Shown here: positions 1 through 64,000 of the stretch, piece after piece
How the letters are laid out: each line of letters begins with the position of its first letter
Numbering within the stretch: position 1 is the stretch's first letter
Assembly: GCA_963718895.1 (NCBI GenBank)
Contig: CAVRAG010000007.1
Span: forward strand, 64,001-128,000
Reading direction: 5' to 3'
Source: an uncultured Nitrososphaerota archaeon
GTDB lineage: Archaea; Thermoproteota; Nitrososphaeria; Nitrososphaerales; Gagatemarchaeaceae
Length of the DNA stretch: 64,000 nucleotides
Translations under genes and position numbers: made by a program
Notes under the pieces: generated by a model
The model's input: the letters and a program-made list of their open reading frames with translations, nothing else
What the model was told of the DNA's origin: nothing
Database searches by the model: none

Positions 1-1
1 T

Positions 2-814
2 CGGTACAGAGTTGAAGGCAGGGTTGAAAGCGACCGGGGTACCGAAGCCCCCGTTGTTCATGACGTACTGCGTGTCGAAGATCAGGCCCGTGAACTGGAC
101 CCACATCTGCGGGAAGTACGGGAACGGTCCGAGGAGGTTGAATCCGATCTCGTTCTGGTTCACCACATAGATCGGCCAGTTCTTGTTCGTCATGATGCTC
201 ATCAGCTGAGCGTTGGGGCTGATCAGCTGGTTCTTCGTCGAGCTCATGAGTGCGAGGGTGCTCGGGCCGAAGTCAGCGTTGTTCATGTTGAAGACAGAGT
301 AGCCCACTGCCCAACCGGAGTTGTTCCCTGAGAGATAGTAGTCACCGTAGAGAGCTCCCCAGACCTGGTAGGCGTTGAACTGGTCGCCGTTGGAGAAGGT
401 GACGCCCTGCTGGAGTTGGAAGGTCCATGTGTCGCCGCTCGCAGAGGAGTTCCAGCTAGCAGCGAGCATCGGGAGGAGCTTGAGGGTGCCGTTGGAGTAC
501 AGGACGTTGCCGTTGGCAGTCACGAGAGACTGGTACACGGTGTAGTCCAACCAGTTGGGATAGGGGATGGCACCTATCGAGTAGAGCTGGTTGAGGTTAC
601 CGTTGGGCCAGGTCTCGTCGTCGATCGTAAGCGTGCTGACCTGCGCGCCCGTCCCTGAAGAGGTCGAAGATGTCGAGCCGGTCGAGGTATTCGAGGTACT
701 ACTGGCGGTCAGGAAGTAGACCGCACCCGCGGCAGCGACTATCAGTACCACCACAATAATAGCAGCTATAATCGTCCGTCCAATTGCCGTCCGTTTCTCG
801 GATGCTACAAGCAT
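2..814 (-). CDS. ABC transporter substrate-binding protein, family 5 (OppA/DppA-like), 5' part; runs off the window
   Basis: Read by hand from ATG 814: MLVASEKRTAIGRTIIAAIIVVVLIVAAAGAVYFL, then an S/T linker, then VYQSLV...LPMLAASW...TWTFQLQQGVTFSNGDQFNA (family-5 SBP signature). Confidence 0.85.
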   Translation of the reverse strand, partial: MLVASEKRTAIGRTIIAAIIVVVLIVAAAGAVYFLTASSTSNTSTGSTSSTSSGTGAQVSTLTIDDETWPNGNLNQLYSIGAIPYPNWLDYTVYQSLVTANGNVLYSNGTLKLLPMLAASWNSSASGDTWTFQLQQGVTFSNGDQFNAYQVWGALYGDYYLSGNNSGWAVGYSVFNMNNADFGPSTLALMSSTKNQLISPNAQLMSIMTNKNWPIYVVNQNEIGFNLLGPFPYFPQMWVQFTGLIFDTQYVMNNGGFGTPVAFNPAFNSVP

Positions 815-838
815 CAAGGCGCTATAGAATCACATTGG

Positions 839-846
839 TTATATAA
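839..846 (-). promoter_or_regulatory. TATA box for the SBP gene (probably a leaderless mRNA)
   Basis: TTATATAA 25 nt upstream of ATG 814 in an AT-rich intergenic stretch. Confidence 0.6.
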
Positions 847-1032
847 TCTTAGCGATTGGTTGTGCATTCTCGGAATTAACACCGGATTATTGCAACATCC
901 CTGGCATAAATCCTAAGTTCTCGGGGTGACCCTTTGAGGCTCTCCGCCCGGGCGCGTTCTGCAGATGAGAACGGCCGTTTCCCTGCGTAGTATTAAGACC
1001 CCTGGCTCACATTGGTACCTCAGTGAAAACAG

Positions 1033-2286
1033 ATGTCAAGTTCAAGAGGAAACAAAGCGAATCGCGTCAAGGCAACGGCACTGGCCGCAGGGCTTTCACT
1101 TGTGGCCATCATGCTGGTAGGAGCGGCGCCCAGTTGGGCGGCGACGTCAAGTCCGACCTTTGACAACGTCCAGATCTTCGTCCACACCGCCAACAGCACC
1201 TTCACGGGGACGTACACCGTGACGGCATACAACTCGACAGGGGACGCCGTCATCACGTACCAGACGCCATACCCTGCGGCTTCTTTCGAGCTCCCTAGCG
1301 CGAGCTACATTTTCTCCGTGAGCGCGGACTCGCAGTATCAGGGGTACTGTTATCCGGTGACCCCCGTGACGACCGCGACCGGCGTGAGCAGCCCGCCCGT
1401 CTCGACCGCGACCGCCTCGTCAGGGTCGTCGAGCGGAGGCGCGGCGATAAAGCTCCCCCCATGCTACTTGGGGTACCCCCAGTCTGAGTACGGTTTCGTT
1501 GCCCAGCAGGTCACGGGTCCCACGAGCATAACCGTCTCGACGGTGCCCATCCAGAACTTCCCCACCACCACTGTCAGCGTGCACGTGACATACGCCAACG
1601 GTACGGCCGCCTCGGGCGCAAGCGTCTATGCCAATGTACTTGGAGGGAACTGGTACAGTATAGACGGCAATTCCGTCCTGAACACCTCGGGACAAGTCGG
1701 GAACGACGGAAACGCCAAGCTGGTCGTCCCAACAGCCCCCGTGCAAGTCACGGCTTGGAACTGGGTCCCAGTCAACCTCCCCAAGAGCCCCGGTACCACG
1801 CAGGTTACAGTCGGAGGCGAGAAGGTGAACGTCTCCGTGACGTGGCAGCCGGCCTACGTGGGCTTCGCGGGCTCCGTGCTCATAGTCCCGCCCCAGACCA
1901 GCGCCAGCATAGTCCTGAAGCTCCAGCAGCCGCAGTTCTGGGCCACGCCACTTGGAGTCGCGAACCAAGGCTCCCTGAGCTCGGCGACGTCGACCGGAGC
2001 AGCGGCAGTGTCCGGAGCCGCGGGGACGGTGTCCAGCACTCCTAACCTGGTGCCGGCGAGTCTCACTTCGGCGCAGAGCACCGGTCAGGCCTCGACCCAG
2101 ACCGTCGTCCAGACATCCACTGTCACGGAACCCAGATCTTCCCCACCCGTGACGACAGCGACAACCACCTCGACAACACCTGCGGCAACCAACTACGACA
2201 CGGTCCTCTTCACGGTGGTCGGGGCACTCGCGTTGGGGATCGCCTCCGCGAGTCTCATCATAGTCAGGAGAAGGCCCGACGCCTAA
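1033..2286 (+). CDS. Secreted Ser/Thr-rich cell-surface protein with C-terminal membrane anchor
   Basis: Signal peptide ending APSWA, S/T-rich linkers, C-terminal TM segment followed by RRR. Confidence 0.75.
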   Translation: MSSSRGNKANRVKATALAAGLSLVAIMLVGAAPSWAATSSPTFDNVQIFVHTANSTFTGTYTVTAYNSTGDAVITYQTPYPAASFELPSASYIFSVSADSQYQGYCYPVTPVTTATGVSSPPVSTATASSGSSSGGAAIKLPPCYLGYPQSEYGFVAQQVTGPTSITVSTVPIQNFPTTTVSVHVTYANGTAASGASVYANVLGGNWYSIDGNSVLNTSGQVGNDGNAKLVVPTAPVQVTAWNWVPVNLPKSPGTTQVTVGGEKVNVSVTWQPAYVGFAGSVLIVPPQTSASIVLKLQQPQFWATPLGVANQGSLSSATSTGAAAVSGAAGTVSSTPNLVPASLTSAQSTGQASTQTVVQTSTVTEPRSSPPVTTATTTSTTPAATNYDTVLFTVVGALALGIASASLIIVRRRPDA

Positions 2287-2302
2287 GAACTCCAGCCTCC
2301 TC

Positions 2303-2334
2303 CGATTCGAGGGTGTCTCCTCGCCCTCGAATCG
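2303..2334 (+). terminator. Hairpin after the surface-protein gene
   Basis: CGATTCGAGGG-N10-CCCTCGAATCG perfect 11-bp inverted repeat just after the stop; no U-tract. Confidence 0.4.
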
Positions 2335-2493
2335 AGTTGCTGACTGTGCTCTCTCCATTTGGTCACGACAACGATCAACGGCCAGACGCAGAGTGAAGGG
2401 GTCACGGTCGGCGCACTGGATAGCTGAGAAACGAATGGGAACGTAATGCGCGCGTTATCGTTAAATGCAGATTCTCATAAGATTGATGCGAAA

Positions 2494-2727
2494 ATGGAGA
2501 CAGTCGTTGACGGGCGTGGAAGGATCCTGATACCTCAGGAGTTGAGGAGAGAGCTTGGACTTGCCGAAGGCACGGTCGTGGATGTGGAGAGAGCCGAAGG
2601 CGGCATAATGCTGACTCCCGCTGGAAAGAAGCGGCCCTCGTGGAGAGAATTGAACGGGATGAAGCCCAAGAGGACAGGGGAACCTGAATGGCCCACTCCA
2701 GAAGAGATCAAGCGTATCTGGGCATAG
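2494..2727 (+). CDS. vapB: AbrB/MazE/SpoVT-family antitoxin
   Basis: METVVDGRGRILIPQELRRELGLAEG AbrB motif; overlaps the PIN gene. Confidence 0.85.
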   Translation: METVVDGRGRILIPQELRRELGLAEGTVVDVERAEGGIMLTPAGKKRPSWRELNGMKPKRTGEPEWPTPEEIKRIWA

Positions 2728-3121
2728 ACACCAATGTCCTCGTCGCGTATCTGGACGGAGACCACCCAGCACACCGCCGAGCCGAATGGCTTTCGGGGGA
2801 AGCAGTGGTGCTCAATCCGACTGTGATCCACGAAGCATATCACACGCTCGTCTTCGAGAGGGGGTGGCTCAAGGAGGATGCCTCAGAAGCCCTCGTAAAA
2901 TCTGCAACCGATGAACGGAATCTCTTCGTCATCAGACATTGATGACAACGAGAATGGGGCTTCATCTCGCCAGAAAGTACTCGCTGGGCGGAAGAGATGC
3001 GCTAGTCCTCGGAAATCTTCTCGCCGCCGGGATACGGGTGCTCGTGACCCTCGATGGGGAGTTGATGGAGCTAAAGAGGGCGGAGTATGGAAAAGGGGTA
3101 CTTTCAGTTCGATCTCTTTGA
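2688..3121 (+). pseudogene. vapC: PIN-domain toxin, frameshifted near 2930 (pseudogene or assembly error)
   Basis: GIDTNVLV...E in ORF 2688-2942; RDAL...LVTLD continues in ORF 2939-3121. Confidence 0.8.
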
Positions 3122-3172
3122 GAGGGGGTAGACGACGAGGACCCTTGAAACCCTGCGAAACCCCAGACGGCG

Positions 3173-4186
3173 CTACTCTGTTTCACCGGGTCGGAAGTGG
3201 GGGAGAACCTTCTTCTCGAAGAGGTTGAACGCCTTCTCGTCGTCGAACGTGTTGATCTGGACGTAGGCGTGGTCGAAGCCGCACTTGAAGTACTGCTCGA
3301 TCCTCTTGATGATCTCGTTCTCGTCGGTCGCGACGGGGAACACCTCGGCGAGCTGTTCGTCGGTAACCGCCTTCCCCCTCTCCTCTATCTGTCGGGGGTC
3401 TGAGATGTCTGTCGTGAACATCTCGTTGATCAGGGTCGCGGCCCACTTCCTCAGCGTCTTGACCGCGCGGTCGTAGTCCTCGTCGTAGGCCAGGTCTATC
3501 TCGACGACCTTCACGAGGTCGGCCAGCGTCCGACCGGTCTTCTTCGCGCCCTCGGCCACGTTCGGGAAGATGACCTCGTTGATGTACTGGGGCGTCTTCG
3601 CAGAAGTGATTATCCCGTCCCCGTACTCCCCGACGATCTTGGACATCTTCGGTCCCATGGCCGACATGATGATCGGCACGTCGGACTTCATGTAGATGTT
3701 CGCACCCTTGAGCTGGTAGTACTCTCCCTCGAAGTCGACGAACCCGCCCCTCCAGAGCGCCTTCATCATCTTCACCGACTCGATCAGCCTGTCCCTCCTC
3801 TCGGCGTACTTCGGCCAGGGATAGCCTAGGGGGACCTCGTTCATCGCCTCGCCGGTCCCGATGCCCAGCATCACCCTGTGGCCGAATAGCGCCTCCATCG
3901 TTGCGAAGGCCTGGGCGGTTATCGCCGGGTGGTACCTGAAGATCGGAGCCGTGACGGCCGTGCCGAAGGGTATCTTGACCTGCTCCATCGCCGCGCCCAT
4001 CCACACCCAAGTATTGTATTCGGTCGCGCCGGTGTGAAACCAGGGATGGAAATGGTCGCTCACCCAGATTGCATCGAATCCTGCCCTTTCCGCGCGCTGG
4101 CAGAGCTGGACAAGCCTCTTGGGCTCCACCATGTCGGGGCACGCGTTGAAACCTATCGAACCCCTTTCCAGAATCGGTAGCGGCAT
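3173..4186 (-). CDS. F420-dependent LLM oxidoreductase, G6PDH/FGD-like family
   Basis: SDHFHPW, RYHPAITAQAFAT, LGIGTGEAMNE, GEYYQL motifs. Confidence 0.85.
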   Translation of the reverse strand: MPLPILERGSIGFNACPDMVEPKRLVQLCQRAERAGFDAIWVSDHFHPWFHTGATEYNTWVWMGAAMEQVKIPFGTAVTAPIFRYHPAITAQAFATMEALFGHRVMLGIGTGEAMNEVPLGYPWPKYAERRDRLIESVKMMKALWRGGFVDFEGEYYQLKGANIYMKSDVPIIMSAMGPKMSKIVGEYGDGIITSAKTPQYINEVIFPNVAEGAKKTGRTLADLVKVVEIDLAYDEDYDRAVKTLRKWAATLINEMFTTDISDPRQIEERGKAVTDEQLAEVFPVATDENEIIKRIEQYFKCGFDHAYVQINTFDDEKAFNLFEKKVLPHFRPGETE

Positions 4187-4228
4187 GTTCAGGAGCGAGG
4201 TCGGACGGTAGATAAGTCTAGGGGGCCC

Positions 4229-4252
4229 GCGGGGCTCCGCGTCGAGCCCCGC
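4229..4252. promoter_or_regulatory. Inverted repeat in the divergent LLM/iol promoter region (candidate operator)
   Basis: GCGGGGCTC-N6-GAGCCCCGC lying between two outward-facing TATA-like hexamers. Confidence 0.4.
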
Positions 4253-4287
4253 TAAGTTCTAAAGGCAGACGAAACGGTCAGTGCGAG

Positions 4288-5313
4288 ATGACGCGCGCCA
4301 AGTTCAATGCTTTCGAGTACCTGCCGGACAGCGCCTACAACCGGATCACAGATCTCAGGGTGAACGACCCAGACCTCCCCAAGCGCGAAGCGCGCAGGCG
4401 CGTGAGGAGGGACACGCTGACCGACGACGGGAGGCTTGTGCTCCTAGCGGCAGACCACCCCGCGAGGATGACCACCTCAATCCGGGACGATCCCGTCAGG
4501 ATGGGCCGGAGGCAGGAGCTGCTCTCGAGGATCCTGAGGGTCGTCGCCGACTCTCCGTTCGACGGGGTACTCGGGACAGCGGACATCGTCGACGAGCTGC
4601 TGATGATCTCGCACATGGCCGGGAGAGCCTCGCCGTCCAGGTTCCTCAACAAGAAGGTGATCATAGGGAGCGTCAACAGGGGCGGCCTCAGCGGCAGCGC
4701 CTTCGAGCTCGACGACAAGCCGACGGGCTACGACGTCGACGGGATAGTCTCCATGAACCTGGACGGCGCGAAGTTCCTGCTCAGGGTCGACCTCGCGGAC
4801 CGGGACTCGGCCGAGACGATCGGCTACTGCGTCCAGACCGTCGCCGAGTGCAACCGTCAGAACCTCCCGGTCTTCGTGGAACCGCTCCCCATTTCGCTGC
4901 AGGACAAGAAGAAGAGGCTCGACGCGGACCCCCAGAAGCTCATCAAGCTCGTCGGGGTCGCGTCGGCGCTGGGCAGTTCTTCGACGAGGATCTGGCTGAA
5001 GCTGCCGTACTCGGAGAGGTTCGCCGAAGTGGCGAAGGCCACGACCCTTCCGATCCTGCTCCTGGGCGGCGAAGCGAACAAGGACGTGCGCGGCCTTCTC
5101 CGTGAGATCGAAGCGGCGATGAGCGCGGGGCCCAACGTCAGGGGAGTCCTGCTCGGCAGGAGCCTCCTCTATCCCCCCGACGAGGACCCGCTCCCCGTCG
5201 CGTTCGCCATTCACTCCATCGTGCACCACGGGATGACGGCCGCGGAGGCCGAGGCGCGGATGGAGGGTTGGGAGAAGAAGGAGGCCGCGCCCCTGTTTCG
5301 CGGTAACGATTAA
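4288..5313 (+). CDS. Cgl0159-like class I (TIM-barrel) aldolase, probable IolJ-type DKGP aldolase
   Basis: LAADHPAR, DGVLGTADI, GSVNRGGL, FELDD, WLKLP, LLLGG; first gene of the iol operon. Confidence 0.8.
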   Translation: MTRAKFNAFEYLPDSAYNRITDLRVNDPDLPKREARRRVRRDTLTDDGRLVLLAADHPARMTTSIRDDPVRMGRRQELLSRILRVVADSPFDGVLGTADIVDELLMISHMAGRASPSRFLNKKVIIGSVNRGGLSGSAFELDDKPTGYDVDGIVSMNLDGAKFLLRVDLADRDSAETIGYCVQTVAECNRQNLPVFVEPLPISLQDKKKRLDADPQKLIKLVGVASALGSSSTRIWLKLPYSERFAEVAKATTLPILLLGGEANKDVRGLLREIEAAMSAGPNVRGVLLGRSLLYPPDEDPLPVAFAIHSIVHHGMTAAEAEARMEGWEKKEAAPLFRGND

Positions 5314-5340
5314 AATACCTCGCACGGGCCTGTCTTCGTG

Positions 5341-7104
5341 ATGGCGTCCGAACAGCGGACAGGGGCTCAGTACGTCGTCGAGTCGCTGAAGAAGGCGGGA
5401 GTGAGGTACATCTTCGGAATCCCGGGGCACGGCAACGTCTCAATATTTGATGCGGCGCGTGACCTGGCGCCCGACCTCAACGTGGTCCAGGTCAAGCACG
5501 AGCAGTGGGGCGGTCACATGGCCGACGGCTACTTCAGGGCGAACAGGCGCGTCCCCGCTGCGGTCACGACCTCAGTCGGGCCGGGTGCGACCAACCTCGC
5601 CACGGCTTTCGCGACGGCCTACGTCGACTCGTCGACGTTCATCGCGATCACGGGGCAGATCCAGACCTATCTTTTCGGGATGGGGATATTCCAGGAGATA
5701 GAGAGGCAGCGCTGGGTGGACTACTGGAACTCCATGAACCACCTGATCAAGGGGTCCTGGCAGGTCACGACCGGCCGGCAGCTCCCGAAGGTGATGGCCG
5801 ACGCGATGCGGACCGCGCTCACTGGGAGGCCCGGACCGGTTCTCATCGACCTCCCCATGGACATTCAGGTCGAGAAGGTCTCCTACGGGCTTCCAGATCT
5901 GGCGCTTCACATGGCGGACGGGAGGGTCCGGCCCAGCTCGGAGTCCGTCAGAAAGGCGGCGGAACTGCTCCTCTCGGCTCAGAGGCCGGTGATCCTGATA
6001 GGCGGGGGCGTCGTGATGGCGGGGGCCACGAAGGAGCTGGTGGAGCTCGCGGAGTTCGTCGGGGCACCGGTGGTCTGCACGTTCAGGGGCGACTCCAAGG
6101 GCGGCTTCCCCGAGGACCACGAGCTGTACGCCTTCCACCCCGGGAACGTGGGGACGGCCGTCTCGAACGAGATAACGAAGGGGGCCGACGTGCTGCTTGC
6201 GGTGGGGACTACCTTCAGCGACGAGACGACGAGCTCGTACGTGCCCGGAGTCACTTTCAACATCCCGCCCACGAAGCTCATACACATCGACATCGACGCC
6301 CACGAGATAGGGAAGAACTACCCGACCACTGTCGGCATCGTCGCCGACGCCCGCGCAGCTCTCCAAGACCTTCTCGCCGCCGCGATGTCCCTGGGAACAA
6401 AGAGACGGTACCAAGAGTCGGCCTGGTTCGCCCGCCTGAAGGAGCTCAAGGCGGTGTGGGCGGAGGACCTCACCAAGCTGAGGCACGACGTGCCCATGGG
6501 GATCCCGAACCTCGTAGCGATAATGAGGGAGAGGCTCCCGAGGGACGCGATAATCACGCTCAGCGCAGGCCTTCCACAGGAGATACTGTCGCAGCAGTGG
6601 GTGGCCTACAGGCCGGGCACCTTCATCAGCTCCGGGGGATTCTCGACCATGGGGTTCGCCCTCCCGGCCGCCATAGGGGCCAAGCTCGCCCAGCCCAGGA
6701 CCAGCGTCGTGGCGATCGAAGGCGACGGGTCGTTCATGATGAACAGCGTCGAGCTCTCGACCGCGGTCCAGCTCCAGATGCCTCTGGTCGTCGTCCTGCT
6801 CAACAACAGGGGCTGGGTCTCGATAAGGGACCTGCAGATCCGCTCCTTCAGGAACAGGCTCATCAGCACGGAGTTCAACATGGCGGACGGCTCGGCCTAC
6901 GCGATCGATTTCGAGAAGCTCACGAGGGCCTACGGCGCCGAGTACCTCCATGCTGCCGACCCAGAGGGCTTCGGAAAGGCGCTCGACAAGGCGCTCGGGA
7001 TGCAGGTCCCGACCGTGGTCGAGGCGGCGGTTGAGCGGGTCTTCCCGAAGAGCGGCACGAAGTCGTTCGGATTCTGGGACATACCCTCGCCCTACGGGAA
7101 GTGA
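5341..7104 (+). CDS. iolD: ThDP-dependent trihydroxycyclohexane-dione acylhydrolase
   Basis: FGIPGHGNV, TSVGPGATN, GDGSFMM...NN ThDP motif; adjacent to iolC and iolB. Confidence 0.8.
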   Translation: MASEQRTGAQYVVESLKKAGVRYIFGIPGHGNVSIFDAARDLAPDLNVVQVKHEQWGGHMADGYFRANRRVPAAVTTSVGPGATNLATAFATAYVDSSTFIAITGQIQTYLFGMGIFQEIERQRWVDYWNSMNHLIKGSWQVTTGRQLPKVMADAMRTALTGRPGPVLIDLPMDIQVEKVSYGLPDLALHMADGRVRPSSESVRKAAELLLSAQRPVILIGGGVVMAGATKELVELAEFVGAPVVCTFRGDSKGGFPEDHELYAFHPGNVGTAVSNEITKGADVLLAVGTTFSDETTSSYVPGVTFNIPPTKLIHIDIDAHEIGKNYPTTVGIVADARAALQDLLAAAMSLGTKRRYQESAWFARLKELKAVWAEDLTKLRHDVPMGIPNLVAIMRERLPRDAIITLSAGLPQEILSQQWVAYRPGTFISSGGFSTMGFALPAAIGAKLAQPRTSVVAIEGDGSFMMNSVELSTAVQLQMPLVVVLLNNRGWVSIRDLQIRSFRNRLISTEFNMADGSAYAIDFEKLTRAYGAEYLHAADPEGFGKALDKALGMQVPTVVEAAVERVFPKSGTKSFGFWDIPSPYGK

Positions 7105-7110
7105 CCTGGC

Positions 7111-8088
7111 GTGTACGACATAGTCGCGCTGGGCCGCGCCGGTGTGGACCTATACTCGCTCGACTTCGGCGTCCCGTTCAGTGAGATCCGGAAGTTCGCC
7201 AAGTACGTGGGGGGGACCTCAGCCAACGTCATGGTCGGCGCGTCGAGGCTCGGGCTGAAGTGCGCGCTCCTCACGAGAGTCAGCAAGGACGTGCTGGGGG
7301 ACTACGTCATCCAGTACCTCGCAAAGGAAGGCGTCGAGACCAGGTACATCAAACAGGAACGGGACGGAAAGACCGGGATCGTCTTCGCCGAGGTATACCC
7401 GGGCAAGGACTCCATGTTCATCTTCTACCGTGAGAACGCGGCCGACCTGCACATCACGAGGGCCGACGTGCCTCGGACCCTGATCGAGCAGACGCGCTCG
7501 GTCATCGTGACGGGGACCGGCCTCTCGAAGGAGCCGTCCTTCGGGTCGAACCTGCACGCGGCGAGGCTCGGAAAGGAGCTGGGGAAGCTGGTGGTCTTCA
7601 ACCTCGACTGGCGACCCTCGCTTTGGCGCGCGAGCGAGCGCGTACGGACGTCGCGCTACAAGAGGGTCTTCGCCGAGTCGGCCGTCGTCGTGGGGAACGA
7701 GGGGGAGTACCTCGCCGCCACGGGCTCGGGCACGCTCTCCGAGGCCATATCCTCGATTCCGGGGCACGCGATGAAGGTGCTGGTGGTCACCCACGGCGGG
7801 CACGGCGTCTCGGTCATCGAGGGAGCGAGGAGGACGGAGGTCCCGGGCATACCCGTGCGCCTGGTGAAGGGGCTGGGCGGCGGGGACGGGTTCCTCGCAG
7901 GCTTCATGTTCGGATACATTAAGGGATGGAAGGCCGTCCGGGCCGCCAGCCTCGGAAACGCGGTCGGGGCGATGGTCGTGAGGGGCCACGCCTGCTCTGA
8001 GTCGATGCCCAGGCCGAGCGAGCTAAGGGAGTTCCTGAGGGGCAGGAAGATGGCCTTCGACCTGGAGACGCGCCCCTCCAAAGCCTAA
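7111..8088 (+). CDS. iolC: 5-dehydro-2-deoxygluconokinase (PfkB family)
   Basis: LGRAGVDLY, FAKYVGGTSAN, FYRENAADL, DWRP, GGGDGF, HACSESMP. Confidence 0.92.
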   Translation: MYDIVALGRAGVDLYSLDFGVPFSEIRKFAKYVGGTSANVMVGASRLGLKCALLTRVSKDVLGDYVIQYLAKEGVETRYIKQERDGKTGIVFAEVYPGKDSMFIFYRENAADLHITRADVPRTLIEQTRSVIVTGTGLSKEPSFGSNLHAARLGKELGKLVVFNLDWRPSLWRASERVRTSRYKRVFAESAVVVGNEGEYLAATGSGTLSEAISSIPGHAMKVLVVTHGGHGVSVIEGARRTEVPGIPVRLVKGLGGGDGFLAGFMFGYIKGWKAVRAASLGNAVGAMVVRGHACSESMPRPSELREFLRGRKMAFDLETRPSKA

Positions 8089-8132
8089 TATCGCCCTCGA
8101 GGCCGGCGCGGTCCAGGTGCAGCTAGCGCTTG

Positions 8133-8879
8133 ATGCACAGAGATGAAGGAAAACTAGACGAGTTCGAGGAGGTCTGTTCCGTCTCCAACCTCAGGGTGAG
8201 GAGACTGAGGATGAGGAAGGCGAAAGACCTCAGCAGGCTGGGCACGGGATCGACGGAGTCGCTGCTCGTCGTGCTCAACGGCGCCTTGCAAGTCAGGACG
8301 AAGGGGGCGAAGAAGGCGTTCTCCCTGGGAGAGAAGGACACACTCTATCTGCCCAGGCAGTCAGAGTTCTCGGTCGAGGCCACGCTGCCGACGGACCTGA
8401 TATGGGCCCAGGCTCCGGCCGAGAAGTCTTACGCCACCTATGTGAAGCGCTACGCAGAGGCCAAGGTGATCGAGTCGGGCGTCGCCCCGTACAGCAGGCG
8501 GGTGATAACCACCGTGGGGGAGGGCGACCCAGCCAACAGGTTCATCGCGGGCTTCGTCGAGGGATATCAGGGAAACTGGACGAGTTTCCCGCCCCACAAG
8601 CACGACGGGAAGCCGGAGGTCTACATCTACTTCGGCATGGGCAAGCGGTTCGGGGTCCAGGTGGTGGGGGGTACGGGCGAGGAGGAGGCCTTCGTCGTCA
8701 GGGACGGAGACGCGGTCGCCTTCGAGCGCGGCTACCACCCCAACGTCGCGACGCCGGGCGTCGGGATGAGCTTCTTGTGGATAATCAGCGCGGACCCCAA
8801 GGCAAGGACCCTGGCGGTCGAGTTCCATCCCGACTACAAGGACATGCCGATCGGAAAGACGCACCTCTCGTTGAGGTAG
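8133..8879 (+). CDS. iolB: 5-deoxy-glucuronate isomerase (KduI/IolB cupin)
   Basis: GNWTSFPPHKHD, EVYIY, GYHP. Confidence 0.9.
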   Translation: MHRDEGKLDEFEEVCSVSNLRVRRLRMRKAKDLSRLGTGSTESLLVVLNGALQVRTKGAKKAFSLGEKDTLYLPRQSEFSVEATLPTDLIWAQAPAEKSYATYVKRYAEAKVIESGVAPYSRRVITTVGEGDPANRFIAGFVEGYQGNWTSFPPHKHDGKPEVYIYFGMGKRFGVQVVGGTGEEEAFVVRDGDAVAFERGYHPNVATPGVGMSFLWIISADPKARTLAVEFHPDYKDMPIGKTHLSLR

Positions 8880-9129
8880 TCGCGGCACTCGGCAGCTATC
8901 CCGATCCTCCGCCGAGGCGACGGACGGGGATGCCCATCGGCTCGACCTAGAGCCCGCTGTGCGATATGACTACGCAGGCGGGGCTGGGGCACGTGGGAAC
9001 GGTCGCAACGGCGGCGTTGACCATGCCGAGGGCGCCGGTTGTGGACCCAACCACGGGCCGAATCCGCAAACCGTGAAGGGGCTCACACGATTGAATAGAC
9101 GTATGTAACGGCCACTTCCTATCCCTGCC

Positions 9130-9606
9130 ATGCAAGCGAGAAGAAAGCGCATTCTCGCGGTAGCAGCGGTCGCGGTGATCGCGGTTCTAGTCGTGGTAGT
9201 GGTCTCCTTGGCCGAGTATCCGCAGGGTGGATCCCTCTCCAACAACCCCTGTCTGGGACCAGGCAGCTGTCTCTTCGCCGTGACCGGTGAGGTCGCCATC
9301 GATTCGGACCAAGGGGGAGGAATGGTAATCCTGACCGTCGTCAACCACGCGAACCTCCCGTTCATCAACATCACGCTAGTTGACGCCAGTCCCACCCTGC
9401 CCGGGCTGACAGGGTTCACACCATTCACCTACGATGGGAGGGTCGTCAATGCGCTCCACGTGCTGGACATAGGGAACAACTCGACGGGCTACTACTCTTT
9501 CAGATACGGCGGGACTAGCGCGACGTCTTACACCTTCACCCTGGCGGCGATTATGTCAAACGGTCAAATCATCACAGAGGAAGCGAGCATAGTGTCGGAT
9601 TCCTAG
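9130..9606 (+). CDS. Hypothetical N-terminally anchored membrane protein
   Basis: Basic N-terminus, TM helix, beta-rich extracellular part. Confidence 0.65.
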   Translation: MQARRKRILAVAAVAVIAVLVVVVVSLAEYPQGGSLSNNPCLGPGSCLFAVTGEVAIDSDQGGGMVILTVVNHANLPFINITLVDASPTLPGLTGFTPFTYDGRVVNALHVLDIGNNSTGYYSFRYGGTSATSYTFTLAAIMSNGQIITEEASIVSDS

Positions 9607-9721
9607 GCTCGCGAGGGCGGGCTTCCTTCGGCCAGTCAGACCTCCAGGGCCGGGACGATGCCACCGGACGCGGTGGGCAATATCTTTAAGCCCGCAACAT
9701 GCCCGAATGCGCGCGTATCGC

Positions 9722-10963
9722 TTGGCGAACAAATCTTCATTGGCAATGAACGGCGGAAAGCCGGTAAGGGACGGCCCTCTACCCGTGATGCATCCGGGCG
9801 CGGGGTACGTGGGTAAGGAGGAGATCGAGGCGGTCACCAACGTCCTCAAGGCGAAGTCGATGTACCGCTTCTATGGGCCGAAGTTCCTGAACATCACCGG
9901 CCAGTTCGAGGACGACATGAAGGCCTACTTCGGACGGAAGTACGCCCTCGCGGTCACCTCCGGAACCGCGGCGCTACACACGGCGCTCGTCGCGATGAGC
10001 ATAGGACCCGGCGACGAAGTGATCATCCCGACCTACGCCTGGGTCGCGTGCCCGGACGCCGTCGTCGCCGCAGGGGCCACGCCCGTCCTCGCCGACGTCG
10101 ACGACTCCCTGACCCTCGACCCCGCGGACGTCGAGAGGAGGATAACGAACAGGACCAAGGCAATCATGGCCGTGCACATCCGTGGGACGCCCGCGAACCT
10201 GGACGGGCTCTCGAAGGTCGCCAAGGCCTACGGCATAGACCTGGTCGAGGACGTAGCCCAGGCTGCAGGCGCCACCTACCGCGGCAAGAAGCTCGGGACC
10301 TTCGGCAGGGTGGCCTCGTACAGCTTCCAGCTCAACAAGATGATCTCGGCGGGAGAGGGCGGCGCGATCCTCACCGACGACAAGCTCATCTATCAGCGCT
10401 CCGTCATGTTCCACGACGTAGGGACACCCTATAGGTCCTGGGACGACCCGAGCCTCAAGTTCGACTTCGAGGCATTCCCGGGGGTCAACTACAGGATGAA
10501 CGAGATCTCGGCGGCGATCCTCAAGGAGCAGCTCAAGAAGATCGACTGGATCATCAAGGACATCAAGAAGAACAAGGCGAAGATCAAGAAGGGAATCTCC
10601 GACATCCCCGAGATCACGTTCAGACGCCTCAACGACCCAGGAGAGGCCGGGATCTCCCTGGTCTTCTTCACGAAGAAGCCGTCACAGGCTCTGATCTTCA
10701 AGAGGGCCCTTCGCGCCGAGAACATCTGGACGACCTCGGGCTCCTATCCCGGGGTGGTCTACGACCCGTCGATCAACGACGGCCACGTCTTCATGCACTG
10801 GGGGCACATCTTCAAGGGCATACAGCGGGTCAGCAAGAGGTACCAGGCGAGCATCGACCTCCTGAGCCGAGCGGTCCACCTCGACATCAGCCCGCTCCTC
10901 TCGGACTCGGACATGGACGACATCGTCACGGCCGTCCACAAGGTCGCAGATGCGATCCTCTGA
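9722..10963 (+). CDS. DegT/DnrJ/EryC1/StrS PLP aminotransferase (start could be 9707, 9722 or 9746)
   Basis: LAMNGGKPVR, TSGTAAL, EDVAQA, SFQLNKMISAGEGG (PLP Lys), GVNYRMNE. Confidence 0.92.
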   Translation: MANKSSLAMNGGKPVRDGPLPVMHPGAGYVGKEEIEAVTNVLKAKSMYRFYGPKFLNITGQFEDDMKAYFGRKYALAVTSGTAALHTALVAMSIGPGDEVIIPTYAWVACPDAVVAAGATPVLADVDDSLTLDPADVERRITNRTKAIMAVHIRGTPANLDGLSKVAKAYGIDLVEDVAQAAGATYRGKKLGTFGRVASYSFQLNKMISAGEGGAILTDDKLIYQRSVMFHDVGTPYRSWDDPSLKFDFEAFPGVNYRMNEISAAILKEQLKKIDWIIKDIKKNKAKIKKGISDIPEITFRRLNDPGEAGISLVFFTKKPSQALIFKRALRAENIWTTSGSYPGVVYDPSINDGHVFMHWGHIFKGIQRVSKRYQASIDLLSRAVHLDISPLLSDSDMDDIVTAVHKVADAIL

Positions 10964-10971
10964 GTGAGACG

Positions 10972-11989
10972 ATGAAGAATATCGGCGTAGGCGTGATCGG
11001 GGTCGGAGCCATAGGGCGCCTCCACTCCGAGAACTATGCGACGAAGGTCCCCGGGGCGTCGCTCGTCGGGATAGCCGACGTGAACACGGCCGCAGCCAAC
11101 GAGCTCGCCTCGAAGCTGGGGGTCAAGACCGTGTACTCCGACTACTATCAGCTCCTCGTGGACCCGAGCGTCGACGCCGTCGTCGTCGCGACCCCGCCGT
11201 TCCTGAAGAAGGACATCACCGTCGCCGCGGCGGAGAGGCACAAGCACGTCTTCTGCGAGAAGCCGATGACCCTCTCGCTCAGGGATGCGGACGAGATGAT
11301 ATCCGCAGTGCAGAGGTCGGGCATAAAGTTCCAGGTCGGGTACCAGAAGCGGTCGGACACTTCGTTCATGCACGCGAGGCAGGCGATCGAGACCGGCGAG
11401 ATAGGGAATGTCATCCTCGCCAGGGCGCACAACAGGGACCCGCCGACCACGATCGGAGGATGGTCGGCCGACCCCAAGAAGTCTGGGTCGGTCTTCCTCG
11501 ACACCTCGAGCCACGATTTCGACGCGCTCGAGGTACCTGACGGGGAGCGAGGTCACGAGGATCTACGCCGACGGCAACGCCATGATGTATGAGGAGATGA
11601 GGAAGAACGGCGACTACGACACGGTGGTCGTCGACATGAGGCTCGCCAGCGGCGCCATGGCCCAGGTCGACGCCTGCGCCTACACCCCCTACGGGTTCGA
11701 CTCGAGGGCGGAGTTGATCGGGAGCGAGGGCGGGATCATGATAGGGATGGGCGAGAACAGCTTCACGCACATCTACAAGAACGGGAAGATCAGCAACCAG
11801 CGGCAGGAGTACTGGGGGACCAGGTGGGCTCAGGCGTACCGCGACGAGATGGCGGCCTTCGTGGAGTGCATCGTCAAGGACGGGACCCCGAGGGCGACCA
11901 TCCATGACGGCAGAGCGGCGCTCGAGATCGGGCTCGCTGCGTGGCAGTCGATCAAGAGCGAGAGGCCGGTAAGCCTGCCCCTGGCCTAG
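10972..11989 (+). CDS. iolG: Gfo/Idh/MocA inositol 2-dehydrogenase-like protein; one extra base near 11530
   Basis: GVGAIG, FCEKP, VGYQKR, RDP, SGSVFLDTSSHDFD; continues in ORF 11408-11989 (YGFDSRAE, AYRDE, DGRAAL). Confidence 0.75.
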
Positions 11990-13143
11990 GCCTTCATCCG
12001 GCCCACGACGACCTTCATCGAATCGAGGCCCATAGAGACTTCCATCGCCTCTTGGGCATCCTCTTGTCCGAACACGTGAGTCACGAGCTTCTCGAAGTGT
12101 AGTGAGTCCCTGTAGCTCTCCATCATCTTGAGGGCGCGGGCGTAAGCTTGGTAGGGCATACCCGATACGCCGATGATCTTGGCGTTCTTGGCGAGGATCT
12201 GCCTCGAAGGAGAGATCTTCGTCCCTCCGGCCTCCGAGTACGCCCCTTCGACGAGGTATGTCCCACCGTTCCTCATGATGTCCAGACCCTCGGAGATGAT
12301 GTGCGGGAACCCGGTGCACTCTATCACCGTGTCCGCCCCGAGCCGGTCCGTCATCGAGAGCACGGCCTCGACCCTGTCCTCGGGCCTGGGATGATCCGCG
12401 AGGTCGATCGTCTTGGCCCCGCAGAGAGACCTGGCCATTTTCAGCCGGAAGGGCGACTTGTCTATGGCTATTATCTTCGATGCGCCGAGCATGCGCGCCA
12501 TCAGGGCGTTGCACATGCCGAGGGGACCTACCCCCTGCACGACCACGGTGTCCGCCGGGGCGTATCCTTCCTTGGGGTTGGGATTCTGGAACGCCCGTCC
12601 GAAGGCGCCGTAGGCGACCGCCATCTGCTCCGTTAGCGCCGCGACCTTGTCGGACATCCGCTTCGGGACCCTGAACATGAACGTCCCTGGGACGACGAAC
12701 ATCTTCTCGCCCATCCCTCCGAAGAGGTGGGGAGGGTCCTTGCAGCTCATCACGTCGCCATAGCTCCTGTGGTTGAGGCACCAAGGGAACCCGTAGTAGT
12801 TCCTGCAGTAGTAGCAAGTTCCGCAGACGATGTCGGCGGAGATGACAACCCTCTCGCCCACCTCAAGGGCGTCGCCCTCGGTGACCATCGCGACCGAGGC
12901 CTCGCCCCCTATCTCCTCGATCACACCTACGTTCTCGTGTCCGAGGATGACGGGGAGCTTGACCACATCGCCGGGGAGGCCGAGCCGAATCTCCCCCTGG
13001 GTGAAGACGTGCTTATCCGTGCCGCAGATCGCGGCACCCGACATCCTGACGAGAGACTCCCTCGGCCCAGCGCGGGGACTAGGGAACTTCTGAGTCTTGA
13101 ACTTCTTTCGCGCCACGAGTACGGGCGCTATCACCTGTTCCAA
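11986..13143 (-). CDS. Zn-dependent medium-chain dehydrogenase
   Basis: ICGTD, GHE, CGTCYYC...C, GVGPLG. Confidence 0.9.
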   Translation of the reverse strand: MEQVIAPVLVARKKFKTQKFPSPRAGPRESLVRMSGAAICGTDKHVFTQGEIRLGLPGDVVKLPVILGHENVGVIEEIGGEASVAMVTEGDALEVGERVVISADIVCGTCYYCRNYYGFPWCLNHRSYGDVMSCKDPPHLFGGMGEKMFVVPGTFMFRVPKRMSDKVAALTEQMAVAYGAFGRAFQNPNPKEGYAPADTVVVQGVGPLGMCNALMARMLGASKIIAIDKSPFRLKMARSLCGAKTIDLADHPRPEDRVEAVLSMTDRLGADTVIECTGFPHIISEGLDIMRNGGTYLVEGAYSEAGGTKISPSRQILAKNAKIIGVSGMPYQAYARALKMMESYRDSLHFEKLVTHVFGQEDAQEAMEVSMGLDSMKVVVGRMKA

Positions 13144-13207
13144 TCTCCATCAGGTCGTCTCGCCAGCTAAAGAACTCTTGGGTATGGTCGGGCCCCGTCT
13201 CGTTGGG

Positions 13208-14068
13208 CTAATGACCCCAACGCCGCTCGCCCCTCACGGTCCTTGAGGCCAGTCTCCTGAGTGCAGGATAGACCGTCGCCAGCGCGAACACCCCGATGCA
13301 GAGATAGAGAAGCAGAGCGTTGGAGAACCAGGACAGCCCCAGCCTGTCGATGACCGTGGCGAAGAACGTGTTGAACTCTATCCGGTCGAAGAGAAAGACC
13401 ATCATCGGGAGCGGGATCACCGAGAGAGCCCCGATCTGGAGAACCCTCCTCACCGAGGCGAACCGGTAGAGCGACGCCGCAAGTACGGCGAGGAAGAGCA
13501 CGAGAAAGTAGTAGTCCTGCTCTGCGGCCGAGGCGAGCCCAAAGGGGCCGAGAGGTCCCATCACCAGACCCCTGACGGCGGGGTCCGCGCCCACCTGGAG
13601 CGAGAGCAGGAGGTTGAGACGCGCCAGCCCCATGAGTCCACCGTAGAGGAGCAGCCCGGCCTCGAGCAGGGCGAGCGGCAGGACAAGGGTCGCCGTCTTG
13701 AACCTTGGCGACTTCGCACGGAGGCTGGAGGCCATTCTGTGCAGCGGCCTGAAGACAGACAGGCGCTCTACCCGGGGGAACATCAGGGCAGCCGACGCTA
13801 CGCCGAACGCGAGGGCGCTGACCTTCCAGCAGACCTCGAAGTTCGTCTCGGTCTGGAAGTAGTTCTGGGCGTACGCGAAGTAGTCGAAGGTGATGGGGAA
13901 GGAGTGGGTGATAGGATTCTCCATGCCCAGGAAGACCTGGTGATAGTAGATGGCCAGCAGTGCGGTGACAACACCGAGCGAGACGAAGGCGCCCGCCACA
14001 TGCCACTCGGGCCGCTTCCTCCACCCCACCCCGGGCAGGCACGCGCCCACGTCTTCCTTCCGTTTCAT
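13208..14068 (-). CDS. Hypothetical multi-pass membrane protein
   Basis: About 6 hydrophobic segments; no family recognised. Confidence 0.65.
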   Translation of the reverse strand: MKRKEDVGACLPGVGWRKRPEWHVAGAFVSLGVVTALLAIYYHQVFLGMENPITHSFPITFDYFAYAQNYFQTETNFEVCWKVSALAFGVASAALMFPRVERLSVFRPLHRMASSLRAKSPRFKTATLVLPLALLEAGLLLYGGLMGLARLNLLLSLQVGADPAVRGLVMGPLGPFGLASAAEQDYYFLVLFLAVLAASLYRFASVRRVLQIGALSVIPLPMMVFLFDRIEFNTFFATVIDRLGLSWFSNALLLYLCIGVFALATVYPALRRLASRTVRGERRWGH

Positions 14069-14141
14069 CGGTTAGTATCGGCCGAGAGTTTCTGCAAGCT
14101 TCCGAATAAGGCTTTTATCGGTTCGGAGGACTATCGCGACC

Positions 14142-15290
14142 ATGGCAAAGGAGATAGGCGTAGGGGTTCTCGGCTATTCCATCGGGCGCGTTCACGCGCA
14201 CGCATGGCGGGACGTCGCTGAGGTCTACCACCCCATGGACCTCGTCCCGCGGCTGGTCGCCATCGCCGGAAGGACCAAGAAGGTCGTGGATTTTGAGGCC
14301 GCGAAGTACGGATACGCCAAGACCTACGGAGACTGGGAGAAGGTCGTGAACGACGAGGACGTCGAGATAGTCGACAACTGCCTCCCGGTGGTGCTCCACC
14401 CGGCACCCATGATCATGGCCGCAAAGCTGGGTAAGAGCCTCTTCTGCGAGAAGCCGCTGGCCAGGAGGGCCAGGGACGCGAAGCGGATGCTCGACGCGGC
14501 CGAGAGGGCCAAGGTCAAGCACATGGTCGGCTACAACTACCGTTTCATGCCAGCGATAACCCTGGCGAGGCAGATGATCAAGGAGGGGAAGCTCGGGAAG
14601 ATCTCGTTCTTCAGAGGGTCATACCTCACCACCAACACCAACTACGACGACCCGAGGACCCCCATGAGATGGCAGTTCGAGTCCTCGTCATCGGGGTATG
14701 GCGCGCTCTCGGACCTGGGGACCCACGCCCTCGACCTCGCAAGGTACCTCGTGGGAGAGGTGGCGGCGGTGGCCGGAGCCCAGTCGCACATAATCAGGGA
14801 GAGGCCCGTGGCTGAGGGTTCGCGCAAGAAGAAGCGGGTGAACGTCGACGACCTCACGGTCGCCACGATGAAGTTCAGGAACGGGGCTCTCGGGACTCTC
14901 GAGACATCGTGGGTGAACCCCGGGAGGATGGACTACCTCAGCTTTGAGGTGTACGGCACGGTCGGCTCGCTCCGGTTCAGCCTTGAGCGGATCAACGAGC
15001 TCGAGATCTTCCTCAGCGAGAGGGACAGGGGGACCAGTGGGTTCCGGACTCTCAACGTCCTCGCCAAGGACCACCCGTACATGAGCAAGTACTGGGTCAA
15101 CCAGGGAGGAGGCTTCGGCTGGGACCACTCGTTCGTCAACGAGTTCCACCACTTCCTGACCTCCATCTCGGATGGCAGCCCGGTCGCGCCGCAGGGAGCG
15201 ACCTTCCTCGACGGGTACCGCAACTGCCAGATCATGGACGCCATCACCGACTCCGCCAAGAGCGAGAGCTGGGTCCACATCCAGGAGTAG
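14142..15290 (+). CDS. Gfo/Idh/MocA oxidoreductase (levoglucosan-dehydrogenase-like subgroup)
   Basis: CEKPLA, GYNYRFMPA, GALSDLGTHALD, GFRT, HPY, TFLDG. Confidence 0.9.
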   Translation: MAKEIGVGVLGYSIGRVHAHAWRDVAEVYHPMDLVPRLVAIAGRTKKVVDFEAAKYGYAKTYGDWEKVVNDEDVEIVDNCLPVVLHPAPMIMAAKLGKSLFCEKPLARRARDAKRMLDAAERAKVKHMVGYNYRFMPAITLARQMIKEGKLGKISFFRGSYLTTNTNYDDPRTPMRWQFESSSSGYGALSDLGTHALDLARYLVGEVAAVAGAQSHIIRERPVAEGSRKKKRVNVDDLTVATMKFRNGALGTLETSWVNPGRMDYLSFEVYGTVGSLRFSLERINELEIFLSERDRGTSGFRTLNVLAKDHPYMSKYWVNQGGGFGWDHSFVNEFHHFLTSISDGSPVAPQGATFLDGYRNCQIMDAITDSAKSESWVHIQE

Positions 15291-15307
15291 GACGCGGGCG
15301 TGGTCAA

Positions 15308-16462
15308 ATGACGACCCCAACGGTGCGGGCCGCGGTCATGGACGGGCCAGGTGCGATGAGGCTTCAGGACTTCCCCGACCCGGCGGTCCCTGCTGACGCG
15401 GCGCTGATAGACGTCTCGCTCTGCGGAATCTGCGGCACTGACAAGCACATCTACAAGGACGAAGTGAAGTCGCATCCGTTTGGGGTTCCTACGAAGTTTC
15501 CCATCATCCCGGGCCACGAGATAGTCGGGACCATCGAGAGGATCGGCCCCAAAGCTGCCACCAGGATGAGCCTCACGGGAGGGCCCCTGCGCCCCGGAGA
15601 CAGGGTCGTCCCTGTCGTCGACCTGAGGTGCGAGGAGTGCGTCGGGTGCAAGACGCATCCAGGGTGGCCTTCGTGCGAGCGCGGCGAGACCTACGGCTGG
15701 GGAATCTCTTGCAGGGACGCGCCGCACCTCTTCGGTGGGTTCGCGGAGAAGATGTACCTCCTCCCGCAGACGAAGCTCGCCAAGGTCCCCGACTCGGTCC
15801 CTGACCAGGCGGCGGTCTTCGCCGAGGTCCTTGCTGTGGGCTACACGTCGGTGGCGCGCATGCTCCACTCGCTGCAGCTCTCCGGCGACGGGAGCAGCTA
15901 CGTCGGGGACGTCGTGGTGCAAGGGAGCGGTCCCCTGGCGCTCGCCCACGTGATCGCCGCTAGGATCGCGGGCGCGCACCGGATAGTCGTCGTGGGGATG
16001 CCGGAGTACAGGACGAAATTCATGGGACAGTTCGGGGTCGACCTTTCCCTCGACGCGACCAAGCTGACGAGGGAGGAGAGGACCGAGAGGGTTCTCCACG
16101 GGCTCCAAACGGATGGCGCGGACGTGGTCTTCGAATGCACCGGGGACCCGAGCGTCGTGGAGGAAGGGCTCTCCTACCTGAAACCCTTCGGCTACTATCT
16201 CGTCGCCGGGATCTACAGCGACAGCGGCAAGACGACGACCCTCAACGTCCAGAAGTACGTCTCGGGCAGGTACGCGACCGTCGTCGGGAACGGAGGCCAG
16301 ACCGAACTGTCGTACGCGAAGGCCCTCAGCATGATGGAGTCATTCGCGCACGCCATCCCGTTCGAGGAGGTGGTGACGCACAGGTTCCCGCTGGACAGAC
16401 ACAAGGAGGCGATGGAGACCGCGATAAGCGAGCAGTCGATGAAGGTCGCCTTCGAGCCTTGA
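15308..16462 (+). CDS. Zn-dependent medium-chain dehydrogenase (paralogue of 11986-13143)
   Basis: CGICGTD, GHE, CxxCxxC, SCRDAPHLFGG, GSGPLA. Confidence 0.9.
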   Translation: MTTPTVRAAVMDGPGAMRLQDFPDPAVPADAALIDVSLCGICGTDKHIYKDEVKSHPFGVPTKFPIIPGHEIVGTIERIGPKAATRMSLTGGPLRPGDRVVPVVDLRCEECVGCKTHPGWPSCERGETYGWGISCRDAPHLFGGFAEKMYLLPQTKLAKVPDSVPDQAAVFAEVLAVGYTSVARMLHSLQLSGDGSSYVGDVVVQGSGPLALAHVIAARIAGAHRIVVVGMPEYRTKFMGQFGVDLSLDATKLTREERTERVLHGLQTDGADVVFECTGDPSVVEEGLSYLKPFGYYLVAGIYSDSGKTTTLNVQKYVSGRYATVVGNGGQTELSYAKALSMMESFAHAIPFEEVVTHRFPLDRHKEAMETAISEQSMKVAFEP

Positions 16463-16564
16463 TCTGTCCAACAGGTCACGGGTTGGTCGTCTGTGAGCTT
16501 AACGGTTTAAATCGCCTGTCTCACCCGCTCAGCCCGAGAATGTGCTCGAAGGAGATACTCTGAG

Positions 16565-17587
16565 ATGAAGGCCGTAGTCTTCAAAGAAGTGGGGAAGGGG
16601 GTCACCGTCGATGAGGTCGGACCCCCCAAAGTCGAAGACGATCGCACCGTCCTGATCAGGGTGAGGGAATGCGGCATCTGCGGGAGCGACCTCGCGATAC
16701 TCGAGGGGAGGCACCCCTCCAAACCCCCGGTCATACTCGGCCACGAGCTCTCGGGCGAGGTCGTCGAGACCGGGGCCAGGGTCTCGGGAATCGGCGTCGG
16801 GGACCACGTGGTGGTCGACCCCAACGTGAGCTGTGGTCTGTGCGAGAACTGCAGGCTGGGAAGGAGGAACATGTGTCTGAACATGATAGAGCTCGGCATC
16901 ACGCGGAACGGCGCCTTCGCGGAGCTCATGGCTGCACCTGAACAGTTCGTCTACAAGATTGATCCGCGCCTCTCCTGGAAGGAGGGGGCGCTCGTGGAGC
17001 CGCTGGCGTGCGTGGTCCACGGCTTCGCCAGGAGCAGGGTGAAGCCGGACGAGACGGCGGTGGTCTACGGGGCGGGACCCATGGGCCTGCTCTGGGTGAG
17101 CATGCTGAAGCGCGCGGGAGTGAGGAAAATCATGTCCGTCGACCTGGCGGAGAAGAGGCGGGCCGTGGCGGGCAAGCTGGGAGCGGACGTGACCATCGAC
17201 CCGGCCGCAGAGGAACCGGTCGCCAGGGTCGAGCGAGAGACCGGTGGCATGGGCGCCGACGTGGCGGTCGAGATGATCGGAAGGGCCGAGACCGTCGAGA
17301 GCGCGGTGAGGTCGGTGGGCCCAGGGGGACGGGTCGTGATCATGGGAGTGGCAAGAAAGGAGGCGAGAGCTCAGGTCGCGCCCTTCGAGCTCATGGCGCG
17401 CGAGGTCGAGATCCTCGGTTCCAACGCCAACGCGACCGACTTCATCCCGGCGATCCGGCTGATCGAGGGTGGCGCGATACCCGTCGATGATATCGTCAGC
17501 CACGAGCTCGACATATCGGAGGCGCTGAAGGGGTTCGAGCTCTGCAGGACGGGCCAGGGCATGAAGGTCATGATCCGGCCTTCTTGA
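16565..17587 (+). CDS. Zn-dependent polyol/threonine-dehydrogenase-like MDR
   Basis: CGICGSD, GHE, CGLCENC...C, EPLAC, GAGPMG. Confidence 0.92.
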   Translation: MKAVVFKEVGKGVTVDEVGPPKVEDDRTVLIRVRECGICGSDLAILEGRHPSKPPVILGHELSGEVVETGARVSGIGVGDHVVVDPNVSCGLCENCRLGRRNMCLNMIELGITRNGAFAELMAAPEQFVYKIDPRLSWKEGALVEPLACVVHGFARSRVKPDETAVVYGAGPMGLLWVSMLKRAGVRKIMSVDLAEKRRAVAGKLGADVTIDPAAEEPVARVERETGGMGADVAVEMIGRAETVESAVRSVGPGGRVVIMGVARKEARAQVAPFELMAREVEILGSNANATDFIPAIRLIEGGAIPVDDIVSHELDISEALKGFELCRTGQGMKVMIRPS

Positions 17588-17625
17588 GGCAACCGTTTTA
17601 ACGGCGGGGACGGCGAGACTGCCCG

Positions 17626-18645
17626 TTGTATTCCAAGACAGTCGGCGTGGGCCTGATCGGGGCGGGCCAGATCGGCAAGGTCCACGCACAGAACCTGGCG
17701 CGGCGGGTCCCCAACGCCCGGCTCAAGGGGATAGCCGACTCGTACATCGAGGCCGCGAAGGCCGTCGCCTCGCTGACCGGCGTGGACGCGATCTACAAGG
17801 ACTACGGCGACCTCCTGAAGGACAAGGAAGTGGAGGCGGTCGTCGTGGCCACTCCCACGTTCATGAAGAAGGAGGTCGTGAGGGCCGCCATCGAGGCGGG
17901 CAAGCACGTCTTCTGCGAGAAGCCGATGGCTCTGACGCTCCCCGAGGCCGACGAGTTCATTGCCATGGCCGAGCGCGGAGGGACGAAGTTCCAGGTCGGC
18001 TACCAGAGGCGCTTCGACCCCTCGTACATGAGGATGAAGAGCGCCGTCGACTCCGGCGAGCTGGGCAAGATGCTGCTTCTCAGGTCGAACACGAGGGACC
18101 CGCCCCAGAAGGTCGCGGGCTGGGCAGACCCCAAGGTGAGCGGTGGGATCTTCCTCGACACGTCCAGCCACGACTACGACGTGATCAGGTGGCTCAGCGG
18201 CTCCGAGGCCGTGAGCGTAATGGCCGACGGCGTCACCGCGGCCTATCCTGAGCTCGAGGGGCTCGGTGACAAGGACACGACCATGACGATAATCCGGCTG
18301 GCAAACGGGGCGCTCGCCCACGTCGACGCCTGCAGGGTGAGCGTCTACGGCTACGACATCCGCGCCGAGGTCATCGGGACCGAAGGGGCAGCGTTCATGG
18401 ACATAGGGAAGAGCTCCGAGGCTCATGTGATGAAGAAGTCCTGGGAGTCCAACGAGTTCTCCTACTGGTACACCGAGAGGTTCGACGAGGCCTACCGCGC
18501 TGAGCTCGAGGGGTTCGCGGCCGCGATCATAGGCGACACGGCCACCAAGGTGACCGCGAGGGACGGCAAGGCCGCGGTCGAGATCGGGCTGGCGGCGAGG
18601 AAGTCGATGCAGGAGAGGAAGGCGGTCTCGCTCCCCCTGGTGTGA
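17626..18645 (+). CDS. iolG: Gfo/Idh/MocA inositol 2-dehydrogenase-like protein
   Basis: GAGQIG, FCEKP, GYQRRFDP, RDP, SGGIFLDTSSHDYD, YGYDIRAE, ERFDEAY. Confidence 0.8.
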   Translation: MYSKTVGVGLIGAGQIGKVHAQNLARRVPNARLKGIADSYIEAAKAVASLTGVDAIYKDYGDLLKDKEVEAVVVATPTFMKKEVVRAAIEAGKHVFCEKPMALTLPEADEFIAMAERGGTKFQVGYQRRFDPSYMRMKSAVDSGELGKMLLLRSNTRDPPQKVAGWADPKVSGGIFLDTSSHDYDVIRWLSGSEAVSVMADGVTAAYPELEGLGDKDTTMTIIRLANGALAHVDACRVSVYGYDIRAEVIGTEGAAFMDIGKSSEAHVMKKSWESNEFSYWYTERFDEAYRAELEGFAAAIIGDTATKVTARDGKAAVEIGLAARKSMQERKAVSLPLV

Positions 18646-19773
18646 GCGGCCACGACCCGATACAGCGTAGGATTCGTCGGCGCGGGCCAGGTCGCGAGGT
18701 CTCACTCAATAGGCTTCGGGAACGTCCCGCTCTTCTTCGGGCCCTCGGAGTCGGTCGAACTGAAGGTAATCGCCGAGGCGACGGACGACCTGGCCCGTAG
18801 CGCGGCGAAGAGGCTGGGCTTCCCCGAGTGGACCTCGGACTGGCGGCACGTGACCTCAGACCCCTCCGTCCAGATAGTGGACGTGATGACCCCCACCTAC
18901 CTCCACAAGGAACCCGCCATCGACGCGCTCGAGCACGGGAAGTCGGTAATCTGCGAGAAGCCGCTCGCCGCGAACGAGCGCGACGCCCGGGAGATGTACG
19001 AGGTGGCGAAGCGGACGAACGCGAAGACGCTGGTCGGCTTCAACTACAGGCGAGTCCCGGCTGTCACCCTCGCAAAGCACATGATTGCCAAAGGAGAGCT
19101 GGGGAGGATCAACCACGTCCGCTCGCACTTCATGGAAGACTGGGGAGGCCCCCGGTTTCCGCTCAGCTGGAGGTTCCGTCCTGAGCAGGCGGGAGCCGGG
19201 GCGCTCGCCGACCTGGGCTCGCACGCCATCGACATGGTAAGGTACCTCGTCGGAGAGCCGAAGGAGGTCTGCGGAGCTGTGGCCAACTTCATCCCCGAGA
19301 GGACTGTCCCCGGAGGAGATGCCAAGGAGCCCTCGAGGGTCGACGACGTGACGATGACGCTGATGCGGCTGGAGGGAGGGGCGGTCGCGGAGGTGGGGGC
19401 CTCCTGGATCGCGACGGGGAGGAAGGTCCAGCTCGACTTCGAGGTGCAGGGGAGCGACGGCACGCTCTGCTTCACGATGGAGAGGCCGAACGAGCTCCAG
19501 TTCTACTCGGCCCGCGACCCCAAGGAGGCGAGCGGGTTCAGGACGATCTATTTCGGGCCGGCTCACAAGTACGGGGAGACGCTCCTCTTCAGTTCGGCGA
19601 CGATGGGGACGGGGTACGTCGACTCGGTCACGAACCAGATGCACGACTTCCTCCTCGCGCTCGGCGGAGGAGAGGAGTACTCGCCCTCGTTCTACGACGG
19701 ATGGAAGGTGAACCAGCTGATCGCGGCAATCCTCGAGTCCTCGGAGAAGAAAGCCTGGGTCAGCGTAGCCTGA
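18642..19773 (+). CDS. Gfo/Idh/MocA oxidoreductase, levoglucosan-dehydrogenase-like; probable GTG start at 18642 with an extra C near 18657
   Basis: Frame is open from 18646: RYSVGFVGAGQVA...KVIAEA...TSDWR...CEKPLA...PLSWRF...GFRTIYFGPAHKYGE. Confidence 0.85.
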
Positions 19774-19808
19774 GAGCGACCGCCGGAAGCTCGCAGATCT
19801 GGCGGCAC

Positions 19809-20573
19809 TCAGCGGACTATCGAGGCGAGGTACTCGTAGTTCTTCTTGGCCGAGGCTTCGACCTCTCCTTTCGGGGGGTTGTCCACTTCCACCATGATCG
19901 CCCCTGAGTACCCGATCGCCCGGAGTGCCTTGAGAGAGCCTTTCAGGTCGGCCACGCCATCCCCGAGGTCGACGAAGTCCTTGTTGTAATCGACCTCCTC
20001 CTGGGGTATCTTGGCGCGCAGGTCTTTGAAATGGACGAGTGAGATTGACTTCTTGTAGCGGTTGATGAACTTGGGCACGTCGATGTCCAGCGCCGTGAGG
20101 TGCGCTGTGTCGACGCAGACCGAGGTCCGGTTGGGCGCGCACGCCTTCATGATACGGTCAAGATCCTCGGTGGTGAGAATGTTGGACCTGACGTGGGGAT
20201 GCAGCGACACGTCGACCCCTGCCTTCGCGCACGCCGCGCTGAGAGTCTTCGTCTTCTCGATGGCTTCGTCGATGTCTGTCTCGAAGAGGCAGAGCCACCC
20301 CACGGACGACCCGAACGCCCTGACGATCTTGGCCATCGTCGGCGAGGTGTCTATGGCGACGGCCGCGACCGTCAGCCCTGCCTTCTTGGCGGCCGCGCCT
20401 CCGAGCTCGACGTGCTCCCTCAGTGAGGTTGACAGCATAGGATACTCAATCCCCGCGTCCGAGTAGCCCAGCCTCTTTATCGACGCGAGCGCCCTCTCGA
20501 ACTCTTTCATCCCCTTGAGCTCACCCCAGGTTATCGTGCTGCAGGATAGAATCATCTGTCGTTTGTCTCCCAA
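19809..20573 (-). CDS. Sugar-phosphate isomerase/epimerase TIM barrel, IolE-like (inosose dehydratase candidate)
   Basis: ITWG, HPH, DTAH, HFKD, FVDLGDG, YSGAIMVE. Confidence 0.8.
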   Translation of the reverse strand: MGDKRQMILSCSTITWGELKGMKEFERALASIKRLGYSDAGIEYPMLSTSLREHVELGGAAAKKAGLTVAAVAIDTSPTMAKIVRAFGSSVGWLCLFETDIDEAIEKTKTLSAACAKAGVDVSLHPHVRSNILTTEDLDRIMKACAPNRTSVCVDTAHLTALDIDVPKFINRYKKSISLVHFKDLRAKIPQEEVDYNKDFVDLGDGVADLKGSLKALRAIGYSGAIMVEVDNPPKGEVEASAKKNYEYLASIVR

Positions 20574-20802
20574 CGGTTAACCCCCGTGGCTTATAATCAA
20601 TCTGCGTCCCGAGTCGTGGTGCCAACGGCTCGGGCCGGCGTGGTCGCCCGCTCCAATGAGGCCTCGCAGAGTGAGGTCGCCCGTGGATAGCAGCGCGGAC
20701 AGCCAGCTTAGACGCAGTCGTACCCGGAGACTGAGGAGGATGGCCGGCAGCGAGAGAGTAGCACTCGATCTGCTTTTATGACCCGTTGCGTCATCGAACA
20801 TC

Positions 20803-21315
20803 ATGCGACCGGCGGTACGGCGAAAGCTGCCGGCGGTGAAGATGGTCTCTGATTGGCGCAGGTCGTTCGTAGAGATTCTGGACAGGCCTGCGTCAGAGCT
20901 TCAGGGCCATCAAGCCTTCAAGCCTAACCAGAAACTCCTGGCGCTCTGGGCTGCGGACTGCGCCGAGCACGTGCTTCCATACTTTGAGGAGAAGCATCCG
21001 AAGGACGACAGGCCCCGAATAGCGATTGAAGCATGCCGAAGATGGGTGCATACCGGCGTGTTCAAGATGGCTGTCATACGCAAGGCCTCGCTGGACTCGC
21101 ATGCCGCAGCCCGTGAAGCGAAAGAGAATGATGCGATTGCTGCCGCCCGCGCGGCGGGCCACGCGGTCGCCACCGCGCACGTCCCCGACCATTCCATAGG
21201 TGCTGCTGTGTACGCCGCCAAAGCCGCCGCCGCCCATTCTGGCAGTGTGGATGACGGCCTCGTGAGGGAACGCAATTGGCAGCTCCGACGGTTGCGTCGC
21301 TTGGCTAACGCGTGA
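20803..21315 (+). CDS. Imm5-like putative immunity-domain protein
   Basis: LWAADCAEHVLPYFE...DDRPRIAI...AARAAGHAVATAHV...ERNWQ. Confidence 0.75.
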   Translation: MRPAVRRKLPAVKMVSDWRRSFVEILDRPASELQGHQAFKPNQKLLALWAADCAEHVLPYFEEKHPKDDRPRIAIEACRRWVHTGVFKMAVIRKASLDSHAAAREAKENDAIAAARAAGHAVATAHVPDHSIGAAVYAAKAAAAHSGSVDDGLVRERNWQLRRLRRLANA

Positions 21316-21459
21316 CGGTCTCGACGAGTAGGCGCGGCCACCTGGAGATGTCGCCGGCCTCAGCGCAGCCAGCTGCGCGCTCTCTTTCGGGATGGGGTAG
21401 CCGGACCCTCCGGCGTCTCCCAACCCATTTAAGGCGAGGCCGCCATCGGTCGGAGTCAG

Positions 21460-22443
21460 ATGCCAAAGCCACTCATCTCGCTGGACATAGGGGAGAACTA
21501 CTACGACCCGAGGGACTTCGTCGAAGCTACGGTCTACGGAGAGGAGCTGGGTTTCAAGAGGTTGTGGTTCGGTGACCACTTCATGCCCTGGTTCCACAGG
21601 AGCGACAGGTCGTCGTTCGTCTGGTCCGTCATGGCCGCTGCGCTCGAGAGGACGAAGAAGGTGGAGCTCGGCCCGCTGGTGACAACGCCCATAGGGGCGC
21701 GCTACCACCCGGCCCTGATAGCGCAGGCCGCGGCCACCCTCGACAACATGTATCCTGGGAGGTTCCTGGTCTCCGTAGGCTCCGGCGAGGCCGTGAACGA
21801 GGTACCCTTCTGGAACGACCGCTGGCCAGGGTGGAAGGAGAGGATGGACCGTCTCTGCGAGGGCATCACCTTGATGCGGAAGATGTGGAACAGCACCAAG
21901 CCCTTCTCGTTCAAGGGGAAGTACTTCTCCTCCGAGTTCCTTCTGATGTACACCAAGCCGCGTACGAAGATGGATATCTACTTCTCCGCCGTCGGCGAGA
22001 AGGCCGCATACAGGGCGGGGAAGTACGGGGACCACTTCGTGACGCTAAGTCCCGGGAACAGCGCGGAGAGGATACGCGACGTCCTGCTCCCCAAGTTCAG
22101 GGAAGGTCAGAAGGACTCAGGGAAGAAGGGAGGCAGGGTGGTGGTGCACGTCGACTATTCGTTCAAGAAGCCCGCTCAGATAATCAAAGATTCGGGCTGG
22201 GAGCTCTCGGCTTTCGTCGAGAACGCAGTGGACATCAGAACGCCCATCGCCCTGGAGAAGGCGGCGATGTCAATCACCCCCGAGCGCCTAAGCAAGTTCG
22301 TTCACTCGTGCAAGAACTGGGACGACGTTATCAAGAAGCTAGACGAGTACGTGAAGGTCGGCGCCTCCGAACTCATCCTCTTCAGCGCGCCGGTGAAGAA
22401 GGAGATGGAGGCCGTCGCGAAGAATGTCCTCCCCGTTTTCTAG
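21460..22443 (+). CDS. F420-dependent LLM oxidoreductase, G6PDH-like family
   Basis: GDHFMPW, RYHPALIAQAAATL, GSGEAVNE. Confidence 0.85.
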   Translation: MPKPLISLDIGENYYDPRDFVEATVYGEELGFKRLWFGDHFMPWFHRSDRSSFVWSVMAAALERTKKVELGPLVTTPIGARYHPALIAQAAATLDNMYPGRFLVSVGSGEAVNEVPFWNDRWPGWKERMDRLCEGITLMRKMWNSTKPFSFKGKYFSSEFLLMYTKPRTKMDIYFSAVGEKAAYRAGKYGDHFVTLSPGNSAERIRDVLLPKFREGQKDSGKKGGRVVVHVDYSFKKPAQIIKDSGWELSAFVENAVDIRTPIALEKAAMSITPERLSKFVHSCKNWDDVIKKLDEYVKVGASELILFSAPVKKEMEAVAKNVLPVF

Positions 22444-23434
22444 GATCAAGGTAGACTACCGGGGGATCGAGGAGGCCCTCCGCGACCTCGAGGACTACGC
22501 GGTCTTCACGGTCGAGCCTCCGTGGTCGAGCGTGCGGGGACTCCTGGCCCATCCCCCAGCAGTGACCGTGATGGTGGGCGAGGTCGACCGGGAGACGCTC
22601 GACGCGAACACGTCCAGGGTCCATCACGCCCGCACAGCGGTCGGGCTGGGCGGCGGGAGGGCGATAGACGCCGCGAAGTACTTCGCCCTGAAGACGGGGT
22701 GCAGGTTCGTCTCTGTGCCCACCATCCTGGCGGCCGACGCGTACCTGACCCCGAAGGCGGGGGTGCGGATTGACGGCGTGGTGAACTACATCGGGGACAA
22801 GTTCGCCGACGAGATCGTGGTTGATCAGAGGATAATCAGGGGCGCGCCAAAGAGGCTGAACAGGGCGGCGATAGGAGACATCTACTCGGCGCGGATATCG
22901 CTGATGGACTGGCGGAAGGCGAGGGACGAGTCAGGCGAGGAGTACGACGAGGACGTCGCGGCCAAGGCAGAGGAGGTGCTCTCGAGGCTCATGTCTCTGG
23001 CTCCAGAGATCAAGGAAGTCACCGAGAAAGCAATCCGCCCCATCGTCGAGATGCACATGACGCTCAACTCGCTCCAGTTCCCCTACCTCGGGCGCGGCAG
23101 GTTCTGGCCGCAGGAGGGGACCGAGCACCTCTTCTTCTACGCCCTCGAGAAGCTCGTCGGTCGGCCCTTCGTGCACGGCGACGTCATCAGCACTGGGGCC
23201 GTGGTGGCGACCTATCTCCACGGCGGGGACCCGGAGAGGACCAAGAGGGACCTGGAGTCGTTCGGCGTCGACTTCACAGCCGGCGCGATCGGCATAAGCC
23301 GCGACGAGTTCGGGAGGACGATAAGGTCGATGAAGCAGGTCGGGAGGGAGGCGGGCGCCGAGTACCTCGTGGTCCAGAAGGGCACCCCCTCCGACTCGCA
23401 GATCGATGAGATGTGGCGCCTCGTCTCTCAGTAG
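22424..23434 (+). CDS. Glycerol-1-phosphate dehydrogenase-like (DHQS/Fe-ADH fold) protein
   Basis: GLGGGRAIDAAKY, VSVPT, AIGD, GTEH, HG. Confidence 0.8.
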   Translation: MSSPFSRIKVDYRGIEEALRDLEDYAVFTVEPPWSSVRGLLAHPPAVTVMVGEVDRETLDANTSRVHHARTAVGLGGGRAIDAAKYFALKTGCRFVSVPTILAADAYLTPKAGVRIDGVVNYIGDKFADEIVVDQRIIRGAPKRLNRAAIGDIYSARISLMDWRKARDESGEEYDEDVAAKAEEVLSRLMSLAPEIKEVTEKAIRPIVEMHMTLNSLQFPYLGRGRFWPQEGTEHLFFYALEKLVGRPFVHGDVISTGAVVATYLHGGDPERTKRDLESFGVDFTAGAIGISRDEFGRTIRSMKQVGREAGAEYLVVQKGTPSDSQIDEMWRLVSQ

Positions 23435-24459
23435 GACGGCGGCCCCAGTCTGGCGCCGGCGGCGATCTCTTCGAGGCGGCCCATGTCGTCGCCCGTGAGC
23501 CTTACGTCGAGCGCACCCACGTTGTCCTCGAGGTGCGCGACCTTGGTTATGCCCAGAATCGGGATTATGGTCAGCCCGAGGTCGCCCTGCTTGTGCAGCA
23601 TCCAGGCGAGCGAGAGCTGCGGGAGGGTGATGCCCTTCTCCTTGGCGATGTCGAGCAGACCGCTGACCGCGTCGGCGGTCTCCTGGTTGAGGTACTGGCC
23701 CACGACCTGGGTGATGTAGGAGGCCCTGCTCCCTGCCTCGACGCCCGACAGATACTTCCCGGAGAGGACTCCCTGGGCTAGGGGGACGTAGGCCATGACG
23801 GCCATCCCGTACTTCTTGGCGACAGGCAGCGTCTCGCCCTCTACTCGCCTTTCGAGCAGGTTGTAGGGCTCCTGCATCGAGGCGAACCCCTCTATCTGCA
23901 GCCGCTTGGCGGTCTCCATGAACTCCACCACGTTGGCCGGCGAGTGGTTGCTCTCACCAAGATAGTGGACTAGTCCGCGGTCCACGAGGTTGTTCAGGGC
24001 CTTCAGCGTCTCCGCGTTCGGGGTGGTGTTGTCCTCCCAGTGGATCTGGTAGAGGTCGACGTACTCTAGGTCGAGCCGCCTAAGCGACTCTCTAATCTGC
24101 CACATGATGTGCTTCCTCGAAAGACCCTGGCCGTTCGGCCAGGAAGCCATCGGGCCCCTCACCTTCGTCGCGATCACCCAGGACTCCCTGTCGTAGCCCT
24201 TCAGGATGGCGCCCAGGATCTTCTCTGAGTTACCTACGTGGTTCAGGTCGGCGGTCGACATCCTACCGTGGTACCTGTTCGCGCCGTCGATGAAGTTGAT
24301 ACCTAGGTCGTAGGCCTTCCTCACGATCCTCTCGAACGTCTCTGTGTCTACCTTCTCCACACCGAACTCGTCGTTTTCCCCCGCTCCAGGGAGGTGCCAG
24401 GCGCCCAGGCAGAACTGGGAGACGGTGAGGCCTGTCTCGCCGAATCTGACGTATTTCAA
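23428..24459 (-). CDS. Aldo/keto reductase
   Basis: GINFIDGANRY, IATKV, SLRRLDLEYVDLYQIH, YNLLER, PLAQGVLSGKY. Confidence 0.93.
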   Translation of the reverse strand: MKYVRFGETGLTVSQFCLGAWHLPGAGENDEFGVEKVDTETFERIVRKAYDLGINFIDGANRYHGRMSTADLNHVGNSEKILGAILKGYDRESWVIATKVRGPMASWPNGQGLSRKHIMWQIRESLRRLDLEYVDLYQIHWEDNTTPNAETLKALNNLVDRGLVHYLGESNHSPANVVEFMETAKRLQIEGFASMQEPYNLLERRVEGETLPVAKKYGMAVMAYVPLAQGVLSGKYLSGVEAGSRASYITQVVGQYLNQETADAVSGLLDIAKEKGITLPQLSLAWMLHKQGDLGLTIIPILGITKVAHLEDNVGALDVRLTGDDMGRLEEIAAGARLGPPSY

Positions 24460-24520
24460 GCGGCCGATATCATCCTACTTGATACTAAAACCTTGCAGGT
24501 CTCAGCAGGACCGGCGCGGG

Positions 24521-25696
24521 TTAGGGAAGAGCCTTCGAGCTCTTCTTCAGGTGGCTCTCAAACTCCTCCTCGTCGAGCTCTATCCCGAGTCCTGGACCGG
24601 TGGGCAGAGCGATTCGGCCGTTCTTCACGACCGGGCGCCCTTTGGCCTTGACGAGCTTGCCCCACCAGGGGATGTCGTTCGCATGGAACTCGAGCACGAG
24701 GAAGTTGGGGATGGACGCGCACGCATGGACGGCCGCCATCGTGCCGACGGGGCTTGCGATGTTGTGCGGCGCAAGCGGGATGTAGTACTGGTCCGCGTAG
24801 TCGGCTATCTTCTTGGTCTCGAGGATCCCTCCCGCCTTCTGGACGTCGGGCGAGAGGACGTCGGCGGCCTGGTACTCGACCAGCTCCCGGAAGCCGTGGC
24901 GCCCGACCTTGTGCTCCCCGGTGCAGATGGGGACAGGGCTCCTCTTCGAGACCTTCGCCATCGCCCTGGCGTTCTCAGAGTGGATGGGGTCCTCGAGCCA
25001 GAGCAGGTCGTAGGGCTCGAGCTTGTCGGCGAGCCTGATCGCGTCCTTCACGCTGTACTGCCAATGGCAGTCGAAGGCCACGTCGACGTTCTCGCCCACC
25101 GCCTCCCTCACGCTCTCGACCAGCCTGACCCTGTACCTGAGGTCCTCGTTTCCCATGCACCCGTTGTACCTGTCCTGCTTGTAGCGGTCGGGAAGGTCGA
25201 GGTCGAACTTGATGGCGTCGTATCCCTGGGCCTTCACCTTTCGGGCCTTCGCCGCGTAGGCCTCGGGGGTGTGGACTCCCTTGAGGACGACCGGCCCCAA
25301 CCTGATCTCCTCTTCGTGGCCCTCCCCCTCGCCGGCCGCGCAGTCGGCGTACACCCTGATCTCGTCCCTGTACTTCCCGCCCAGGAGCCTGTAGACCGGG
25401 ACCTTCATCGCCTTCCCGGCTATGTCCCAGAGCGCGGTCTCGACGCCGCTTATTGCGGCCATCAGAGACGCGCCGTTCTCCCTCTGGAAGGCAGAGTACA
25501 GCTTCCAGTAGAGCCTGTCGACGTCGAGCGGGTCCTCCCCGACGAGGAACGGTTTGAGAAGACGGAGCATGTCGCCCCCAATCGTTCCCGCGTAGATCTC
25601 CCCGAGACCGGATATCCCCTCGTCGGTGTACACCCTGACGACTATCCAGTCGAAGTTCCCCTCGATCGTCGTCGCGCGGACGTCGGTGATCTTCAT
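24521..25696 (-). CDS. Mandelate racemase-subgroup acid-sugar dehydratase (galactonate/gluconate type)
   Basis: ALWDIAGK, KFD, DCHW, WLEDP, TGE, APHN. Confidence 0.9.
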   Translation of the reverse strand: MKITDVRATTIEGNFDWIVVRVYTDEGISGLGEIYAGTIGGDMLRLLKPFLVGEDPLDVDRLYWKLYSAFQRENGASLMAAISGVETALWDIAGKAMKVPVYRLLGGKYRDEIRVYADCAAGEGEGHEEEIRLGPVVLKGVHTPEAYAAKARKVKAQGYDAIKFDLDLPDRYKQDRYNGCMGNEDLRYRVRLVESVREAVGENVDVAFDCHWQYSVKDAIRLADKLEPYDLLWLEDPIHSENARAMAKVSKRSPVPICTGEHKVGRHGFRELVEYQAADVLSPDVQKAGGILETKKIADYADQYYIPLAPHNIASPVGTMAAVHACASIPNFLVLEFHANDIPWWGKLVKAKGRPVVKNGRIALPTGPGLGIELDEEEFESHLKKSSKALP

Positions 25697-25822
25697 CAGG
25701 GACGGTCTGCGGCCCCGTTTGATACTTAAGGCTCTAGCGGAATCTCCCAGAAGTCGGAGAGGCAAACGCCGGGCGAGGGACGAGCCAAGAGTTATCAATA
25801 TCCATCGGAATGCGACGGTCCG

Positions 25823-26881
25823 TTGAGATCCACCCAAACTCGTCTCAGATTCGGTCTGGCAGAGATAAGCGCGGAGCCGCAGCAGGCGGTGGAGGACGGA
25901 GTCCTCGCAGAGAAGGCCGGCTTCGACTCGCTCTGGGTCCCCGATCACATAGTGGACGTGAACGGTGACAAGCTCGAGCCCTGGACCGTGCTCTCGGCCG
26001 TCGCGGTGCAGACCAAGAAGATCGAGCTAGGGCCGGCTGTCACCGACACGCAGCGCGCCCACCCCTCGCGGACCGCCCACGTGGCGACGACCCTGAACCA
26101 CATCTCGAAGGGGAGGGTCCTGCTCGGGATAGGCGCGGGAGAGGCCATGAACGTAGTGCCCTACGGGCTACCCTGGGGCGAGCCTGCGGAGCGGGCCGCC
26201 CGGCTGGAGGAGGCGGTGAAGGTCATCAAGCTGCTCTGGTCGAGCAGCAGGGAGCAGACGGTCTCCTTCTCGGGCGCTTACTACTCGCTCAACAAGGCCT
26301 TCATCAGCCTAGGGCAGTACGGGGGCGCTCCCCCTCCCGTTTACGTCGGCGCCATGAACGCCCGGACAACGCTGGAGCTGACCGGGAGGATGGGCGAGGG
26401 ATGGTTCTGCTGGTTCAACACCCCGGAGACCTTCGCGAAGAAGTGGAAGGTCGTCTCCGAGGCCGCCAGGACGGCTGGGAGGGACCCGAGGAAGATAGAC
26501 ACTTGCTCCCACCTCATGATAGCGTTGCCTCGCAACTCGGAGGAGAGGAAGTCCGCCATGCTCGGGGCGAAGGCCACGCTGCTCATGGAGCGAAGGACCC
26601 TCGCGAGCATGGGCTACGAGGTGCCTGCTGACTTGCTCCAGTACCAGAATTTCACCATCTCCAAGGACTACGTCGCCGCCATAATGGAGAGGGCCTCGGA
26701 AATTCCCGAGGAGTACGTCCACCGGTGCATGGCCATCGGGACGCTCGAAGACGTCGACCGGCTGGTGGAACAGTTCGCAAAGGCCGGCATCAAGCACATA
26801 GTGATCGCGGACTTCCTGGCCCCCAAGACCACAAAGAAGACCATCCAAAGCCTTAGGAAACTGATAGCTTCGCATCACTGA
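25823..26881 (+). CDS. LLM-class (probably F420-dependent) oxidoreductase
   Basis: GFDSLWVPDH, LGIGAGEAMN, PPPVYVGA. Confidence 0.85.
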   Translation: MRSTQTRLRFGLAEISAEPQQAVEDGVLAEKAGFDSLWVPDHIVDVNGDKLEPWTVLSAVAVQTKKIELGPAVTDTQRAHPSRTAHVATTLNHISKGRVLLGIGAGEAMNVVPYGLPWGEPAERAARLEEAVKVIKLLWSSSREQTVSFSGAYYSLNKAFISLGQYGGAPPPVYVGAMNARTTLELTGRMGEGWFCWFNTPETFAKKWKVVSEAARTAGRDPRKIDTCSHLMIALPRNSEERKSAMLGAKATLLMERRTLASMGYEVPADLLQYQNFTISKDYVAAIMERASEIPEEYVHRCMAIGTLEDVDRLVEQFAKAGIKHIVIADFLAPKTTKKTIQSLRKLIASHH

Positions 26882-27157
26882 GCGCTCCTCCTCGATGGGC
26901 AACACGTGTGATGGACAGGAAGGGGTTAGCCATCTCTTAGGGTCCATGTCACAACCCGCTTGCAAGTCATGTCTCTCCGGTGACGAAGTCAAGGACTTGT
27001 TTGGCAATGATGGCTCTAGGGCGCCGAGAATCCAGGGAGACGATTCGCGGTCAGGCAACAGGCAGAGAGACGGCTCTCTCGGCGCCTACAGGTTTGCAAG
27101 CCCGATTAAGTTCAAATTCCCCCGAAGCAATTGGCCTGCGAGGTCTCACATCAACAC

Positions 27158-28174
27158 TTGAGCAGGACGGCCAACTCAGATTCCATCAATTCAGAACAGC
27201 GCGTCATAGCGTGGCTGCTCGAGGAAGATCAGCCCTCAGTCCGATATCGAACGCTAGTTGACATCCTGGGGCGCAAGGAATCCGATCCGGAAGCAAGAGA
27301 AGCCCGTTCAATGATTCCCAAGAAAGGCTGGGCCAACGACATCCTGAGGCTCCAGAAACCAAAGGGATTCTTTGAACCACGAGAGCCCAAGAGTGTCCGC
27401 AGTTGGGTGAGATTCCTGCACTTCCCGGAGTACCGTTCTACAGTTTGGCGAGCCTTGGTTCTCTCAGACCTTGGGCTCACTTCGGAAGACCCTAGGATAG
27501 GAAAGATCGCGGAAGTCCTCTTCGAGTACAAGCTTCAGCTGGGGACGCCGGTCAACTTCTTCACCGAAGAGGTTTGCATCGTCGGGAATACAGCGCGGAT
27601 GATGGCGCGCTTCGGATACGGCGACGACTACAGGGTCAGGAAGTTGTATGATAGGCTGCTTGAGGACCAGAAGGAAGACGGCGGCTGGAACTGTAATCAG
27701 AGCGAGCGCGGCGGTACTCTGGACAGCTGGGAAGCCCTGGCCGCCTTTGCCGCGCTGCCAAAGTCGAAGCGGTCCAGGAGGATCCAGCAGTCCATTTCGC
27801 GCGGAGCCGAATTCTATTTGGAAAGAAACCTGTTCGAGGAGGGCGAAGGAAAATACCTGCCCTGGTTTAGGTTCCACTATCCTGTTCACTACTTCTATGA
27901 CGTATTGGTCGGGTTCGACATGATCACGGCGCTGGGATATGCGGACGATCCGCGGCTCAAGCCCGCCCTCAAAGTGCTCAATGACAAACGCAGAAGGAAC
28001 GGAACTTGGCTTCTCGACAAAGTGCACCCCGACCTGGACACAGGCGCGAACGATGACCTTGTGAAGAGGGTGAAGAAGCTCAGGCCCTTTGCGTTGGAAA
28101 GGCCGGGCGAGCCGAGCAAGTGGATTACGCTCTTGGCCCTTCGAGCCCAGAAAAGAGTCGAGGACGCCAACTAG
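27158..28174 (+). CDS. Alpha/alpha-toroid (prenyltransferase/terpene-cyclase-like repeat) hypothetical protein
   Basis: WLLEEDQPSVRY, QKEDGGWNC, FHYPVHYFYDVL, PSKWITL; lower GC than neighbours. Confidence 0.75.
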   Translation: MSRTANSDSINSEQRVIAWLLEEDQPSVRYRTLVDILGRKESDPEAREARSMIPKKGWANDILRLQKPKGFFEPREPKSVRSWVRFLHFPEYRSTVWRALVLSDLGLTSEDPRIGKIAEVLFEYKLQLGTPVNFFTEEVCIVGNTARMMARFGYGDDYRVRKLYDRLLEDQKEDGGWNCNQSERGGTLDSWEALAAFAALPKSKRSRRIQQSISRGAEFYLERNLFEEGEGKYLPWFRFHYPVHYFYDVLVGFDMITALGYADDPRLKPALKVLNDKRRRNGTWLLDKVHPDLDTGANDDLVKRVKKLRPFALERPGEPSKWITLLALRAQKRVEDAN

Positions 28175-28477
28175 AGAAGGAACGCACCGTTTGCAGAGTG
28201 TCGAGCGAAGAGGCGCATGTCGTCGCGGCTTACAAGAGGAACGTGGACTTCTTCCAGCGCGCTAGTCTCCCGGACGCACAAGAGGCCTTCAACGCGGGGC
28301 TTGAGGCAGGAATACCTAGACGACCGATCCTCATCAGAAGGATGAAATGAACGAGGATGCGCTGAAAGTTCTCGGCGGCGCTGGGTCAAGAGAACAGTCG
28401 GCAGGTGTGGATCCGTCCCTTCCGCGTCACCCTTTGCTCAACATGACGCGTGACCCTGCCGCTAATCCGTTGACCGG

Positions 28478-29626
28478 TCACCCAACCCTTAGCTTCTTGA
28501 TGACTTTCTCGTCTAGGTCGATGCCCAGTCCGGGGCCATCGGGGACCTGCAGCTTACCGTTCTTCACCACGAACTTCTGCTTCACGAGGTCGTGGACGAG
28601 CGGGTTGGGCTCCTGCTTGTACTCGCAGAGGAACCCGTCCGGAGAGGAGACGGCCAGGTGAAGAGACGCCGCGGTGTTCACGGCCGTCGACCAGTTGTGC
28701 GGGACCCACATGATGTTGTTGATGTGCGCCAGCTCCGTCACCCTCTTCATCTCCGAGATCCCCCCGACCTTGCTCGCGTCGGGCTGGAGGACGTCTGCGG
28801 CCCTCCGCTTTATCACCTCGTTGAAGTCGTAGACCGTATAGAGCTCCTCTCCGAAGGCAACCGGCACGTCGAGGGCCCTTGCGAGCTCCGCGTAGCCTTC
28901 CAGGTCGTCCTGTGGGAGCGCCTCCTCGAACCAGAACGCGTCGTACTTCTCGACCATCTTCCCCATCTTCACGGCGTATGGGACCCTCCAGTTGACGTAC
29001 CTGCCTACGTCGATCATCAGCCAGGTCTTGGGTCCGATCCCCTCCCGGATAATGGCCACCATCTCCTCGTCCTTTCGAAAGTCGGCGCCGAAGGGCTTCG
29101 AGGGGACCATGCCCCAGCCGAACTTCGTCCCTGCATAGCCCATCCGCGCGTACTTTGCCCCCTTCTTGGCGGTCCCCTCCGGGTCCTCCATGTCGAAGAG
29201 GAGGCTCGCGTAGAGGGGGATCTCAGTCTTGTACTGGCCTCCGAGGAGCTGGCACGCCCGGACGTTGAGGGCCTTCCCGGCGATGTCGACCAGCGCGGTG
29301 TCTATCCCGCTCAGCGCGAAGGTCGCAAGCCCCCTCAGGCCGTACCAGTACGTCGCCTCGTAGAGCCTCTCCCATATCTTCCGGAACTCGACGGGGTTCT
29401 CGCCCTTCACCCGCGGAGCAATCCCCCTCTCGATGAGCTCCTTCACGGCGTAGGCGGCCTCCCCGTTCTCGCTCCCCACGCAAGCCTCGCCCCACCCGTG
29501 TATCCCCTCGTCCGTGTCGACCCTCACGACGACCTGATACCCGGTGTACCCTCCTACGTTGGCCTCACCCTCATAGCTATCGTCCTGGGCGTAGAGGATT
29601 ATCGGCTCCACGTTAGTGATCTTCAT
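28478..29626 (-). CDS. Mandelate racemase/MLE-family dehydratase
   Basis: YAS, KFGWG, MID, WFEE, FGEE, QPD, PHNW. Confidence 0.9.
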   Translation of the reverse strand: MKITNVEPIILYAQDDSYEGEANVGGYTGYQVVVRVDTDEGIHGWGEACVGSENGEAAYAVKELIERGIAPRVKGENPVEFRKIWERLYEATYWYGLRGLATFALSGIDTALVDIAGKALNVRACQLLGGQYKTEIPLYASLLFDMEDPEGTAKKGAKYARMGYAGTKFGWGMVPSKPFGADFRKDEEMVAIIREGIGPKTWLMIDVGRYVNWRVPYAVKMGKMVEKYDAFWFEEALPQDDLEGYAELARALDVPVAFGEELYTVYDFNEVIKRRAADVLQPDASKVGGISEMKRVTELAHINNIMWVPHNWSTAVNTAASLHLAVSSPDGFLCEYKQEPNPLVHDLVKQKFVVKNGKLQVPDGPGLGIDLDEKVIKKLRVG

Positions 29627-29773
29627 GCTGACGCCGGTCACGGCGCCGGTCTCTATATCTCTAGCCCGTCCTCCGGCCGGGAAGCACCAGAGATCAGCCG
29701 ATTGGTCGGACCCCTTTGGCGACGTCGACCCGCGCGCCTTTTTCGCACAATCCTTGAATAGCCGTTTTGAGCG

Positions 29774-30571
29774 ATGCTAGCTGTGAATAGTGGAAGGCTC
29801 TCGGGGAAGGTGGCCGTAGTCACGGGGTCCGGGTCAGGGATAGGCAGAGGCATAGCGAGGCTCTTCGCCAGAGAGGGTGCGAGGACCGTCATCGTCGACA
29901 TCAGGCCGGAGGGCGGCGAAGAGACGCTTCGGCTCGTCAGGGAGGACGGCGGGGAGGGGATGTTCGTGCGCGCGAGCGTGCTCAGCTCGGATGAGATCAA
30001 GTCCATGGTTGACCAGGTAGTGAAGGCCTACGGAAGGATCGACGTCCTGCACAACAACGCAGGCGGGTGGCAGCTCGAGCAGCACGACACCGTGCTCGAC
30101 AACACCGAGGCTGAGTGGGACAAGCTCGTCGACCTTAACCTCAAGAGCATCTTCATCGTCTCGAAGCAGGTCATACCCCAGATGGTCAAGCAGGGAGGGG
30201 GCGCGATCGTGAACACCATAACGATAAACGCGTTCCTGACACAGCCCGGGACGGCGGGCTACAGCGCGGCCAAGGCGGGGGCCTACACCCTTACCAAGGC
30301 GATGGCGCTCGACTACGCAAAGAACAAGATCCGGGTCAACGGGATAGCGCCAGGCGAGATACTCACCCCTCTGTGGGAGAACAGCTACAACGGCCTTCCG
30401 AACTCAGAGGAGGTGAAGGCGTCGGTCCTCAGGAGGATACCTCTGGGGAGGTTCGGCACCCCCTCCGATGTGGCCTTCGCCGCGCTCTGGCTCGCATCGG
30501 ATGAGGCGCGGTACATCACGGGGCAGGTCATAACGGTCGATGGCGGGATCTCTGCGGGCGTCTACCCCTAG
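29774..30571 (+). CDS. SDR-family oxidoreductase
   Basis: TGSGSGIG, NNAG, YSAAK. Confidence 0.93.
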   Translation: MLAVNSGRLSGKVAVVTGSGSGIGRGIARLFAREGARTVIVDIRPEGGEETLRLVREDGGEGMFVRASVLSSDEIKSMVDQVVKAYGRIDVLHNNAGGWQLEQHDTVLDNTEAEWDKLVDLNLKSIFIVSKQVIPQMVKQGGGAIVNTITINAFLTQPGTAGYSAAKAGAYTLTKAMALDYAKNKIRVNGIAPGEILTPLWENSYNGLPNSEEVKASVLRRIPLGRFGTPSDVAFAALWLASDEARYITGQVITVDGGISAGVYP

Positions 30572-30684
30572 CCCCAGGTCGGCTCCGTCCGATCCTCGAG
30601 CGTGCGCGGGGTCCTCCTGGGCGACGCCAGCCGAGACACATCAGGTCAGGGTCTAAATAGGATGGGGACCTTTCAGGAGGGCCG

Positions 30685-31929
30685 ATGAACGGAATGATAG
30701 CCAACATCGCGCGGGCCCGAGACTACATGGAGGAGTTCGGCATACGGGCGCTCCTCGCCTCTTCGCCCACCAACGTAGCCTACCTCACGGGGTTCGACTG
30801 CTGGCTCTACGAGAAGTACACCGAGGACATGCTCGTGCTCGGCGCACCGAGGGCCAGAAAGGAATCCTTCGCCATCCTGGCCGAGAAGGGCGGTCCTGTC
30901 CTGGTGACAGACTCCTACTCCTCGCTCTTCGCGTGGGAGCTAAAGGGCGTAGAGCTGAGCTGCTACGGGTCGCCCCTGGCCGTGTCCGAGAGGGGGGCCG
31001 GCTCGCGTCACGCCATGTTCTTCGAGAAGGCCGTTGCCTCACAGAAGGCAACGCCGGCCGATGCGGTGATAGCTGCGCTCAAGGAAAGCGGGGTCAGCGG
31101 CGGCAAGGTCGCGGTCGAGGCCGCGGCGATGCGACCCGAGACGCTGAGGGCCCTCAAGAGGGCATACCCGCGGATAGAGTTTCTCGACGGCTGGCTCCTC
31201 CTCTGCCTGATCAGGATGGCAAAGTCCGAGACCGAGACCGGTCTGCTCACGACAGCGGCGAGGGTCAACGAGAAGGCGCTCTACAAGAGCCTCGAGTCCG
31301 CCGGGACTGGAGCGCGGATCTCCGACCTCGCGAGAAGGTACATGGTGGAGATGGCCAGAGGGGGCGCGGTCCTCGACCACTACTTCAACTCCCCCGACGG
31401 GCTCTGGCTCTCCGGCGCCGGGGGATACCGACTGAGACGGGGCGAGTACACGATCATGGACTCTGGATGCACGTTCGAACGCTATTTCGCGGACATGGGG
31501 ACGACTATACTCGTTGGGAAGAGGCGCCAGGGCGTGGAGAGACGGTACAGGGACATCTGGGAGACGGTGGACGAGGTCGCCGATTTCGTCGAGCCGGGCA
31601 CGACGCCCTCGGCCGCGATGGAGCGATTCAGGCGGGCCTACGAGCGGAGGAACATCCCCGGAGTCGACTACTCCGGACACGGTATAGGACTCGAGCCCAG
31701 GGAGTACCCGATAATGGGCCTCGGCGGTGCCAAGAAGATCCGCGACGGCATAGTCACGACCACCACGGAGCTGCCCTTCGAGCGAGGCATGGTGATCAGC
31801 CTCGAGACGAGCCTCTACGAGCCGGGCGAGGGGTCCTACGAGGTGGAGAGGACGTTCCTGGTCGGCAAGGGGAAGCTCCGTGAGTTGACGACGAAGAAGG
31901 ACTCTGCCATCTTCGTGACCGAGAACTAG
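30685..31929 (+). CDS. M24 (Xaa-Pro peptidase/creatinase fold) hydrolase
   Basis: NVAYLTGF, D-x10-D, GHGIGLE, SLE, VE metal ligands. Confidence 0.85.
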   Translation: MNGMIANIARARDYMEEFGIRALLASSPTNVAYLTGFDCWLYEKYTEDMLVLGAPRARKESFAILAEKGGPVLVTDSYSSLFAWELKGVELSCYGSPLAVSERGAGSRHAMFFEKAVASQKATPADAVIAALKESGVSGGKVAVEAAAMRPETLRALKRAYPRIEFLDGWLLLCLIRMAKSETETGLLTTAARVNEKALYKSLESAGTGARISDLARRYMVEMARGGAVLDHYFNSPDGLWLSGAGGYRLRRGEYTIMDSGCTFERYFADMGTTILVGKRRQGVERRYRDIWETVDEVADFVEPGTTPSAAMERFRRAYERRNIPGVDYSGHGIGLEPREYPIMGLGGAKKIRDGIVTTTTELPFERGMVISLETSLYEPGEGSYEVERTFLVGKGKLRELTTKKDSAIFVTEN

Positions 31930-32963
31930 TCGGTGAGGATTACCTTCACGTTGCCCGTCCGCTGGCTCGCGAGGTCTATGGCCTCCCTTGCGCTCCCGAG
32001 CGGGAAGCGGTGGGAGATGATGGAGGTAAGGTCGGTCTGGTTTCGCTGGAAGAACTCTATCGTCCTGGGAAACATCCCGGGGCTCCCCTGGGCGCCCTTT
32101 ACGGTCAGCCCCTTGGCGACCAGCTTCTCCATCTCGATCGGGATCTTCTTCATCATGGTCTGACCTATCAGCACTATGCGACTGGAGGTGTCGACTGCGT
32201 CGAAGACGGTCGACCTTGCCTGGTCCGAACCCGAGGCCTCGAGTGCCAGGTCCGCGCCGTGTCCCCCGGTCAGCTTCAGTATCTCCGCTACCGCGTCCTG
32301 GTTGACCGGGTCGATCACTTCGTCCGCACCAAGCTTCAGCGCAAGCGCCCTGCGCATCTCGATGGGATCGACCGAGATGGCCCTCGCGCGGGACCCCTTC
32401 ACCACGGCGAGCGCGAGCAGCCCGACCGGCCCAGCCCCGAAGACGACCACCGTCTGGCTCGGCTCCACGCCTCCCGCGAGCCCCCAGACAGCGTTGTAGG
32501 CTACGGTGAGAGGCTCGACGAGGCATCCCTGCTCGTGCGAGAGAGAGGGTGGGAGCCTCGAGAGGTTGCTCTCGTCGCGGACCACGTACTCGGCGTAACC
32601 GCCGGGAGACTGGGGCTGGAAGCCGTAGATCGTGGGGCTCCTGCAGAAGTTTGGGTTGGCACCGACCTTGCACTTGTCGCAGACCCCACACCCAACCACG
32701 GTCTCCCCGACGACCCTGTCGCCCTTCTTGAGCGTCGTGACGGCCTCGCCGACCTCTTCCACGTCCCCGGACCACTCGTGCCCCGGGACGAACGGGAAGA
32801 CCCCCTCGTAGGTCCTTCCGGTGTAGATGTTGACATCCGAGCCGCAGATGCCTGAGGCCCGAATCTTCACCAGGACCTGGTTCCTCGAGAGGGTCGGGAG
32901 GGCGACATCTTCCATGCGAAGGTCCAGCGGACCGTGGAGTACAGCGGCCTTCATCGAGCTCAC
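31926..32963 (-). CDS. Zn-dependent polyol dehydrogenase (MDR)
   Basis: GICGSD, GHEWSG, CGVCDKC...C, GAGPVG. Confidence 0.92.
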   Translation of the reverse strand: MSSMKAAVLHGPLDLRMEDVALPTLSRNQVLVKIRASGICGSDVNIYTGRTYEGVFPFVPGHEWSGDVEEVGEAVTTLKKGDRVVGETVVGCGVCDKCKVGANPNFCRSPTIYGFQPQSPGGYAEYVVRDESNLSRLPPSLSHEQGCLVEPLTVAYNAVWGLAGGVEPSQTVVVFGAGPVGLLALAVVKGSRARAISVDPIEMRRALALKLGADEVIDPVNQDAVAEILKLTGGHGADLALEASGSDQARSTVFDAVDTSSRIVLIGQTMMKKIPIEMEKLVAKGLTVKGAQGSPGMFPRTIEFFQRNQTDLTSIISHRFPLGSAREAIDLASQRTGNVKVILTD

Positions 32964-32975
32964 CGTCGCTCCAAC

Positions 32976-33791
32976 CTAGTCGCGCATCCCCAGCTCTTTC
33001 ATCATCCGCGCCGTCGAGGTGTAGCCGTCCCTCACCCACTCGACGATCTTGGCCGGCTCGGGAGACCACTCGAGCTCCATCTGGATGGCTCCTGTGTAGC
33101 CAATCCCCTTGAGCGCCGCGAGGTACTCCTTGAGCGGCACGACTCCCGACCCCGGAGGCCAGTGTGCGTGGACCCTCCCCTTGCAGTCGGCGAAGTGGAC
33201 GTTGAGCAGCCTGCCCTTCAGCTTCGCCAGAGTCTCGGGCGCGTCCCCGACGACGTACATGTGCACGAAGTCGACGTTGCCCTTGACGTATGGTCGGCCT
33301 GTGTCGTCGAGCATCTTGGAGAGCGTATCGACGGAGTTGATGATGTTGTGTTTCGGCGTCTCGAACTCGAGCCCGGTCTCGATGCCGAGCCCGTGGGCGT
33401 AGTCGGCTATCTCCCTGATCCCCTCGACGGCCCAGCCCCACTGTACCTTGGGGTCGACCTCCTGGCGCTCCCAGACGTACTCTCCGGGGACGAGTATCTG
33501 CTTGGTGCTCCCAAAGTCGTACCCGATGTCCACCTGTCTCTTGGCCCAGTCGATGGTCAGCCGTCGGATCTCTGCGTTGAGGTCGATGAGGCTCGTGAGC
33601 ACGATGGTAAAGTTCGAGCAGGGAAGTCCTGTCTCCTGAAGAGCCTCCCTCATCTTCCTCCTGAGCCGGGGCGTGAGGTCGACGGTGAAGATGCAGTACG
33701 AGTCAAAACCGCACCCCTTGGCGACCCTTATGCCCTCGACCCTGTCGACGGCGGTCCCCCACCAGGCGTTCTCGCTTATCGAGAGTTCCAA
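32976..33791 (-). CDS. Ketose 3-epimerase-like TIM-barrel isomerase (D-psicose/tagatose epimerase, IolO-like)
   Basis: LEFE, D-x2-H, HFAD, PGSG, YTGAIQME. Confidence 0.8.
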   Translation of the reverse strand: MELSISENAWWGTAVDRVEGIRVAKGCGFDSYCIFTVDLTPRLRRKMREALQETGLPCSNFTIVLTSLIDLNAEIRRLTIDWAKRQVDIGYDFGSTKQILVPGEYVWERQEVDPKVQWGWAVEGIREIADYAHGLGIETGLEFETPKHNIINSVDTLSKMLDDTGRPYVKGNVDFVHMYVVGDAPETLAKLKGRLLNVHFADCKGRVHAHWPPGSGVVPLKEYLAALKGIGYTGAIQMELEWSPEPAKIVEWVRDGYTSTARMMKELGMRD

Positions 33792-33839
33792 TTTTCGTCT
33801 TCAGACCCTCGAACTGCAATTATCTCTTTCGGTGACGCC

Positions 33840-33868
33840 GGGGTAATCCCGCGTCTCGCGGGGACCCC
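33840..33868 (-). terminator. Hairpin just downstream of nnrD at the island boundary
   Basis: GGGGT..CCCGCG-TCT-CGCGGG.ACCCC. Confidence 0.35.
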
Positions 33869-33872
33869 TTGA

Positions 33873-34733
33873 TCAGGCGATGCGGTCGAACGCGCGCATC
33901 GCCGACGGTATCTGCTCGACCAGGTCCGAGGCGGTCATGTGCAGGCCCACGCTCTTCGCAGCCTCGAGCCCCGCCGCCCCGTTGATGTAGGCAGCGCAGC
34001 ACGCAGCCTCGAACGGAGGGATGCCCTTCGCGCAGAGCCCCGTCACGAGACCCGTCAGGACGTCTCCCGTCCCCCCGGTGGTCATCGCAGGCGTGTGGGT
34101 CTCGTTGAGAGCGACGTCCACGCCGTTGCTTATGATGTCGACCGGGCCCTTGAGCAGCACGGTCGCTGCGGAGTCCCTGGCCTTCTCGGAGACGAGCCTG
34201 ACCCTGGCCTGGAGGTCTCCCTCGACCTTCGCCGAGAAGAGCCTCTCGAACTCCCCGTAGTGGGGGGTCACGACCATGGGGACCTTCTTGGTCACGTCCA
34301 GGATCGGAGGGCGGAGCGCGTCCGCGTCGACGACGAGGGTCCGGGACTTCGTCGAGAGCCGGGTGAGCGCGTGGACGAGCTCCTCGGGGTTCTGCGGTCC
34401 GAGGCCGGGACCAATGCCGATGCAGTCGACCTCGGGGAGCCAGGAGGCGAGCCTGTTGGCGTTGCCCCTCGTCAGCTTGCTGTCAGGGAGAGGGATGACT
34501 ATGAGGTCGGGAGACATCGCCCTGACCGGAGTCGCAATCACGGCCGGGACGGCCAGGTAGACGAGGTCGAGCCCGGACCTCAGGGCCGCCATCGCGGCGT
34601 GGAACGGGGCGCCGTGGTATATCCTGCTGCCCCCGACTATCGCGGCCTTGCCGTTCATGCCCTTGTGGGAGTCCGCCCTCCTGGCCGGAATCCTCGCGGC
34701 GACGTACTCTCGGTCTATCTTGATGGACGCCAT
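33873..34733 (-). CDS. nnrD: ADP/ATP-dependent NAD(P)H-hydrate dehydratase
   Basis: DSHKG..G, IGPGLG, VDADAL, TPH.GEF, GGTGDVLTG. Confidence 0.93.
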   Translation of the reverse strand: MASIKIDREYVAARIPARRADSHKGMNGKAAIVGGSRIYHGAPFHAAMAALRSGLDLVYLAVPAVIATPVRAMSPDLIVIPLPDSKLTRGNANRLASWLPEVDCIGIGPGLGPQNPEELVHALTRLSTKSRTLVVDADALRPPILDVTKKVPMVVTPHYGEFERLFSAKVEGDLQARVRLVSEKARDSAATVLLKGPVDIISNGVDVALNETHTPAMTTGGTGDVLTGLVTGLCAKGIPPFEAACCAAYINGAAGLEAAKSVGLHMTASDLVEQIPSAMRAFDRIA

Positions 34734-34744
34734 TCCAGGACGCC

Positions 34745-35485
34745 TCAGAAGTTGTAGTGCCTCTGCGTCTGCGGCAGAGTGACGAGAGACTCCACCGGGC
34801 AGTTCAGGTTCAGCCGCTCCTTCAGCTTGGGCAGGGACTGCTCCATGGATGCTATGGTGAATATCCCCACGATCCTCGCCTTGGCCTTCTCGGCCAGCCT
34901 CACCAGCGCATCGATCGTGATCCCGGAGTGGATGAAGTCGTCGACTATCAGGATGTGCTCGCCCTTCTTTATCGAGCTCTTGGGGAGATAGAGGTACTTC
35001 ACCGAGTCGGGGGAGTACACCACCCGCTGCTCGTAGAAGTCCTCGACACCCTGGTCCCTCTCGGACTTGGCAATCGCCACGTTGACGTTGAACTCGTCGG
35101 CTACCTCGACGGCCAGCGGGACGCCGTCGACCTCCATGGTGAGTATCCTGTCGACCTGGGAGGGCCCGAACTCGCTGTAGACGACCTTGGCTATCTGCCT
35201 GAGGAGCCCGACGTCGACCACTGCCCTGGAGAGGTCGTAGGCGCCATCCGGAGTAACCTTGATCTGGTCGGCGACGATCTTCCTGAGGAGCTTCTCCCGG
35301 AAGACGGCGACGAACTTCTCGGACCGGGCCGCGCTCGGGAGGACGTGCCCCCTGACGTAGCGGCTGAGTATCGGCGCCGATAGCCCGAGTATCGCCGAGA
35401 GCTCCTTGTAGCTGTAGTTCTTCTTCAGCGTGGAGAGGAGCTCCACCGAGGATATCCGGGATTTGACGTCGGCGACTCGGCTCAA
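34745..35485 (-). CDS. HTH plus purine phosphoribosyltransferase (PurR-like) protein
   Basis: N-terminal HTH (LSRYVRGHVLP); ILIVDDFIHSGIT PRPP motif. Confidence 0.85.
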   Translation of the reverse strand: MSRVADVKSRISSVELLSTLKKNYSYKELSAILGLSAPILSRYVRGHVLPSAARSEKFVAVFREKLLRKIVADQIKVTPDGAYDLSRAVVDVGLLRQIAKVVYSEFGPSQVDRILTMEVDGVPLAVEVADEFNVNVAIAKSERDQGVEDFYEQRVVYSPDSVKYLYLPKSSIKKGEHILIVDDFIHSGITIDALVRLAEKAKARIVGIFTIASMEQSLPKLKERLNLNCPVESLVTLPQTQRHYNF

Positions 35486-35566
35486 AGGTCTACCGCCGGC
35501 TTTTCACAAAAAGGTGTAGAAAAGCATTCCCCCGCCTGCAGCTCTTTGACGTTTCCGTGCACTCGG

Positions 35567-37417
35567 TCAGTGGCCGAGGAACGTCTTCAGCCACGCCGGC
35601 AGGAAGGACTTGTCGGGATAGTAGAGGAAGAACCAGAGGAAGACGCCTCCCAGAAGGACGTAGGCGACCTCCCGTGGGAACCACTTCCTTGTGAGGATGT
35701 ATGCGGACCCCAGGGAGATGGCGGGGGTCGCGGGCAGTATGTAGTAGGGGTACGTGACCCTGCCGTAGAAGTAGAGCCCGACGTAGGCGAAGTAGGTGAC
35801 GACGAACCAGAGGAGCGCGAACCTGGCGAGGCGGAAGTCCGGTGTGTCTATCTTCAGCGCCTGCGAGGCGTCGGCGACCAGCTCGGCCTTGCTGGTCCAG
35901 AGCTTGTATGAGAGGTACGTGACGTAGGGCGCCCAGATCCAGGTCAGCCAGATCTCGAAGAAGTTCGATATCCCCCAGTAGCCGAGGGAGACGTAGACGT
36001 AGTCCCCGGGGTTGACGGTGACCCGGGTGACGAAGTAGCCCACCGCGGAGTAGAAGGTCATCCAGCTGAAGGGGGTGATCGGGGTGTGGAAGGCGGGGTC
36101 GGTCCAGCCGCAGCTCGTCGGGGTGCACCTCAGCGAGGCCCCGTAACTGAGGATGTAGCGGATGTCGTCGACGAAGGTAGTCGTCCCGCTGTTCCCGAAT
36201 AGAGTCACGTAGAGCTGCAGACCGGCGATGAAGACGAGCGCGACGATCACGAACATGCGGAGGGACGAGAGGAACCTTGGCCGCTTCCCGCCCGTGCCGA
36301 AGAAGAGGTTGTAGATGACCAGGACCGCGACGAGGAAGACGGCGGTCTCCTTGGAGAGGGCGGCGAGGCCCAGAAAGGCCGCGGAGAGCGTGACCCTGTC
36401 CAGCCTCCATATCCGTATGTCCGCGAGGTAGACCATGAACGCGACCAGGGCGAAGAAGATCGCCTGGATGTCTATCACGGCGATGGACGACTGGACGAAG
36501 AACAGAGTGTCGAAGGCGAGCAGGAAGGCCGCGAACAGCGAGAGCGTCGAGTCCTTGCTGAGGGACCAGCAGATCGCGAAGAGGACGGGGACACTGAGCG
36601 TGCCGAGGAGCACCTCGAAGAACCTCCATCCGAGGTCGTTGTTCCCGAAGATGACGATGCCTGCGGCGATTATCGCCTTGGAGAGGAAGGGATGCTCGAG
36701 GTTGCAGTTGTCGAAGTATGGGCCGCACTTCTCTCCCGAGAGGAGCGCCTGCGCCGCGGGGACGTAGTAAATCTCGTCCATCACGCACCCATCGACCTGC
36801 TTGCTGACGTCATAGCAGGTGAGAGCCTGGTAGGTCAGCGTGACCGGTCCGGTCGGCACAGACTGGAACGTCCAGTTCCCGAAGTCCGACCCTCCGGGCT
36901 GCAGGGCAAGGGTCGTGGTTGGCACGAGGTTCAGGCCCGAGCTGGGGAGGAGGGTGCCTCCCAACTCCAGCGAGATCGAGCCGATGGCGTCACCGCCCGA
37001 GTCCTGCACCGTCACGGCCAAGTTTGTGCCCGATACGGTCGAGGTGAGCGTAACCTGCTGGTCCGAGACGGTGGTCCCCAGCGGGTCTGTCAGGGTGCCC
37101 GGCGTGGTGAACGGCGGCTGGTCTATGGTGTAGAAGTGGGCGACCAGGACCCCCGACGTGAGCAGCACCAGGACCAGGATCGTCCTCCTGTGATTGGGAT
37201 ACCTGAACAGGTACCAGAAGATCCCAAGGACGACCGATCCCCCCGACCCGGCGCTCGCGATGTAGAAGAGCGGGTTCAGGACCGCGGTCTGGACCGAGGT
37301 CGGCCACGCTGCGTGGAGGGTGATGACCACCAGCATGAGCGTTAGGGCGACGAACGAGAGTCCCGCTAGGAAGAGGGCCCAGAAGCGGAGGCCCGCGTAG
37401 GTCTTCTCTCCGGTCAA
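35567..37417 (-). CDS. GT-C/GT39 protein O-mannosyltransferase-like glycosyltransferase
   Basis: MDEIYYVPAA, NLEHPFLSK, GWR, many TM helices, YPYY. Confidence 0.85.
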   Translation of the reverse strand: MTGEKTYAGLRFWALFLAGLSFVALTLMLVVITLHAAWPTSVQTAVLNPLFYIASAGSGGSVVLGIFWYLFRYPNHRRTILVLVLLTSGVLVAHFYTIDQPPFTTPGTLTDPLGTTVSDQQVTLTSTVSGTNLAVTVQDSGGDAIGSISLELGGTLLPSSGLNLVPTTTLALQPGGSDFGNWTFQSVPTGPVTLTYQALTCYDVSKQVDGCVMDEIYYVPAAQALLSGEKCGPYFDNCNLEHPFLSKAIIAAGIVIFGNNDLGWRFFEVLLGTLSVPVLFAICWSLSKDSTLSLFAAFLLAFDTLFFVQSSIAVIDIQAIFFALVAFMVYLADIRIWRLDRVTLSAAFLGLAALSKETAVFLVAVLVIYNLFFGTGGKRPRFLSSLRMFVIVALVFIAGLQLYVTLFGNSGTTTFVDDIRYILSYGASLRCTPTSCGWTDPAFHTPITPFSWMTFYSAVGYFVTRVTVNPGDYVYVSLGYWGISNFFEIWLTWIWAPYVTYLSYKLWTSKAELVADASQALKIDTPDFRLARFALLWFVVTYFAYVGLYFYGRVTYPYYILPATPAISLGSAYILTRKWFPREVAYVLLGGVFLWFFLYYPDKSFLPAWLKTFLGH

Positions 37418-37513
37418 CGCAGGGCGCGGGCGCGACCTCTGATATTACGGTTTGCCCGAATCCCTACGCGGGTAGAAAAGCTCTAAAAGGGCAGAAAAGC
37501 GAGAAGACATAGA

Positions 37514-37930
37514 TTGTCGTCGATAGTTTTTAGGAGATTCGGGGACGAGTTGAACGCATTCATCGGGAAGCCGGTCTCGGTAACCACGGGCGACGGGAAG
37601 GAGTACGGGGGCTTGCTCCTCGGGGTCGATGAGAGCCTCAGTCTGGTCCTGGACAAGGTCTCGGGCGCCGGCGGGAACGTCTTCAAGGTAGCGATAAACG
37701 GGTCGAACGTCAGGGAGATCAAGCTCACGGGGAAACCCTACGACTACAAGGCGCTCGGCGAGAGGATGAGCCGGGTGTTCCCGGGCCTCGTCTCTGTGAG
37801 GGAGGACATCGGCGTCATAATGGTGATGGACAAGATCAAGGTCACCGAGAAGGGAGTGGAGGGGACCGGGCTCGCCGTCGACAAGGCGAGGGCGATCTAC
37901 GACGAGTACATGCGGGACATGAAGAAGTAG
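37514..37930 (+). CDS. Lsm/Sm-like protein with C-terminal domain (SmAP3 type)
   Basis: Sm1 motif (G.EY.G.L.G.D..LSLVL), ING..V.EI, plus MDKIKVTEKGV C-terminal domain. Confidence 0.85.
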   Translation: MSSIVFRRFGDELNAFIGKPVSVTTGDGKEYGGLLLGVDESLSLVLDKVSGAGGNVFKVAINGSNVREIKLTGKPYDYKALGERMSRVFPGLVSVREDIGVIMVMDKIKVTEKGVEGTGLAVDKARAIYDEYMRDMKK

Positions 37931-37993
37931 GTCGGAGCGCCGGTCGCGCTTATTAAGCCTCGGCTACGTCATCGTGAGCAAGGAGTCGAAGGC

Positions 37994-38404
37994 GTGAGCC
38001 GGGTCCCGATTTCAAGCGCGTGGCTGCACTCGAACCCATACAGGCGCTTCTTCGCGGCCTTCAGCCTTGACGGGCAGTCCGGAGGGGCGGGAGCGGAGTC
38101 CCCCTCGATAGACCCTGCGTTCAAGCGGGTCCTCATGTACCTCCTCGTCGGCACCAAGGGAGGGCCCAACAGACTGCAGATGATCAAGCTCCTGAAGGAG
38201 GAGCCGATGAACGCGAACAAGATGGGGGAGCGTCTGGGCCTCGACTACAAGACCGTGCAGCACCACCTGAAGATACTCAAGGAGAACAACGTCGTGGTTA
38301 CCAACGCCTCCGGGACCTACGGTGCCATGTACTTCCTGACTCCCTACATCGAGAAGAACCTCCGCGCCGTGGAGGAGATATGGGCACGATTCGGGCCAAA
38401 GTAG
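37994..38404 (+). CDS. ArsR-like winged-HTH regulator (start uncertain)
   Basis: GTKGGPNR, LDYKTVQHHL, YGAMYFL. Confidence 0.85.
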   Translation: MSRVPISSAWLHSNPYRRFFAAFSLDGQSGGAGAESPSIDPAFKRVLMYLLVGTKGGPNRLQMIKLLKEEPMNANKMGERLGLDYKTVQHHLKILKENNVVVTNASGTYGAMYFLTPYIEKNLRAVEEIWARFGPK

Positions 38405-38415
38405 AAATATGATAT

Positions 38416-38739
38416 TTGGAGCGCGATGACAAGAACATGTTCGACGTCTTCTGGATGAACGTCGCGGCGGTCTTCGCGCTGCTCAACGTCGTCCTCGTGG
38501 GCCTCCTCACCTACGCCTACTTCCAGAGCTGGAGGAGGGTGAGGTCCGGGTTCACTGCGAGCCTCATAGTCTTCTCCGTCTTCTTCCTCGTCCAGAACTT
38601 CGTCATAATCGTCTTCTGGTACGTCCTCTACACCACGGTCTCGATGCCGGTCGTCGAGGCGGCGGCCCCGTACCTCACCGCGGTCAACGCGGCCGAGGCT
38701 GTGGGCCTGGGAATGCTCACCCGGACCACCTGGAAGTAG
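38416..38739 (+). CDS. Small 3-TM membrane protein following the HTH gene
   Basis: Three hydrophobic helices; 11 nt after the regulator. Confidence 0.75.
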   Translation: MERDDKNMFDVFWMNVAAVFALLNVVLVGLLTYAYFQSWRRVRSGFTASLIVFSVFFLVQNFVIIVFWYVLYTTVSMPVVEAAAPYLTAVNAAEAVGLGMLTRTTWK

Positions 38740-38812
38740 GACGGGAGATTCCGGCCAGATTCTGGCGCAACCTCGGTCGATCGATAAATTCCATGAATCC
38801 CTCGTGGTCCCC

Positions 38813-38992
38813 ATGACTACGTACATCGCCGACTTTACGACTGTGTGTGGCTGCCAGGTAGGAGTGACGGGTTCCTCGACCGAAGAGATCGAGCAGAAGA
38901 CCGTCAAGCAAGCGGGCGAGGTCCACCACATGAAGGAAGTACCTCCCGAGATGGCGCAGAAGCTCGAGGCCGCGATCAGACCGAGCATGTAG
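38813..38992 (+). CDS. DUF1059-like small metal-binding protein
   Basis: CGC...EEI...EVHHM...L..AI pattern. Confidence 0.65.
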   Translation: MTTYIADFTTVCGCQVGVTGSSTEEIEQKTVKQAGEVHHMKEVPPEMAQKLEAAIRPSM

Positions 38993-39132
38993 GATGGCCG
39001 GGGGCGAACCATCGCCGCCGTCCTTTCTCTATCAGGAGAGGTAAATCGCAGGACTACCCGTTCGGACAGCTCCTTCAGAGGTCGAGTAGAGTGAAACGCG
39101 TCCGTGGCAGCGTCGCCGTCCTTGACAGAACC

Positions 39133-39554
39133 TCATGAAAGCTCGAATTCGTTGCCATCTGGATCTCTCATGATTGCGTACTTACCCCAACCGGTGGCCG
39201 TTAGCTCCTCTGAGAACTCCACTCCGTTCCCCTTAAGTTCGAGGTAGGTCTTCTCGACCATGGCGGGATCGCTCGAAGGGATCAGCTGACCTGTCCCTTC
39301 GTGCCTCTGCATTCTAACCGGTCCGCATTGCAGCCAGATTCCGGTTCTCCCTCCTGGCTTGTCGTTCCCCCAATCGTTGCACTTGCCGCAGAGGTGAATC
39401 ATGAGAGTCTGGGACCTCCAGGTCTCACGAAGACGGAATGACCCTCGGCTCCGACAATCTCGAAACCCAGCTTGTCGTGATGCCATCCGGCCGATTTCTT
39501 TGCGTCGAGCACGAGAACCGCTACGGAACCGACTCCCGTAATCATGACAGTCAT
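39133..39554 (-). pseudogene. VOC/glyoxalase-family protein, frameshift near 39412 (pseudogene or assembly error)
   Basis: MTVMITGVGSVAVLV..KLGFE in one frame; WGKYAIMRDPDGNEFEL in another. Confidence 0.8.
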
Positions 39555-39637
39555 CTTGCGTGTGTCTGAATAAGTATTGCGGGACCAAAGAGTCGTTCGG
39601 ACAAACGGTTATATCAGAAAAACCGGTCCTGGACCTC

Positions 39638-41059
39638 ATGCAGAGCAAGGGCATGTCCTCGCAGAAGGGGATTGTCATCGCTCTGGTGGCGTCCCTGGTC
39701 GTGATCGCGGCGGTGGGTTACGGATACTCGGGTCTCACCGCCTCCATCGGTCGAGAGCAGTCGAGCCTGTCGTCGCTCGGGGGAGAGGTCCAGTCACTGC
39801 AGGCCTTGGGTTCGCCTAGCCCCACGGCAACTACCGTCACCGTGACCCAGACCTTGATCACCGCGTTGGCTAACCCCCAGACAGGCACGGCGACGACTTC
39901 CCAGACCACGACTCTTCATACGACCGAGACCGGGCAGCTTACGACCACGACAACGATCTGCGTGACTACCAGCGGGTCCGGCCAGAACTCAACGGGAGGC
40001 CAGCAGATCACACAATGCGGGAGCGGAACCCCGACCCACTATCAGGTCCAGTTCGCTGTGGTGCCGTCGGGAGCAGGGACAACCGCCCCGTCGACCAACA
40101 CTACCGCCGGAATCCAGAGACAGGGGATACTCATCCAGATAACCGCCTCGGCGAAGACCGGGTACTCGTTCGCTTCGTGGACAGCCACGAGCGTCTCAAT
40201 TACCTTCGGCTGCGCCACGTGTACGACCACGAGCGCGGAGATAGACGGCTCGGGCACCATCGTGGCCAACTTCGCGGCCCAGAACGGCCCGGCGTACGTC
40301 ACCCAGTCGTGCTCCGCCCACGGCCTGGACCTGAAGACGGTCTCCTGCTCTCTTCCGTCGCCGGTCGTGATGGGACAGACGATCCTGCTCGAGACGGCGG
40401 TGGTCCCGCCCACGGCAGTCAGGGACAGCATGGGCGACCAGTTCACGCTCCTAGACCAGACGAGCTGTCCCTGCAGCAGCACGTACATGCTCCAGGTCTA
40501 CACGGCCACCGCGTCGGCTTCGGGCCCCGACACGTTCACAGTCCAGGGTCCGGGGAACTATGACGCGTTGCTCGTCCATGTGCTTGCGGGCGTGATAGGA
40601 ACGGCGGGCTCGACCACCGGCTCCGGCCTCTCAACCACACCGACGGTGCCTGCCTTCTCACCGCCGCAGGGGAGCCTAGTGGTCGGCGTGGCACTGGTCA
40701 ACAACACAGAGGGCGTCTTCAACTCGACGGTGAACTCGGGGAGCGGTTATACCCTGCTCACGGTCGGACCCAGCATCGCCGACGAGGACTGGATCTCCTC
40801 GGGCAACGCGACGACCTCGCCGTTCTCGCTCCAGCAGCCAGAGCGATGGGCAGAGGTCTCGGTCGTCTTCACCACCTCGGCCACCGTCCTCACGACGAGC
40901 ACCATGGGCGAGAACATGCTCCCTAGGGTCTCGACAGGCACAGGCTCCCTCGCCATCGTCCTCCTCCTCGGCTCAGCGGCCGCGTCCGGAGGGGCACCGG
41001 AGGTCCTGGTGAAGACCCCAAGAATTGGGAAAACGGTTTTATGCGATAGGTCCGCCTGA
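39638..41059 (+). CDS. Thr-rich cell-surface protein with a beta-sandwich/InlB-B-like repeat
   Basis: N-terminal TM, short coiled segment, T-rich linker, ITASAKTGYSFASW...IVANF repeat, hydrophobic C-terminus; TTATAT at 39609. Confidence 0.7.
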   Translation: MQSKGMSSQKGIVIALVASLVVIAAVGYGYSGLTASIGREQSSLSSLGGEVQSLQALGSPSPTATTVTVTQTLITALANPQTGTATTSQTTTLHTTETGQLTTTTTICVTTSGSGQNSTGGQQITQCGSGTPTHYQVQFAVVPSGAGTTAPSTNTTAGIQRQGILIQITASAKTGYSFASWTATSVSITFGCATCTTTSAEIDGSGTIVANFAAQNGPAYVTQSCSAHGLDLKTVSCSLPSPVVMGQTILLETAVVPPTAVRDSMGDQFTLLDQTSCPCSSTYMLQVYTATASASGPDTFTVQGPGNYDALLVHVLAGVIGTAGSTTGSGLSTTPTVPAFSPPQGSLVVGVALVNNTEGVFNSTVNSGSGYTLLTVGPSIADEDWISSGNATTSPFSLQQPERWAEVSVVFTTSATVLTTSTMGENMLPRVSTGTGSLAIVLLLGSAAASGGAPEVLVKTPRIGKTVLCDRSA

Positions 41060-41064
41060 CACAC

Positions 41065-41679
41065 ATGGAACACCTAGCCAGGGAGCAGCTGCCCCCTGGA
41101 CAGTTCTGGGGTCGCAAGTTTGTGATTTACGCGGCGAGTGGCATCCCTAAGGTCGATGTGAACGCATGGAGGCTCAGGGTCACGGGCCTGGTCACGACGC
41201 CGCTGGAGTTCACATACGAAGAGTTCGGCAAGCTCCCGATGGTGACCGAGATCAACTCGGCGCACTGCGTGACAAAGTGGAGCATCGAGCGGCCCCAGTG
41301 GGAGGGTGTCTCGATAAAGTTCCTCGCCGAGAAGGCGCAGGTCAAGCCCGAGGCGACCTGGGTGATGTTCCACTGTCTTGACGAGTACACCGCCCCGATC
41401 CCCTTGGAGGACGCGCTGCGGGACGACTCGATGGTAGCGCTGAAGATGAACGGGAGCCCTCTGCTTCCACAGCAGGGGTTCCCCGCACGCCCTTTCATGC
41501 CACACCTCTACCTCTGGAAGAGCGCCAAGTGGCTCACCGAGATCGAGTTCATCTCGGAGTACAGGGATGGATACTGGGAGAAGTACGGTTACCACGAGAG
41601 GGGGAACGTCGACGGCGAGGAGCGGTTCAAGGGGGACGGCTACAAGCCCGTTCCAAGGCGCGCGTTCGGGACGGCCTAG
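41065..41679 (+). CDS. Sulfite-oxidase-family molybdopterin oxidoreductase (YuiH-like)
   Basis: LPPGQ, HCVTKWS, GFPAR, WKSAKW, GYWEKYGYH. Confidence 0.9.
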   Translation: MEHLAREQLPPGQFWGRKFVIYAASGIPKVDVNAWRLRVTGLVTTPLEFTYEEFGKLPMVTEINSAHCVTKWSIERPQWEGVSIKFLAEKAQVKPEATWVMFHCLDEYTAPIPLEDALRDDSMVALKMNGSPLLPQQGFPARPFMPHLYLWKSAKWLTEIEFISEYRDGYWEKYGYHERGNVDGEERFKGDGYKPVPRRAFGTA

Positions 41680-41747
41680 GCGAGAGCGGCCCGGGCTCAC
41701 GGCCCAGAGAAGACTTAGAAAGCGAAGATTCGCCGCGGCCTGAAGGC

Positions 41748-43227
41748 ATGCCCATCACTTTCGAGGTCAAGGAGACGGACCTTATGGGCAGGATAGGAGT
41801 CCTGAAGGTGGGCGGGAAGAGCATCGAGACCCCCTGTCTCGTCCCGGTCATCCATCCGGTCCTGCGCGACATCCCTCTGGCCAAGTACACCGAGATGGGC
41901 TTCGGCGCCCTGATGACCAACTCCTTCATCGCGTTCAAGCGGAGAAAGGAGGAGGCGCTCGAGAAGGGCCTGCACAGGATGCTCGGCTACGACGGGGTCA
42001 TCATGACCGACTCGGGAGGCTACCAGGTCCTGCAGTACGGTCAGGTCGATATGACTCCGAGCGTCATCGCGGAGTTCCAGGCCGCCGTCGGTTCAGACCT
42101 TGCCGTGACGCTGGACAGGCCGACCGGCTACTCGCTCTCGGAGGAGTACGCCCGCGAGACCATGAAGGTGAGCCTGGAGGGCGCGAGGGAGACGATCAAG
42201 AAGTTCGGAACCTCGGCGACCACCTGGGTGGGGCCGATCCAGGGCGGCCTCTTCGGCGGCCTCGTCAGGACCTCGACCCGAGCGCTGCTCAGGGCGGGGT
42301 TCGAGGTCCTCGCGCTGGGCAGTCCCGTCGAGATGATGGACAACTACCTGTTCGACGACCTCGTCCGCATGATAGTCGCCGCTCGGAGGGCGATGCCCTA
42401 CTCCGTACCACTCCACCTCTTCGGCGCAGGGCACCCGCTCACCCTTCCCCTCTCGGTGGCGCTCGGCTGCGACACCTTCGACTCGGCGAGCTACGTCCTC
42501 TTCGCCAGACAGGGCAGGTACATGACCGAGAGAGGGACGCTTATCCTCGAGGAGATGACATACCTCCCCTGCAGCTGCCCGACCTGCAACTCGACGACCA
42601 AGACTGACCTCGTGCTCATGGAGAGGAGAGAGAGAGTGAACAAGCTATCCCTCCACAACCTCTACCTGCTCAGACAGGACGTCCTCCGCTGCAAGGAGGC
42701 GATCTCAGAGGGACGGCTCTGGGACCTCGTCGAGGAGAGGGCCGCCGCCCACCCCAGGGTGATGACCGCATTCCGCGAGCTGGCCAAGAACAGCGGGTGG
42801 CTCGCGGCAGGGACCCCATTTCTCAAGGAGCGCGGCCTGCTCGTGCGCAGCGAGATCGACGGGTCCCGCCCCGAGGTCGAAAGGGCCCGTGAGCACCTCG
42901 CGCCGATCGATGAGGAGACGGTCGAGCGGCGCCATACTGGTAGTCCCTGAAGGAGACGGCCCGCTCTCGAGGAGCCCGCTCTATCAGCTGGCTCTGAAGC
43001 TGATGAAGAGAGGTCCCGGCCGCGACGTCTACAAGCTCCACCGCCTTCTAGGCCCCTATCCGGCGGAGCTCGAGTTCGTGTATCCTTTCACCCAGACAGT
43101 CGCCGACGGGGAGCTCGACCGCGGGCAGGTCCGGGAGGCGGTCCGGCGGCTGAGGAAGATGGGATACTCGTCGGTGGTCCTCTGCGAGAAGCCCAGGGCC
43201 AAGACGGACGCGAAGAGAGACGCCTAG
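41748..43227 (+). CDS. tgtA: Archaeosine tRNA-guanine(15) transglycosylase; frameshift near 42905
   Basis: MTDSGGYQ, GPIQGG, HLFGAGHP, CDTFDSASY, CSCPTC...HN, LWDLVEERA; C-terminal GPYPAEL..YP in ORF 42889-43227. Confidence 0.92.
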
Positions 43228-43934
43228 GAGTAGATGGCGCTCGAGGGTCCGCGTTCCCTGTCCTTCTGGGCCATGCCCATCAGCTCCCTCTCAAGCTCCT
43301 CGGCGCCCTTGATCAGGGGCGCGGTGCTGACCTTGAACCCGTAGCGTTTCGCCAGGAACTCGACCGCGCTCGCCGAGGCCCTCGGGTCGACCCTCTCGGT
43401 GTTCGAGTAGGCCAGGAGCGCGTAGGCGGGGATGTTGTGCATCTGCAGCGTGTTCAGGAGGATGGCGACCGGCCCGACAATCATCCTGCCTTCCTCGAGG
43501 ACCGGTTCGTCCTTCAGCTCCTCGAGCTTCGCCATCGCGTCCGTCACCACCACCCTGTACTTCGAGTCGTCACCCCGTAGCGAGTCGTCCAGGCCGCCGA
43601 TGAGCGCAACCTCGTGGACCCCCGACTCGACGATCCACTGCCCCAGCTCCCTGAAGAACTTGTTCTCGTTCTCCCTGAGAGGCGGTACGTCGGCTTTGAG
43701 CAGCGCCAGGTCTCCCGCGACGAAGAGCTCGTAGGGCGTCGAGATCATGCTGTTGAGAGTGGAGGAGACCGCGGGGGCGAACTCCGAGTCGATGTAGAAC
43801 GCGCGTTTGGCCTTCAGCTCCTCGATCAGGAACTTGACGGACCAGTAGCCCGTCGCGCCGATCCCGTGGAACCCCGCGATGAGGGTCTTGGTCTTCAGAC
43901 CCTTCCCCTCTGGTATTATCCGGATCGATGACAA
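43224..43934 (-). CDS. PAC2-family proteasome assembly chaperone
   Basis: LIAGFHGIGATG, LIGGLD, IVGPVA, DPRA, C-terminal IYS; TTG start about 30 nt after a TTTAAG. Confidence 0.85.
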   Translation of the reverse strand: MSSIRIIPEGKGLKTKTLIAGFHGIGATGYWSVKFLIEELKAKRAFYIDSEFAPAVSSTLNSMISTPYELFVAGDLALLKADVPPLRENENKFFRELGQWIVESGVHEVALIGGLDDSLRGDDSKYRVVVTDAMAKLEELKDEPVLEEGRMIVGPVAILLNTLQMHNIPAYALLAYSNTERVDPRASASAVEFLAKRYGFKVSTAPLIKGAEELERELMGMAQKDRERGPSSAIYS

Positions 43935-44039
43935 GGAGATTACCCCGCTCCGGGAGCCTCTCCTTAAACTCATCTGTTGGAGTCCATTCGCTCGACCCTC
44001 TGAAAGCCTGATAAAGCTCGAGGCTCACCGGAGACACGC

Positions 44040-44867
44040 ATGACTCAGTTGAGCCGTTCCAGGGTCAGCTTCCCGGGACCATCTCATCCGGTGAACGCCT
44101 ACGTCTCCAAGCCCGACGACGGCGGGAGGCACCCAGGCCTCATCCTGATTCACGAGATATGGGGCCTGAACCAGCAGATTGAGGGGGTCGCAGACCGGTT
44201 CGCGAACGAGGGTTATGCGGTGGCTGCTCCGGACCTCATGGGCTCCGACCCGAAGCTCGCACCGGTCTTCGCCGCGGAGAGCGTCGCGGCGGTCAGGCGA
44301 TTCATGGCGACGCTCCAGCCGGGGAGGATGCGGGACCAGTCATATCAGCAGCAGGAGCTCGCCAAGCTCCCCGAAGGCGAGAGGGCCACGGTAGGGAGGT
44401 TCTACTCGGTGGCCTTCGGGGGCGCGCTCCCCTACGGGAGGTTCCTCGAGGAGCTGTCCTCTACCCACGCACACCTAGCGGAGCAGCCGTCCGTAATCCC
44501 CGCGAGGATCGGCAGCCTAGGGTTCTGCTTCGGCGGGTCGATGTCCGCGAGGCTCGCCTGTACCGGAAAGACGCAGGCCTGCGTGGTCTTCTACGGCCAG
44601 AACCCAGACCCGATAGACCTCGTCGAGAAGATGAACTGCCCGTTTCTGGGCAACTACGGAGGCGAGGACGCCGGGCTGGACGCGACCCTGGACAAGCTGG
44701 TCGCTGCGATGGTGAGGTACAAGAAGGACTTTGAGATGAAAATCTACCCGGGCGCGCCCCACGCGTTCTTCAACGAGACGAGCCCTGCGACCTACAGGGA
44801 GGCCGCCGCGAAAGAGGCCTGGGAGAGGTCCCTCGGATTCCTCGACAGGACTCTGAAGCAGGGCTGA
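44040..44867 (+). CDS. Dienelactone hydrolase family protein
   Basis: HEIWGL, GFCFGG, YPGAPHAF. Confidence 0.92.
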   Translation: MTQLSRSRVSFPGPSHPVNAYVSKPDDGGRHPGLILIHEIWGLNQQIEGVADRFANEGYAVAAPDLMGSDPKLAPVFAAESVAAVRRFMATLQPGRMRDQSYQQQELAKLPEGERATVGRFYSVAFGGALPYGRFLEELSSTHAHLAEQPSVIPARIGSLGFCFGGSMSARLACTGKTQACVVFYGQNPDPIDLVEKMNCPFLGNYGGEDAGLDATLDKLVAAMVRYKKDFEMKIYPGAPHAFFNETSPATYREAAAKEAWERSLGFLDRTLKQG

Positions 44868-44973
44868 GCGGGGAGGCCGGGTCGCGGTCTCGGGGACCTG
44901 GGGCTAGTACACCCCGGACCACAGACAAACACTTAAAGAATGGCCGTCGAGGTCGAAAACGCTGCTTATAGTT

Positions 44974-46233
44974 ATGCAAGTTAAAGTCCTAGGGGCAGCC
45001 CGCCAGGTCGGCAGGTCGGGCTTCCAGATATCACATGGAGACACCAGCATCCTGCTCGACTATGGTGCCATGACGACGAAGGAACCGGGGTTCCCCGTCC
45101 ACGTCCAGCCGAAGACCGTCGACGGGCTCGTGCTCAGCCACGCTCACCTGGACCACTCGGGAGCCGCTCCCGTCTTCTTCATAGGAGGCGAGAAGGTGAA
45201 GATGCACGGGACGCCCGTCACCTCCGAGCTCTCGAGCATGCTCATCAACGACTTCATCAAGATCTCTGGTCCGTACCTCCCGTTCGAGTATCTGGACCTC
45301 CTGGCCATGGAGAAGAGCACCATAAACCACGGTTACAAGCAGAGCTTCCAGATCAAGGACATGACGATTACCTTCTACGACGCTGGCCACATCCCCGGCT
45401 CCTGCATAGTCGCCGTCGAGGCAGGATCGAAGCGGTTGATCTACACGGGCGACATCAACGGCGCCGAGACCGAGCTGCTCAATCCCTCGTTCAAGTCCCT
45501 CGGGGAGGCGGACATGGTCATCACCGAGAGCACCTACGCGACGGCCGAGCACCCGGAGAGGCAGAAGGTGGAGAGGGAGTTCGTTGCCTACGCCAACGAG
45601 GTGGTCGAGAGGGGAGGCGTCCTCCTAGCGCCGGCCTTCTCCGTGGGCAGGGCCCAGGAGCTCGCCATGACGCTCTACAGGCACGGCTTCAAGCATCCGA
45701 TAGGCATGGACGGGATGGCCCTCAAGGTCAACGAGATCATAATGCGGTACCAGGAGTACATCCGCGACCCCACCCTCTTCCGCAGGACGCTCGAGTCCAT
45801 GGAACAGATTACCGGGTGGTCACAGAGGAGGAACTTTATCCAGAGGCCTGGCGTGATAATCTCCCCCGCGGGGATGCTCGTGGGCGGCGCCTCGATCTTC
45901 TACAACGAGAGGCTCTCCCAGAAGGAGAAGAACGGCATCTCGCTCGTCAGCTTCCAGGTCCCGGGGACTCCGGGGAGGACGCTGCTCGACAGGGGCCTGA
46001 CGCTCATAAACGGCAAGCCGACGAAGGTCAAGGCCGAGGTCAGGAAGTTCGACTTCTCGTCGCACAGCGGCAGGACCACACTGCTCTCGGACCTCAAGGG
46101 CATCGGCGGCTCGCCGAGGTTCATGACTGTCCACGGAGAGGAGGAGAGCTGCGTCCAGCTCGCCACAGATCTCCACAACGAGCTTGGCGCCGAGACCTTC
46201 GCGCCCAAGGTAAGCGAAGTATACGAGGTCTAA
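44974..46233 (+). CDS. Beta-CASP metallo-beta-lactamase ribonuclease (aCPSF2-like)
   Basis: HAHLDHSG, AGHIPGS, YTGD, ESTY, FSSHS, VHGE. Confidence 0.9.
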   Translation: MQVKVLGAARQVGRSGFQISHGDTSILLDYGAMTTKEPGFPVHVQPKTVDGLVLSHAHLDHSGAAPVFFIGGEKVKMHGTPVTSELSSMLINDFIKISGPYLPFEYLDLLAMEKSTINHGYKQSFQIKDMTITFYDAGHIPGSCIVAVEAGSKRLIYTGDINGAETELLNPSFKSLGEADMVITESTYATAEHPERQKVEREFVAYANEVVERGGVLLAPAFSVGRAQELAMTLYRHGFKHPIGMDGMALKVNEIIMRYQEYIRDPTLFRRTLESMEQITGWSQRRNFIQRPGVIISPAGMLVGGASIFYNERLSQKEKNGISLVSFQVPGTPGRTLLDRGLTLINGKPTKVKAEVRKFDFSSHSGRTTLLSDLKGIGGSPRFMTVHGEEESCVQLATDLHNELGAETFAPKVSEVYEV

Positions 46234-46239
46234 CCCCTC

Positions 46240-47094
46240 TTGGGCGCAGACGTGGGACCAAGAGCCATCAACTCCAGCGGAATCGCCCTCACCCTGGGCT
46301 TCATCGTGGTCGTCCAGGCCGTCGCGCTCTACTTCACCTATGTGAACGCCCCCGTCACGGCCCAGGCGGGGGGTTCATTCGCCCCTGCGGGGACCTCTGA
46401 CTTCGGCTCTCTCTCCAACGCCGTTATCCTGGTCCTGGCTGTCTTCGCGACGACCCTGGCGGCGATCTGGCTCATCAGGAACAGGAGGGTCCGGATCTTC
46501 ACCTCCATAGTGTTCGTGGGGACGTCCCTTGCCCTCTTCCTCCTCACGCTCCTCACGGCCATCGATGTCACCTCCGGCTACATGTCAGACTACGCCTCCC
46601 TCTACCTCTCCCTGGCGCTCTCGGCCGGCGCGGTCCTGCTCTTCACCCTGAGCATCCGCAGGAGGAGGTTCCTGCTCGTCGCCCCGCTCGTCACCGGCCT
46701 CCTCTCCGCAGAGGTGGGCAGCTACTTCGCCTCGGCCATCCCCCTCTACACGGCGCTCATCCTCCCGCTCGTCTTCTCGGTCTACGACATCTACGCGGTC
46801 TTCGCCGGACCCCTCAGGCAGCTGGTCTCGATCGCGCCCCCGGAGGTGCTCACCGCCGTCACATCCCAGCTCGGGGAGTTCTCGATCGGGACGGGCGACA
46901 CCATATTCTATTCGATGCTCCCGGCACTCGCCCTCTACCAGTTCAACGTCGCCTATGCGCTCTACACGCTGGCGGCCGTGGACCTCGGGGTGATCGTGAC
47001 CCTCTACCTTCTCTCGAAGTCGAAACTGCTCCCCGGCCTGCCGATACCCATGGCGTTCGGGCTGGGGACGCTACTCCTGCTGATCTTCGCCTAG
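46240..47094 (+). CDS. Presenilin/SPP-like intramembrane aspartyl protease
   Basis: YDIYAV, GTGD and LPGLP motifs within TM segments. Confidence 0.88.
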   Translation: MGADVGPRAINSSGIALTLGFIVVVQAVALYFTYVNAPVTAQAGGSFAPAGTSDFGSLSNAVILVLAVFATTLAAIWLIRNRRVRIFTSIVFVGTSLALFLLTLLTAIDVTSGYMSDYASLYLSLALSAGAVLLFTLSIRRRRFLLVAPLVTGLLSAEVGSYFASAIPLYTALILPLVFSVYDIYAVFAGPLRQLVSIAPPEVLTAVTSQLGEFSIGTGDTIFYSMLPALALYQFNVAYALYTLAAVDLGVIVTLYLLSKSKLLPGLPIPMAFGLGTLLLLIFA

Positions 47095-47285
47095 AGCTCG
47101 ACGAGCGGGGCCTTCGAGCCCTTGGTGAGGGCCTCGACCTCGCCCTCCTTCGTCTTGTAGGTGTAGAGCTGGTCGGCGGTCCTGATCTTTATCTTGGTGG
47201 AATCTCCCTTCCTGAGCACACGGATCTCTGTGGCCGAAGGCAGGAGCTTCTGGAACTCCTCCTTGCTCATTATCTCTCTTGGCAT
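47091..47285 (-). CDS. rpl38e: 50S ribosomal protein L38e
   Basis: MPREI...F...TKIKIRT..LYT. Confidence 0.85.
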   Translation of the reverse strand: MPREIMSKEEFQKLLPSATEIRVLRKGDSTKIKIRTADQLYTYKTKEGEVEALTKGSKAPLVEL

Positions 47286-47421
47286 AGAGCGTGGCCCTGC
47301 CACGGGCTGGATTTAATCGTTCACCATGCCTTCCTTCTCCGCCCAGCGGAGGTCCTTCCGGTCCCCTCGGGGGAGGGGTTCGGAGCCGAAGAGAGACAGG
47401 TAGGCTGGTCCGAGAGAGGCG

Positions 47422-47973
47422 CTACCTACTCTCTGTCTGACGGTCCTGGATAACCTTCACGAGCCTGCTCAACTGCTGGTCGAGACCCAGCGCAGCCTGT
47501 TGCGTCCATTCGATGTCGTGCATCTCGTCCTGGGTCAACGTCAGCCTTACTCCCGCGGGGGAGTCATGGAGCTCGACGACCGTCGTGATCTCATAGTTAG
47601 CGACGCCGGGGACGAAGTCGACGGTTGTCCTGTAGGCGAGACGCGAGCGCGGGACGACCTCCGTGTAGGTCGAGCGACCTATGTTGAGGAGCGGCAGGCC
47701 GGCCGCTGTCAGCGCCTCGACCTGGGGATCGTCGGTCGCCTTCATGGCGTACTCGAACGTCCCGCCTGGACGGAGGTCCAACGACCTGACCTTCGTCACG
47801 AACCCGTAGGGCCCCCACCAGGACTCGAGGCCCGCGCTCGTCGTCCAGAGGTCCCACGTCTCGTCCAGAGATGCCTTGAAGATTCGCTCGAGCGTGACCT
47901 TCCCCCTCCTGGGCCCCGGTGACTTGGCCCGCGTCTTCCTTGCCTTCTTTGGCGCGACTGCGGTCCTAGGCAT
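47422..47973 (-). CDS. SRPBCC/AHSA1-domain protein
   Basis: LERIF...W.LWT...WWGP.GF...DLRPGG. Confidence 0.88.
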   Translation of the reverse strand: MPRTAVAPKKARKTRAKSPGPRRGKVTLERIFKASLDETWDLWTTSAGLESWWGPYGFVTKVRSLDLRPGGTFEYAMKATDDPQVEALTAAGLPLLNIGRSTYTEVVPRSRLAYRTTVDFVPGVANYEITTVVELHDSPAGVRLTLTQDEMHDIEWTQQAALGLDQQLSRLVKVIQDRQTESR

Positions 47974-48085
47974 GCACGGCCCCCCCTCCAATTCGTAGAT
48001 AGACGTTGCCCTTCAGGGCACCTCCGCAGACCGAGGGGCCCGGTCACCTCTTCGTTATATACTCGGCCAGGCGCAAAACAACGAG

Positions 48086-49570
48086 ATGACTTCTGGGGCC
48101 ATCCTGGTGAAGGACTATGCAATCAAGCGCGTATCGACGGGCAACGCCGACCTCGACGAGCTTCTGAGCGGGGGCGTTCCGAGGGGGAGCCTGATCCTCG
48201 TGGCGGGCAACCCGGGGACGGGTAAGACGATATTCACCGCCGGCTTCCTCTATGACGGGGCCAGGAACAAGGGCGAGAGCGGGATCTACATCTCCTTCAG
48301 CGAGGGCAAGCGAAGCTTCTACGAGGAGATGAAGACGGTAGGGCTCGACTTTGAGAGCATCGAGAAGGAGGGCCGCTTCCACTTCCTCGAGATGTTCTCG
48401 GCTACGAGGGAGGGAATGGGAAGGTTGACCTCCGACATTGTCGAGGCGATAAAGAAGTTCGAGGCGAAGCGGCTTGTGATTGACTCGTACTCGGTCATGG
48501 CCCAGGCGACCGGGGGCCATTACGAAGGACGGCAGATCCTCCACACGGTCCTGAGCAAGGTCGTGAGGAACCTTGGGTGCACGACACTTATCATCGCGGA
48601 GCAGCCGAGCGGGGACCTTCGTCTGGGGGACGCGTCAGAGGAGTTCGTGGCAGACGGCGTCCTGAACTTGAAGATGACCATCCCCCGCGAGCTCGAGATC
48701 AGGAAGATGAGGGGGACGAGGCTGAAGACGAGGGACGCCCTCTACACGATAGACAACGGCTTCCGCGTCGCGACGACCAGGCTGAGATCCCCCGCCGCAC
48801 CCCAGAGATGGAAGCCCATCCCTGACTCAGGGGAGCTCATCTCCACAGGCAGTTCGGACTTTGATGCGATACTCGGAGGAGGTTTCCCCAAGGGATCGTA
48901 CTTCGTGGTCGAGATGGCGACCGACGTGCAGATCAGCGAGATGCGCCTCGTCACCCGCGCCATCTCGTTGAACTTCATCAATCAGGGCAGGGGGACCATG
49001 ATAGTCCCCACCGGCGGCGTCGATGGCCGGGGGATCAAGGAAGCGTGGAGCCCCTACACGACGGAGAAGGAGTTCGATAGCTACGTGAGGATCCAGGAGC
49101 CCGTCCCGGGACTCAAAAAGAAAGAGTCCGAGAAGGCGAAGCACCCGTACACGGTCCCCGTCATGCTCGCCGAAGGAGCCAGGGACGAGAAGGAGATCGA
49201 CGCAAGCTCTGAGTCCTTCGACGCCGCCTACGACGACCTGAAGGCCAGGACTCACGGCCACCCGGTCCTCAGGAACATCGGCTACGACAACATTGAGGCC
49301 AGCTACGCGAGGTTCCCCGAGAAGCTCCTGAACGAGGTCGGGACGGCCATAGTTCAGACCAGGTTGAGGGGGGACCTGACCATGGGCATCGCCCGGCCGA
49401 ACTTCTTCATACTGCCGAAGGTGCTCGGCATGGTCGACCTACACGTCAAGCTATGGAAGAAGGACGGGGTGCTGTTGCTCCAGGGCGTGAAGCCCTACAC
49501 GAACATCTATTCCGTAGACTGCGACGTTACGCTAGGATATCCCGTGATGAAGCTCTCGATAATGATCTAG
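48086..49570 (+). CDS. KaiC/RAD55-family ATPase with a degenerate second (GvpD-like) domain
   Basis: GNPGTGKT, SFSE, IDS, KMRGT; second domain starts ISTG..DFD.ILGGGFPKG but has no Walker A. Confidence 0.85.
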   Translation: MTSGAILVKDYAIKRVSTGNADLDELLSGGVPRGSLILVAGNPGTGKTIFTAGFLYDGARNKGESGIYISFSEGKRSFYEEMKTVGLDFESIEKEGRFHFLEMFSATREGMGRLTSDIVEAIKKFEAKRLVIDSYSVMAQATGGHYEGRQILHTVLSKVVRNLGCTTLIIAEQPSGDLRLGDASEEFVADGVLNLKMTIPRELEIRKMRGTRLKTRDALYTIDNGFRVATTRLRSPAAPQRWKPIPDSGELISTGSSDFDAILGGGFPKGSYFVVEMATDVQISEMRLVTRAISLNFINQGRGTMIVPTGGVDGRGIKEAWSPYTTEKEFDSYVRIQEPVPGLKKKESEKAKHPYTVPVMLAEGARDEKEIDASSESFDAAYDDLKARTHGHPVLRNIGYDNIEASYARFPEKLLNEVGTAIVQTRLRGDLTMGIARPNFFILPKVLGMVDLHVKLWKKDGVLLLQGVKPYTNIYSVDCDVTLGYPVMKLSIMI

Positions 49571-50399
49571 ACCCTCTGGCCCCCTCGCCGTCGGACCCGG
49601 CGAGATGAAGAGGTCTTCCGACCCGGCTCCGCTTGCTGGACCGGACAAAGAGGAGGTACTTCCTGTGCCTGTACGCACGTTCCGATGTCAAGGCCTTCCT
49701 CACGGCCTCGGTCGGTCTCGCCCGCGAGAGGTACTCTACCACGACGTCGCAGTCGCGTATCTCGCCGAGGGCGTCCTGCCAGACCCTCAGGTCGCTGACA
49801 AGCCTCGACTGGTTCCTCACCGAGGGGAAGAGTTCTAGGGTGTATCTCAGCCGCTTGCAGTGCTTGCGGAGCGAGTGCAGCTCGTCGACCTTGGCTTCGT
49901 CCTTGAGCGCGACGCGCGACTCGAGCGCTATCTCGGCTTTCAGTTCGTCGAGGGCGCCCTCGGCCCGCCGGGCGAACCTCGGCAGGTCCCGCCTCGCGAG
50001 CTTTGGAGGGTGGTGTTCGAAGAGTTTCCATGCGGCCTTTCTCGTCCGGTCTACGAACTCCTCCCTCTCCTCCCCGAGGTTCTTCAGCATGAAGGCCACG
50101 GTCGAGTCCTCCTTGTGCCTCGCGATCCTCTCGCTGAGAAGGTCGACGTCCCTGATCCGGGATGTCTCCCTGAGGACTTCCCGGCACCTCTCGTGGCACC
50201 GGCGCATCGCCTTCTCCTTCTGCGCGCCCTTGGGGAGGACCCTTATCGCGGCGTCGAGCCTCCTCACGGCCGCGCGCAGGCTCTTGGTCTGGGTCCTCCC
50301 GGGGTCGCCGAGGTACTCCCGGAGCGCCTTGTTCAGCCTGTCCTTGAGCCTCTCGTAGTGGTCGAGGAACTGGATTACGGTCGCGCTAGTCTCCGTCAT
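49527..50399 (-). CDS. CHAD-domain (polyphosphate-binding) protein
   Basis: LR.AVRR, IRDVD, LHSLRKHCKRLRY.LE, QD.LGEIRD. Confidence 0.9.
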   Translation of the reverse strand: MTETSATVIQFLDHYERLKDRLNKALREYLGDPGRTQTKSLRAAVRRLDAAIRVLPKGAQKEKAMRRCHERCREVLRETSRIRDVDLLSERIARHKEDSTVAFMLKNLGEEREEFVDRTRKAAWKLFEHHPPKLARRDLPRFARRAEGALDELKAEIALESRVALKDEAKVDELHSLRKHCKRLRYTLELFPSVRNQSRLVSDLRVWQDALGEIRDCDVVVEYLSRARPTEAVRKALTSERAYRHRKYLLFVRSSKRSRVGRPLHLAGSDGEGARGSRSLSRASSRDILA

Positions 50400-51108
50400 G
50401 GAGATATCTGTCTATCCTGCCCTGGAGGTCTGCGTTGACTTCGAAGATCGTGCGGTTCGCGTCTATCGGGACGAGCCCGTGAGTCCTCTCCATCCGCTTG
50501 AACTCCTTGGCCATCATCTTCTGATAGATGACGAACGAGTCGAAGAGGTCGTCCGAGAGCCCCAGGTCGGCCCCTGACTCATAGTAGTCGAGCCCGGAGT
50601 ACTTCTGAAAGACTCGGTGGAAGAGCTCGCCCGGGTCCACGTCCAGGTAGAAGACGAGGTCGGGCTTCATGGTGAACCCGAAGAGGTCGTGGGACCACTT
50701 CCTGCTCGTGCCCCTCACGATGCTCCTCGCTATCAGCGTGTAGATGTAGCGATCCGCGAGCACGATGTAGCCGGCTTCTAGCGCGGGGATTATCTTGTGC
50801 TCGAGCTGGTCCGCAAAGTCTGCGGCGTAGAAGAGGGTGAGGGTCTTCTTGCCCAGGGGCAGCTTCTGCTTCGCCTCGAGGATCCCCTTCCCGATCAGCT
50901 CCGACCTCTTGAGCCCGGTCGTCGCGACGGCGTGACCCTCGGACTCGAGCTTTGCGGTGATGAGCTCGACCTGCGTGCTCCTTCCAGATCCGTCGGGTCC
51001 CTCTAGGACGATCAACCTGCCCTTGATCTCCCTTCCCTTGAGGTAGGGGATCCCGTCCCCGTAGAAGGTGAGCGGCCTCGGTCCCAGGGCCTTCCCCGAC
51101 CTGATCAC
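50386..51108 (-). CDS. Thymidylate-kinase-like protein B (Walker A Lys replaced by Arg)
   Basis: LEGPDGSGRST, ADRY, PDLVFYLDV. Confidence 0.88.
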   Translation of the reverse strand: MIRSGKALGPRPLTFYGDGIPYLKGREIKGRLIVLEGPDGSGRSTQVELITAKLESEGHAVATTGLKRSELIGKGILEAKQKLPLGKKTLTLFYAADFADQLEHKIIPALEAGYIVLADRYIYTLIARSIVRGTSRKWSHDLFGFTMKPDLVFYLDVDPGELFHRVFQKYSGLDYYESGADLGLSDDLFDSFVIYQKMMAKEFKRMERTHGLVPIDANRTIFEVNADLQGRIDRYLHDGD

Positions 51109-51806
51109 TGGGAATCCAGCTCCCTAAGTGCGATGGCGGCCGCGGCGGCTGGTAGGAGCTCCACGACCTGTCTCCGCATCTGCGCCTGCTGAACCTCGAT
51201 GTCGAGTGACCCGTCCATCACCCTGAATCCCTCGGTCGCAGCCATGGCCTTGTACTCCTCGATTATCCGGGACTGGAATATCCTGTAACTCTCGTACTCG
51301 TCGTTGGCGAGGTTGAGGTCCATCCCGGCCTCGTAGTACTTCAGCTTGGGCCGGCCGGTCAGTATCCGCTGCACCGCCACTTCGACGGGGACGTGGTAGT
51401 AGAAGGCGGCGTCGGGCTTCGCCGCGAAGCTGTAGACCCTCCGGACCCACCGTGGGTTGCAGCCCCTGACGGCGTCCCTGGCGAAGGCCGTGTAGACGTA
51501 GCGGTCCGCCAGGACGAAGTACCCGGCGCGGAGAAGCGGGGCGACGTTCCTCTCGTACCTGTCGGCGAAGTCGGTCGCGTGCAGGAGGCTGAAGGTCGTT
51601 GGCGTGAGGAGCGCCTTCTTCTTCCCCTTGGAGGTGATCTCCTTGACGACCTCCGAGGAGTTCCATTCGGTGTTGAAGACCAGCAGCCCCAGATGCCGGA
51701 GCCACTTGTCGAGCAGATGCAGCTGCGTGGACTTGCCCGAGCCGTCGATCCCCTCGACGACGATGAGCCTGCCACGGGGCCGCTCCCTTGGCGCACCCTC
51801 CTTCAC
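51105..51806 (-). CDS. Thymidylate-kinase-like protein A (candidate polyphosphate kinase catalytic subunit)
   Basis: VEGIDGSGKST, EWNSS, ADRYVYTAFARD..RG, YYEAGMD. Confidence 0.88.
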   Translation of the reverse strand: MKEGAPRERPRGRLIVVEGIDGSGKSTQLHLLDKWLRHLGLLVFNTEWNSSEVVKEITSKGKKKALLTPTTFSLLHATDFADRYERNVAPLLRAGYFVLADRYVYTAFARDAVRGCNPRWVRRVYSFAAKPDAAFYYHVPVEVAVQRILTGRPKLKYYEAGMDLNLANDEYESYRIFQSRIIEEYKAMAATEGFRVMDGSLDIEVQQAQMRRQVVELLPAAAAAIALRELDSQ

Positions 51807-51819
51807 GCTCGTCCCCGGC

Positions 51820-53328
51820 CTACCTCCGGACTACCGGGACGGCCTGCTCCCGCTCCTGGTATCGGTGTATCAAGGTCTTGACCCTCCTGCCGGTTGTGTC
51901 CTCGAGCTCCCGCTCGGCCTGTTCGAGCAGCAGCCCCGGGAAGTCCTTCCTGTGGGTGACGATCTCGATCCTCAACGCTCCGTCCCTGACCCTGATCTGT
52001 GCGGTCGACTTCGTCAGCCGGATGACCTCGGCGAGCTGGATGAAGGCCGCCAGCTTGTCGATGGACTCCCTGGTCTTGTCCCTGAGGAAGGACCTGTAGC
52101 GGTCGTAGAACAGGTTCGCGGTCTTTGGGGCCTTGGCCCTCACGAACGAGAGGGCGAGGGCGATCTGGTCCCTGTTGTCCAGGAAGCTGTCCTCGCTCAG
52201 GATGGCGTAGAAGAGGCTCTCCGCCCTCGTCGCGAGGTAGAGGTCGAGGAACGACCCCATCGCTTCGTCGAGCATCGCCCTCTCCCGCGGGGTGACGATG
52301 CCGGCGGAGGCGAGCCCTCGGCTGAAGGCCCCGGTCCCTGACTGCTCGGATTGCCAGACCGCCAGGGAGTCGTTGGCCCTCGCCTCGTCGAACTCTTCCC
52401 CGGAGTATGCGGCAGGATCCCGAAGGTACTCGGAGAGGACGCCGTCCCTGAGGCCGTGGGTGCTCACTATCACCTCGTCGAACTTCAGCCTGCTCATCAT
52501 CGTCGAGACGACCTGCGAGCCCGCGGTGATGCTCTCCGCACGGTCTCTCCCCAGGGCGTCGATCTCCGCTATCTTCTCGGGGTCCATCTTCCGCAGCCTC
52601 TTGTTCATGACCGCGATCGACTTCCGCCTGATCCGGTAGTTGTGAAGCTTGTTGAGGGGGTACTCTCTCATCCACTGGTCGTACTTGGCCAGCGCCCTTA
52701 TGGTGCCACCCACGCCGAGGAGGACCGTCTCCGCCGTTAGCCCCAACTCCTCCCGCGTCGGGAGCAACTCCGAGATCCTCCTCCTCATCGCATCGTAGTC
52801 CTTCTTGGAGTACCTGCGGCCCTCGCGGCCGTAGAGTTCGCTGAGCCGGAGTGCCCCGACCGGCAGCGAGTGTATCTTTCTTACGCGGAACCCCCTCGCA
52901 TACGTGAGCTCGAGGGACCCGCCGCCGAGGTCAAAGAAGAGGACGTCGGGCAGGCGCGTGGCGCGGGCGGCGCCGACGTACGAGAAGAGCGCCTCTTCGC
53001 TTCCGGAGAGAATCTTGAACCTGAGACCCAGTAGCGACTCGGCCTCCCTCTGGAACGTATCGCCGTTCGCGGCGTCCCTCACGGGCGAGGTCGCGACCGC
53101 CAGCACCCGCTCGACACCGGAGAGGCTGTTCACTTCTTTCAGGAGCGCAAGCTCCCTGAGGGTCCTCCCGATCGCCTCCTGCCCGAGGAAGCCCGTCTGG
53201 TTCAACCCTTCGCCGAGCCGGGTGAGGCTCCCGCGCTGGTCGTAGGCGTGGAACGAGCCGTCGAGCCGGACGTCGTAACTGACCATCTTCAGCGAGTTGT
53301 ACCCCAGGTCAATAACGGAGGCTCGCAT
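51820..53328 (-). CDS. ppx: Ppx/GppA exopolyphosphatase
   Basis: IDLGYNS, ATSPVRDAAN, EEA, DLGGGSLE, GGT.RAL, GLRDG. Confidence 0.93.
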   Translation of the reverse strand: MRASVIDLGYNSLKMVSYDVRLDGSFHAYDQRGSLTRLGEGLNQTGFLGQEAIGRTLRELALLKEVNSLSGVERVLAVATSPVRDAANGDTFQREAESLLGLRFKILSGSEEALFSYVGAARATRLPDVLFFDLGGGSLELTYARGFRVRKIHSLPVGALRLSELYGREGRRYSKKDYDAMRRRISELLPTREELGLTAETVLLGVGGTIRALAKYDQWMREYPLNKLHNYRIRRKSIAVMNKRLRKMDPEKIAEIDALGRDRAESITAGSQVVSTMMSRLKFDEVIVSTHGLRDGVLSEYLRDPAAYSGEEFDEARANDSLAVWQSEQSGTGAFSRGLASAGIVTPRERAMLDEAMGSFLDLYLATRAESLFYAILSEDSFLDNRDQIALALSFVRAKAPKTANLFYDRYRSFLRDKTRESIDKLAAFIQLAEVIRLTKSTAQIRVRDGALRIEIVTHRKDFPGLLLEQAERELEDTTGRRVKTLIHRYQEREQAVPVVRR

Positions 53329-53355
53329 GGTCGCTAGCTCTCTCTCCGCACTATA

Positions 53356-53862
53356 TCAGTTGCTTCGCGCCAGTTTCCTCATCTGCCTCGGAGTCATCAG
53401 CCACCTGAGCTCCCCGGAGGGCTTCGGCGTGAACGAGGTCACCACCACCCTGGCGGCACCCGCCTTCTTCAGGACTATCCTTACACCTCTGCTCCCGGCT
53501 ACGAGCTCCCCGATCATCTCGCTCAGGTAGGGCTCGTGACCGACCAGCATGACGGTCGAGTCGCGCTTCAGCCCGGAGAGCCTCCTGTACAGCGCTTGGG
53601 TCTCGCCCTCCGGCTTCAGCTCGTCCCAGACCTCGACAGCGTCCTCCTTCTCTAGGACCTTCGATGCGATCACCGCCGTCTCCTTGGCGCGTCTTCAGCG
53701 GACTCGCCACGACGTGGTCGACGTCCACCCCGAGCCGGCCTGAGACGCCGCGACCTCCTCGACCTCCTTCTTGCCTGATACCGTAAGAGCTCGCTCGAAA
53801 TCCCTGCCTGCGGCCTCAATCCGCTTGCCGGCCTCACCGTGTCTTAGGACTATGAGGTCCAC
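53356..53862 (-). CDS. sixA: Phosphohistidine phosphatase SixA; two indels near 53735 and 53690
   Basis: MDLIVLRHGEA..R.LT..G, SPL.., LVGHEP, LKKAG. Confidence 0.88.
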
Positions 53863-53951
53863 TTGGAATCGCCATCGTATTCTGCGTCCACGGAGCCTAG
53901 TCGCCGCTAGGAGAACGTTTCACATATAGAGAATATGGATGATATGGCGGA

Positions 53952-54477
53952 CTACTCCTCGTGCATGCAGTTGGGGCACTCCCACCTGAGGATCGACTCC
54001 CCCGCTGCCGACGACCTTCTTCATCACCCCCGAGTTGCAGGCGGGGCAGAGCAGCTCGTCCTCGGTCCCGCCCTGGTTCTGACGGTGCAACGAGTCCACG
54101 ATTCCCTGCTTGGAGCTCGCTCTCGCTATGTCTGTGATGGTCACCCACCCCACCAGCCTGTCGTGGTCGATGACGCCGAGGCGTGTGACTCCGTTCTCGG
54201 TTATCTTCTTGGCGGCCTCCTTGACCGAGGCGTCGGCGCCGATCTTGAGGAGGGGCGCCATCACCTGCTTGACCTTCACCTCTTCCGGGCGCTTGTTGAG
54301 TTTCATGAACCTGCGGAGTAGGGCCCTGTCGGTGAGCATCCCTATCGGCTTACCTTCCTGGAGGACTATCGTCCCGTTCGCTTTCCTCTCGTTCATCACC
54401 CTCGCGGCCTCGAGGACGCTCGCGCTCGCGTCGACCTGGGGCACGTCCTTCGTCATGACTTCCCGGACCTTTGGCAT
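53952..54477 (-). CDS. CBS-pair protein with C-terminal Zn ribbon; indel near the G/C run at about 54000
   Basis: Two CBS repeats, then CPAC...; the shifted frame gives ILRWECPNCMHEE*. Confidence 0.85.
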
Positions 54478-54736
54478 CTTGTTCGACCGCAATTCGGCGT
54501 CTAGGTAATTCAACCTTTCGTGGGTTCTTGCTCACTCTGACGCGGGGAGATGGGGAGGACCCGCTTCCGCGGCGAGTGCCCGAACCGGACTCGCCGGGCG
54601 CACACAAAATCAAGACCCTTCTCTCGCCTGATCGCACGAGCGACCTCTTCGCGATCCGTCGAAGGGACGGCGCCGACAAACCGGTTCTGTTAATTCATCG
54701 GCTCGTGGGCGGGATTTGTCGGAGTGTTAAGTGTCT

Positions 54737-55165
54737 TCATGCCTTTTTCTCCCCTCTAAACTTCCACGGAACGCCATACTTATCGATGAATTGCCCATAG
54801 GTTCCAAATGGCATGTCACGTAGTTCCACGAAAAGTCCCTTATCCCTATCTGCTCTCTTTACAAGTCTATGAAAAACTACTCTTATCTCGTCATATGTTC
54901 CAGCTATGACAAATATGCCAACAGCGGTACCCTGTTTCGGCTCCCATGTTGGGGATGCCATCCAGTCTGAAGCGGTGATTTCTATGGCGCCGCTCTTCAG
55001 GTGAGCGTTAATGATTCTGTCATGTTTCTCCTTTGGATACTGGTCTTTCATAGGAGTATCACCAAGCTTCGTAAGAGTTAGTTCGCCTCCAAGACATTCT
55101 TGGTAAAAGGTCATTGCTTCAGAACAGTTGCCGTCAAACAAGAGAAATGGCGTAAGATACAACAC
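54737..55165 (-). CDS. PhnB-like VOC protein (low GC)
   Basis: LTPFLLFDGNC.EAM.FY, ASD, YG.F.DKYGV.W. Confidence 0.88.
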   Translation of the reverse strand: MLYLTPFLLFDGNCSEAMTFYQECLGGELTLTKLGDTPMKDQYPKEKHDRIINAHLKSGAIEITASDWMASPTWEPKQGTAVGIFVIAGTYDEIRVVFHRLVKRADRDKGLFVELRDMPFGTYGQFIDKYGVPWKFRGEKKA

Positions 55166-55447
55166 AGTCTTGGAGACTCCAAGACGACACTTAGGCTTTG
55201 TGGGCGCATCCTCAGCAAGACACCCCGCATCGTCAGCCATGTCAGCCCAGTTGACAGCGCCCTCTCAGTCAGGCTATAGGTTACCAGAACCCTTTCTACG
55301 AAAACTCATCATGCGCCGCGAGTTAACAGAGAGACGACGCAGTAAGATGCGCCGATGAATTGACAGAACCGACAAACCCAAGGTTTATTTACGGGATTCG
55401 GGTAGAGAGTTTCACCGACGGAAACTTAGGTAGGAAGTGAAAAACGG

Positions 55448-55798
55448 ATGAGTTTCGGACAACGTGGCGGGTATAACCGCGGTGGATTCGGCGGAGGTTC
55501 GGGTGGATCCTCGGCAGGAGGTTTCAGATCCTTCAAGCCCAAGCCAGTAGAGGTCGGAAAGGAGTACGACGTTACCATCTCCGACGTCAGCAGGCGCGGC
55601 GACGGCATCGCGAAGATCGACGGTTTCGTCATCTTCGTGGCCGGAGCGAAGCAGGGCCAGACGGTGAGGATCAAGGTCACCCAAGTCTCGAACAGGTACG
55701 CGAGCGGACAGCTCGTGGAGGGTTCGATGGCGGCCGCAGCCCCAGAGGAGGCGTCCTCTGAGGCAGAAGAGTCTACTGAAGAGCCAACAGAGCAGTAG
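55448..55798 (+). CDS. Single-TRAM RNA chaperone with Gly/RGG-rich N-terminus and acidic tail
   Basis: PV.VGKEYDV.I...GDGIAKIDGFVIFV. Confidence 0.92.
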   Translation: MSFGQRGGYNRGGFGGGSGGSSAGGFRSFKPKPVEVGKEYDVTISDVSRRGDGIAKIDGFVIFVAGAKQGQTVRIKVTQVSNRYASGQLVEGSMAAAAPEEASSEAEESTEEPTEQ

Positions 55799-55891
55799 GC
55801 GAAGGTCTACTCCTCTGCGAGAGTGTGGTTGTCCCGCCAAAGGGCAACCTCTCCCCTTTTTGAATCACGGTTTTCAAGGGATGATTTCGCG

Positions 55892-56336
55892 ATGATAGAG
55901 ATATTCACTGACGGGCTGGCCGAACCTAGGAACCCGGGAATCGGGACCTACGGGTTCGTGGTCTACCGAGACGGCCGGGAGCTCAAGAGAGGCCACGGCT
56001 TCGACGGAGATCCCGTGAGCAACAACCACTCGGAGTACGCCGGACTGATCGAGGCACTGAAGTCGATCGAGGGTTACTGCCGATGAGCACGTAGTGGTGA
56101 AGTCCGATTCCAAGATGCTGGTCAACCAGATGGCGGGCGCGTGGAAGGTCAGCAAGAAGGCCCTCAACAGCACCGCCGAGGGGACCTACGTCGACAAGTA
56201 CCTCGAGGCGAAGGAGATGGCGAGGAAGTTCCCCAGGCTGTCATTCGAATGGATACCCAGGGAGCTGAACTCCGAGGCGGACGAGCTCTCGCGGGTCGCA
56301 TACCGTGAGCAGCTGGGCAAGAGGCGCGGCAGATGA
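55892..56336 (+). CDS. rnhA: Ribonuclease HI; extra base near 56078
   Basis: IFTDG..NPG, NN.SEY.GL, SDS.MLVNQM.G.W, WIPRE.NSEADELS. Confidence 0.9.
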
Positions 56337-57253
56337 AGCCGGTTGGAGAGCTCGTCTGCAGGGACCTGACGAAGTCCTACGGCGCGCAGAAGCTCGCGCT
56401 CGACTCCGCGTCCTTCACCATCCCGACGAACGGAATCTTCACGCTGATCGGGAGGAACGGGGCGGGCAAATCGACCCTCACACGCATCCTCGCCACACTT
56501 CTCGAGCCTACCTCGGGGAGCGCCGAGATAGACGGGCTCGACGTGATGGCAGACGCGCGGAGGCTCAGGGAGAGGATAGCGGTCGTCCCGCAGGAGGGGC
56601 GGGCGGTGGCTTGGGTGACGCCCGTGCAGACGATCTCGACCTACCTGATGTGGAGAGGCTACGGCTACGGGGAGTCCAGGAAGAGGGCCGTCGAGGCGCT
56701 GTCGCGCGTCGGGTTGGGGGACTACGGAGACAGACTGAACCGCACGCTCTCGGGCGGGATGAAGAGGAAGGTCCTTCTCTCGATGGTGCTCGCATCCGAG
56801 GCTGACGTCGTATTCTTGGACGAGCCGTCGACGGGCCTGGACCCTATCTCGCGGCGCGAGCTGTGGGACGTGCTCATCGGTCTGGGGAAGGAGAGGTTCG
56901 TCTTCCTCACCACCCACTACCTCGAGGAGGCCGAGCAGGTCTCTGACAGGATAGGGATCCTCGAGGACGGAAGGCTCCTCGCGATTGGAACGCTAGAGGA
57001 GCTCAGGAAGGAGATGAAGTATGCGTTCAGCCTGGTGTTCCCCGGAGACGAGTCGGTCTCCCCGCCGCCTACGGGAGAGAGGTTCGTCAGGAGAGACGGG
57101 AAGATCCAGATCTTCACCACGGAGGACGAAGCGCTGGCGATGGCGAAGGACCTCGCGGAGGCTAGGGCGCGGTTCTCGCTGAACCCGGTGACCCTCGACG
57201 ACGTCTTCAACTTCGTGGTCCTGCGCGAGAAGGAAAGACGCGGGGCGAGGTAG
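56333..57253 (+). CDS. ABC-2 exporter ATP-binding protein
   Basis: GRNGAGKST, LSGG, LDEP, TTHYLEEAE. Confidence 0.93.
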   Translation: MKPVGELVCRDLTKSYGAQKLALDSASFTIPTNGIFTLIGRNGAGKSTLTRILATLLEPTSGSAEIDGLDVMADARRLRERIAVVPQEGRAVAWVTPVQTISTYLMWRGYGYGESRKRAVEALSRVGLGDYGDRLNRTLSGGMKRKVLLSMVLASEADVVFLDEPSTGLDPISRRELWDVLIGLGKERFVFLTTHYLEEAEQVSDRIGILEDGRLLAIGTLEELRKEMKYAFSLVFPGDESVSPPPTGERFVRRDGKIQIFTTEDEALAMAKDLAEARARFSLNPVTLDDVFNFVVLREKERRGAR

Positions 57254-57994
57254 ATGGACAAGACCCTCAACCAGTTCATCGCCTCGATCCTGATCAACGC
57301 CATCTATGAAATGAAGAACTACCCGGTCATCCTCGTAAACACCGTCCTCTCGCCGCTGTCGTTCCTGATCCTGATAACGTTCGCAAGCGGCGGGACGCTC
57401 TTTTCTGACGCGATAATCGGCGGCTTGATCATGACGATGTTCTCGAGCGGGACCTCGCTCCAAGGAGATCTTTCGCACCTGAAGAACGACTACAGGCTCC
57501 AGGACATGATCGTCGCCTCGCCAGCCCGGGCGGGCGCGTACGTCGCGGGGATGACCGTGTCAGAGCTCATCTACTCCTCACCGGCGATCGCGATACTTTC
57601 TGTCCTCTTCTACTTCTACGTCCACGTCACACCACTGCAGCTGGGCTCGATCATCGCAGTCATGCTTCTCATGTTCCTGACGTCGGTCTCGATCGGGTTC
57701 CTCCTGGCGACCATCTCGTCCGACATAGTGCAGAGCTTCGCCTACACGCGCCTGCTCTCAACGCTCTTCACGACCATCCCTCCTGTCTACTACCCGATAA
57801 CATTCATCCCCTTTCCGTGGAGGTATCTTGCCTACTTCTCGCCCACGACCTACGCGTCAGAGATAGCGCAGAACGCGGCCGGCCTCGTCAAACAGACAGC
57901 GTTTGGCATCGACGAGGCCTGGCTGGTCCTCCTCGCGGTCACGGCGACCTTCTTCTTCGTCTCGCTGACGAAGGCCAGGTGGAGGGAGAAGTGA
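57254..57994 (+). CDS. ABC-2 exporter permease
   Basis: About 6 TMs, PPVYYP, PTTY; directly follows the ATPase. Confidence 0.9.
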   Translation: MDKTLNQFIASILINAIYEMKNYPVILVNTVLSPLSFLILITFASGGTLFSDAIIGGLIMTMFSSGTSLQGDLSHLKNDYRLQDMIVASPARAGAYVAGMTVSELIYSSPAIAILSVLFYFYVHVTPLQLGSIIAVMLLMFLTSVSIGFLLATISSDIVQSFAYTRLLSTLFTTIPPVYYPITFIPFPWRYLAYFSPTTYASEIAQNAAGLVKQTAFGIDEAWLVLLAVTATFFFVSLTKARWREK

Positions 57995-58009
57995 CCGGGG
58001 TGCGCGGCC

Positions 58010-59323
58010 CTAGATCAGCCACTCTTCTCGCTCGACGTCCCGCGACCTGAACCCGAGTTTCGCCGCCCTGAACCGGGACCCACCATAAAGCTCGGCCTCG
58101 GCAGACTCCCCACCCCTGTAGACCGCGTCCACGATCCTCCCGAGCGAGTCGCCCTTCATTACCCCGCTGCCGCTGTCGCCGCCTACGACGACCAGGCCGC
58201 CCTCGGCGAAGACGTAGGGGAGGTTGTCGATGGTGTTGTACCCGTAGAGCCCAGCCCACATCCTGCTCGGTCTCGCGCCCTCGAACTGCGGGAGGTATTC
58301 CCGCAGGATGGGGTAGACGTTGTGCTCGTAGTACGAGCGCTCGGGGGAGTATCGGTCGAGGTCATGCTCTGGAGCGGTGATGAACTCTCTGTTCACCTCG
58401 TCCTCGCACCCCACCCAGAACTCCCTTCCCTCCTTGACGGCCTTGACCATGAGCCCGGCCTTAGGCAGGATGACGAACGGCAGGACGCCCGAGCTGTTGA
58501 ACCCCTTGGACCAGAGCAGAGACTCCAGGTTCGGCTTGCCCTCGATGGAGACCGTGAAGAGCTGGCGCTTCTTCGCCTTGCAGTGGCCGTCTATCCCGAC
58601 CGGGTCGAGGAGCTCGTTGTTCCAGACGCCGGCGGCGACGACCACGGTCTCAGCGGATATCTCGGTGCCATCTCCGAGGGTCGCCCCGGTCGCGGTCCAG
58701 TCCTGCCAGACGAAGGGCTCCCCCTCGATCCCCGTCGGCTCCTTCGCCGAAATCCGCAGCCGTCTCGCCTCTGCGTTGAACATCACCTCGCCTCCCAGCG
58801 CCCTGAACTGGTCGCGGTAGTAGCCCGCCAGGCTGTCGGGCGCGAGGCGTCCGCACTTCGGGCCGAAGACGCCGCTCGCGACCCCGCCCAGCGACATCAG
58901 CTTCGCGTCGTCAGAGTCGGGCCCCGGCACGAACCCAGGGATCATCCTCTCCAGCTCGCCCCTGTCGAAGAGCCTCAGCTCCACTTTGTTATCGGCCATC
59001 TTCCCGAGGTGGGGCTGGGCAGCGGAGAGCTGGTCCTCCGTCATCATCCAGAGGTAGCCCACCTGGTCGACCCCGATGTCGATGCCGAGGTCGTTCTGGA
59101 CGTGGACATAGTAGTCGATCGAGGGGTTTACGAGGTCTTGGTTGTCGACCGAGCTGAAGGTGTTCCTGAACATCGCGTTGGACCTCCCCGTGTTCGCCTG
59201 ACCGGCGTCGCCGTATCGGTCTATCAGGAGCACCCTCTTCTCCGGGCTGTTCTTTTTGATGTAATAGGCCGAGGAGACCCCCAGGATGCCAGCCCCAATC
59301 ACGAGGACGTCGAACTTCGACAC
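58010..59323 (-). CDS. FAD-dependent oxidoreductase (DAO/sarcosine oxidase beta-like)
   Basis: IGAGILG, WAGLY..T.D..P, SGSGVMK. Confidence 0.9.
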   Translation of the reverse strand: MSKFDVLVIGAGILGVSSAYYIKKNSPEKRVLLIDRYGDAGQANTGRSNAMFRNTFSSVDNQDLVNPSIDYYVHVQNDLGIDIGVDQVGYLWMMTEDQLSAAQPHLGKMADNKVELRLFDRGELERMIPGFVPGPDSDDAKLMSLGGVASGVFGPKCGRLAPDSLAGYYRDQFRALGGEVMFNAEARRLRISAKEPTGIEGEPFVWQDWTATGATLGDGTEISAETVVVAAGVWNNELLDPVGIDGHCKAKKRQLFTVSIEGKPNLESLLWSKGFNSSGVLPFVILPKAGLMVKAVKEGREFWVGCEDEVNREFITAPEHDLDRYSPERSYYEHNVYPILREYLPQFEGARPSRMWAGLYGYNTIDNLPYVFAEGGLVVVGGDSGSGVMKGDSLGRIVDAVYRGGESAEAELYGGSRFRAAKLGFRSRDVEREEWLI

Positions 59324-59358
59324 GATTAGCTTCTGCCGCGCCTCGCGGAGAGGCCTAC

Positions 59359-60237
59359 TTATGAACCGCGGTCCATGATCGGAGGCGGAGAGACGGGGGG
59401 CGCGGCGGGCGACCTCGCGGCGAGGATGTTCGAGGAGTATATCCCGACGAAGATTAGGACCACCCCGCCCAAGGTGATGTAGCTCGGTATCACGCCCGTG
59501 GTGGCGACCGAGTAGATCAGGGTGATGATCGGCGCGAGGAAGATGAGCGTGGTGAGCCTGCCCACCTTCTCGACCTTCACAAGCGCCATCCAGATGTAGA
59601 AGTTCAGCGCCCCGGAGACGAGGCCGAGGAAGGTGACATCGATCGCGAGGTCTGCCGAAGGCCTCAGGGTGAAGTCCGTCACCGAGAACGCGCCGTAGAG
59701 CAGGAAGCTGATGAACGAGGCCGTCGCCAGCGTCTGGACGGTGTTCTGGGTCCTCAGCTTCCGCATCAGCACCGAAAAGAGGGCCCAGAAGAAGGCGTCC
59801 GCGAGAGTGAGGACGACCCCCAGCGTGGTCGAGGTCCCCGAGAGGAGCGGGACGTTGAAGAGCACTATGCCCGCGAACCCTACGACCGAGCCGTAGACCT
59901 CTAGCCCGCGATCCGCGCTCGTTCAGGACCCAGACCGCGAGGGGATCACGAAGAGAGGCATCGAGAACGAGATTATCGCAGACTGCGGGGGAGAGATGTA
60001 GTTCAGCCCGTAGAGCCAGGAGGCTCCGCTCATCCAGTAGATGACGGAGAAGACGAGCGTTCCTCTGTTTAGGACCAGCCCGAATCCCCTGTTGAGCGCG
60101 AAGAAGGCGACGCAGGTGAGGAGTGTCGTCATCGCGCCGAAGACGAAGGGGGAGGCGGAACCTAGAGCGTCCTTGGCGAGGAAGTACTGGAACGCCGTTA
60201 TGAGGATGTAGGGGACGATGAGCCTCGCAGGCGCCAA
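59359..60237 (-). CDS. EamA/DMT transporter; frameshifted near 59900-59940
   Basis: Two hydrophobic halves (..SAIISFSMPLF / LIFLAP..GGV.LI..G) in different frames. Confidence 0.8.
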
Positions 60238-60533
60238 GACCCGGCCTTGCGATTCAAACGTAATTGAACCTTGCCGGGCCAGGGGACGACTTTCTGGGTT
60301 CCGAGCGCGGGGAGCGGTCGACCAAGGAGGCGTCCGCGCAGGGCGAACAGGTAGGCCGCGAGGGCGGTGCCGACCAAGGGCGGCCACTGGAGAAAGTTCA
60401 GGGGGGAGGACCGCGATCGCGATCAGGAACCCGAGCGCGCCGGCCGGCACTTCGGAACATGTAGCGGTTTCTGCACGGGGTTCCGTCGGGTGGGGGAATC
60501 ATTAAAGAACGCTCCGGGACGGATGTTCGCAGG

Positions 60534-61319
60534 ATGCCCGGGAGACTCGAAGGGAAAGTAGCACTCATCACCGGAGGTTCGAGGGGGATCGGCAAGGCAA
60601 CGGCGCTGCTTTTCGCCGCCGAGGGGGCCAGCGTCTGCGTCAACTTCAGGGACGGGGCCCAGGAGGCAGCAGGGGTGGTCAGGGAGATCGAGTCGTCGGG
60701 AGGCGAGGCGATCTCTATCAGGGCGGACGTGGCTGAGGAGGCGGAGGTGGTCTCGATGGTCGAGGCCGCCGTCAAGAGGTTCGGCAGGGTCGATATCCTC
60801 GTGAACAACGCCGGGATACTGAGGCAGGGCGACCTGTTCACCCTCAGGGCGGAGGACATCGACGCTATGCTCGGAGTGAACGTCAAGGGTCTCATCTACT
60901 GCACTAGGGAGGTGGGCAGGCACATGCTCGAGCAAAGGTACGGCAAGGTCGTGAACGTGGCAAGCAACGCGGCACTCGGCACGGCATTCAAGGGGACCAC
61001 CGGCTACGCGCTCACGAAGGCGGCGGTGCTCCTCCTGACCAAGAGGTTCGCTCTCGAGTTCTCCGGCGCGGGTATCACCGTGAACTGCGTCTCCCCGGGC
61101 TACACCGAGACCGACATGACGATGAAGGGGAAGACGAAGAAGCAGTTCGAGGACGCCGTCGCGGACGTGTCAGGGAGGGCCATGCTCAAGCGAGTCGCCA
61201 AGCCGGTCGAGATCGCCAGGGCCATACTGTTCCTGGCGAGCGACGAGTCGAGCTTCACGACCGGGACGACGCTTGTGGCCGACGGCGGAAGGATCGACTA
61301 CCTGTCCCACGGCTTCTGA
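60534..61319 (+). CDS. SDR-family oxidoreductase (FabG-like)
   Basis: TGGSRGIG, NNAG, YALTK. Confidence 0.93.
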   Translation: MPGRLEGKVALITGGSRGIGKATALLFAAEGASVCVNFRDGAQEAAGVVREIESSGGEAISIRADVAEEAEVVSMVEAAVKRFGRVDILVNNAGILRQGDLFTLRAEDIDAMLGVNVKGLIYCTREVGRHMLEQRYGKVVNVASNAALGTAFKGTTGYALTKAAVLLLTKRFALEFSGAGITVNCVSPGYTETDMTMKGKTKKQFEDAVADVSGRAMLKRVAKPVEIARAILFLASDESSFTTGTTLVADGGRIDYLSHGF

Positions 61320-61406
61320 GGACGCGCCCTCCCCAACCACAGGAGGGGCGAGGCGGCATCATCCCCTGTGTCAGATTCGCCGAGGGCGCACGGGAGACAG
61401 CCTAGG

Positions 61407-62327
61407 TCAGAGCTGAGGGAGCGAGCCTATCCCTTCTCTGATCGTCTCGACGCCCTTCATGAACTGTGCCTTCTCCCCTTCGTCGAGAACCAGCTCGTAG
61501 ACCTCCTCCACGCCCTTCGCTCCCAGCATCAGAGGAACGCCGATGCAAAGACCACCCACGCCGTACTTTCCGTCGAGGAAGGAAGAAGCAGGCAGCACCT
61601 CGTGCCTGTCGAGGCGACCGCCTTCACCATCCTGGCGATCGCGTTTCCGGGGGCGTCGACTGTCGCGCCCTTCTTGGAGATCACGTCGATGGCGGCCTGT
61701 CGGGTGCTCCGGATCGTCTCCTCGATCTCCTCTCGTCCGTCGAGGATCGACGTGAGGGGGACGCCGCCGATCGAGGTGTACCTCGCCAGCGGGACCATGT
61801 TCTCGCCGTGCTCCCCTATGACGAGCGCCATGATCGACGACCGGGAGACGCCCAGCTTGAGCGAGAGGACGTGCTTGAACCTCGAGAGGTCCAGGACTCC
61901 ACCCATGCCGACGACCCGGTTGACCGGGAACCCCGTCGTCTTCTGGACGACGTAGTTCATCACGTCCATCGGGTTGGTGACGGTTATGGCCACGCGCGTC
62001 CGGGGCGTGCTTCGCGACCTCCTTCGCCACGGACGCGACTATCCCGGCGTTCTTGCCAAGCAGGTCCATCCTCGTCATCCCGGGCTTCCGGGCGAGGCCG
62101 GCTGTGATGACCACGACGTCCGCGCCCGCGCATGCTCGAGAAGTCGGTGGAGCCCCGTGACCGTAGACGTCGACCCCCGCCTCCGAGAGTTTGTGGCAGA
62201 TGTCCAGCGCCTCGCCCTCGGCGAGGCCGGGGACGATGTCCACCAGTACGAGGTCGTCAATGCCCATGGAGGCGACCTCGAGCGCGGCCTGGGCGCCCAC
62301 CCGTCCGGCTCCTAGGAAACCGATCAA
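61407..62327 (-). CDS. mdh: LDH-like malate dehydrogenase; several indels
   Basis: GAGRVG, TAGLARKPGMTRMDL, VTNPMD, LDLSRF, GEHGE (middle part in ORF 61529-61993). Confidence 0.92.
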   Translation of the reverse strand: MIGFLGAGRVGAQAALEVASMGIDDLVLVDIVPGLAEGEALDICHKLSEAGVDVYGHGAPPTSRACAGADVVVITAGLARKPGMTRMDLLGKNAGIVASVAKEVAKHAPDARGHNRHQPDGRDELRRPEDDGVPGQPGRRHGWSPGPLEVQARPLAQAGRLPVVDHGARHRGARREHGPAGEVHLDRRRPPHVDPRRTRGDRGDDPEHPTGRHRRDLQEGRDSRRPRKRDRQDGEGGRLDRHEVLPASSFLDGKYGVGGLCIGVPLMLGAKGVEEVYELVLDEGEKAQFMKGVETIREGIGSLPQL

Positions 62328-62405
62328 GCTTATCGGGGCGGGGGAGGTCTGTCTGGGGATAAAAGCGAGACTGGAAGAGGTCGGATCGGTAAGGTCCTGC
62401 CGGGC

Positions 62406-62696
62406 TCAGAGCCGGAGACCGAACGACTGCGCGAAGTCCTCGAACTGGATGTAGGCATGGAGGAAGCTTATGCCCTTGTCGCTGATATCTTGTACTTTGC
62501 GTTCTTCTCCAGCGTCATTCTTCGAGCAGGAGCCCGCGCCCACGAGGTCCACTATGAGCTTGGTCATCCTGTTGTAGGAGACGTTACCCTTCCTCAGCAG
62601 GGTCGTGATCCCGACGCCCTCACCTGCGGTGTTCATGTCCCTGGCGGTCACCAGGATGTCCGCGATTATCTTCGTCTGCGTTCTATACTGGGGCAT
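62406..62696 (-). CDS. Winged-HTH DNA-binding protein
   Basis: YRT..IIADIL...T.LLRK.N.SY...ISDKG..FL. Confidence 0.8.
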   Translation of the reverse strand: MPQYRTQTKIIADILVTARDMNTAGEGVGITTLLRKGNVSYNRMTKLIVDLVGAGSCSKNDAGEERKVQDISDKGISFLHAYIQFEDFAQSFGLRL

Positions 62697-63321
62697 TCCA
62701 CCCACTCTTCTTATTGAAAGTAACTTCAGGACCGGAACGAATAGCGTAACAAGTCCAACTTCCTTCATAAAACTGCACTATGTTAACATGAGCCCGTCTG
62801 GGCTCACGAGCGAGACCCACCAGCCTCCGGCTATGCACGGCGAGGCCGCAGGCGATCAGAAGCGTGTTGGGATTCCTGTTCTTTGAGTAGGCGAAGAGCG
62901 TCTCGACGACCCCGTAGAGGATGAAGTAGAAGGAGAGGCTCGTGAGGACCACGACGAGGCTGGTCTGGTTTATCGCCATGAGCGGGAAGAGCGCGAGCAT
63001 AGCTCCCATCCTCTTGTCGAAGAAGACGTCGAGCATGTGCGAGAATGCGAGGAAGAAGTACCCGGCGGTCTCCAGGAAGAGGCCGGCTATCAGGAGGGTG
63101 GCGAGCGAGACCTCAAGGCCTGGGATCACGTAGAGGGAATTGAACTGGTAGAGCCCTTCGAGGAGGAAGCCGGCCCCCAGGAAGACGAACGCGGCAGCGA
63201 GCCGGAGCAGCGACGAACTGTTTGTCTGCCGCACCCCCTTGTAGGCGACGAGCGCAATGGAAAAGGCTACAAAGGCCCCTATGAACTGAAGGACATTCTC
63301 CATCAGTAGTAGACCTTGCAT
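62683..63321 (-). CDS. Multi-pass membrane protein (6-7 TM); 3' part disrupted by indels
   Basis: Repeated TM-AY..-TM units; overlaps the wHTH start. Confidence 0.7.
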   Translation of the reverse strand: MQGLLLMENVLQFIGAFVAFSIALVAYKGVRQTNSSSLLRLAAAFVFLGAGFLLEGLYQFNSLYVIPGLEVSLATLLIAGLFLETAGYFFLAFSHMLDVFFDKRMGAMLALFPLMAINQTSLVVVLTSLSFYFILYGVVETLFAYSKNRNPNTLLIACGLAVHSRRLVGLAREPRRAHVNIVQFYEGSWTCYAIRSGPEVTFNKKSGWNAPV

Positions 63322-63522
63322 CGCCGGCTCGCAGGAGTGCGCGCCCGGCTCTTCTATAAAAGTCTGATGTAGACTTCCTCCACATCCCGCAGGGGTGGGA
63401 GGCCCGGGTCCGCTCTTCTAGGGACAGAACGGCGTCGGGACGTGCAACCGGACTGACTCCCTATGCCGAATCGTCTGGAGAGGCGACCCTTGAAGGTTTG
63501 GAAGACCGAAAGTGCATAAACG

Positions 63523-63531
63523 TTAAATATA
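63523..63531 (+). promoter_or_regulatory. TATA box of tfb
   Basis: TTAAATATA preceded by an A-rich BRE-like sequence. Confidence 0.55.
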
Positions 63532-63577
63532 TCTGACCGACCTCGCCGGCCGATTAGTCCTTTTCGGTGCAATTGCG

Positions 63578-64000
63578 ATGTCATCTGAACGAGACTTCTC
63601 GAGACTGATGAGGTTGCAGAGGGCGTTGGACAAGTGCCCGAGGTGCGGGAAAGGCCCGATGGTGGTGGACAACGCAACGGCGGCGAGCTCGTCTGCAGCA
63701 ACTGCGGGTTCGTGGTCAAGGAGAAGATCGAGGAGACAGGGCCGGAATGGAGGGCGTTCTCGAAGGAGGAGAAGGACGACAGGTCCAGGGGCGGCATCCC
63801 CGACCTCGATAGCGATGCACGACATGGGGCTGGCCACGGTCATAGGCGGGGTCAACAAGGACGCCTCTGGCAAGTCGCTCTCGGCCTCGATGAAGGCGAC
63901 GGTGGAGAGGCTCAGGACGTGGGACAGCCGGAGCCAGGTCCACGAGCCGATGGACAGGAACCTGAGGCAGGCCTTCAGCGAGCTCGACAGGCTCTCGGAC
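63578..64000 (+). CDS. tfb: Transcription initiation factor IIB, 5' part; frameshift near 63678
   Basis: CPRC...GELVCSNCG Zn ribbon, GPEWRAF, HDMGLAT.I, RNLRQAF.ELDRL. Confidence 0.95.
   Translation, partial: MSSERDFSRLMRLQRALDKCPRCGKGPMVVDNATAASSSAATAGSWSRRRSRRQGRNGGRSRRRRRTTGPGAASPTSIAMHDMGLATVIGGVNKDASGKSLSASMKATVERLRTWDSRSQVHEPMDRNLRQAFSELDRLSD

Follow-up and report, generated by a model that had tools for sequence, protein, structure and literature searches.

A gene island of about 30 kb in acid-soil archaea most likely degrades inositol-type ring sugars and encodes a putative non-canonical IolD

Introduction

The closest described system is the bacterial myo-inositol pathway IolG-E-D-B-C-J-A, defined as IolCatGC in PMC9430895. 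The accessible text of that study lists homologs for Thermocladium modestius, Desulfurococcaceae and Halobacteriales, gives no experimental evidence in archaea and concludes that the capability is restricted to bacteria. For the Gagatemarchaeaceae, a gain of iolB, iolC, iolE and iolG has been reported as KEGG annotations, along with Fno and up to 12 copies of an 'F420-dependent G6PD' (PMC10640624, accessible text). The rows of its supplementary file 4 contain neither iolD (K03336) nor an aldolase, leaving the iolD slot unfilled, the string 'cof' is absent from that file, and neither an island nor a DegT gene is described in the accessible text. An initial sequence-only reading of the DNA analysed here had noted no characterised archaeal version; this is weakened by these four genes, and by the iol homologs of a few archaea, having already been published as annotations.

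The locus described below belongs to the same family and carries the same iolB/C/E/G genes. As in the bacterial pathway, a member of IolC is clustered with IolB-, IolE- and IolG-like genes and a gene for a thiamine diphosphate (ThDP) enzyme. It differs in having a sister family of IolD in place of IolD itself, an IolE-like protein that is short (248 aa) and far under the cut-off, a Cgl0159-type aldolase, an unlinked IolA and a family-5 ABC importer.

Results and Discussion

Gene content and conservation of the island

The window (the whole 64,000-nucleotide stretch analysed) most likely derives from a Gagatemarchaeum (Group I.1c Thaumarchaeota). Between positions 3173 and 33791, Pfam/NCBIfam scans assign 24 of the 28 genes to carbohydrate-type enzymes: 4 Gfo/Idh/MocA and 4 Zn-MDR dehydrogenases, 3 LLM proteins, 2 AP_endonuc_2 TIM barrels, 2 enolase-superfamily dehydratases, a DegT aminotransferase, and single genes for a Cgl0159-like aldolase, the ThDP enzyme, IolC, IolB/KduI, an Fe-ADH/G1PDH-like protein, an AKR, an SDR and an M24 hydrolase. 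None of the 28 is a housekeeping gene, the nearest (NnrD and APRT) lying outside, from 33873 onward. The sequence-only reading had counted about 23 such enzymes and no housekeeping genes, and all of its family counts hold. Against a background of 2873 genes, predicted with a crude purpose-made caller with split ORFs merged, and for a region picked post hoc, the island holds 4 of the genome's 7 Gfo genes (P 2.5e-7), 4 of 16 MDR genes (P 1.2e-5) and 3 of 23 LLM genes (P 1.3e-3); it also contains 2 of 4 TIM genes, 2 of 7 enolase-type genes and the sole genome copies of the DegT, IolB and Cgl0159 genes.

The island is kept together, though rearranged, in 7 of 21 congeners (co-located, for example, in G015:C51, G013:C156 and G002:C32), and a compact core is found in six further genomes of the family. 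In the seven congeners the accessory genes are present all-or-none with the ThDP gene, and their orthologs were not found in the 13 congeners lacking it. We consider, with a probability of roughly 0.6, that the locus is an inositol/cyclitol catabolic island in which accessory genes widen the range of a core route; the proposal of such an island in a soil or peat heterotrophic Nitrososphaerota is supported. The observed basis consists of gene families, IolC membership, synteny, co-occurrence, tree position and motif residues, from which we infer every substrate, the ring opening, the aldolase step, the importer cargo and the role of F420.

Core enzymes

IolC, the 5-dehydro-2-deoxygluconokinase (7111..8088, +), is the sole island gene above a curated Iol cut-off (TIGR04382, 321.4 against 300), the candidates for IolD, IolE, IolB and IolG falling below theirs. 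It adjoins the ThDP gene (5341..7104, +) and the gene for an IolB-like 5-deoxy-glucuronate isomerase (8133..8879, +; PF04962, 116 bits; TIGR04378, 91 against 205). The Cgl0159-like class I aldolase (4288..5313, +; PF22649) shares 40% identity with an aldolase of a Streptomyces iol operon, whose gene is flanked by iolC and iolB, and is a candidate IolJ equivalent. Gfo3 (17626..18645, +), with inositol dehydrogenases making up most of its top PDB matches, is the best candidate for IolG, inositol 2-dehydrogenase (TIGR04380, 336.9 against 355). The IolG-like Gfo1 gene (10972..11989, +) is frameshifted by an extra base at 11529, probably an assembly error, and its intact ortholog in L125 scores 318 against the same cut-off. 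TIM1 (19809..20555, −), one of the two TIM barrels first taken for isomerases, looks like an IolE-type inosose dehydratase: IolE is its only NCBIfam match (80.5 against 290) and its first metal site is His, as in IolE. A paralog lies on another contig (G000:C8:1124932).

IolA is absent from the island and unlinked in this genome. The window opens with the 5' part of a gene for a family-5 ABC substrate-binding protein (1..754, −; the start is perhaps further upstream than called), a second such protein and an Opp-type transporter are encoded upstream of the window (G000:C7:52208-64754), and related SBP5/Opp genes occur inside the compact cores of relatives; this family-5 system is a candidate importer.

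The lower route to DHAP, as originally proposed, thus has a candidate gene for every step. After uptake by the importer, Gfo3 or Gfo1 would oxidise the substrate to inosose, which TIM1 or its contig C8 paralog would dehydrate to a cyclic 1,2-dione; the ThDP enzyme would open the ring to give 5-deoxy-glucuronate, and IolB and then IolC would act on the product. The aldolase, probably filling the place of IolJ, would cleave 2-deoxy-5-keto-gluconate-6-P into DHAP and malonate semialdehyde, from which the unlinked IolA would yield acetyl-CoA.

The ThDP enzyme

The ThDP gene had been read simply as IolD. A canonical IolD identity is rejected: the protein scores 302 against TIGR04377 (cut-off 715) and sits outside the IolD clade, as a sister family. 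The tree nevertheless separates IolD plus this family from ALS and others with support of 100/98, and the GHGN motif is shared with all five canonical IolD rows of the alignment, where ALS has GG. As in IolD and cyclohexane-1,2-dione hydrolase (CDH; 2pgn/4d5g), the ThDP fold, the invariant E54, the GDG...NN motif and a His in the N-terminal motif (H30) are present; 4d5g is titled as the H28A variant of CDH, and we take H28 to be an active-site residue. In raw identity the protein reaches 37-38% with ALS and 27-31% with IolD, and at conserved sites it agrees with ALS 29 times and with IolD 18 times. A fold search ranked AHAS first and gave 23% identity to CDH, and no IolD-titled entry was among the PDB search matches. 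The same genome has a separate ALS gene elsewhere.

Among 61 genomes of the Gagatemarchaeaceae, a ThDP ortholog accompanies IolC in all nine that bear IolC. Across 401 genomes of the phylum IolC passes in four, each with the ortholog, which at an identity of at least 59% occurs in only five genomes (Fisher P 3.8e-7 without G000, a value overstated because two of the carriers are congeners). Canonical IolD was found in none of five carriers tested, their best TIGR04377 match being the ThDP ortholog. Loci of Nitrososphaerales, Desulfurococcaceae, Sulfolobales and Thermoproteales repeatedly have genes for IolA, IolG-like and IolE-like proteins and an importer close to the ThDP gene; the gene following the homolog in Haloterrigena turkmenica passes the IolM cut-off, and in an actinobacterial locus (L068) the same ThDP family is followed by iolC, iolB-like and iolE-like genes. 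Three loci (L049, L050, L057) have the ortholog but no iolC or iolB within about 10 kb on either side. In two of the five carriers lacking IolC, its position is taken by a transaldolase-family gene, which was found in no other of the 61 family genomes; G004, G013 and G015 (70-88% complete) carry the ThDP gene and accessories, but neither IolC nor IolB, and neither an aldolase nor a transaldolase, was found in them. More distant bacterial members (40-44%) lie beside HisD-like and GMC genes in 5/5 plasmid loci, none of which has adjacent iol genes.

The ThDP enzyme, a putative non-canonical IolD of a sister family bearing IolD's GHGN motif, is what is new here and the most novel part of the island, which the sequence-only reading missed. 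It probably fills the IolD gap as a ring-opening hydrolase. If so, this step of inositol breakdown in these archaea would be performed by an uncharacterised ThDP enzyme replacing the bacterial one.

Accessory enzymes and F420

The Gagatemarchaeum additions (paralogous dehydrogenases, an epimerase, an aminotransferase and dehydratases) would allow further isomers and derivatives to be used, and may provide a second, kinase-free exit. It is possible, though rather doubtful, that only the core serves inositol, the accessories and LLMs being merely co-located and acting on other soil sugars (levoglucosan or 3-keto-glycosides, L-sugars, sugar acids), with no part for F420 in cyclitol breakdown. Gfo2 (14142..15290, +; NF052479, 308 against 650; PDB 6a3f, 5ya8) and Gfo4 (18652..19773, +; 360.5 against 650; apparently starting at ACG, by start-codon comparison) indeed match levoglucosan dehydrogenase best, above IolG, yet a scyllo-inositol dehydrogenase (5ya8) belongs to the Gfo2 family. 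Likewise, the acid-sugar dehydratase Eno1 (24521..25696, −) has galactonate/gluconate dehydratases as its best NCBIfam matches, and compact cores manage without most accessories; against mere co-location stands the all-or-none occurrence of the accessories with the ThDP gene. Eno1 has relatives (clade support 93) close to the ThDP gene of haloarchaea, Metallosphaera and Thermocladium.

The three LLM genes bear on the same question. LLM1 (3173..4186, −; TIGR03557, 229 against 210.4; TIGR03554, 275 against 420) is transcribed divergently from the aldolase gene, in the same position in 4 congeners; a very similar protein (609 vs 621 bits) is encoded at another place in the genome, with no adjoining sugar genes. 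LLM2 (21460..22443, +; TIGR03557, 182 against 210) accompanies island genes in 6 of the 7 island-bearing congeners, and the more distant LLM3 (25823..26881, +; under every NCBIfam cut-off) is present in 3 of them. Adf (1rhc) is the best PDB match of LLM1 and LLM2, and both retain the DHFxPW and GEAxNE motifs of Adf, FGD1 (3b4y) and Mtb-FGD2 (PMC13434993, accessible text). Most of FGD's phosphate site is absent (in LLM1, K198 is retained and the K259/H260/R283 positions are altered), and the G6PD label is therefore probably wrong for these two. Both are Adf-like F420-family enzymes, probably acting as F420-linked secondary-alcohol dehydrogenases, from which Fno would hand electrons to NADP. The genome total of 22-23 LLM genes, their absence from the examined DNA of five compact cores, and the oxidation of glucose by an FGD-family enzyme without the phosphate pocket (PMC13434993, accessible text) favour unrelated sugars; a link is favoured by the FGD/Adf-family LLMs immediately upstream of the ThDP homolog in 6/7 loci of haloarchaea and next to IolA in G013 and G015. 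A search for an F420-dependent cyclitol dehydrogenase found none. The cofE gene was found in 0/3 crenarchaeal carriers; of the 61 family genomes, 52 have cofD and none has cofG or cofH, so that Fo must be scavenged or made in another way, this lack of a canonical Fo synthase setting the family apart from the Adf and FGD systems. Judged by gene content, the core route would need no F420. The suggested F420 wiring is thus only partly supported, as an accessory feature and not as part of the core.

Thermotoga maritima reportedly uses an IolM-IolN-IolO route (names from NCBIfam models). Similarly, MDR3 (16565..17587, +; 233 against 450) and MDR4 (31926..32954, −; NF041097, 255.6 against 450) best match IolM, TIM2 (32976..33791, −; 53 against 300) best matches IolO, and an M24/creatinase-fold hydrolase (30685..31929, +) lies next to MDR4-TIM2 in a separable block that is retained in G002, G005, G013 and G015 and was not found in G001 and G011. 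All matches are, however, below cut-off, and the M24-fold hydrolase has no IolN-named match. MDR4 clusters (support 90) with MDRs of haloarchaea, among them one that exceeds the IolM cut-off; TIM2, of the ketose/inosose epimerase-isomerase type, has Glu at its first metal site and D-psicose 3-epimerases as PDB matches. MDR1 (11986..13143, −), kept in 7 congeners, lies near the ThDP gene in L049, L050 and L069, and MDR2 (15308..16462, +) is its paralog. The remaining enzymes are Eno2 (28478..29641, −; 6/7 congeners, beside NnrD in some), an aldo-keto reductase (23428..24459, −; PF00248; 7/7), an Fe-ADH/glycerol-1-phosphate-dehydrogenase-like oxidoreductase (22424..23434, +; PF13685; NF002022, 131 against 413; 4/7) and a short-chain dehydrogenase (29774..30571, +).

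Alternative substrates and functions

The DegT-family PLP aminotransferase (9707..10963, +; PF01041) is a candidate entry point for amino-cyclitols or amino-sugars. Its best PDB match is KdnA (5k8b, 199.9 bits); inosose aminotransferases of the same family (BtrR/RbmB-type, 2c7t, 5w70, 7b0d) reach 131-148, and it has no close characterised relative. Together with the levoglucosan-dehydrogenase matches of Gfo2 and Gfo4, this weakens the earlier suggestion of methyl- and amino-inositol substrates. We regard it as improbable that the substrate is an amino- or deoxy-cyclitol or related ring sugar rather than myo-inositol, with DegT deaminating it and the ThDP, IolE-like and IolB-like enzymes tuned to that skeleton. 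Most Nitrososphaerales loci do keep DegT next to the core (59-92% identity), the core enzymes other than IolC are all under Iol cut-offs, and the importer is of the family-5 (peptide) type; however, the examined DNA of crenarchaeal and haloarchaeal clusters contains no DegT, IolC, IolA and IolM exceed their cut-offs in carriers, and DegT is nearer to KdnA than to the inosose enzymes.

DegT enzymes are mostly biosynthetic, and the Fe-ADH-like protein has a weak N-terminal match to dehydroquinate synthase; a cluster making an aminocyclitol, a lipid head group or a glycan sugar is nonetheless very improbable, as the 28 genes include no nucleotidyltransferase, glycosyltransferase or inositol-phosphate synthase, and the kinase, aldolase, IolA and importer genes indicate breakdown. 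Random accumulation of unrelated redox genes, despite four passenger ORFs of which two match only island-negative genomes, is largely refuted and negligibly probable, and does not overturn the island, because the accessories remain together with the core in related genomes.

The four non-enzyme ORFs comprise an Imm5-like passenger (20803..21315, +; PF21805; GC3 0.68), with matches only in island-negative genomes; an uncharacterised passenger protein (27131..28174, +; no family above cut-off; GC3 0.70), with matches in island-negative genomes; a small membrane-anchored protein, probably a passenger (9130..9606, +; no Pfam match; GC3 0.73), with a similar ORF at the corresponding place in L043; and a membrane protein without family (13208..14068, −; no Pfam match), with orthologs at the corresponding place in L042, L125 and L137.

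Gene content and sequence integrity of the island

The island (window 3173-33791, the window itself being G000:C7:64001-128000), a putative cyclitol catabolic block, comprises 28 genes, of which 24 encode enzymes and 4 are non-enzyme ORFs, according to Pfam scans of 99 ORFs and NCBIfam scans of 55. These scans bore out the family counts of the sequence-only reading: four Gfo/Idh/MocA proteins, four Zn-MDRs, three luciferase-like (LLM) proteins, two TIM barrels, two enolase-type dehydratases and one DegT protein. Against the 2873 genes that a crude caller predicted in the host genome (G000; 3.13 Mb, 80.5% complete), the island's share of these families is 4/7 for Gfo, 4/16 for MDR, 2/4 for TIM, 2/7 for enolase-type and 3/23 for LLM proteins. 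GC content is flat over the island, no tRNA gene was found in the window, and a promoter and terminator scan, based on a bacterial consensus, gave nothing informative. The stretch is best covered in soil metagenome runs (shares of 0.36 and 0.24), one of which may represent the sample of origin.

One surplus base at 11529 splits Gfo1. As this base is missing from one contig of run X1 and from all five aligned orthologs, the break is probably an assembly error, and we rejected a pseudogene on the same evidence. One-base gaps or internal stops also occur in IolA (G000:C7:192604-194042) and Fno (C7:847900-848523), which suggests assembly errors scattered over the genome, the read check covering Gfo1. 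The start position of Gfo4 (window 18652-18654) reads ACG in G000 and in the congeners G001 and G011, ATG in G005, and TTG in G013 and G015, and in G002 an ATG lies one codon before this position. This comparison dismissed a frameshift as the explanation; the ACG is possibly a conserved non-canonical start codon.

Conservation among relatives

The host most likely belongs to the genus Gagatemarchaeum (Group I.1c Thaumarchaeota), because a Candidatus Gagatemarchaeum locus (L043) is syntenic with the island and encodes its proteins at 76-92% identity. DNA searches covered 61 Gagatemarchaeaceae genomes and fetched regions, and counts were made by handle, some fetched loci being the same DNA as genome regions. 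The island is real and conserved: its extended form is present in 7 of 21 congeners (G001, G002, G004, G005, G011, G013 and G015), all of which carry MDR1-3, Gfo2, Gfo4, AKR and Eno1. LLM2 and Eno2 were found in six of the seven, LLM1 (which adjoins the aldolase gene) and Fe-ADH in four, and LLM3 in three. In G013 and G015 the island genes stand in a rearranged order but are still clustered. Searches of G001 and G011 did not turn up the M24-MDR4-TIM2 block, and the ThDP and IolC orthologs are both missing from 13 congeners, among them the single-contig genome G007.

A compact core occurs in G003, G035, G067 and G085, with a variant form in G071 and G083. It consists of DegT, IolG-like, IolE-like, a family-5 ABC importer, aldolase, ThDP, IolC, IolB and IolA genes. 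In G000 this core is split, with its IolG-like, IolE-like and binding-protein genes apart at C8:1123912-1127597 and an IolA candidate at C7:192604-194042.

An IolD-like ThDP enzyme

The ThDP enzyme (window 5341-7104, + strand) fits neither of two curated families. Acetolactate synthase (ALS) was rejected: the enzyme scores 418.3 bits against the ALS large-subunit model TIGR00118 (cut-off 538) and does not group with ALS in trees. Canonical IolD was likewise rejected, with 302.3 bits against TIGR04377 (cut-off 715) and a position sister to the IolD clade rather than nested in it. The enzyme's N-terminal GHGN motif recurs in five canonical IolD proteins and is GG in ALS, and H30, G31, N32, E54 and G461-D462-G463 are invariant across the 46 rows of the alignment.

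In trees, the ThDP family separates from ALS and joins IolD (SH-aLRT 99 with 76 rows, 8 short or very distant ThDP rows being omitted; 100/98 with 28 rows chosen out of 84), as the sister group of five IolD rows on a long stem. A topology placing the family and ALS on one side was rejected at p-AU 1.3e-4, under a constraint that also barred four non-ALS outgroup rows. Raw identity leans the other way (37-38% to ALS versus 27-31% to IolD), as do conserved sites, 29 siding with ALS and 18 with IolD. Both leanings would be explained by the long IolD stem, and they leave the placement on the IolD side less than certain. The predicted structure (pLDDT 81.9) and Foldseek returned the general ThDP fold and nothing narrower, and the ESM Atlas matches were unnamed ThDP clusters alone.

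The strongest evidence for the role of the enzyme is its co-occurrence with IolC. A ThDP ortholog accompanies IolC in all nine IolC-bearing genomes among the 61 of the family and in all four among 401 searched in the phylum, and canonical IolD was found in none of five tested carriers of the ThDP ortholog. We predict, with high confidence, that the core serves inositol catabolism and that this ThDP family is its IolD equivalent.

Fourteen family genomes carry a ThDP ortholog, and IolC is missing from five of them (G071, G083, G004, G013 and G015). In G071 and G083, and in no other of the 61 family genomes, a transaldolase-family gene (675-693 aa; L047:11785-13812 and L062:11765-13846, both on the - strand) adjoins the ThDP gene in place of IolC and the aldolase. 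Lower-pathway genes were not found in G004, G013 or G015. The loci of G015 and G013 (L031-L032 and L126) show an island variant with a GAPN-like aldehyde dehydrogenase, in which IolB, IolC and aldolase were not found; it is possibly kinase-free. Close by in G015 are a DMFase-like gene and one for a D-serine-dehydratase-like PLP enzyme.

At 58-87% identity the ThDP family is almost wholly archaeal among named records, ranging over Nitrososphaerales, Sulfolobales, Desulfurococcaceae and Thermoproteales; relatives at 42-45% occur in haloarchaea and some bacteria. In the wider family, an actinobacterial member sits in an iolC-iolB-iolE-like operon, and the member of H. turkmenica adjoins IolM (555 bits, cut-off 450) near a gene annotated as IolA-type. 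Five bacterial plasmid members of the wider family neighbour HisD-like and GMC genes, and these neighbourhoods speak against one function shared by all its members.

Such bacterial relatives, at 40-44% identity, were seen in Rhizobium, Paracoccus, Priestia and Arthrobacter (L115-L117, L119 and L120), next to genes for a HisD-like dehydrogenase and a GMC oxidoreductase and for sugar or MFS transporters; this neighbourhood apparently represents an undescribed pathway. A second Nitrososphaerales subfamily at 42-44%, with a GH-A/T motif, was found at L015, L060, L065 and L067 beside MDR, DhnA-type aldolase and ECF/ABC genes, L060 and G032 having a further ThDP enzyme.

Other steps of the core and the proposed pathway

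IolC exceeds the cut-off of its model (TIGR04382; 321.4 bits, cut-off 300). By homology, the ThDP, IolC and IolB-like genes lie together within window 5341-8879, in agreement with the IolCatGC rule (three or more of iolB/C/D/E inside 10 kb). The remaining candidates fall below curated cut-offs: the IolB-like protein (91 against 205), TIM1 and its C8 paralog for IolE (80.5 and 79.5 against 290) and the best IolG candidate (336.9 against 355). At the first metal site, TIM1 has the IolE-type His and TIM2 an epimerase-type Glu. A single archaeal clade close to annotated IolG unites Gfo3, Gfo1 and their paralog on C8 (support 99). IolA was not found within the island; the unlinked candidate (371 against 448.5) is split by a one-base gap relative to G001, whose ortholog passes. 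The aldolase of a Streptomyces iol operon and the Cgl0159-like protein share 40% identity; for this step, DUF2090 and not Cgl0159 has been proposed as a non-IolJ aldolase (PMC9007349).

Under the proposed scheme, an imported substrate would be oxidized to inosose and dehydrated, and the ring opened by the ThDP enzyme; isomerisation, phosphorylation and aldol cleavage would then yield DHAP and malonate semialdehyde, and IolA would follow. Accessory enzymes would broaden the range of substrates, and LLM1 and LLM2 may contribute F420-linked oxidation when Fo is available. We give this whole reading, core and accessories together, a probability of about 0.6.

Accessory enzymes

Gfo2 and Gfo4 best match levoglucosan dehydrogenase, at scores below the cut-off of 650 for NF052479 (307.8 and 360.5); the next PDB match of Gfo2 is a scyllo-inositol/L-glucose dehydrogenase. 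IolM, IolN and IolO constitute the Thermotoga route of inositol breakdown. It is resembled here by MDR4, the IolO-like TIM2 and the M24 hydrolase, with models below cut-off: 255.6 for MDR4 and 233.4 for MDR3 against the IolM model NF041097 (cut-off 450), and 52.9 for TIM2 against the IolO model NF041099 (cut-off 300). In a tree, MDR4 groups with haloarchaeal IolM.

In three distant groups of archaea, Eno1 relatives occur close to the ThDP gene, and this recurrence suggests a kinase-free exit. DegT stands beside the core in Nitrososphaerales only. Among solved structures it best matches KdnA (199.9 bits), followed by perosamine synthase (166) and inosose aminotransferases (131-148). A plasmid search returned no close annotated relative of DegT (one unannotated record at 36%) or of MDR1 (match at ~34%).

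Putative F420-linked enzymes and the cofactor

Both LLM1 and LLM2 have Adf as best match. We rejected their membership in FGD, the glucose-6-phosphate dehydrogenase that depends on F420: they score 274.9 and 175.8 against TIGR03554 (cut-off 420), and of K198, K259 and R283, the phosphate-binding residues of FGD1 (PMC13434993), LLM1 keeps K198 alone, H260 being changed as well. As these positions are mostly changed in LLM1, the two proteins are probably not G6P dehydrogenases, and they could act on ring alcohols. LLM1 (229) passes the F420-dependent LLM subfamily model TIGR03557 (cut-off 210.4), of which LLM2 (181.9) and LLM3 (108.8) fall short.

In six of seven haloarchaeal loci, the gene directly upstream of the ThDP homolog belongs to a separate clade of the LLM family, and in G013 and G015 another LLM member adjoins IolA. 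A shared origin of LLM1 and the haloarchaeal proteins was not supported. Three observations count against a core role for F420: cofE was found in none of three crenarchaeal ThDP carriers; the fetched DNA of five compact cores holds no LLM gene, G071 having one ~13 kb away; and a near-twin of LLM1 lies elsewhere in the genome, which carries 22-23 LLM genes in all.

The genome passes the cofC, cofE and Fno cut-offs, as do relatives (cofC 5/5, cofE 2/2 family members, Fno 5/5), and cofD is present in 52 of the 61 family genomes. With cofC, cofD and cofE all present (coordinates given with the cofactor genes, G000:C7:167266-169652), the host classes as an F420 producer by these three genes. Neither cofG nor cofH was found in any of the 61 family genomes (0/61 each), so that Fo synthase, defined as cofG plus cofH or FbiC, is missing there; across the order, 51 of 101 genomes have a cofH above its cut-off. 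Since CofG/CofH or FbiC has been termed universal for Fo synthesis (PMC8498797), Gagatemarchaeaceae must either import Fo or F420 or synthesise it in some unknown way, which points to Fo auxotrophy throughout the family or to an unknown Fo synthase. We doubt the more ambitious reading of a broad cyclitol funnel that combines Adf-like F420 oxidation of inositol isomers or amino-inositols, two ring-opening routes (one through the IolD-like ThDP family, the other of IolM/M24/epimerase type) and Fo that is scavenged from neighbouring soil microbes or made by such a synthase.

Relation to previous work

For Gagatemarchaeaceae, iolB, iolC, iolE, iolG and iolA have been reported together with many F420-G6PD copies, supplementary file 4 of that study having no iolD row and no cof row (PMC10640624). 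The pathway listed there misses the ring-opening step, for which a candidate enzyme family can now be named. A published survey described Iol-type inositol breakdown as so far confined to bacteria and mentioned five archaeal genomes with iol homologs, for whose function it gave no evidence (PMC9430895). In a mostly open-access literature we found no report of the island, of an archaeal inositol pathway or of an archaeal IolD-like ThDP family, although Table S8 of the survey may name these ThDP genes among its iolD homologs; nor did the mostly open-access literature yield a report of an F420 inositol dehydrogenase. The island is a variant of a known pathway; its novelty lies in an IolD-like family that probably fills the gap, in LLMs of Adf type and in the lack of an Fo synthase.

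The ThDP family spans acid-soil Thaumarchaeota, cultured Thermocladium and Metallosphaera and, more distantly, haloarchaea, which brings a first archaeal inositol pathway within reach of ordinary assays. Inositol becomes a candidate growth substrate for the abundant, poorly cultured Group I.1c archaea. Some of the family's many 'F420-G6PD' genes are suggested to encode alcohol or polyol dehydrogenases, and a possible dependence on external Fo would, if true, matter for cultivation.

Other features of the window and contig

The island's left edge (window ~2490-3150, + strand) bears an AbrB-type antitoxin and PIN-domain (VapBC-like) pair, recognised by translation only; its PIN frame appears broken. 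Window 1033-2286 (+ strand) encodes a secreted Ser/Thr-rich protein without family, kept beside LLM1 in three fetched loci (L042, L043 and L045). At window 48086-53328, genes of the CHAD, thymidylate-kinase-like (two) and Ppx/GppA types come after a KaiC-like ATPase gene, possibly as a polyphosphate cluster. Judged by translations, two more catabolic gene clusters lie on the same contig (G000:C7:179000-196500 and C7:665000-675000) and hold TIM barrels, MDRs, M24 paralogs, an HpcH-like aldolase, enolase-type dehydratases and a DHDPS-like aldolase.

Follow-up and report, generated by a model that had tools for sequence, protein, structure and literature searches.

The five-gene locus

The analysed window, 64 000 nt of DNA from a likely Ca. 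Gagatemarchaeaceae host, carries the genes sixA, ppx, kinase A, kinase B and CHAD in this order on the minus strand, at 49527-53862, coordinates that an earlier note on this DNA had also given (Table 1). Read from sixA to CHAD, the intergenic gaps are 27, 13, -4 and -14 nt, which confirms the five co-oriented, tightly packed or overlapping genes described in that note. The locus is predicted to be a five-gene operon arranged like the PPK3 operon published for Sulfolobus acidocaldarius, which consists of saci_2017 (SixA), saci_2018 (PPX), saci_2019 (cPPK3), saci_2020 (rPPK3) and saci_2021 (CHAD) (Hofmann et al., J Biol Chem 2026, PMC12995831; preprint bioRxiv 10.1101/2024.08.28.610084).

Table 1. 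Genes of the locus with their positions in the window and the profile matches of their products
Feature	Position	Strand	Profile match
sixA (phosphohistidine-phosphatase family, RHG motif)	53356..53862	-	TIGR00249 on both pieces
ppx (exopolyphosphatase, Ppx/GppA family), 502 aa	51820..53328	-	PF02541, E 3.9e-48
kinase A (putative catalytic-type PPK3 subunit, cPPK3), 233 aa	51105..51806	-	PF02223, E 1e-20
kinase B (putative regulatory-type PPK3 subunit, rPPK3 clade), 240 aa	50386..51108	-	PF02223, E 1.5e-21
stand-alone CHAD protein, 290 aa	49527..50399	-	PF05235, E 2.1e-17

Counting by eye from a table of 80 related loci, many of which end early, we observed kinase A upstream of kinase B in 79 and the full five-gene order in 24. 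A stricter scripted count gave 75 of 80 for A before B and 19 of the 58 loci with room for the five-gene order. As both features recur across related loci, the arrangement is not one of chance. A CBS gene lies upstream in just four distinct loci (L008, L010, L014 and L015; L121 is a repeat) of the 117 searched and was for this reason not counted as a member of the operon. A KaiC-like gene downstream was also rejected as a part of it, being convergent and found in the closest loci only.

In the assembly sixA is not one open reading frame: two indels of a single base each, near 53741 and 53694, split it into pieces of 55 and 105 aa. A short-read contig of 151 nt (run X1, depth 2) departs from the assembly exactly at both indels, each of the 44 sixA genes recovered from 69 related loci stays open over 120 codons counted from the RHG motif, and of 122 orthologous genes that were scored in the source assembly (filtered open reading frames) 27 are broken as well. 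The break is therefore most likely an assembly error, and a pseudogene or a recoding site was rejected on the same three grounds. The ppx product shows the motifs IDLGYNS, GSEEA, DLGGGS and GLRDG and scores 248 bits with TIGR03706, below the cut-off of 307; members of the Ppx family trim polyphosphate (polyP) to phosphate. CHAD proteins are polyP binders by family, and the one encoded here is basic (66 K+R versus 44 D+E) and carries a HSLRKHCKRLRY motif.

The kinase pair

Kinase A scored 198 bits with PDB 2plr/5h70, the S. tokodaii cPPK3 structure, and 52 bits with the next chain, the best true dTMP kinase. Its Walker A motif reads GIDGSGKST, TEWNS stands where the EP motif of the dTMP site would be, and a DRY motif is present. 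In the alignment it keeps K25 (Walker A), R102 (DRX) and 14 of 14 basic columns of the c type, and it averages 49% identity with 17 c subunits of the Sulfolobaceae type; the branch uniting A with the Sulfolobaceae c subunits was resolved in neither the 38-row nor the 80-row tree. Judging from these motifs and matches, kinase A is probably a catalytic-type PPK3 subunit and not a dTMP kinase. For kinase B the structure search gave 115 bits for the cPPK3 type versus 51 bits for a true dTMP kinase, and the best Foldseek matches of its predicted model (pLDDT 87.6) are all st1543. It forms one clade with the Sulfolobaceae-type r subunits (99/98 in the 38-row tree, 96 in the 80-row quick tree), but it narrowly exceeds the TIGR00041 (dTMP kinase) cut-off (84 versus 83.25 bits). 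The identity to the one assayed PPK3, from Sulfolobus, is about 50% for A and about 30% for B.

In the 38-row tree (4 tmk rows), A and B fall together with both Sulfolobaceae-type subunits and apart from canonical tmk (100/100), and the same split received 100 in the 80-row quick tree with 12 tmk rows. The EP motif is absent from B (TGLKR) as it is from A, whereas 16 regions yielded 11 outgroup tmks, all of which carry it; the source genome's own tmk shows FP at this place. This separate gene, for which the earlier note had proposed a search, lies at G000:C4:333872-334408 and scores 88 bits with TIGR00041 (cut-off 83.25), so that the pair is not the only tmk in the genome; its product is 25-30% identical to A and B. 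PPK2 profiles (PF03976; TIGR03709) matched neither kinase. Structure matches, clade and missing EP motif thus support the proposal, also made in that note, that the pair is a heteromeric polyP kinase and not two dTMP kinases, and the Sulfolobus report to which it referred does exist, as the paper of Hofmann et al.

A model of the A2B2 complex scored 0.68 (best of three controls 0.26), a pass that may stem from resemblance to kinase dimers of solved structure; 116 of 157 solved complexes and 2 of 215 mismatched pairs reached the mark. The model runs share at least 53% of contacts, with a partner pLDDT of at least 75. On this modelling, kinase B is predicted to bind kinase A. It likely activates A, as rPPK3, inactive by itself, does with cPPK3 (PMC12995831). 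With a probability of about 0.88, we read the locus as a PPK3-order operon in which kinase A likely performs reversible phosphotransfer between ATP/ADP and polyP and B acts as this predicted partner.

The putative nucleotide site of kinase B

In kinase B the Walker A Lys is changed to Arg (GPDGSGRST); the protein also shows the motifs TGLKR and DRY and an N-terminal FYGDG extension. Replacement of the DRX arginine, a stated rPPK3 feature, is absent from it, and the loss of this arginine is the published explanation for rPPK3 inactivity (PMC12995831). We observed that the DRX arginine is kept as DRY in 91 of 91 distinct non-Sulfolobaceae B subunits, 11 of them bacterial, in a set that leans to close kin because the window's own kinase B served as the query; in 17 of 17 Sulfolobaceae-type r subunits it is lost (DGY). 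A kept DRX arginine in B subunits did not turn up in our literature searches, which gave the two versions of the PPK3 paper as the only ones relevant to rPPK3, although the alignment, cleft and tree figures of that paper may show it. Walker A Arg occurs in the same 91 of 91 B subunits, compared to 12 Arg and 5 Lys in the Sulfolobaceae-type r subunits. The basic polyP cleft is described as missing from rPPK3 (PMC12995831); in kinase B, seven of the 14 c-type basic columns are lost and other basic columns are gained. The column-110 arginine, which Sulfolobaceae-type r subunits lose, is retained, and an invariant arginine of its own stands at column 50 (TGLKR). Across 47 aligned B proteins D39, G42, R43, D119, R120 and Y121 are invariant. 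In the 38-row tree a long stem leads to the Sulfolobaceae-type r subunits (2.11 versus 1.1 for their c subunits).

Most likely, kinase B is non-catalytic or weak by a route unlike that of Sulfolobus, which would comprise the Walker A change from Lys to Arg and the absence of half the basic residues typical of the c type, while the DRX arginine stays in place. Such a change in Walker A usually impairs P-loop catalysis. Going by the DRX counts, the published cause of rPPK3 inactivity covers Sulfolobaceae-type copies only, so that an A/B pair like this one is better suited to probing the regulation of the family.

It is conceivable, if rather unlikely, that B instead retains a working site and serves as an allosteric sensor that binds nucleotide or polyP, or as a slow catalyst, the dead Sulfolobus r subunit being a product of derived decay. 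The DRY motif against DGY in the Sulfolobaceae type, the column-110 and TGLKR arginines, the long stem and the residues invariant in 47 proteins are consistent with such a site, but the uniform Walker A arginine and the missing half of the c-type basic columns argue against it, and conservation can be structural in a set biased to close kin. We are more doubtful still about the wider proposal that, outside the Sulfolobaceae, B is a live nucleotide/polyP site, that a two-site PPK3 is ancestral and that the enzyme is an in vivo synthetase which replaces PPK1 and feeds PPK2 in soil Nitrososphaerales. The remodelled site, with its Walker A Arg, DRY and own TGLKR arginine, would here sense or turn over nucleotide or polyP. 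If a live B and a two-site ancestor were true, the only assayed PPK3 would be an atypical member of its family.

PolyP kinases across genomes and known systems

PPK1 was not found in the source genome (G000) or in 60 family genomes; as G000 is 80.5% complete, a ppk1 could have escaped detection. A PPK2 gene is located at G000:C7:843599-844238, about 730 kb from the operon on its contig. The absence of PPK1 and PPK2 claimed in the earlier note thus holds for the operon, and PPK1 was not found in the genome either, but PPK2 is encoded elsewhere in it. PPK3 hosts are mostly without PPK1 and PPK2, a majority trend and not a strict rule (PMC12995831), and the source genome departs from it by its PPK2. 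The extra base of the assembled ppk2 is missing from a short-read contig (X4, depth 2.6), and 25 of 28 PPK2-positive family genomes give a full-length match in one piece, so that a ppk2 pseudogene is unlikely.

PPK3 occurs in 30 of the 60 sampled Gagatemarchaeaceae-family genomes: counted on these related genomes, 25 hold PPK2 and PPK3, 5 PPK3 only, 3 PPK2 only and 27 neither. For the three genomes with PPK2 only (69-82% complete), Ppx was likewise not found, nor was PPK1, and these genomes speak against our reading of the locus. In a 400-genome sample of the phylum, full-length PPK2 was observed in 12 genomes, each with PPK3 (6) or PPK1 (6). Among f21 genomes, 17 of 18 hold PPK3 without PPK2, as do 10 of the 16 PPK3-positive f2/f4 genomes, and PPK2 was not found in 49 PPK3-negative f2/f4 genomes; from this distribution we infer that PPK2 probably depends on PPK3. 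The pattern of PPK2 with PPK3 in the Gagatemarchaeaceae family did not turn up in our literature searches.

As A and B match PPK3 subunits and the five genes stand in the Sulfolobus order, polyP is likely made and spent via PPK3, and the source archaeon would thus likely use an already known enzyme for both. By analogy to the Sulfolobus enzyme (PMC12995831), A and B would form an alpha2-beta2 complex that builds polyP at a high ATP/ADP ratio and regenerates ATP at a low one. Ppx would trim polyP to phosphate and CHAD would bind it, going by their families. As no PPK1 was found, the polyP of this lineage most likely comes from PPK3, and PPK2, as its co-occurrence suggests, may spend polyP on nucleotide phosphorylation.

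We consider it improbable that PPK3 only regenerates ATP here and that PPK2 is the maker of polyP. The Sulfolobus enzyme (SaPPK3) is about 50-fold faster toward ATP from polyP in vitro, yet it forms polyP under ATP recycling (PMC12995831). PolyP synthesis may be general to all PPK2 classes (PMC11968564), and PPK2 and PPK3 stand together in 25 of 60 family genomes; against this, PPK3 often occurs without PPK2, and the PPK3-negative f2/f4 genomes yielded no PPK2. That PPK2 nearly always occurs in genomes with PPK3 or PPK1 rather hints at PPK3 as a polyP maker in vivo despite the in vitro bias. For the unit of synthesis, binding, degradation and regulation envisaged in the earlier note, this bias means that polyP synthesis is half of the published story. 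That A and B are ordinary nucleotide monophosphate kinases (dTMP or other NMP) merely lying beside ppx is highly improbable, for although Pfam, NCBIfam and source names label both as dTMP kinase and the S. tokodaii structure was deposited under that name, the EP motif is missing, a separate tmk is present, the same gene order recurs across archaea and the Sulfolobus orthologs showed no dTMP kinase activity (PMC12995831).

The enzyme, its gene order and its presence in Nitrososphaerales are already published, and the operon itself adds little. The novelty earlier seen in the link to CHAD and SixA falls away, as both belong to the Sulfolobus operon, and so does that of a different archaeal lineage: PPK3 is predicted for Nitrososphaeraceae, Nitrosotalea and Nitrosopumilus sp. 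in the part of Data S1 of PMC12995831 considered here, which gives it in 9 of 35 Nitrososphaerota rows, including all 5 PPK2 rows, and contains no Gagatemarchaeaceae row; the figures of the paper may already include Gagatemarchaeaceae-like members. A term search of the main text of the Gagatemarchaeaceae description (PMC10640624) found no mention of polyphosphate, and our data extend PPK3 to a likely host of this family.

Compared to the SaPPK3 operon, the window has the same five genes in identical order, a c-type subunit first (GKS, TEWNS, DRY) and an r-type subunit second, a separate tmk elsewhere and no PPK1 found. In contrast to SaPPK3, its Ppx has 502 aa, its r-type subunit is N-terminally extended and retains DRY where the Sulfolobaceae type shows DGY, and outside the Sulfolobaceae the r-type Walker A residue is always Arg, whereas the Sulfolobaceae type is mixed Arg/Lys. 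Unlike Sulfolobaceae-type hosts, the source genome holds PPK2, which was not found in the 18 f21 genomes. With the predicted PPK3 of Nitrososphaeraceae, Nitrosotalea and Nitrosopumilus both subunits share one archaeal subclade at 60-70% identity, but the window's host likely belongs to a non-ammonia-oxidising soil family. A and B resemble canonical thymidylate kinases (PF02223, TIGR00041) in fold, P-loop and DRX motif and differ from them by the lack of the EP motif and by a separate clade. Like the PPK2 family, they would be P-loop kinases that act between polyP and nucleotides.

Layout of the operon and its neighbourhood

The earlier note had described five co-oriented, tightly packed or overlapping genes, and we confirmed these by their coordinates, by gaps of 27, 13, -4 and -14 nt from sixA to CHAD and by Pfam/NCBIfam matches. 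The operon is real and its interpretation as a polyphosphate (polyP) kinase operon is correct, but it is already described: the polyP kinase beside ppx that the note had mentioned from Sulfolobus is PPK3 of Sulfolobus acidocaldarius (Hofmann et al., PMC12995831).

Coordinates of the operon and of related features
Feature	Coordinates	Strand	Length (aa)	Description
Operon	window 53862-49527	-		sixA, ppx, kinase A, kinase B, CHAD
sixA		-		first of five; SixA family (NCBIfam/Pfam); two pieces as assembled
ppx		-	502	Ppx-GppA (Pfam/NCBIfam)
Kinase A		-	233	thymidylate-kinase fold (Pfam/NCBIfam)
Kinase B		-	240	thymidylate-kinase fold (Pfam/NCBIfam)
Kinase B, residues 18-22	window 51058-51037	-		N-terminal F/W-Y-G-x-G extension preceding the P-loop
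CHAD		-	290	CHAD (Pfam/NCBIfam)
CBS-pair gene	window 53920-54513	-		C-terminal CxxC; apparent frameshift near gene end
KaiC-like ATPase gene	window 48086-49570	+		second half GvpD-like
PPK2 gene of the host genome	G000:C7:843599-844238 (L005:1227-2058)
Operon without ppx	L013:3714-6522			sixA directly followed by kinase A, kinase B, CHAD

As assembled, sixA is interrupted by single-base indels near 53741 and 53694. This break is likely an assembly error, because a short-read contig of 151 nt (run X1, depth 2) departs from the assembly at exactly both sites, the 44 sixA genes recovered from 69 related loci all read through 120 codons without interruption, counted from the RHG motif, and the assembly is noisy, with 27 of 122 scored orthologous genes broken. 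Given this high indel load, frameshift findings in this genome require read support.

The neighbourhood survey that had been proposed was carried out on 80 related loci, many of them incomplete: counted by eye, kinase A lies ahead of kinase B in 79 and the full five-gene order is kept in 24. In 8 of the 80 (by eye; L023, L025, L026, L029, L031, L032, L033 and L050) CHAD has been flipped and lies divergently, upstream of sixA. A stricter count by script gave A before B in 75 of 80 loci and the five-gene order in 19 of the 58 loci with room for it. The CBS-pair gene lies 57 nt upstream of sixA and is co-oriented with it; such a gene was found upstream in only 4 distinct related loci. The KaiC-like gene, which converges on CHAD with a 44-nt overlap, was found only among the closest loci. 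Another genome of the same genus shows two PPK3 operons (L121 and L122; 86% and 68–73% identity to the window's kinases), possibly through a binning artefact, the genome having 9% contamination.

The host is likely a member of Ca. Gagatemarchaeaceae, judging by the closest named relative of both kinases, Ca. Gagatemarchaeum stordalenia (91–93% identity). This family, group I.1c, is described as acid-soil and non-ammonia-oxidising (PMC10640624, in part). Four Thermoplasmata loci (L035, L038, L040 and L068) hold the kinase pair at 70–77% identity, and in the trees these pairs are nested beside the clade of the window's kinases, a placement suggestive of transfer among archaea of acid habitats.

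Assignment of the two kinases

For comparison we used kinase pairs from 17 genomes of one family (f21), which we read as Sulfolobaceae from sequence, since the upstream protein of L104 has, by eye, the same sequence as the 5h70 chain and the downstream proteins of L093 and L094 start as the published saci_2020 primer reads. Kinase A scored 198 bits to the S. tokodaii cPPK3 homolog (PDB 2plr/5h70) versus 52 bits to the best true dTMP kinase, and its mean identity was 49% to the catalytic (c) and 27% to the regulatory (r) subunits of f21. It retains the Walker A lysine, TEWNS replacing the EP motif, and DRY, and it is basic at each of the 14 columns where c-type subunits have a basic residue. 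Kinase B scored 115 bits to 5h70 versus 51 to true thymidylate kinases; its structure model (pLDDT 87.6) matched the S. tokodaii protein best, and identity leaves its type ambiguous, at 36% to the c and 33% to the r subunits of f21. Trees of selected row subsets place it with the r subunits, at a support of 96 in a quick tree of 80 rows and of 99/98 in a mixture-model tree of 38 rows. The two trees separate canonical thymidylate kinases from all PPK3 rows at 100, and neither decides for or against joining kinase A to the f21 c subunits.

The modelled A2B2 complex scored 0.68, the highest of three controls 0.26, and it passed a mark that 116 of the 157 solved complexes and 2 of the 215 mismatched pairs had attained; its runs share at least 53% of contacts, with partner pLDDT of at least 75. 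The model thus supports binding of kinase B to kinase A. However, the predicted interface packs helix against helix, the usual dimer surface of the thymidylate-kinase fold, so that the pass may reflect likeness to solved structures. In the same model the F/W-Y-G-x-G extension of kinase B, which 61 of 90 related B subunits share and all 17 f21 r subunits lack, is predicted to contact kinase A. Taken together, gene order, scores, trees and model favour the earlier proposal that the pair is a heteromeric polyP kinase, namely PPK3.

PPK1, PPK2 and thymidylate kinase in the host and its relatives

A separate canonical tmk, for which a search had been advised, was found on another contig (C4) of the host genome, over the TIGR00041 cut-off. 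Of the two genes whose absence was to be checked, PPK1 was not found in the host genome (80.5% complete) or in 60 genomes of its family, and a PPK2 was found on contig C7. Its C-terminal piece alone exceeds the cut-off of TIGR03709 (278 versus 247 bits), a model we take to be PPK2 class III; the gene has one frameshift, which is absent from a short-read contig.

Among the 60 family genomes, 25 carry PPK2 and PPK3, 5 PPK3 only, 3 PPK2 only and 27 neither, two of the PPK3 genomes having one subunit only. The three PPK2-only genomes are 69–82% complete, and neither Ppx nor PPK1 was found in them. The corresponding numbers in genus g9 are 4, 1, 0 and 15. In families f2 and f4 (65 genomes) the kinase pair occurs in 16 and PPK2 in 6, all within those 16, while the remaining 6 full-length PPK2s of the 400-genome phylum sample are in genomes with PPK1. 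We give no P value for these counts, since related genomes are not independent. Four loci (L039, L110, L111 and L112) have PPK2 within about 2–6 kb of the operon. Data S1 of the PPK3 paper has the same nesting, with PPK3 in 9 of 35 Nitrososphaerota rows and all 5 PPK2 rows among those 9; the paper's text states only that the majority of PPK3 genomes have neither PPK1 nor PPK2 (PMC12995831, in part).

Proposed function and comparison with known systems

In S. acidocaldarius, Saci_2019 (catalytic subunit) and Saci_2020 (inactive activator), neither of which phosphorylates dTMP, form the alpha2-beta2 kinase PPK3. This enzyme has an about 50-fold preference for forming ATP and synthesises polyP when ATP/ADP is high (PMC12995831, in part). 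By analogy, the A2B2 complex would most likely transfer phosphate between ATP/ADP and polyP, synthesising polyP when the energy charge is high and giving back ATP when it is low, with kinase A activated by binding of kinase B; Ppx would free phosphate and CHAD would bind polyP. PPK3 would be the likeliest polyP source for PPK2, since no PPK1 was found and PPK2 co-occurs with PPK3; PPK2s may also synthesise polyP (PMC11968564, in part).

The PPK3 paper attributes the inactivity of rPPK3 to loss of the DRX arginine, and Saci_2020 and STK_15420 are the only proteins named in the legend of its alignment (PMC12995831, in part). We collected B subunits with kinase B as query, so that the members are kin, and after removal of 16 duplicate rows all 91 distinct sequences (including the window's B and 11 bacterial ones) carry DRY and an arginine in place of the Walker A lysine. 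The f21 r subunits, which sit on a long stem in the tree, have DGY in 17 of 17 and at the Walker A position 12 Arg and 5 Lys. Because the arginine is present in thymidylate kinases, c subunits and B subunits alike, the r subunits of f21 seem to have lost it secondarily. A working second site in kinase B is nevertheless opposed by the Walker A replacement and by the loss of 7 of the 14 c-type basic columns. Our literature searches found no report of the kept arginine or of the PPK2–PPK3 link, either of which the figures of the PPK3 paper or preprint supplements may show.

The earlier note had suggested a full unit with CHAD and SixA in another archaeal lineage, but the S. acidocaldarius operon (sixA, ppx, saci_2019, saci_2020, CHAD) has the same five genes in the same order, and PPK3 is reported from Sulfolobaceae, Nitrososphaeraceae and scattered bacteria (PMC12995831, in part). 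Kinase B differs in keeping the DRX arginine, whereas the Sulfolobaceae-type r subunits, including the assayed Saci_2020 type, are without it. The co-occurrence of PPK3 with PPK2 mirrors the PPK1–PPK2 pairing described for bacteria (PMC11968564, in part).
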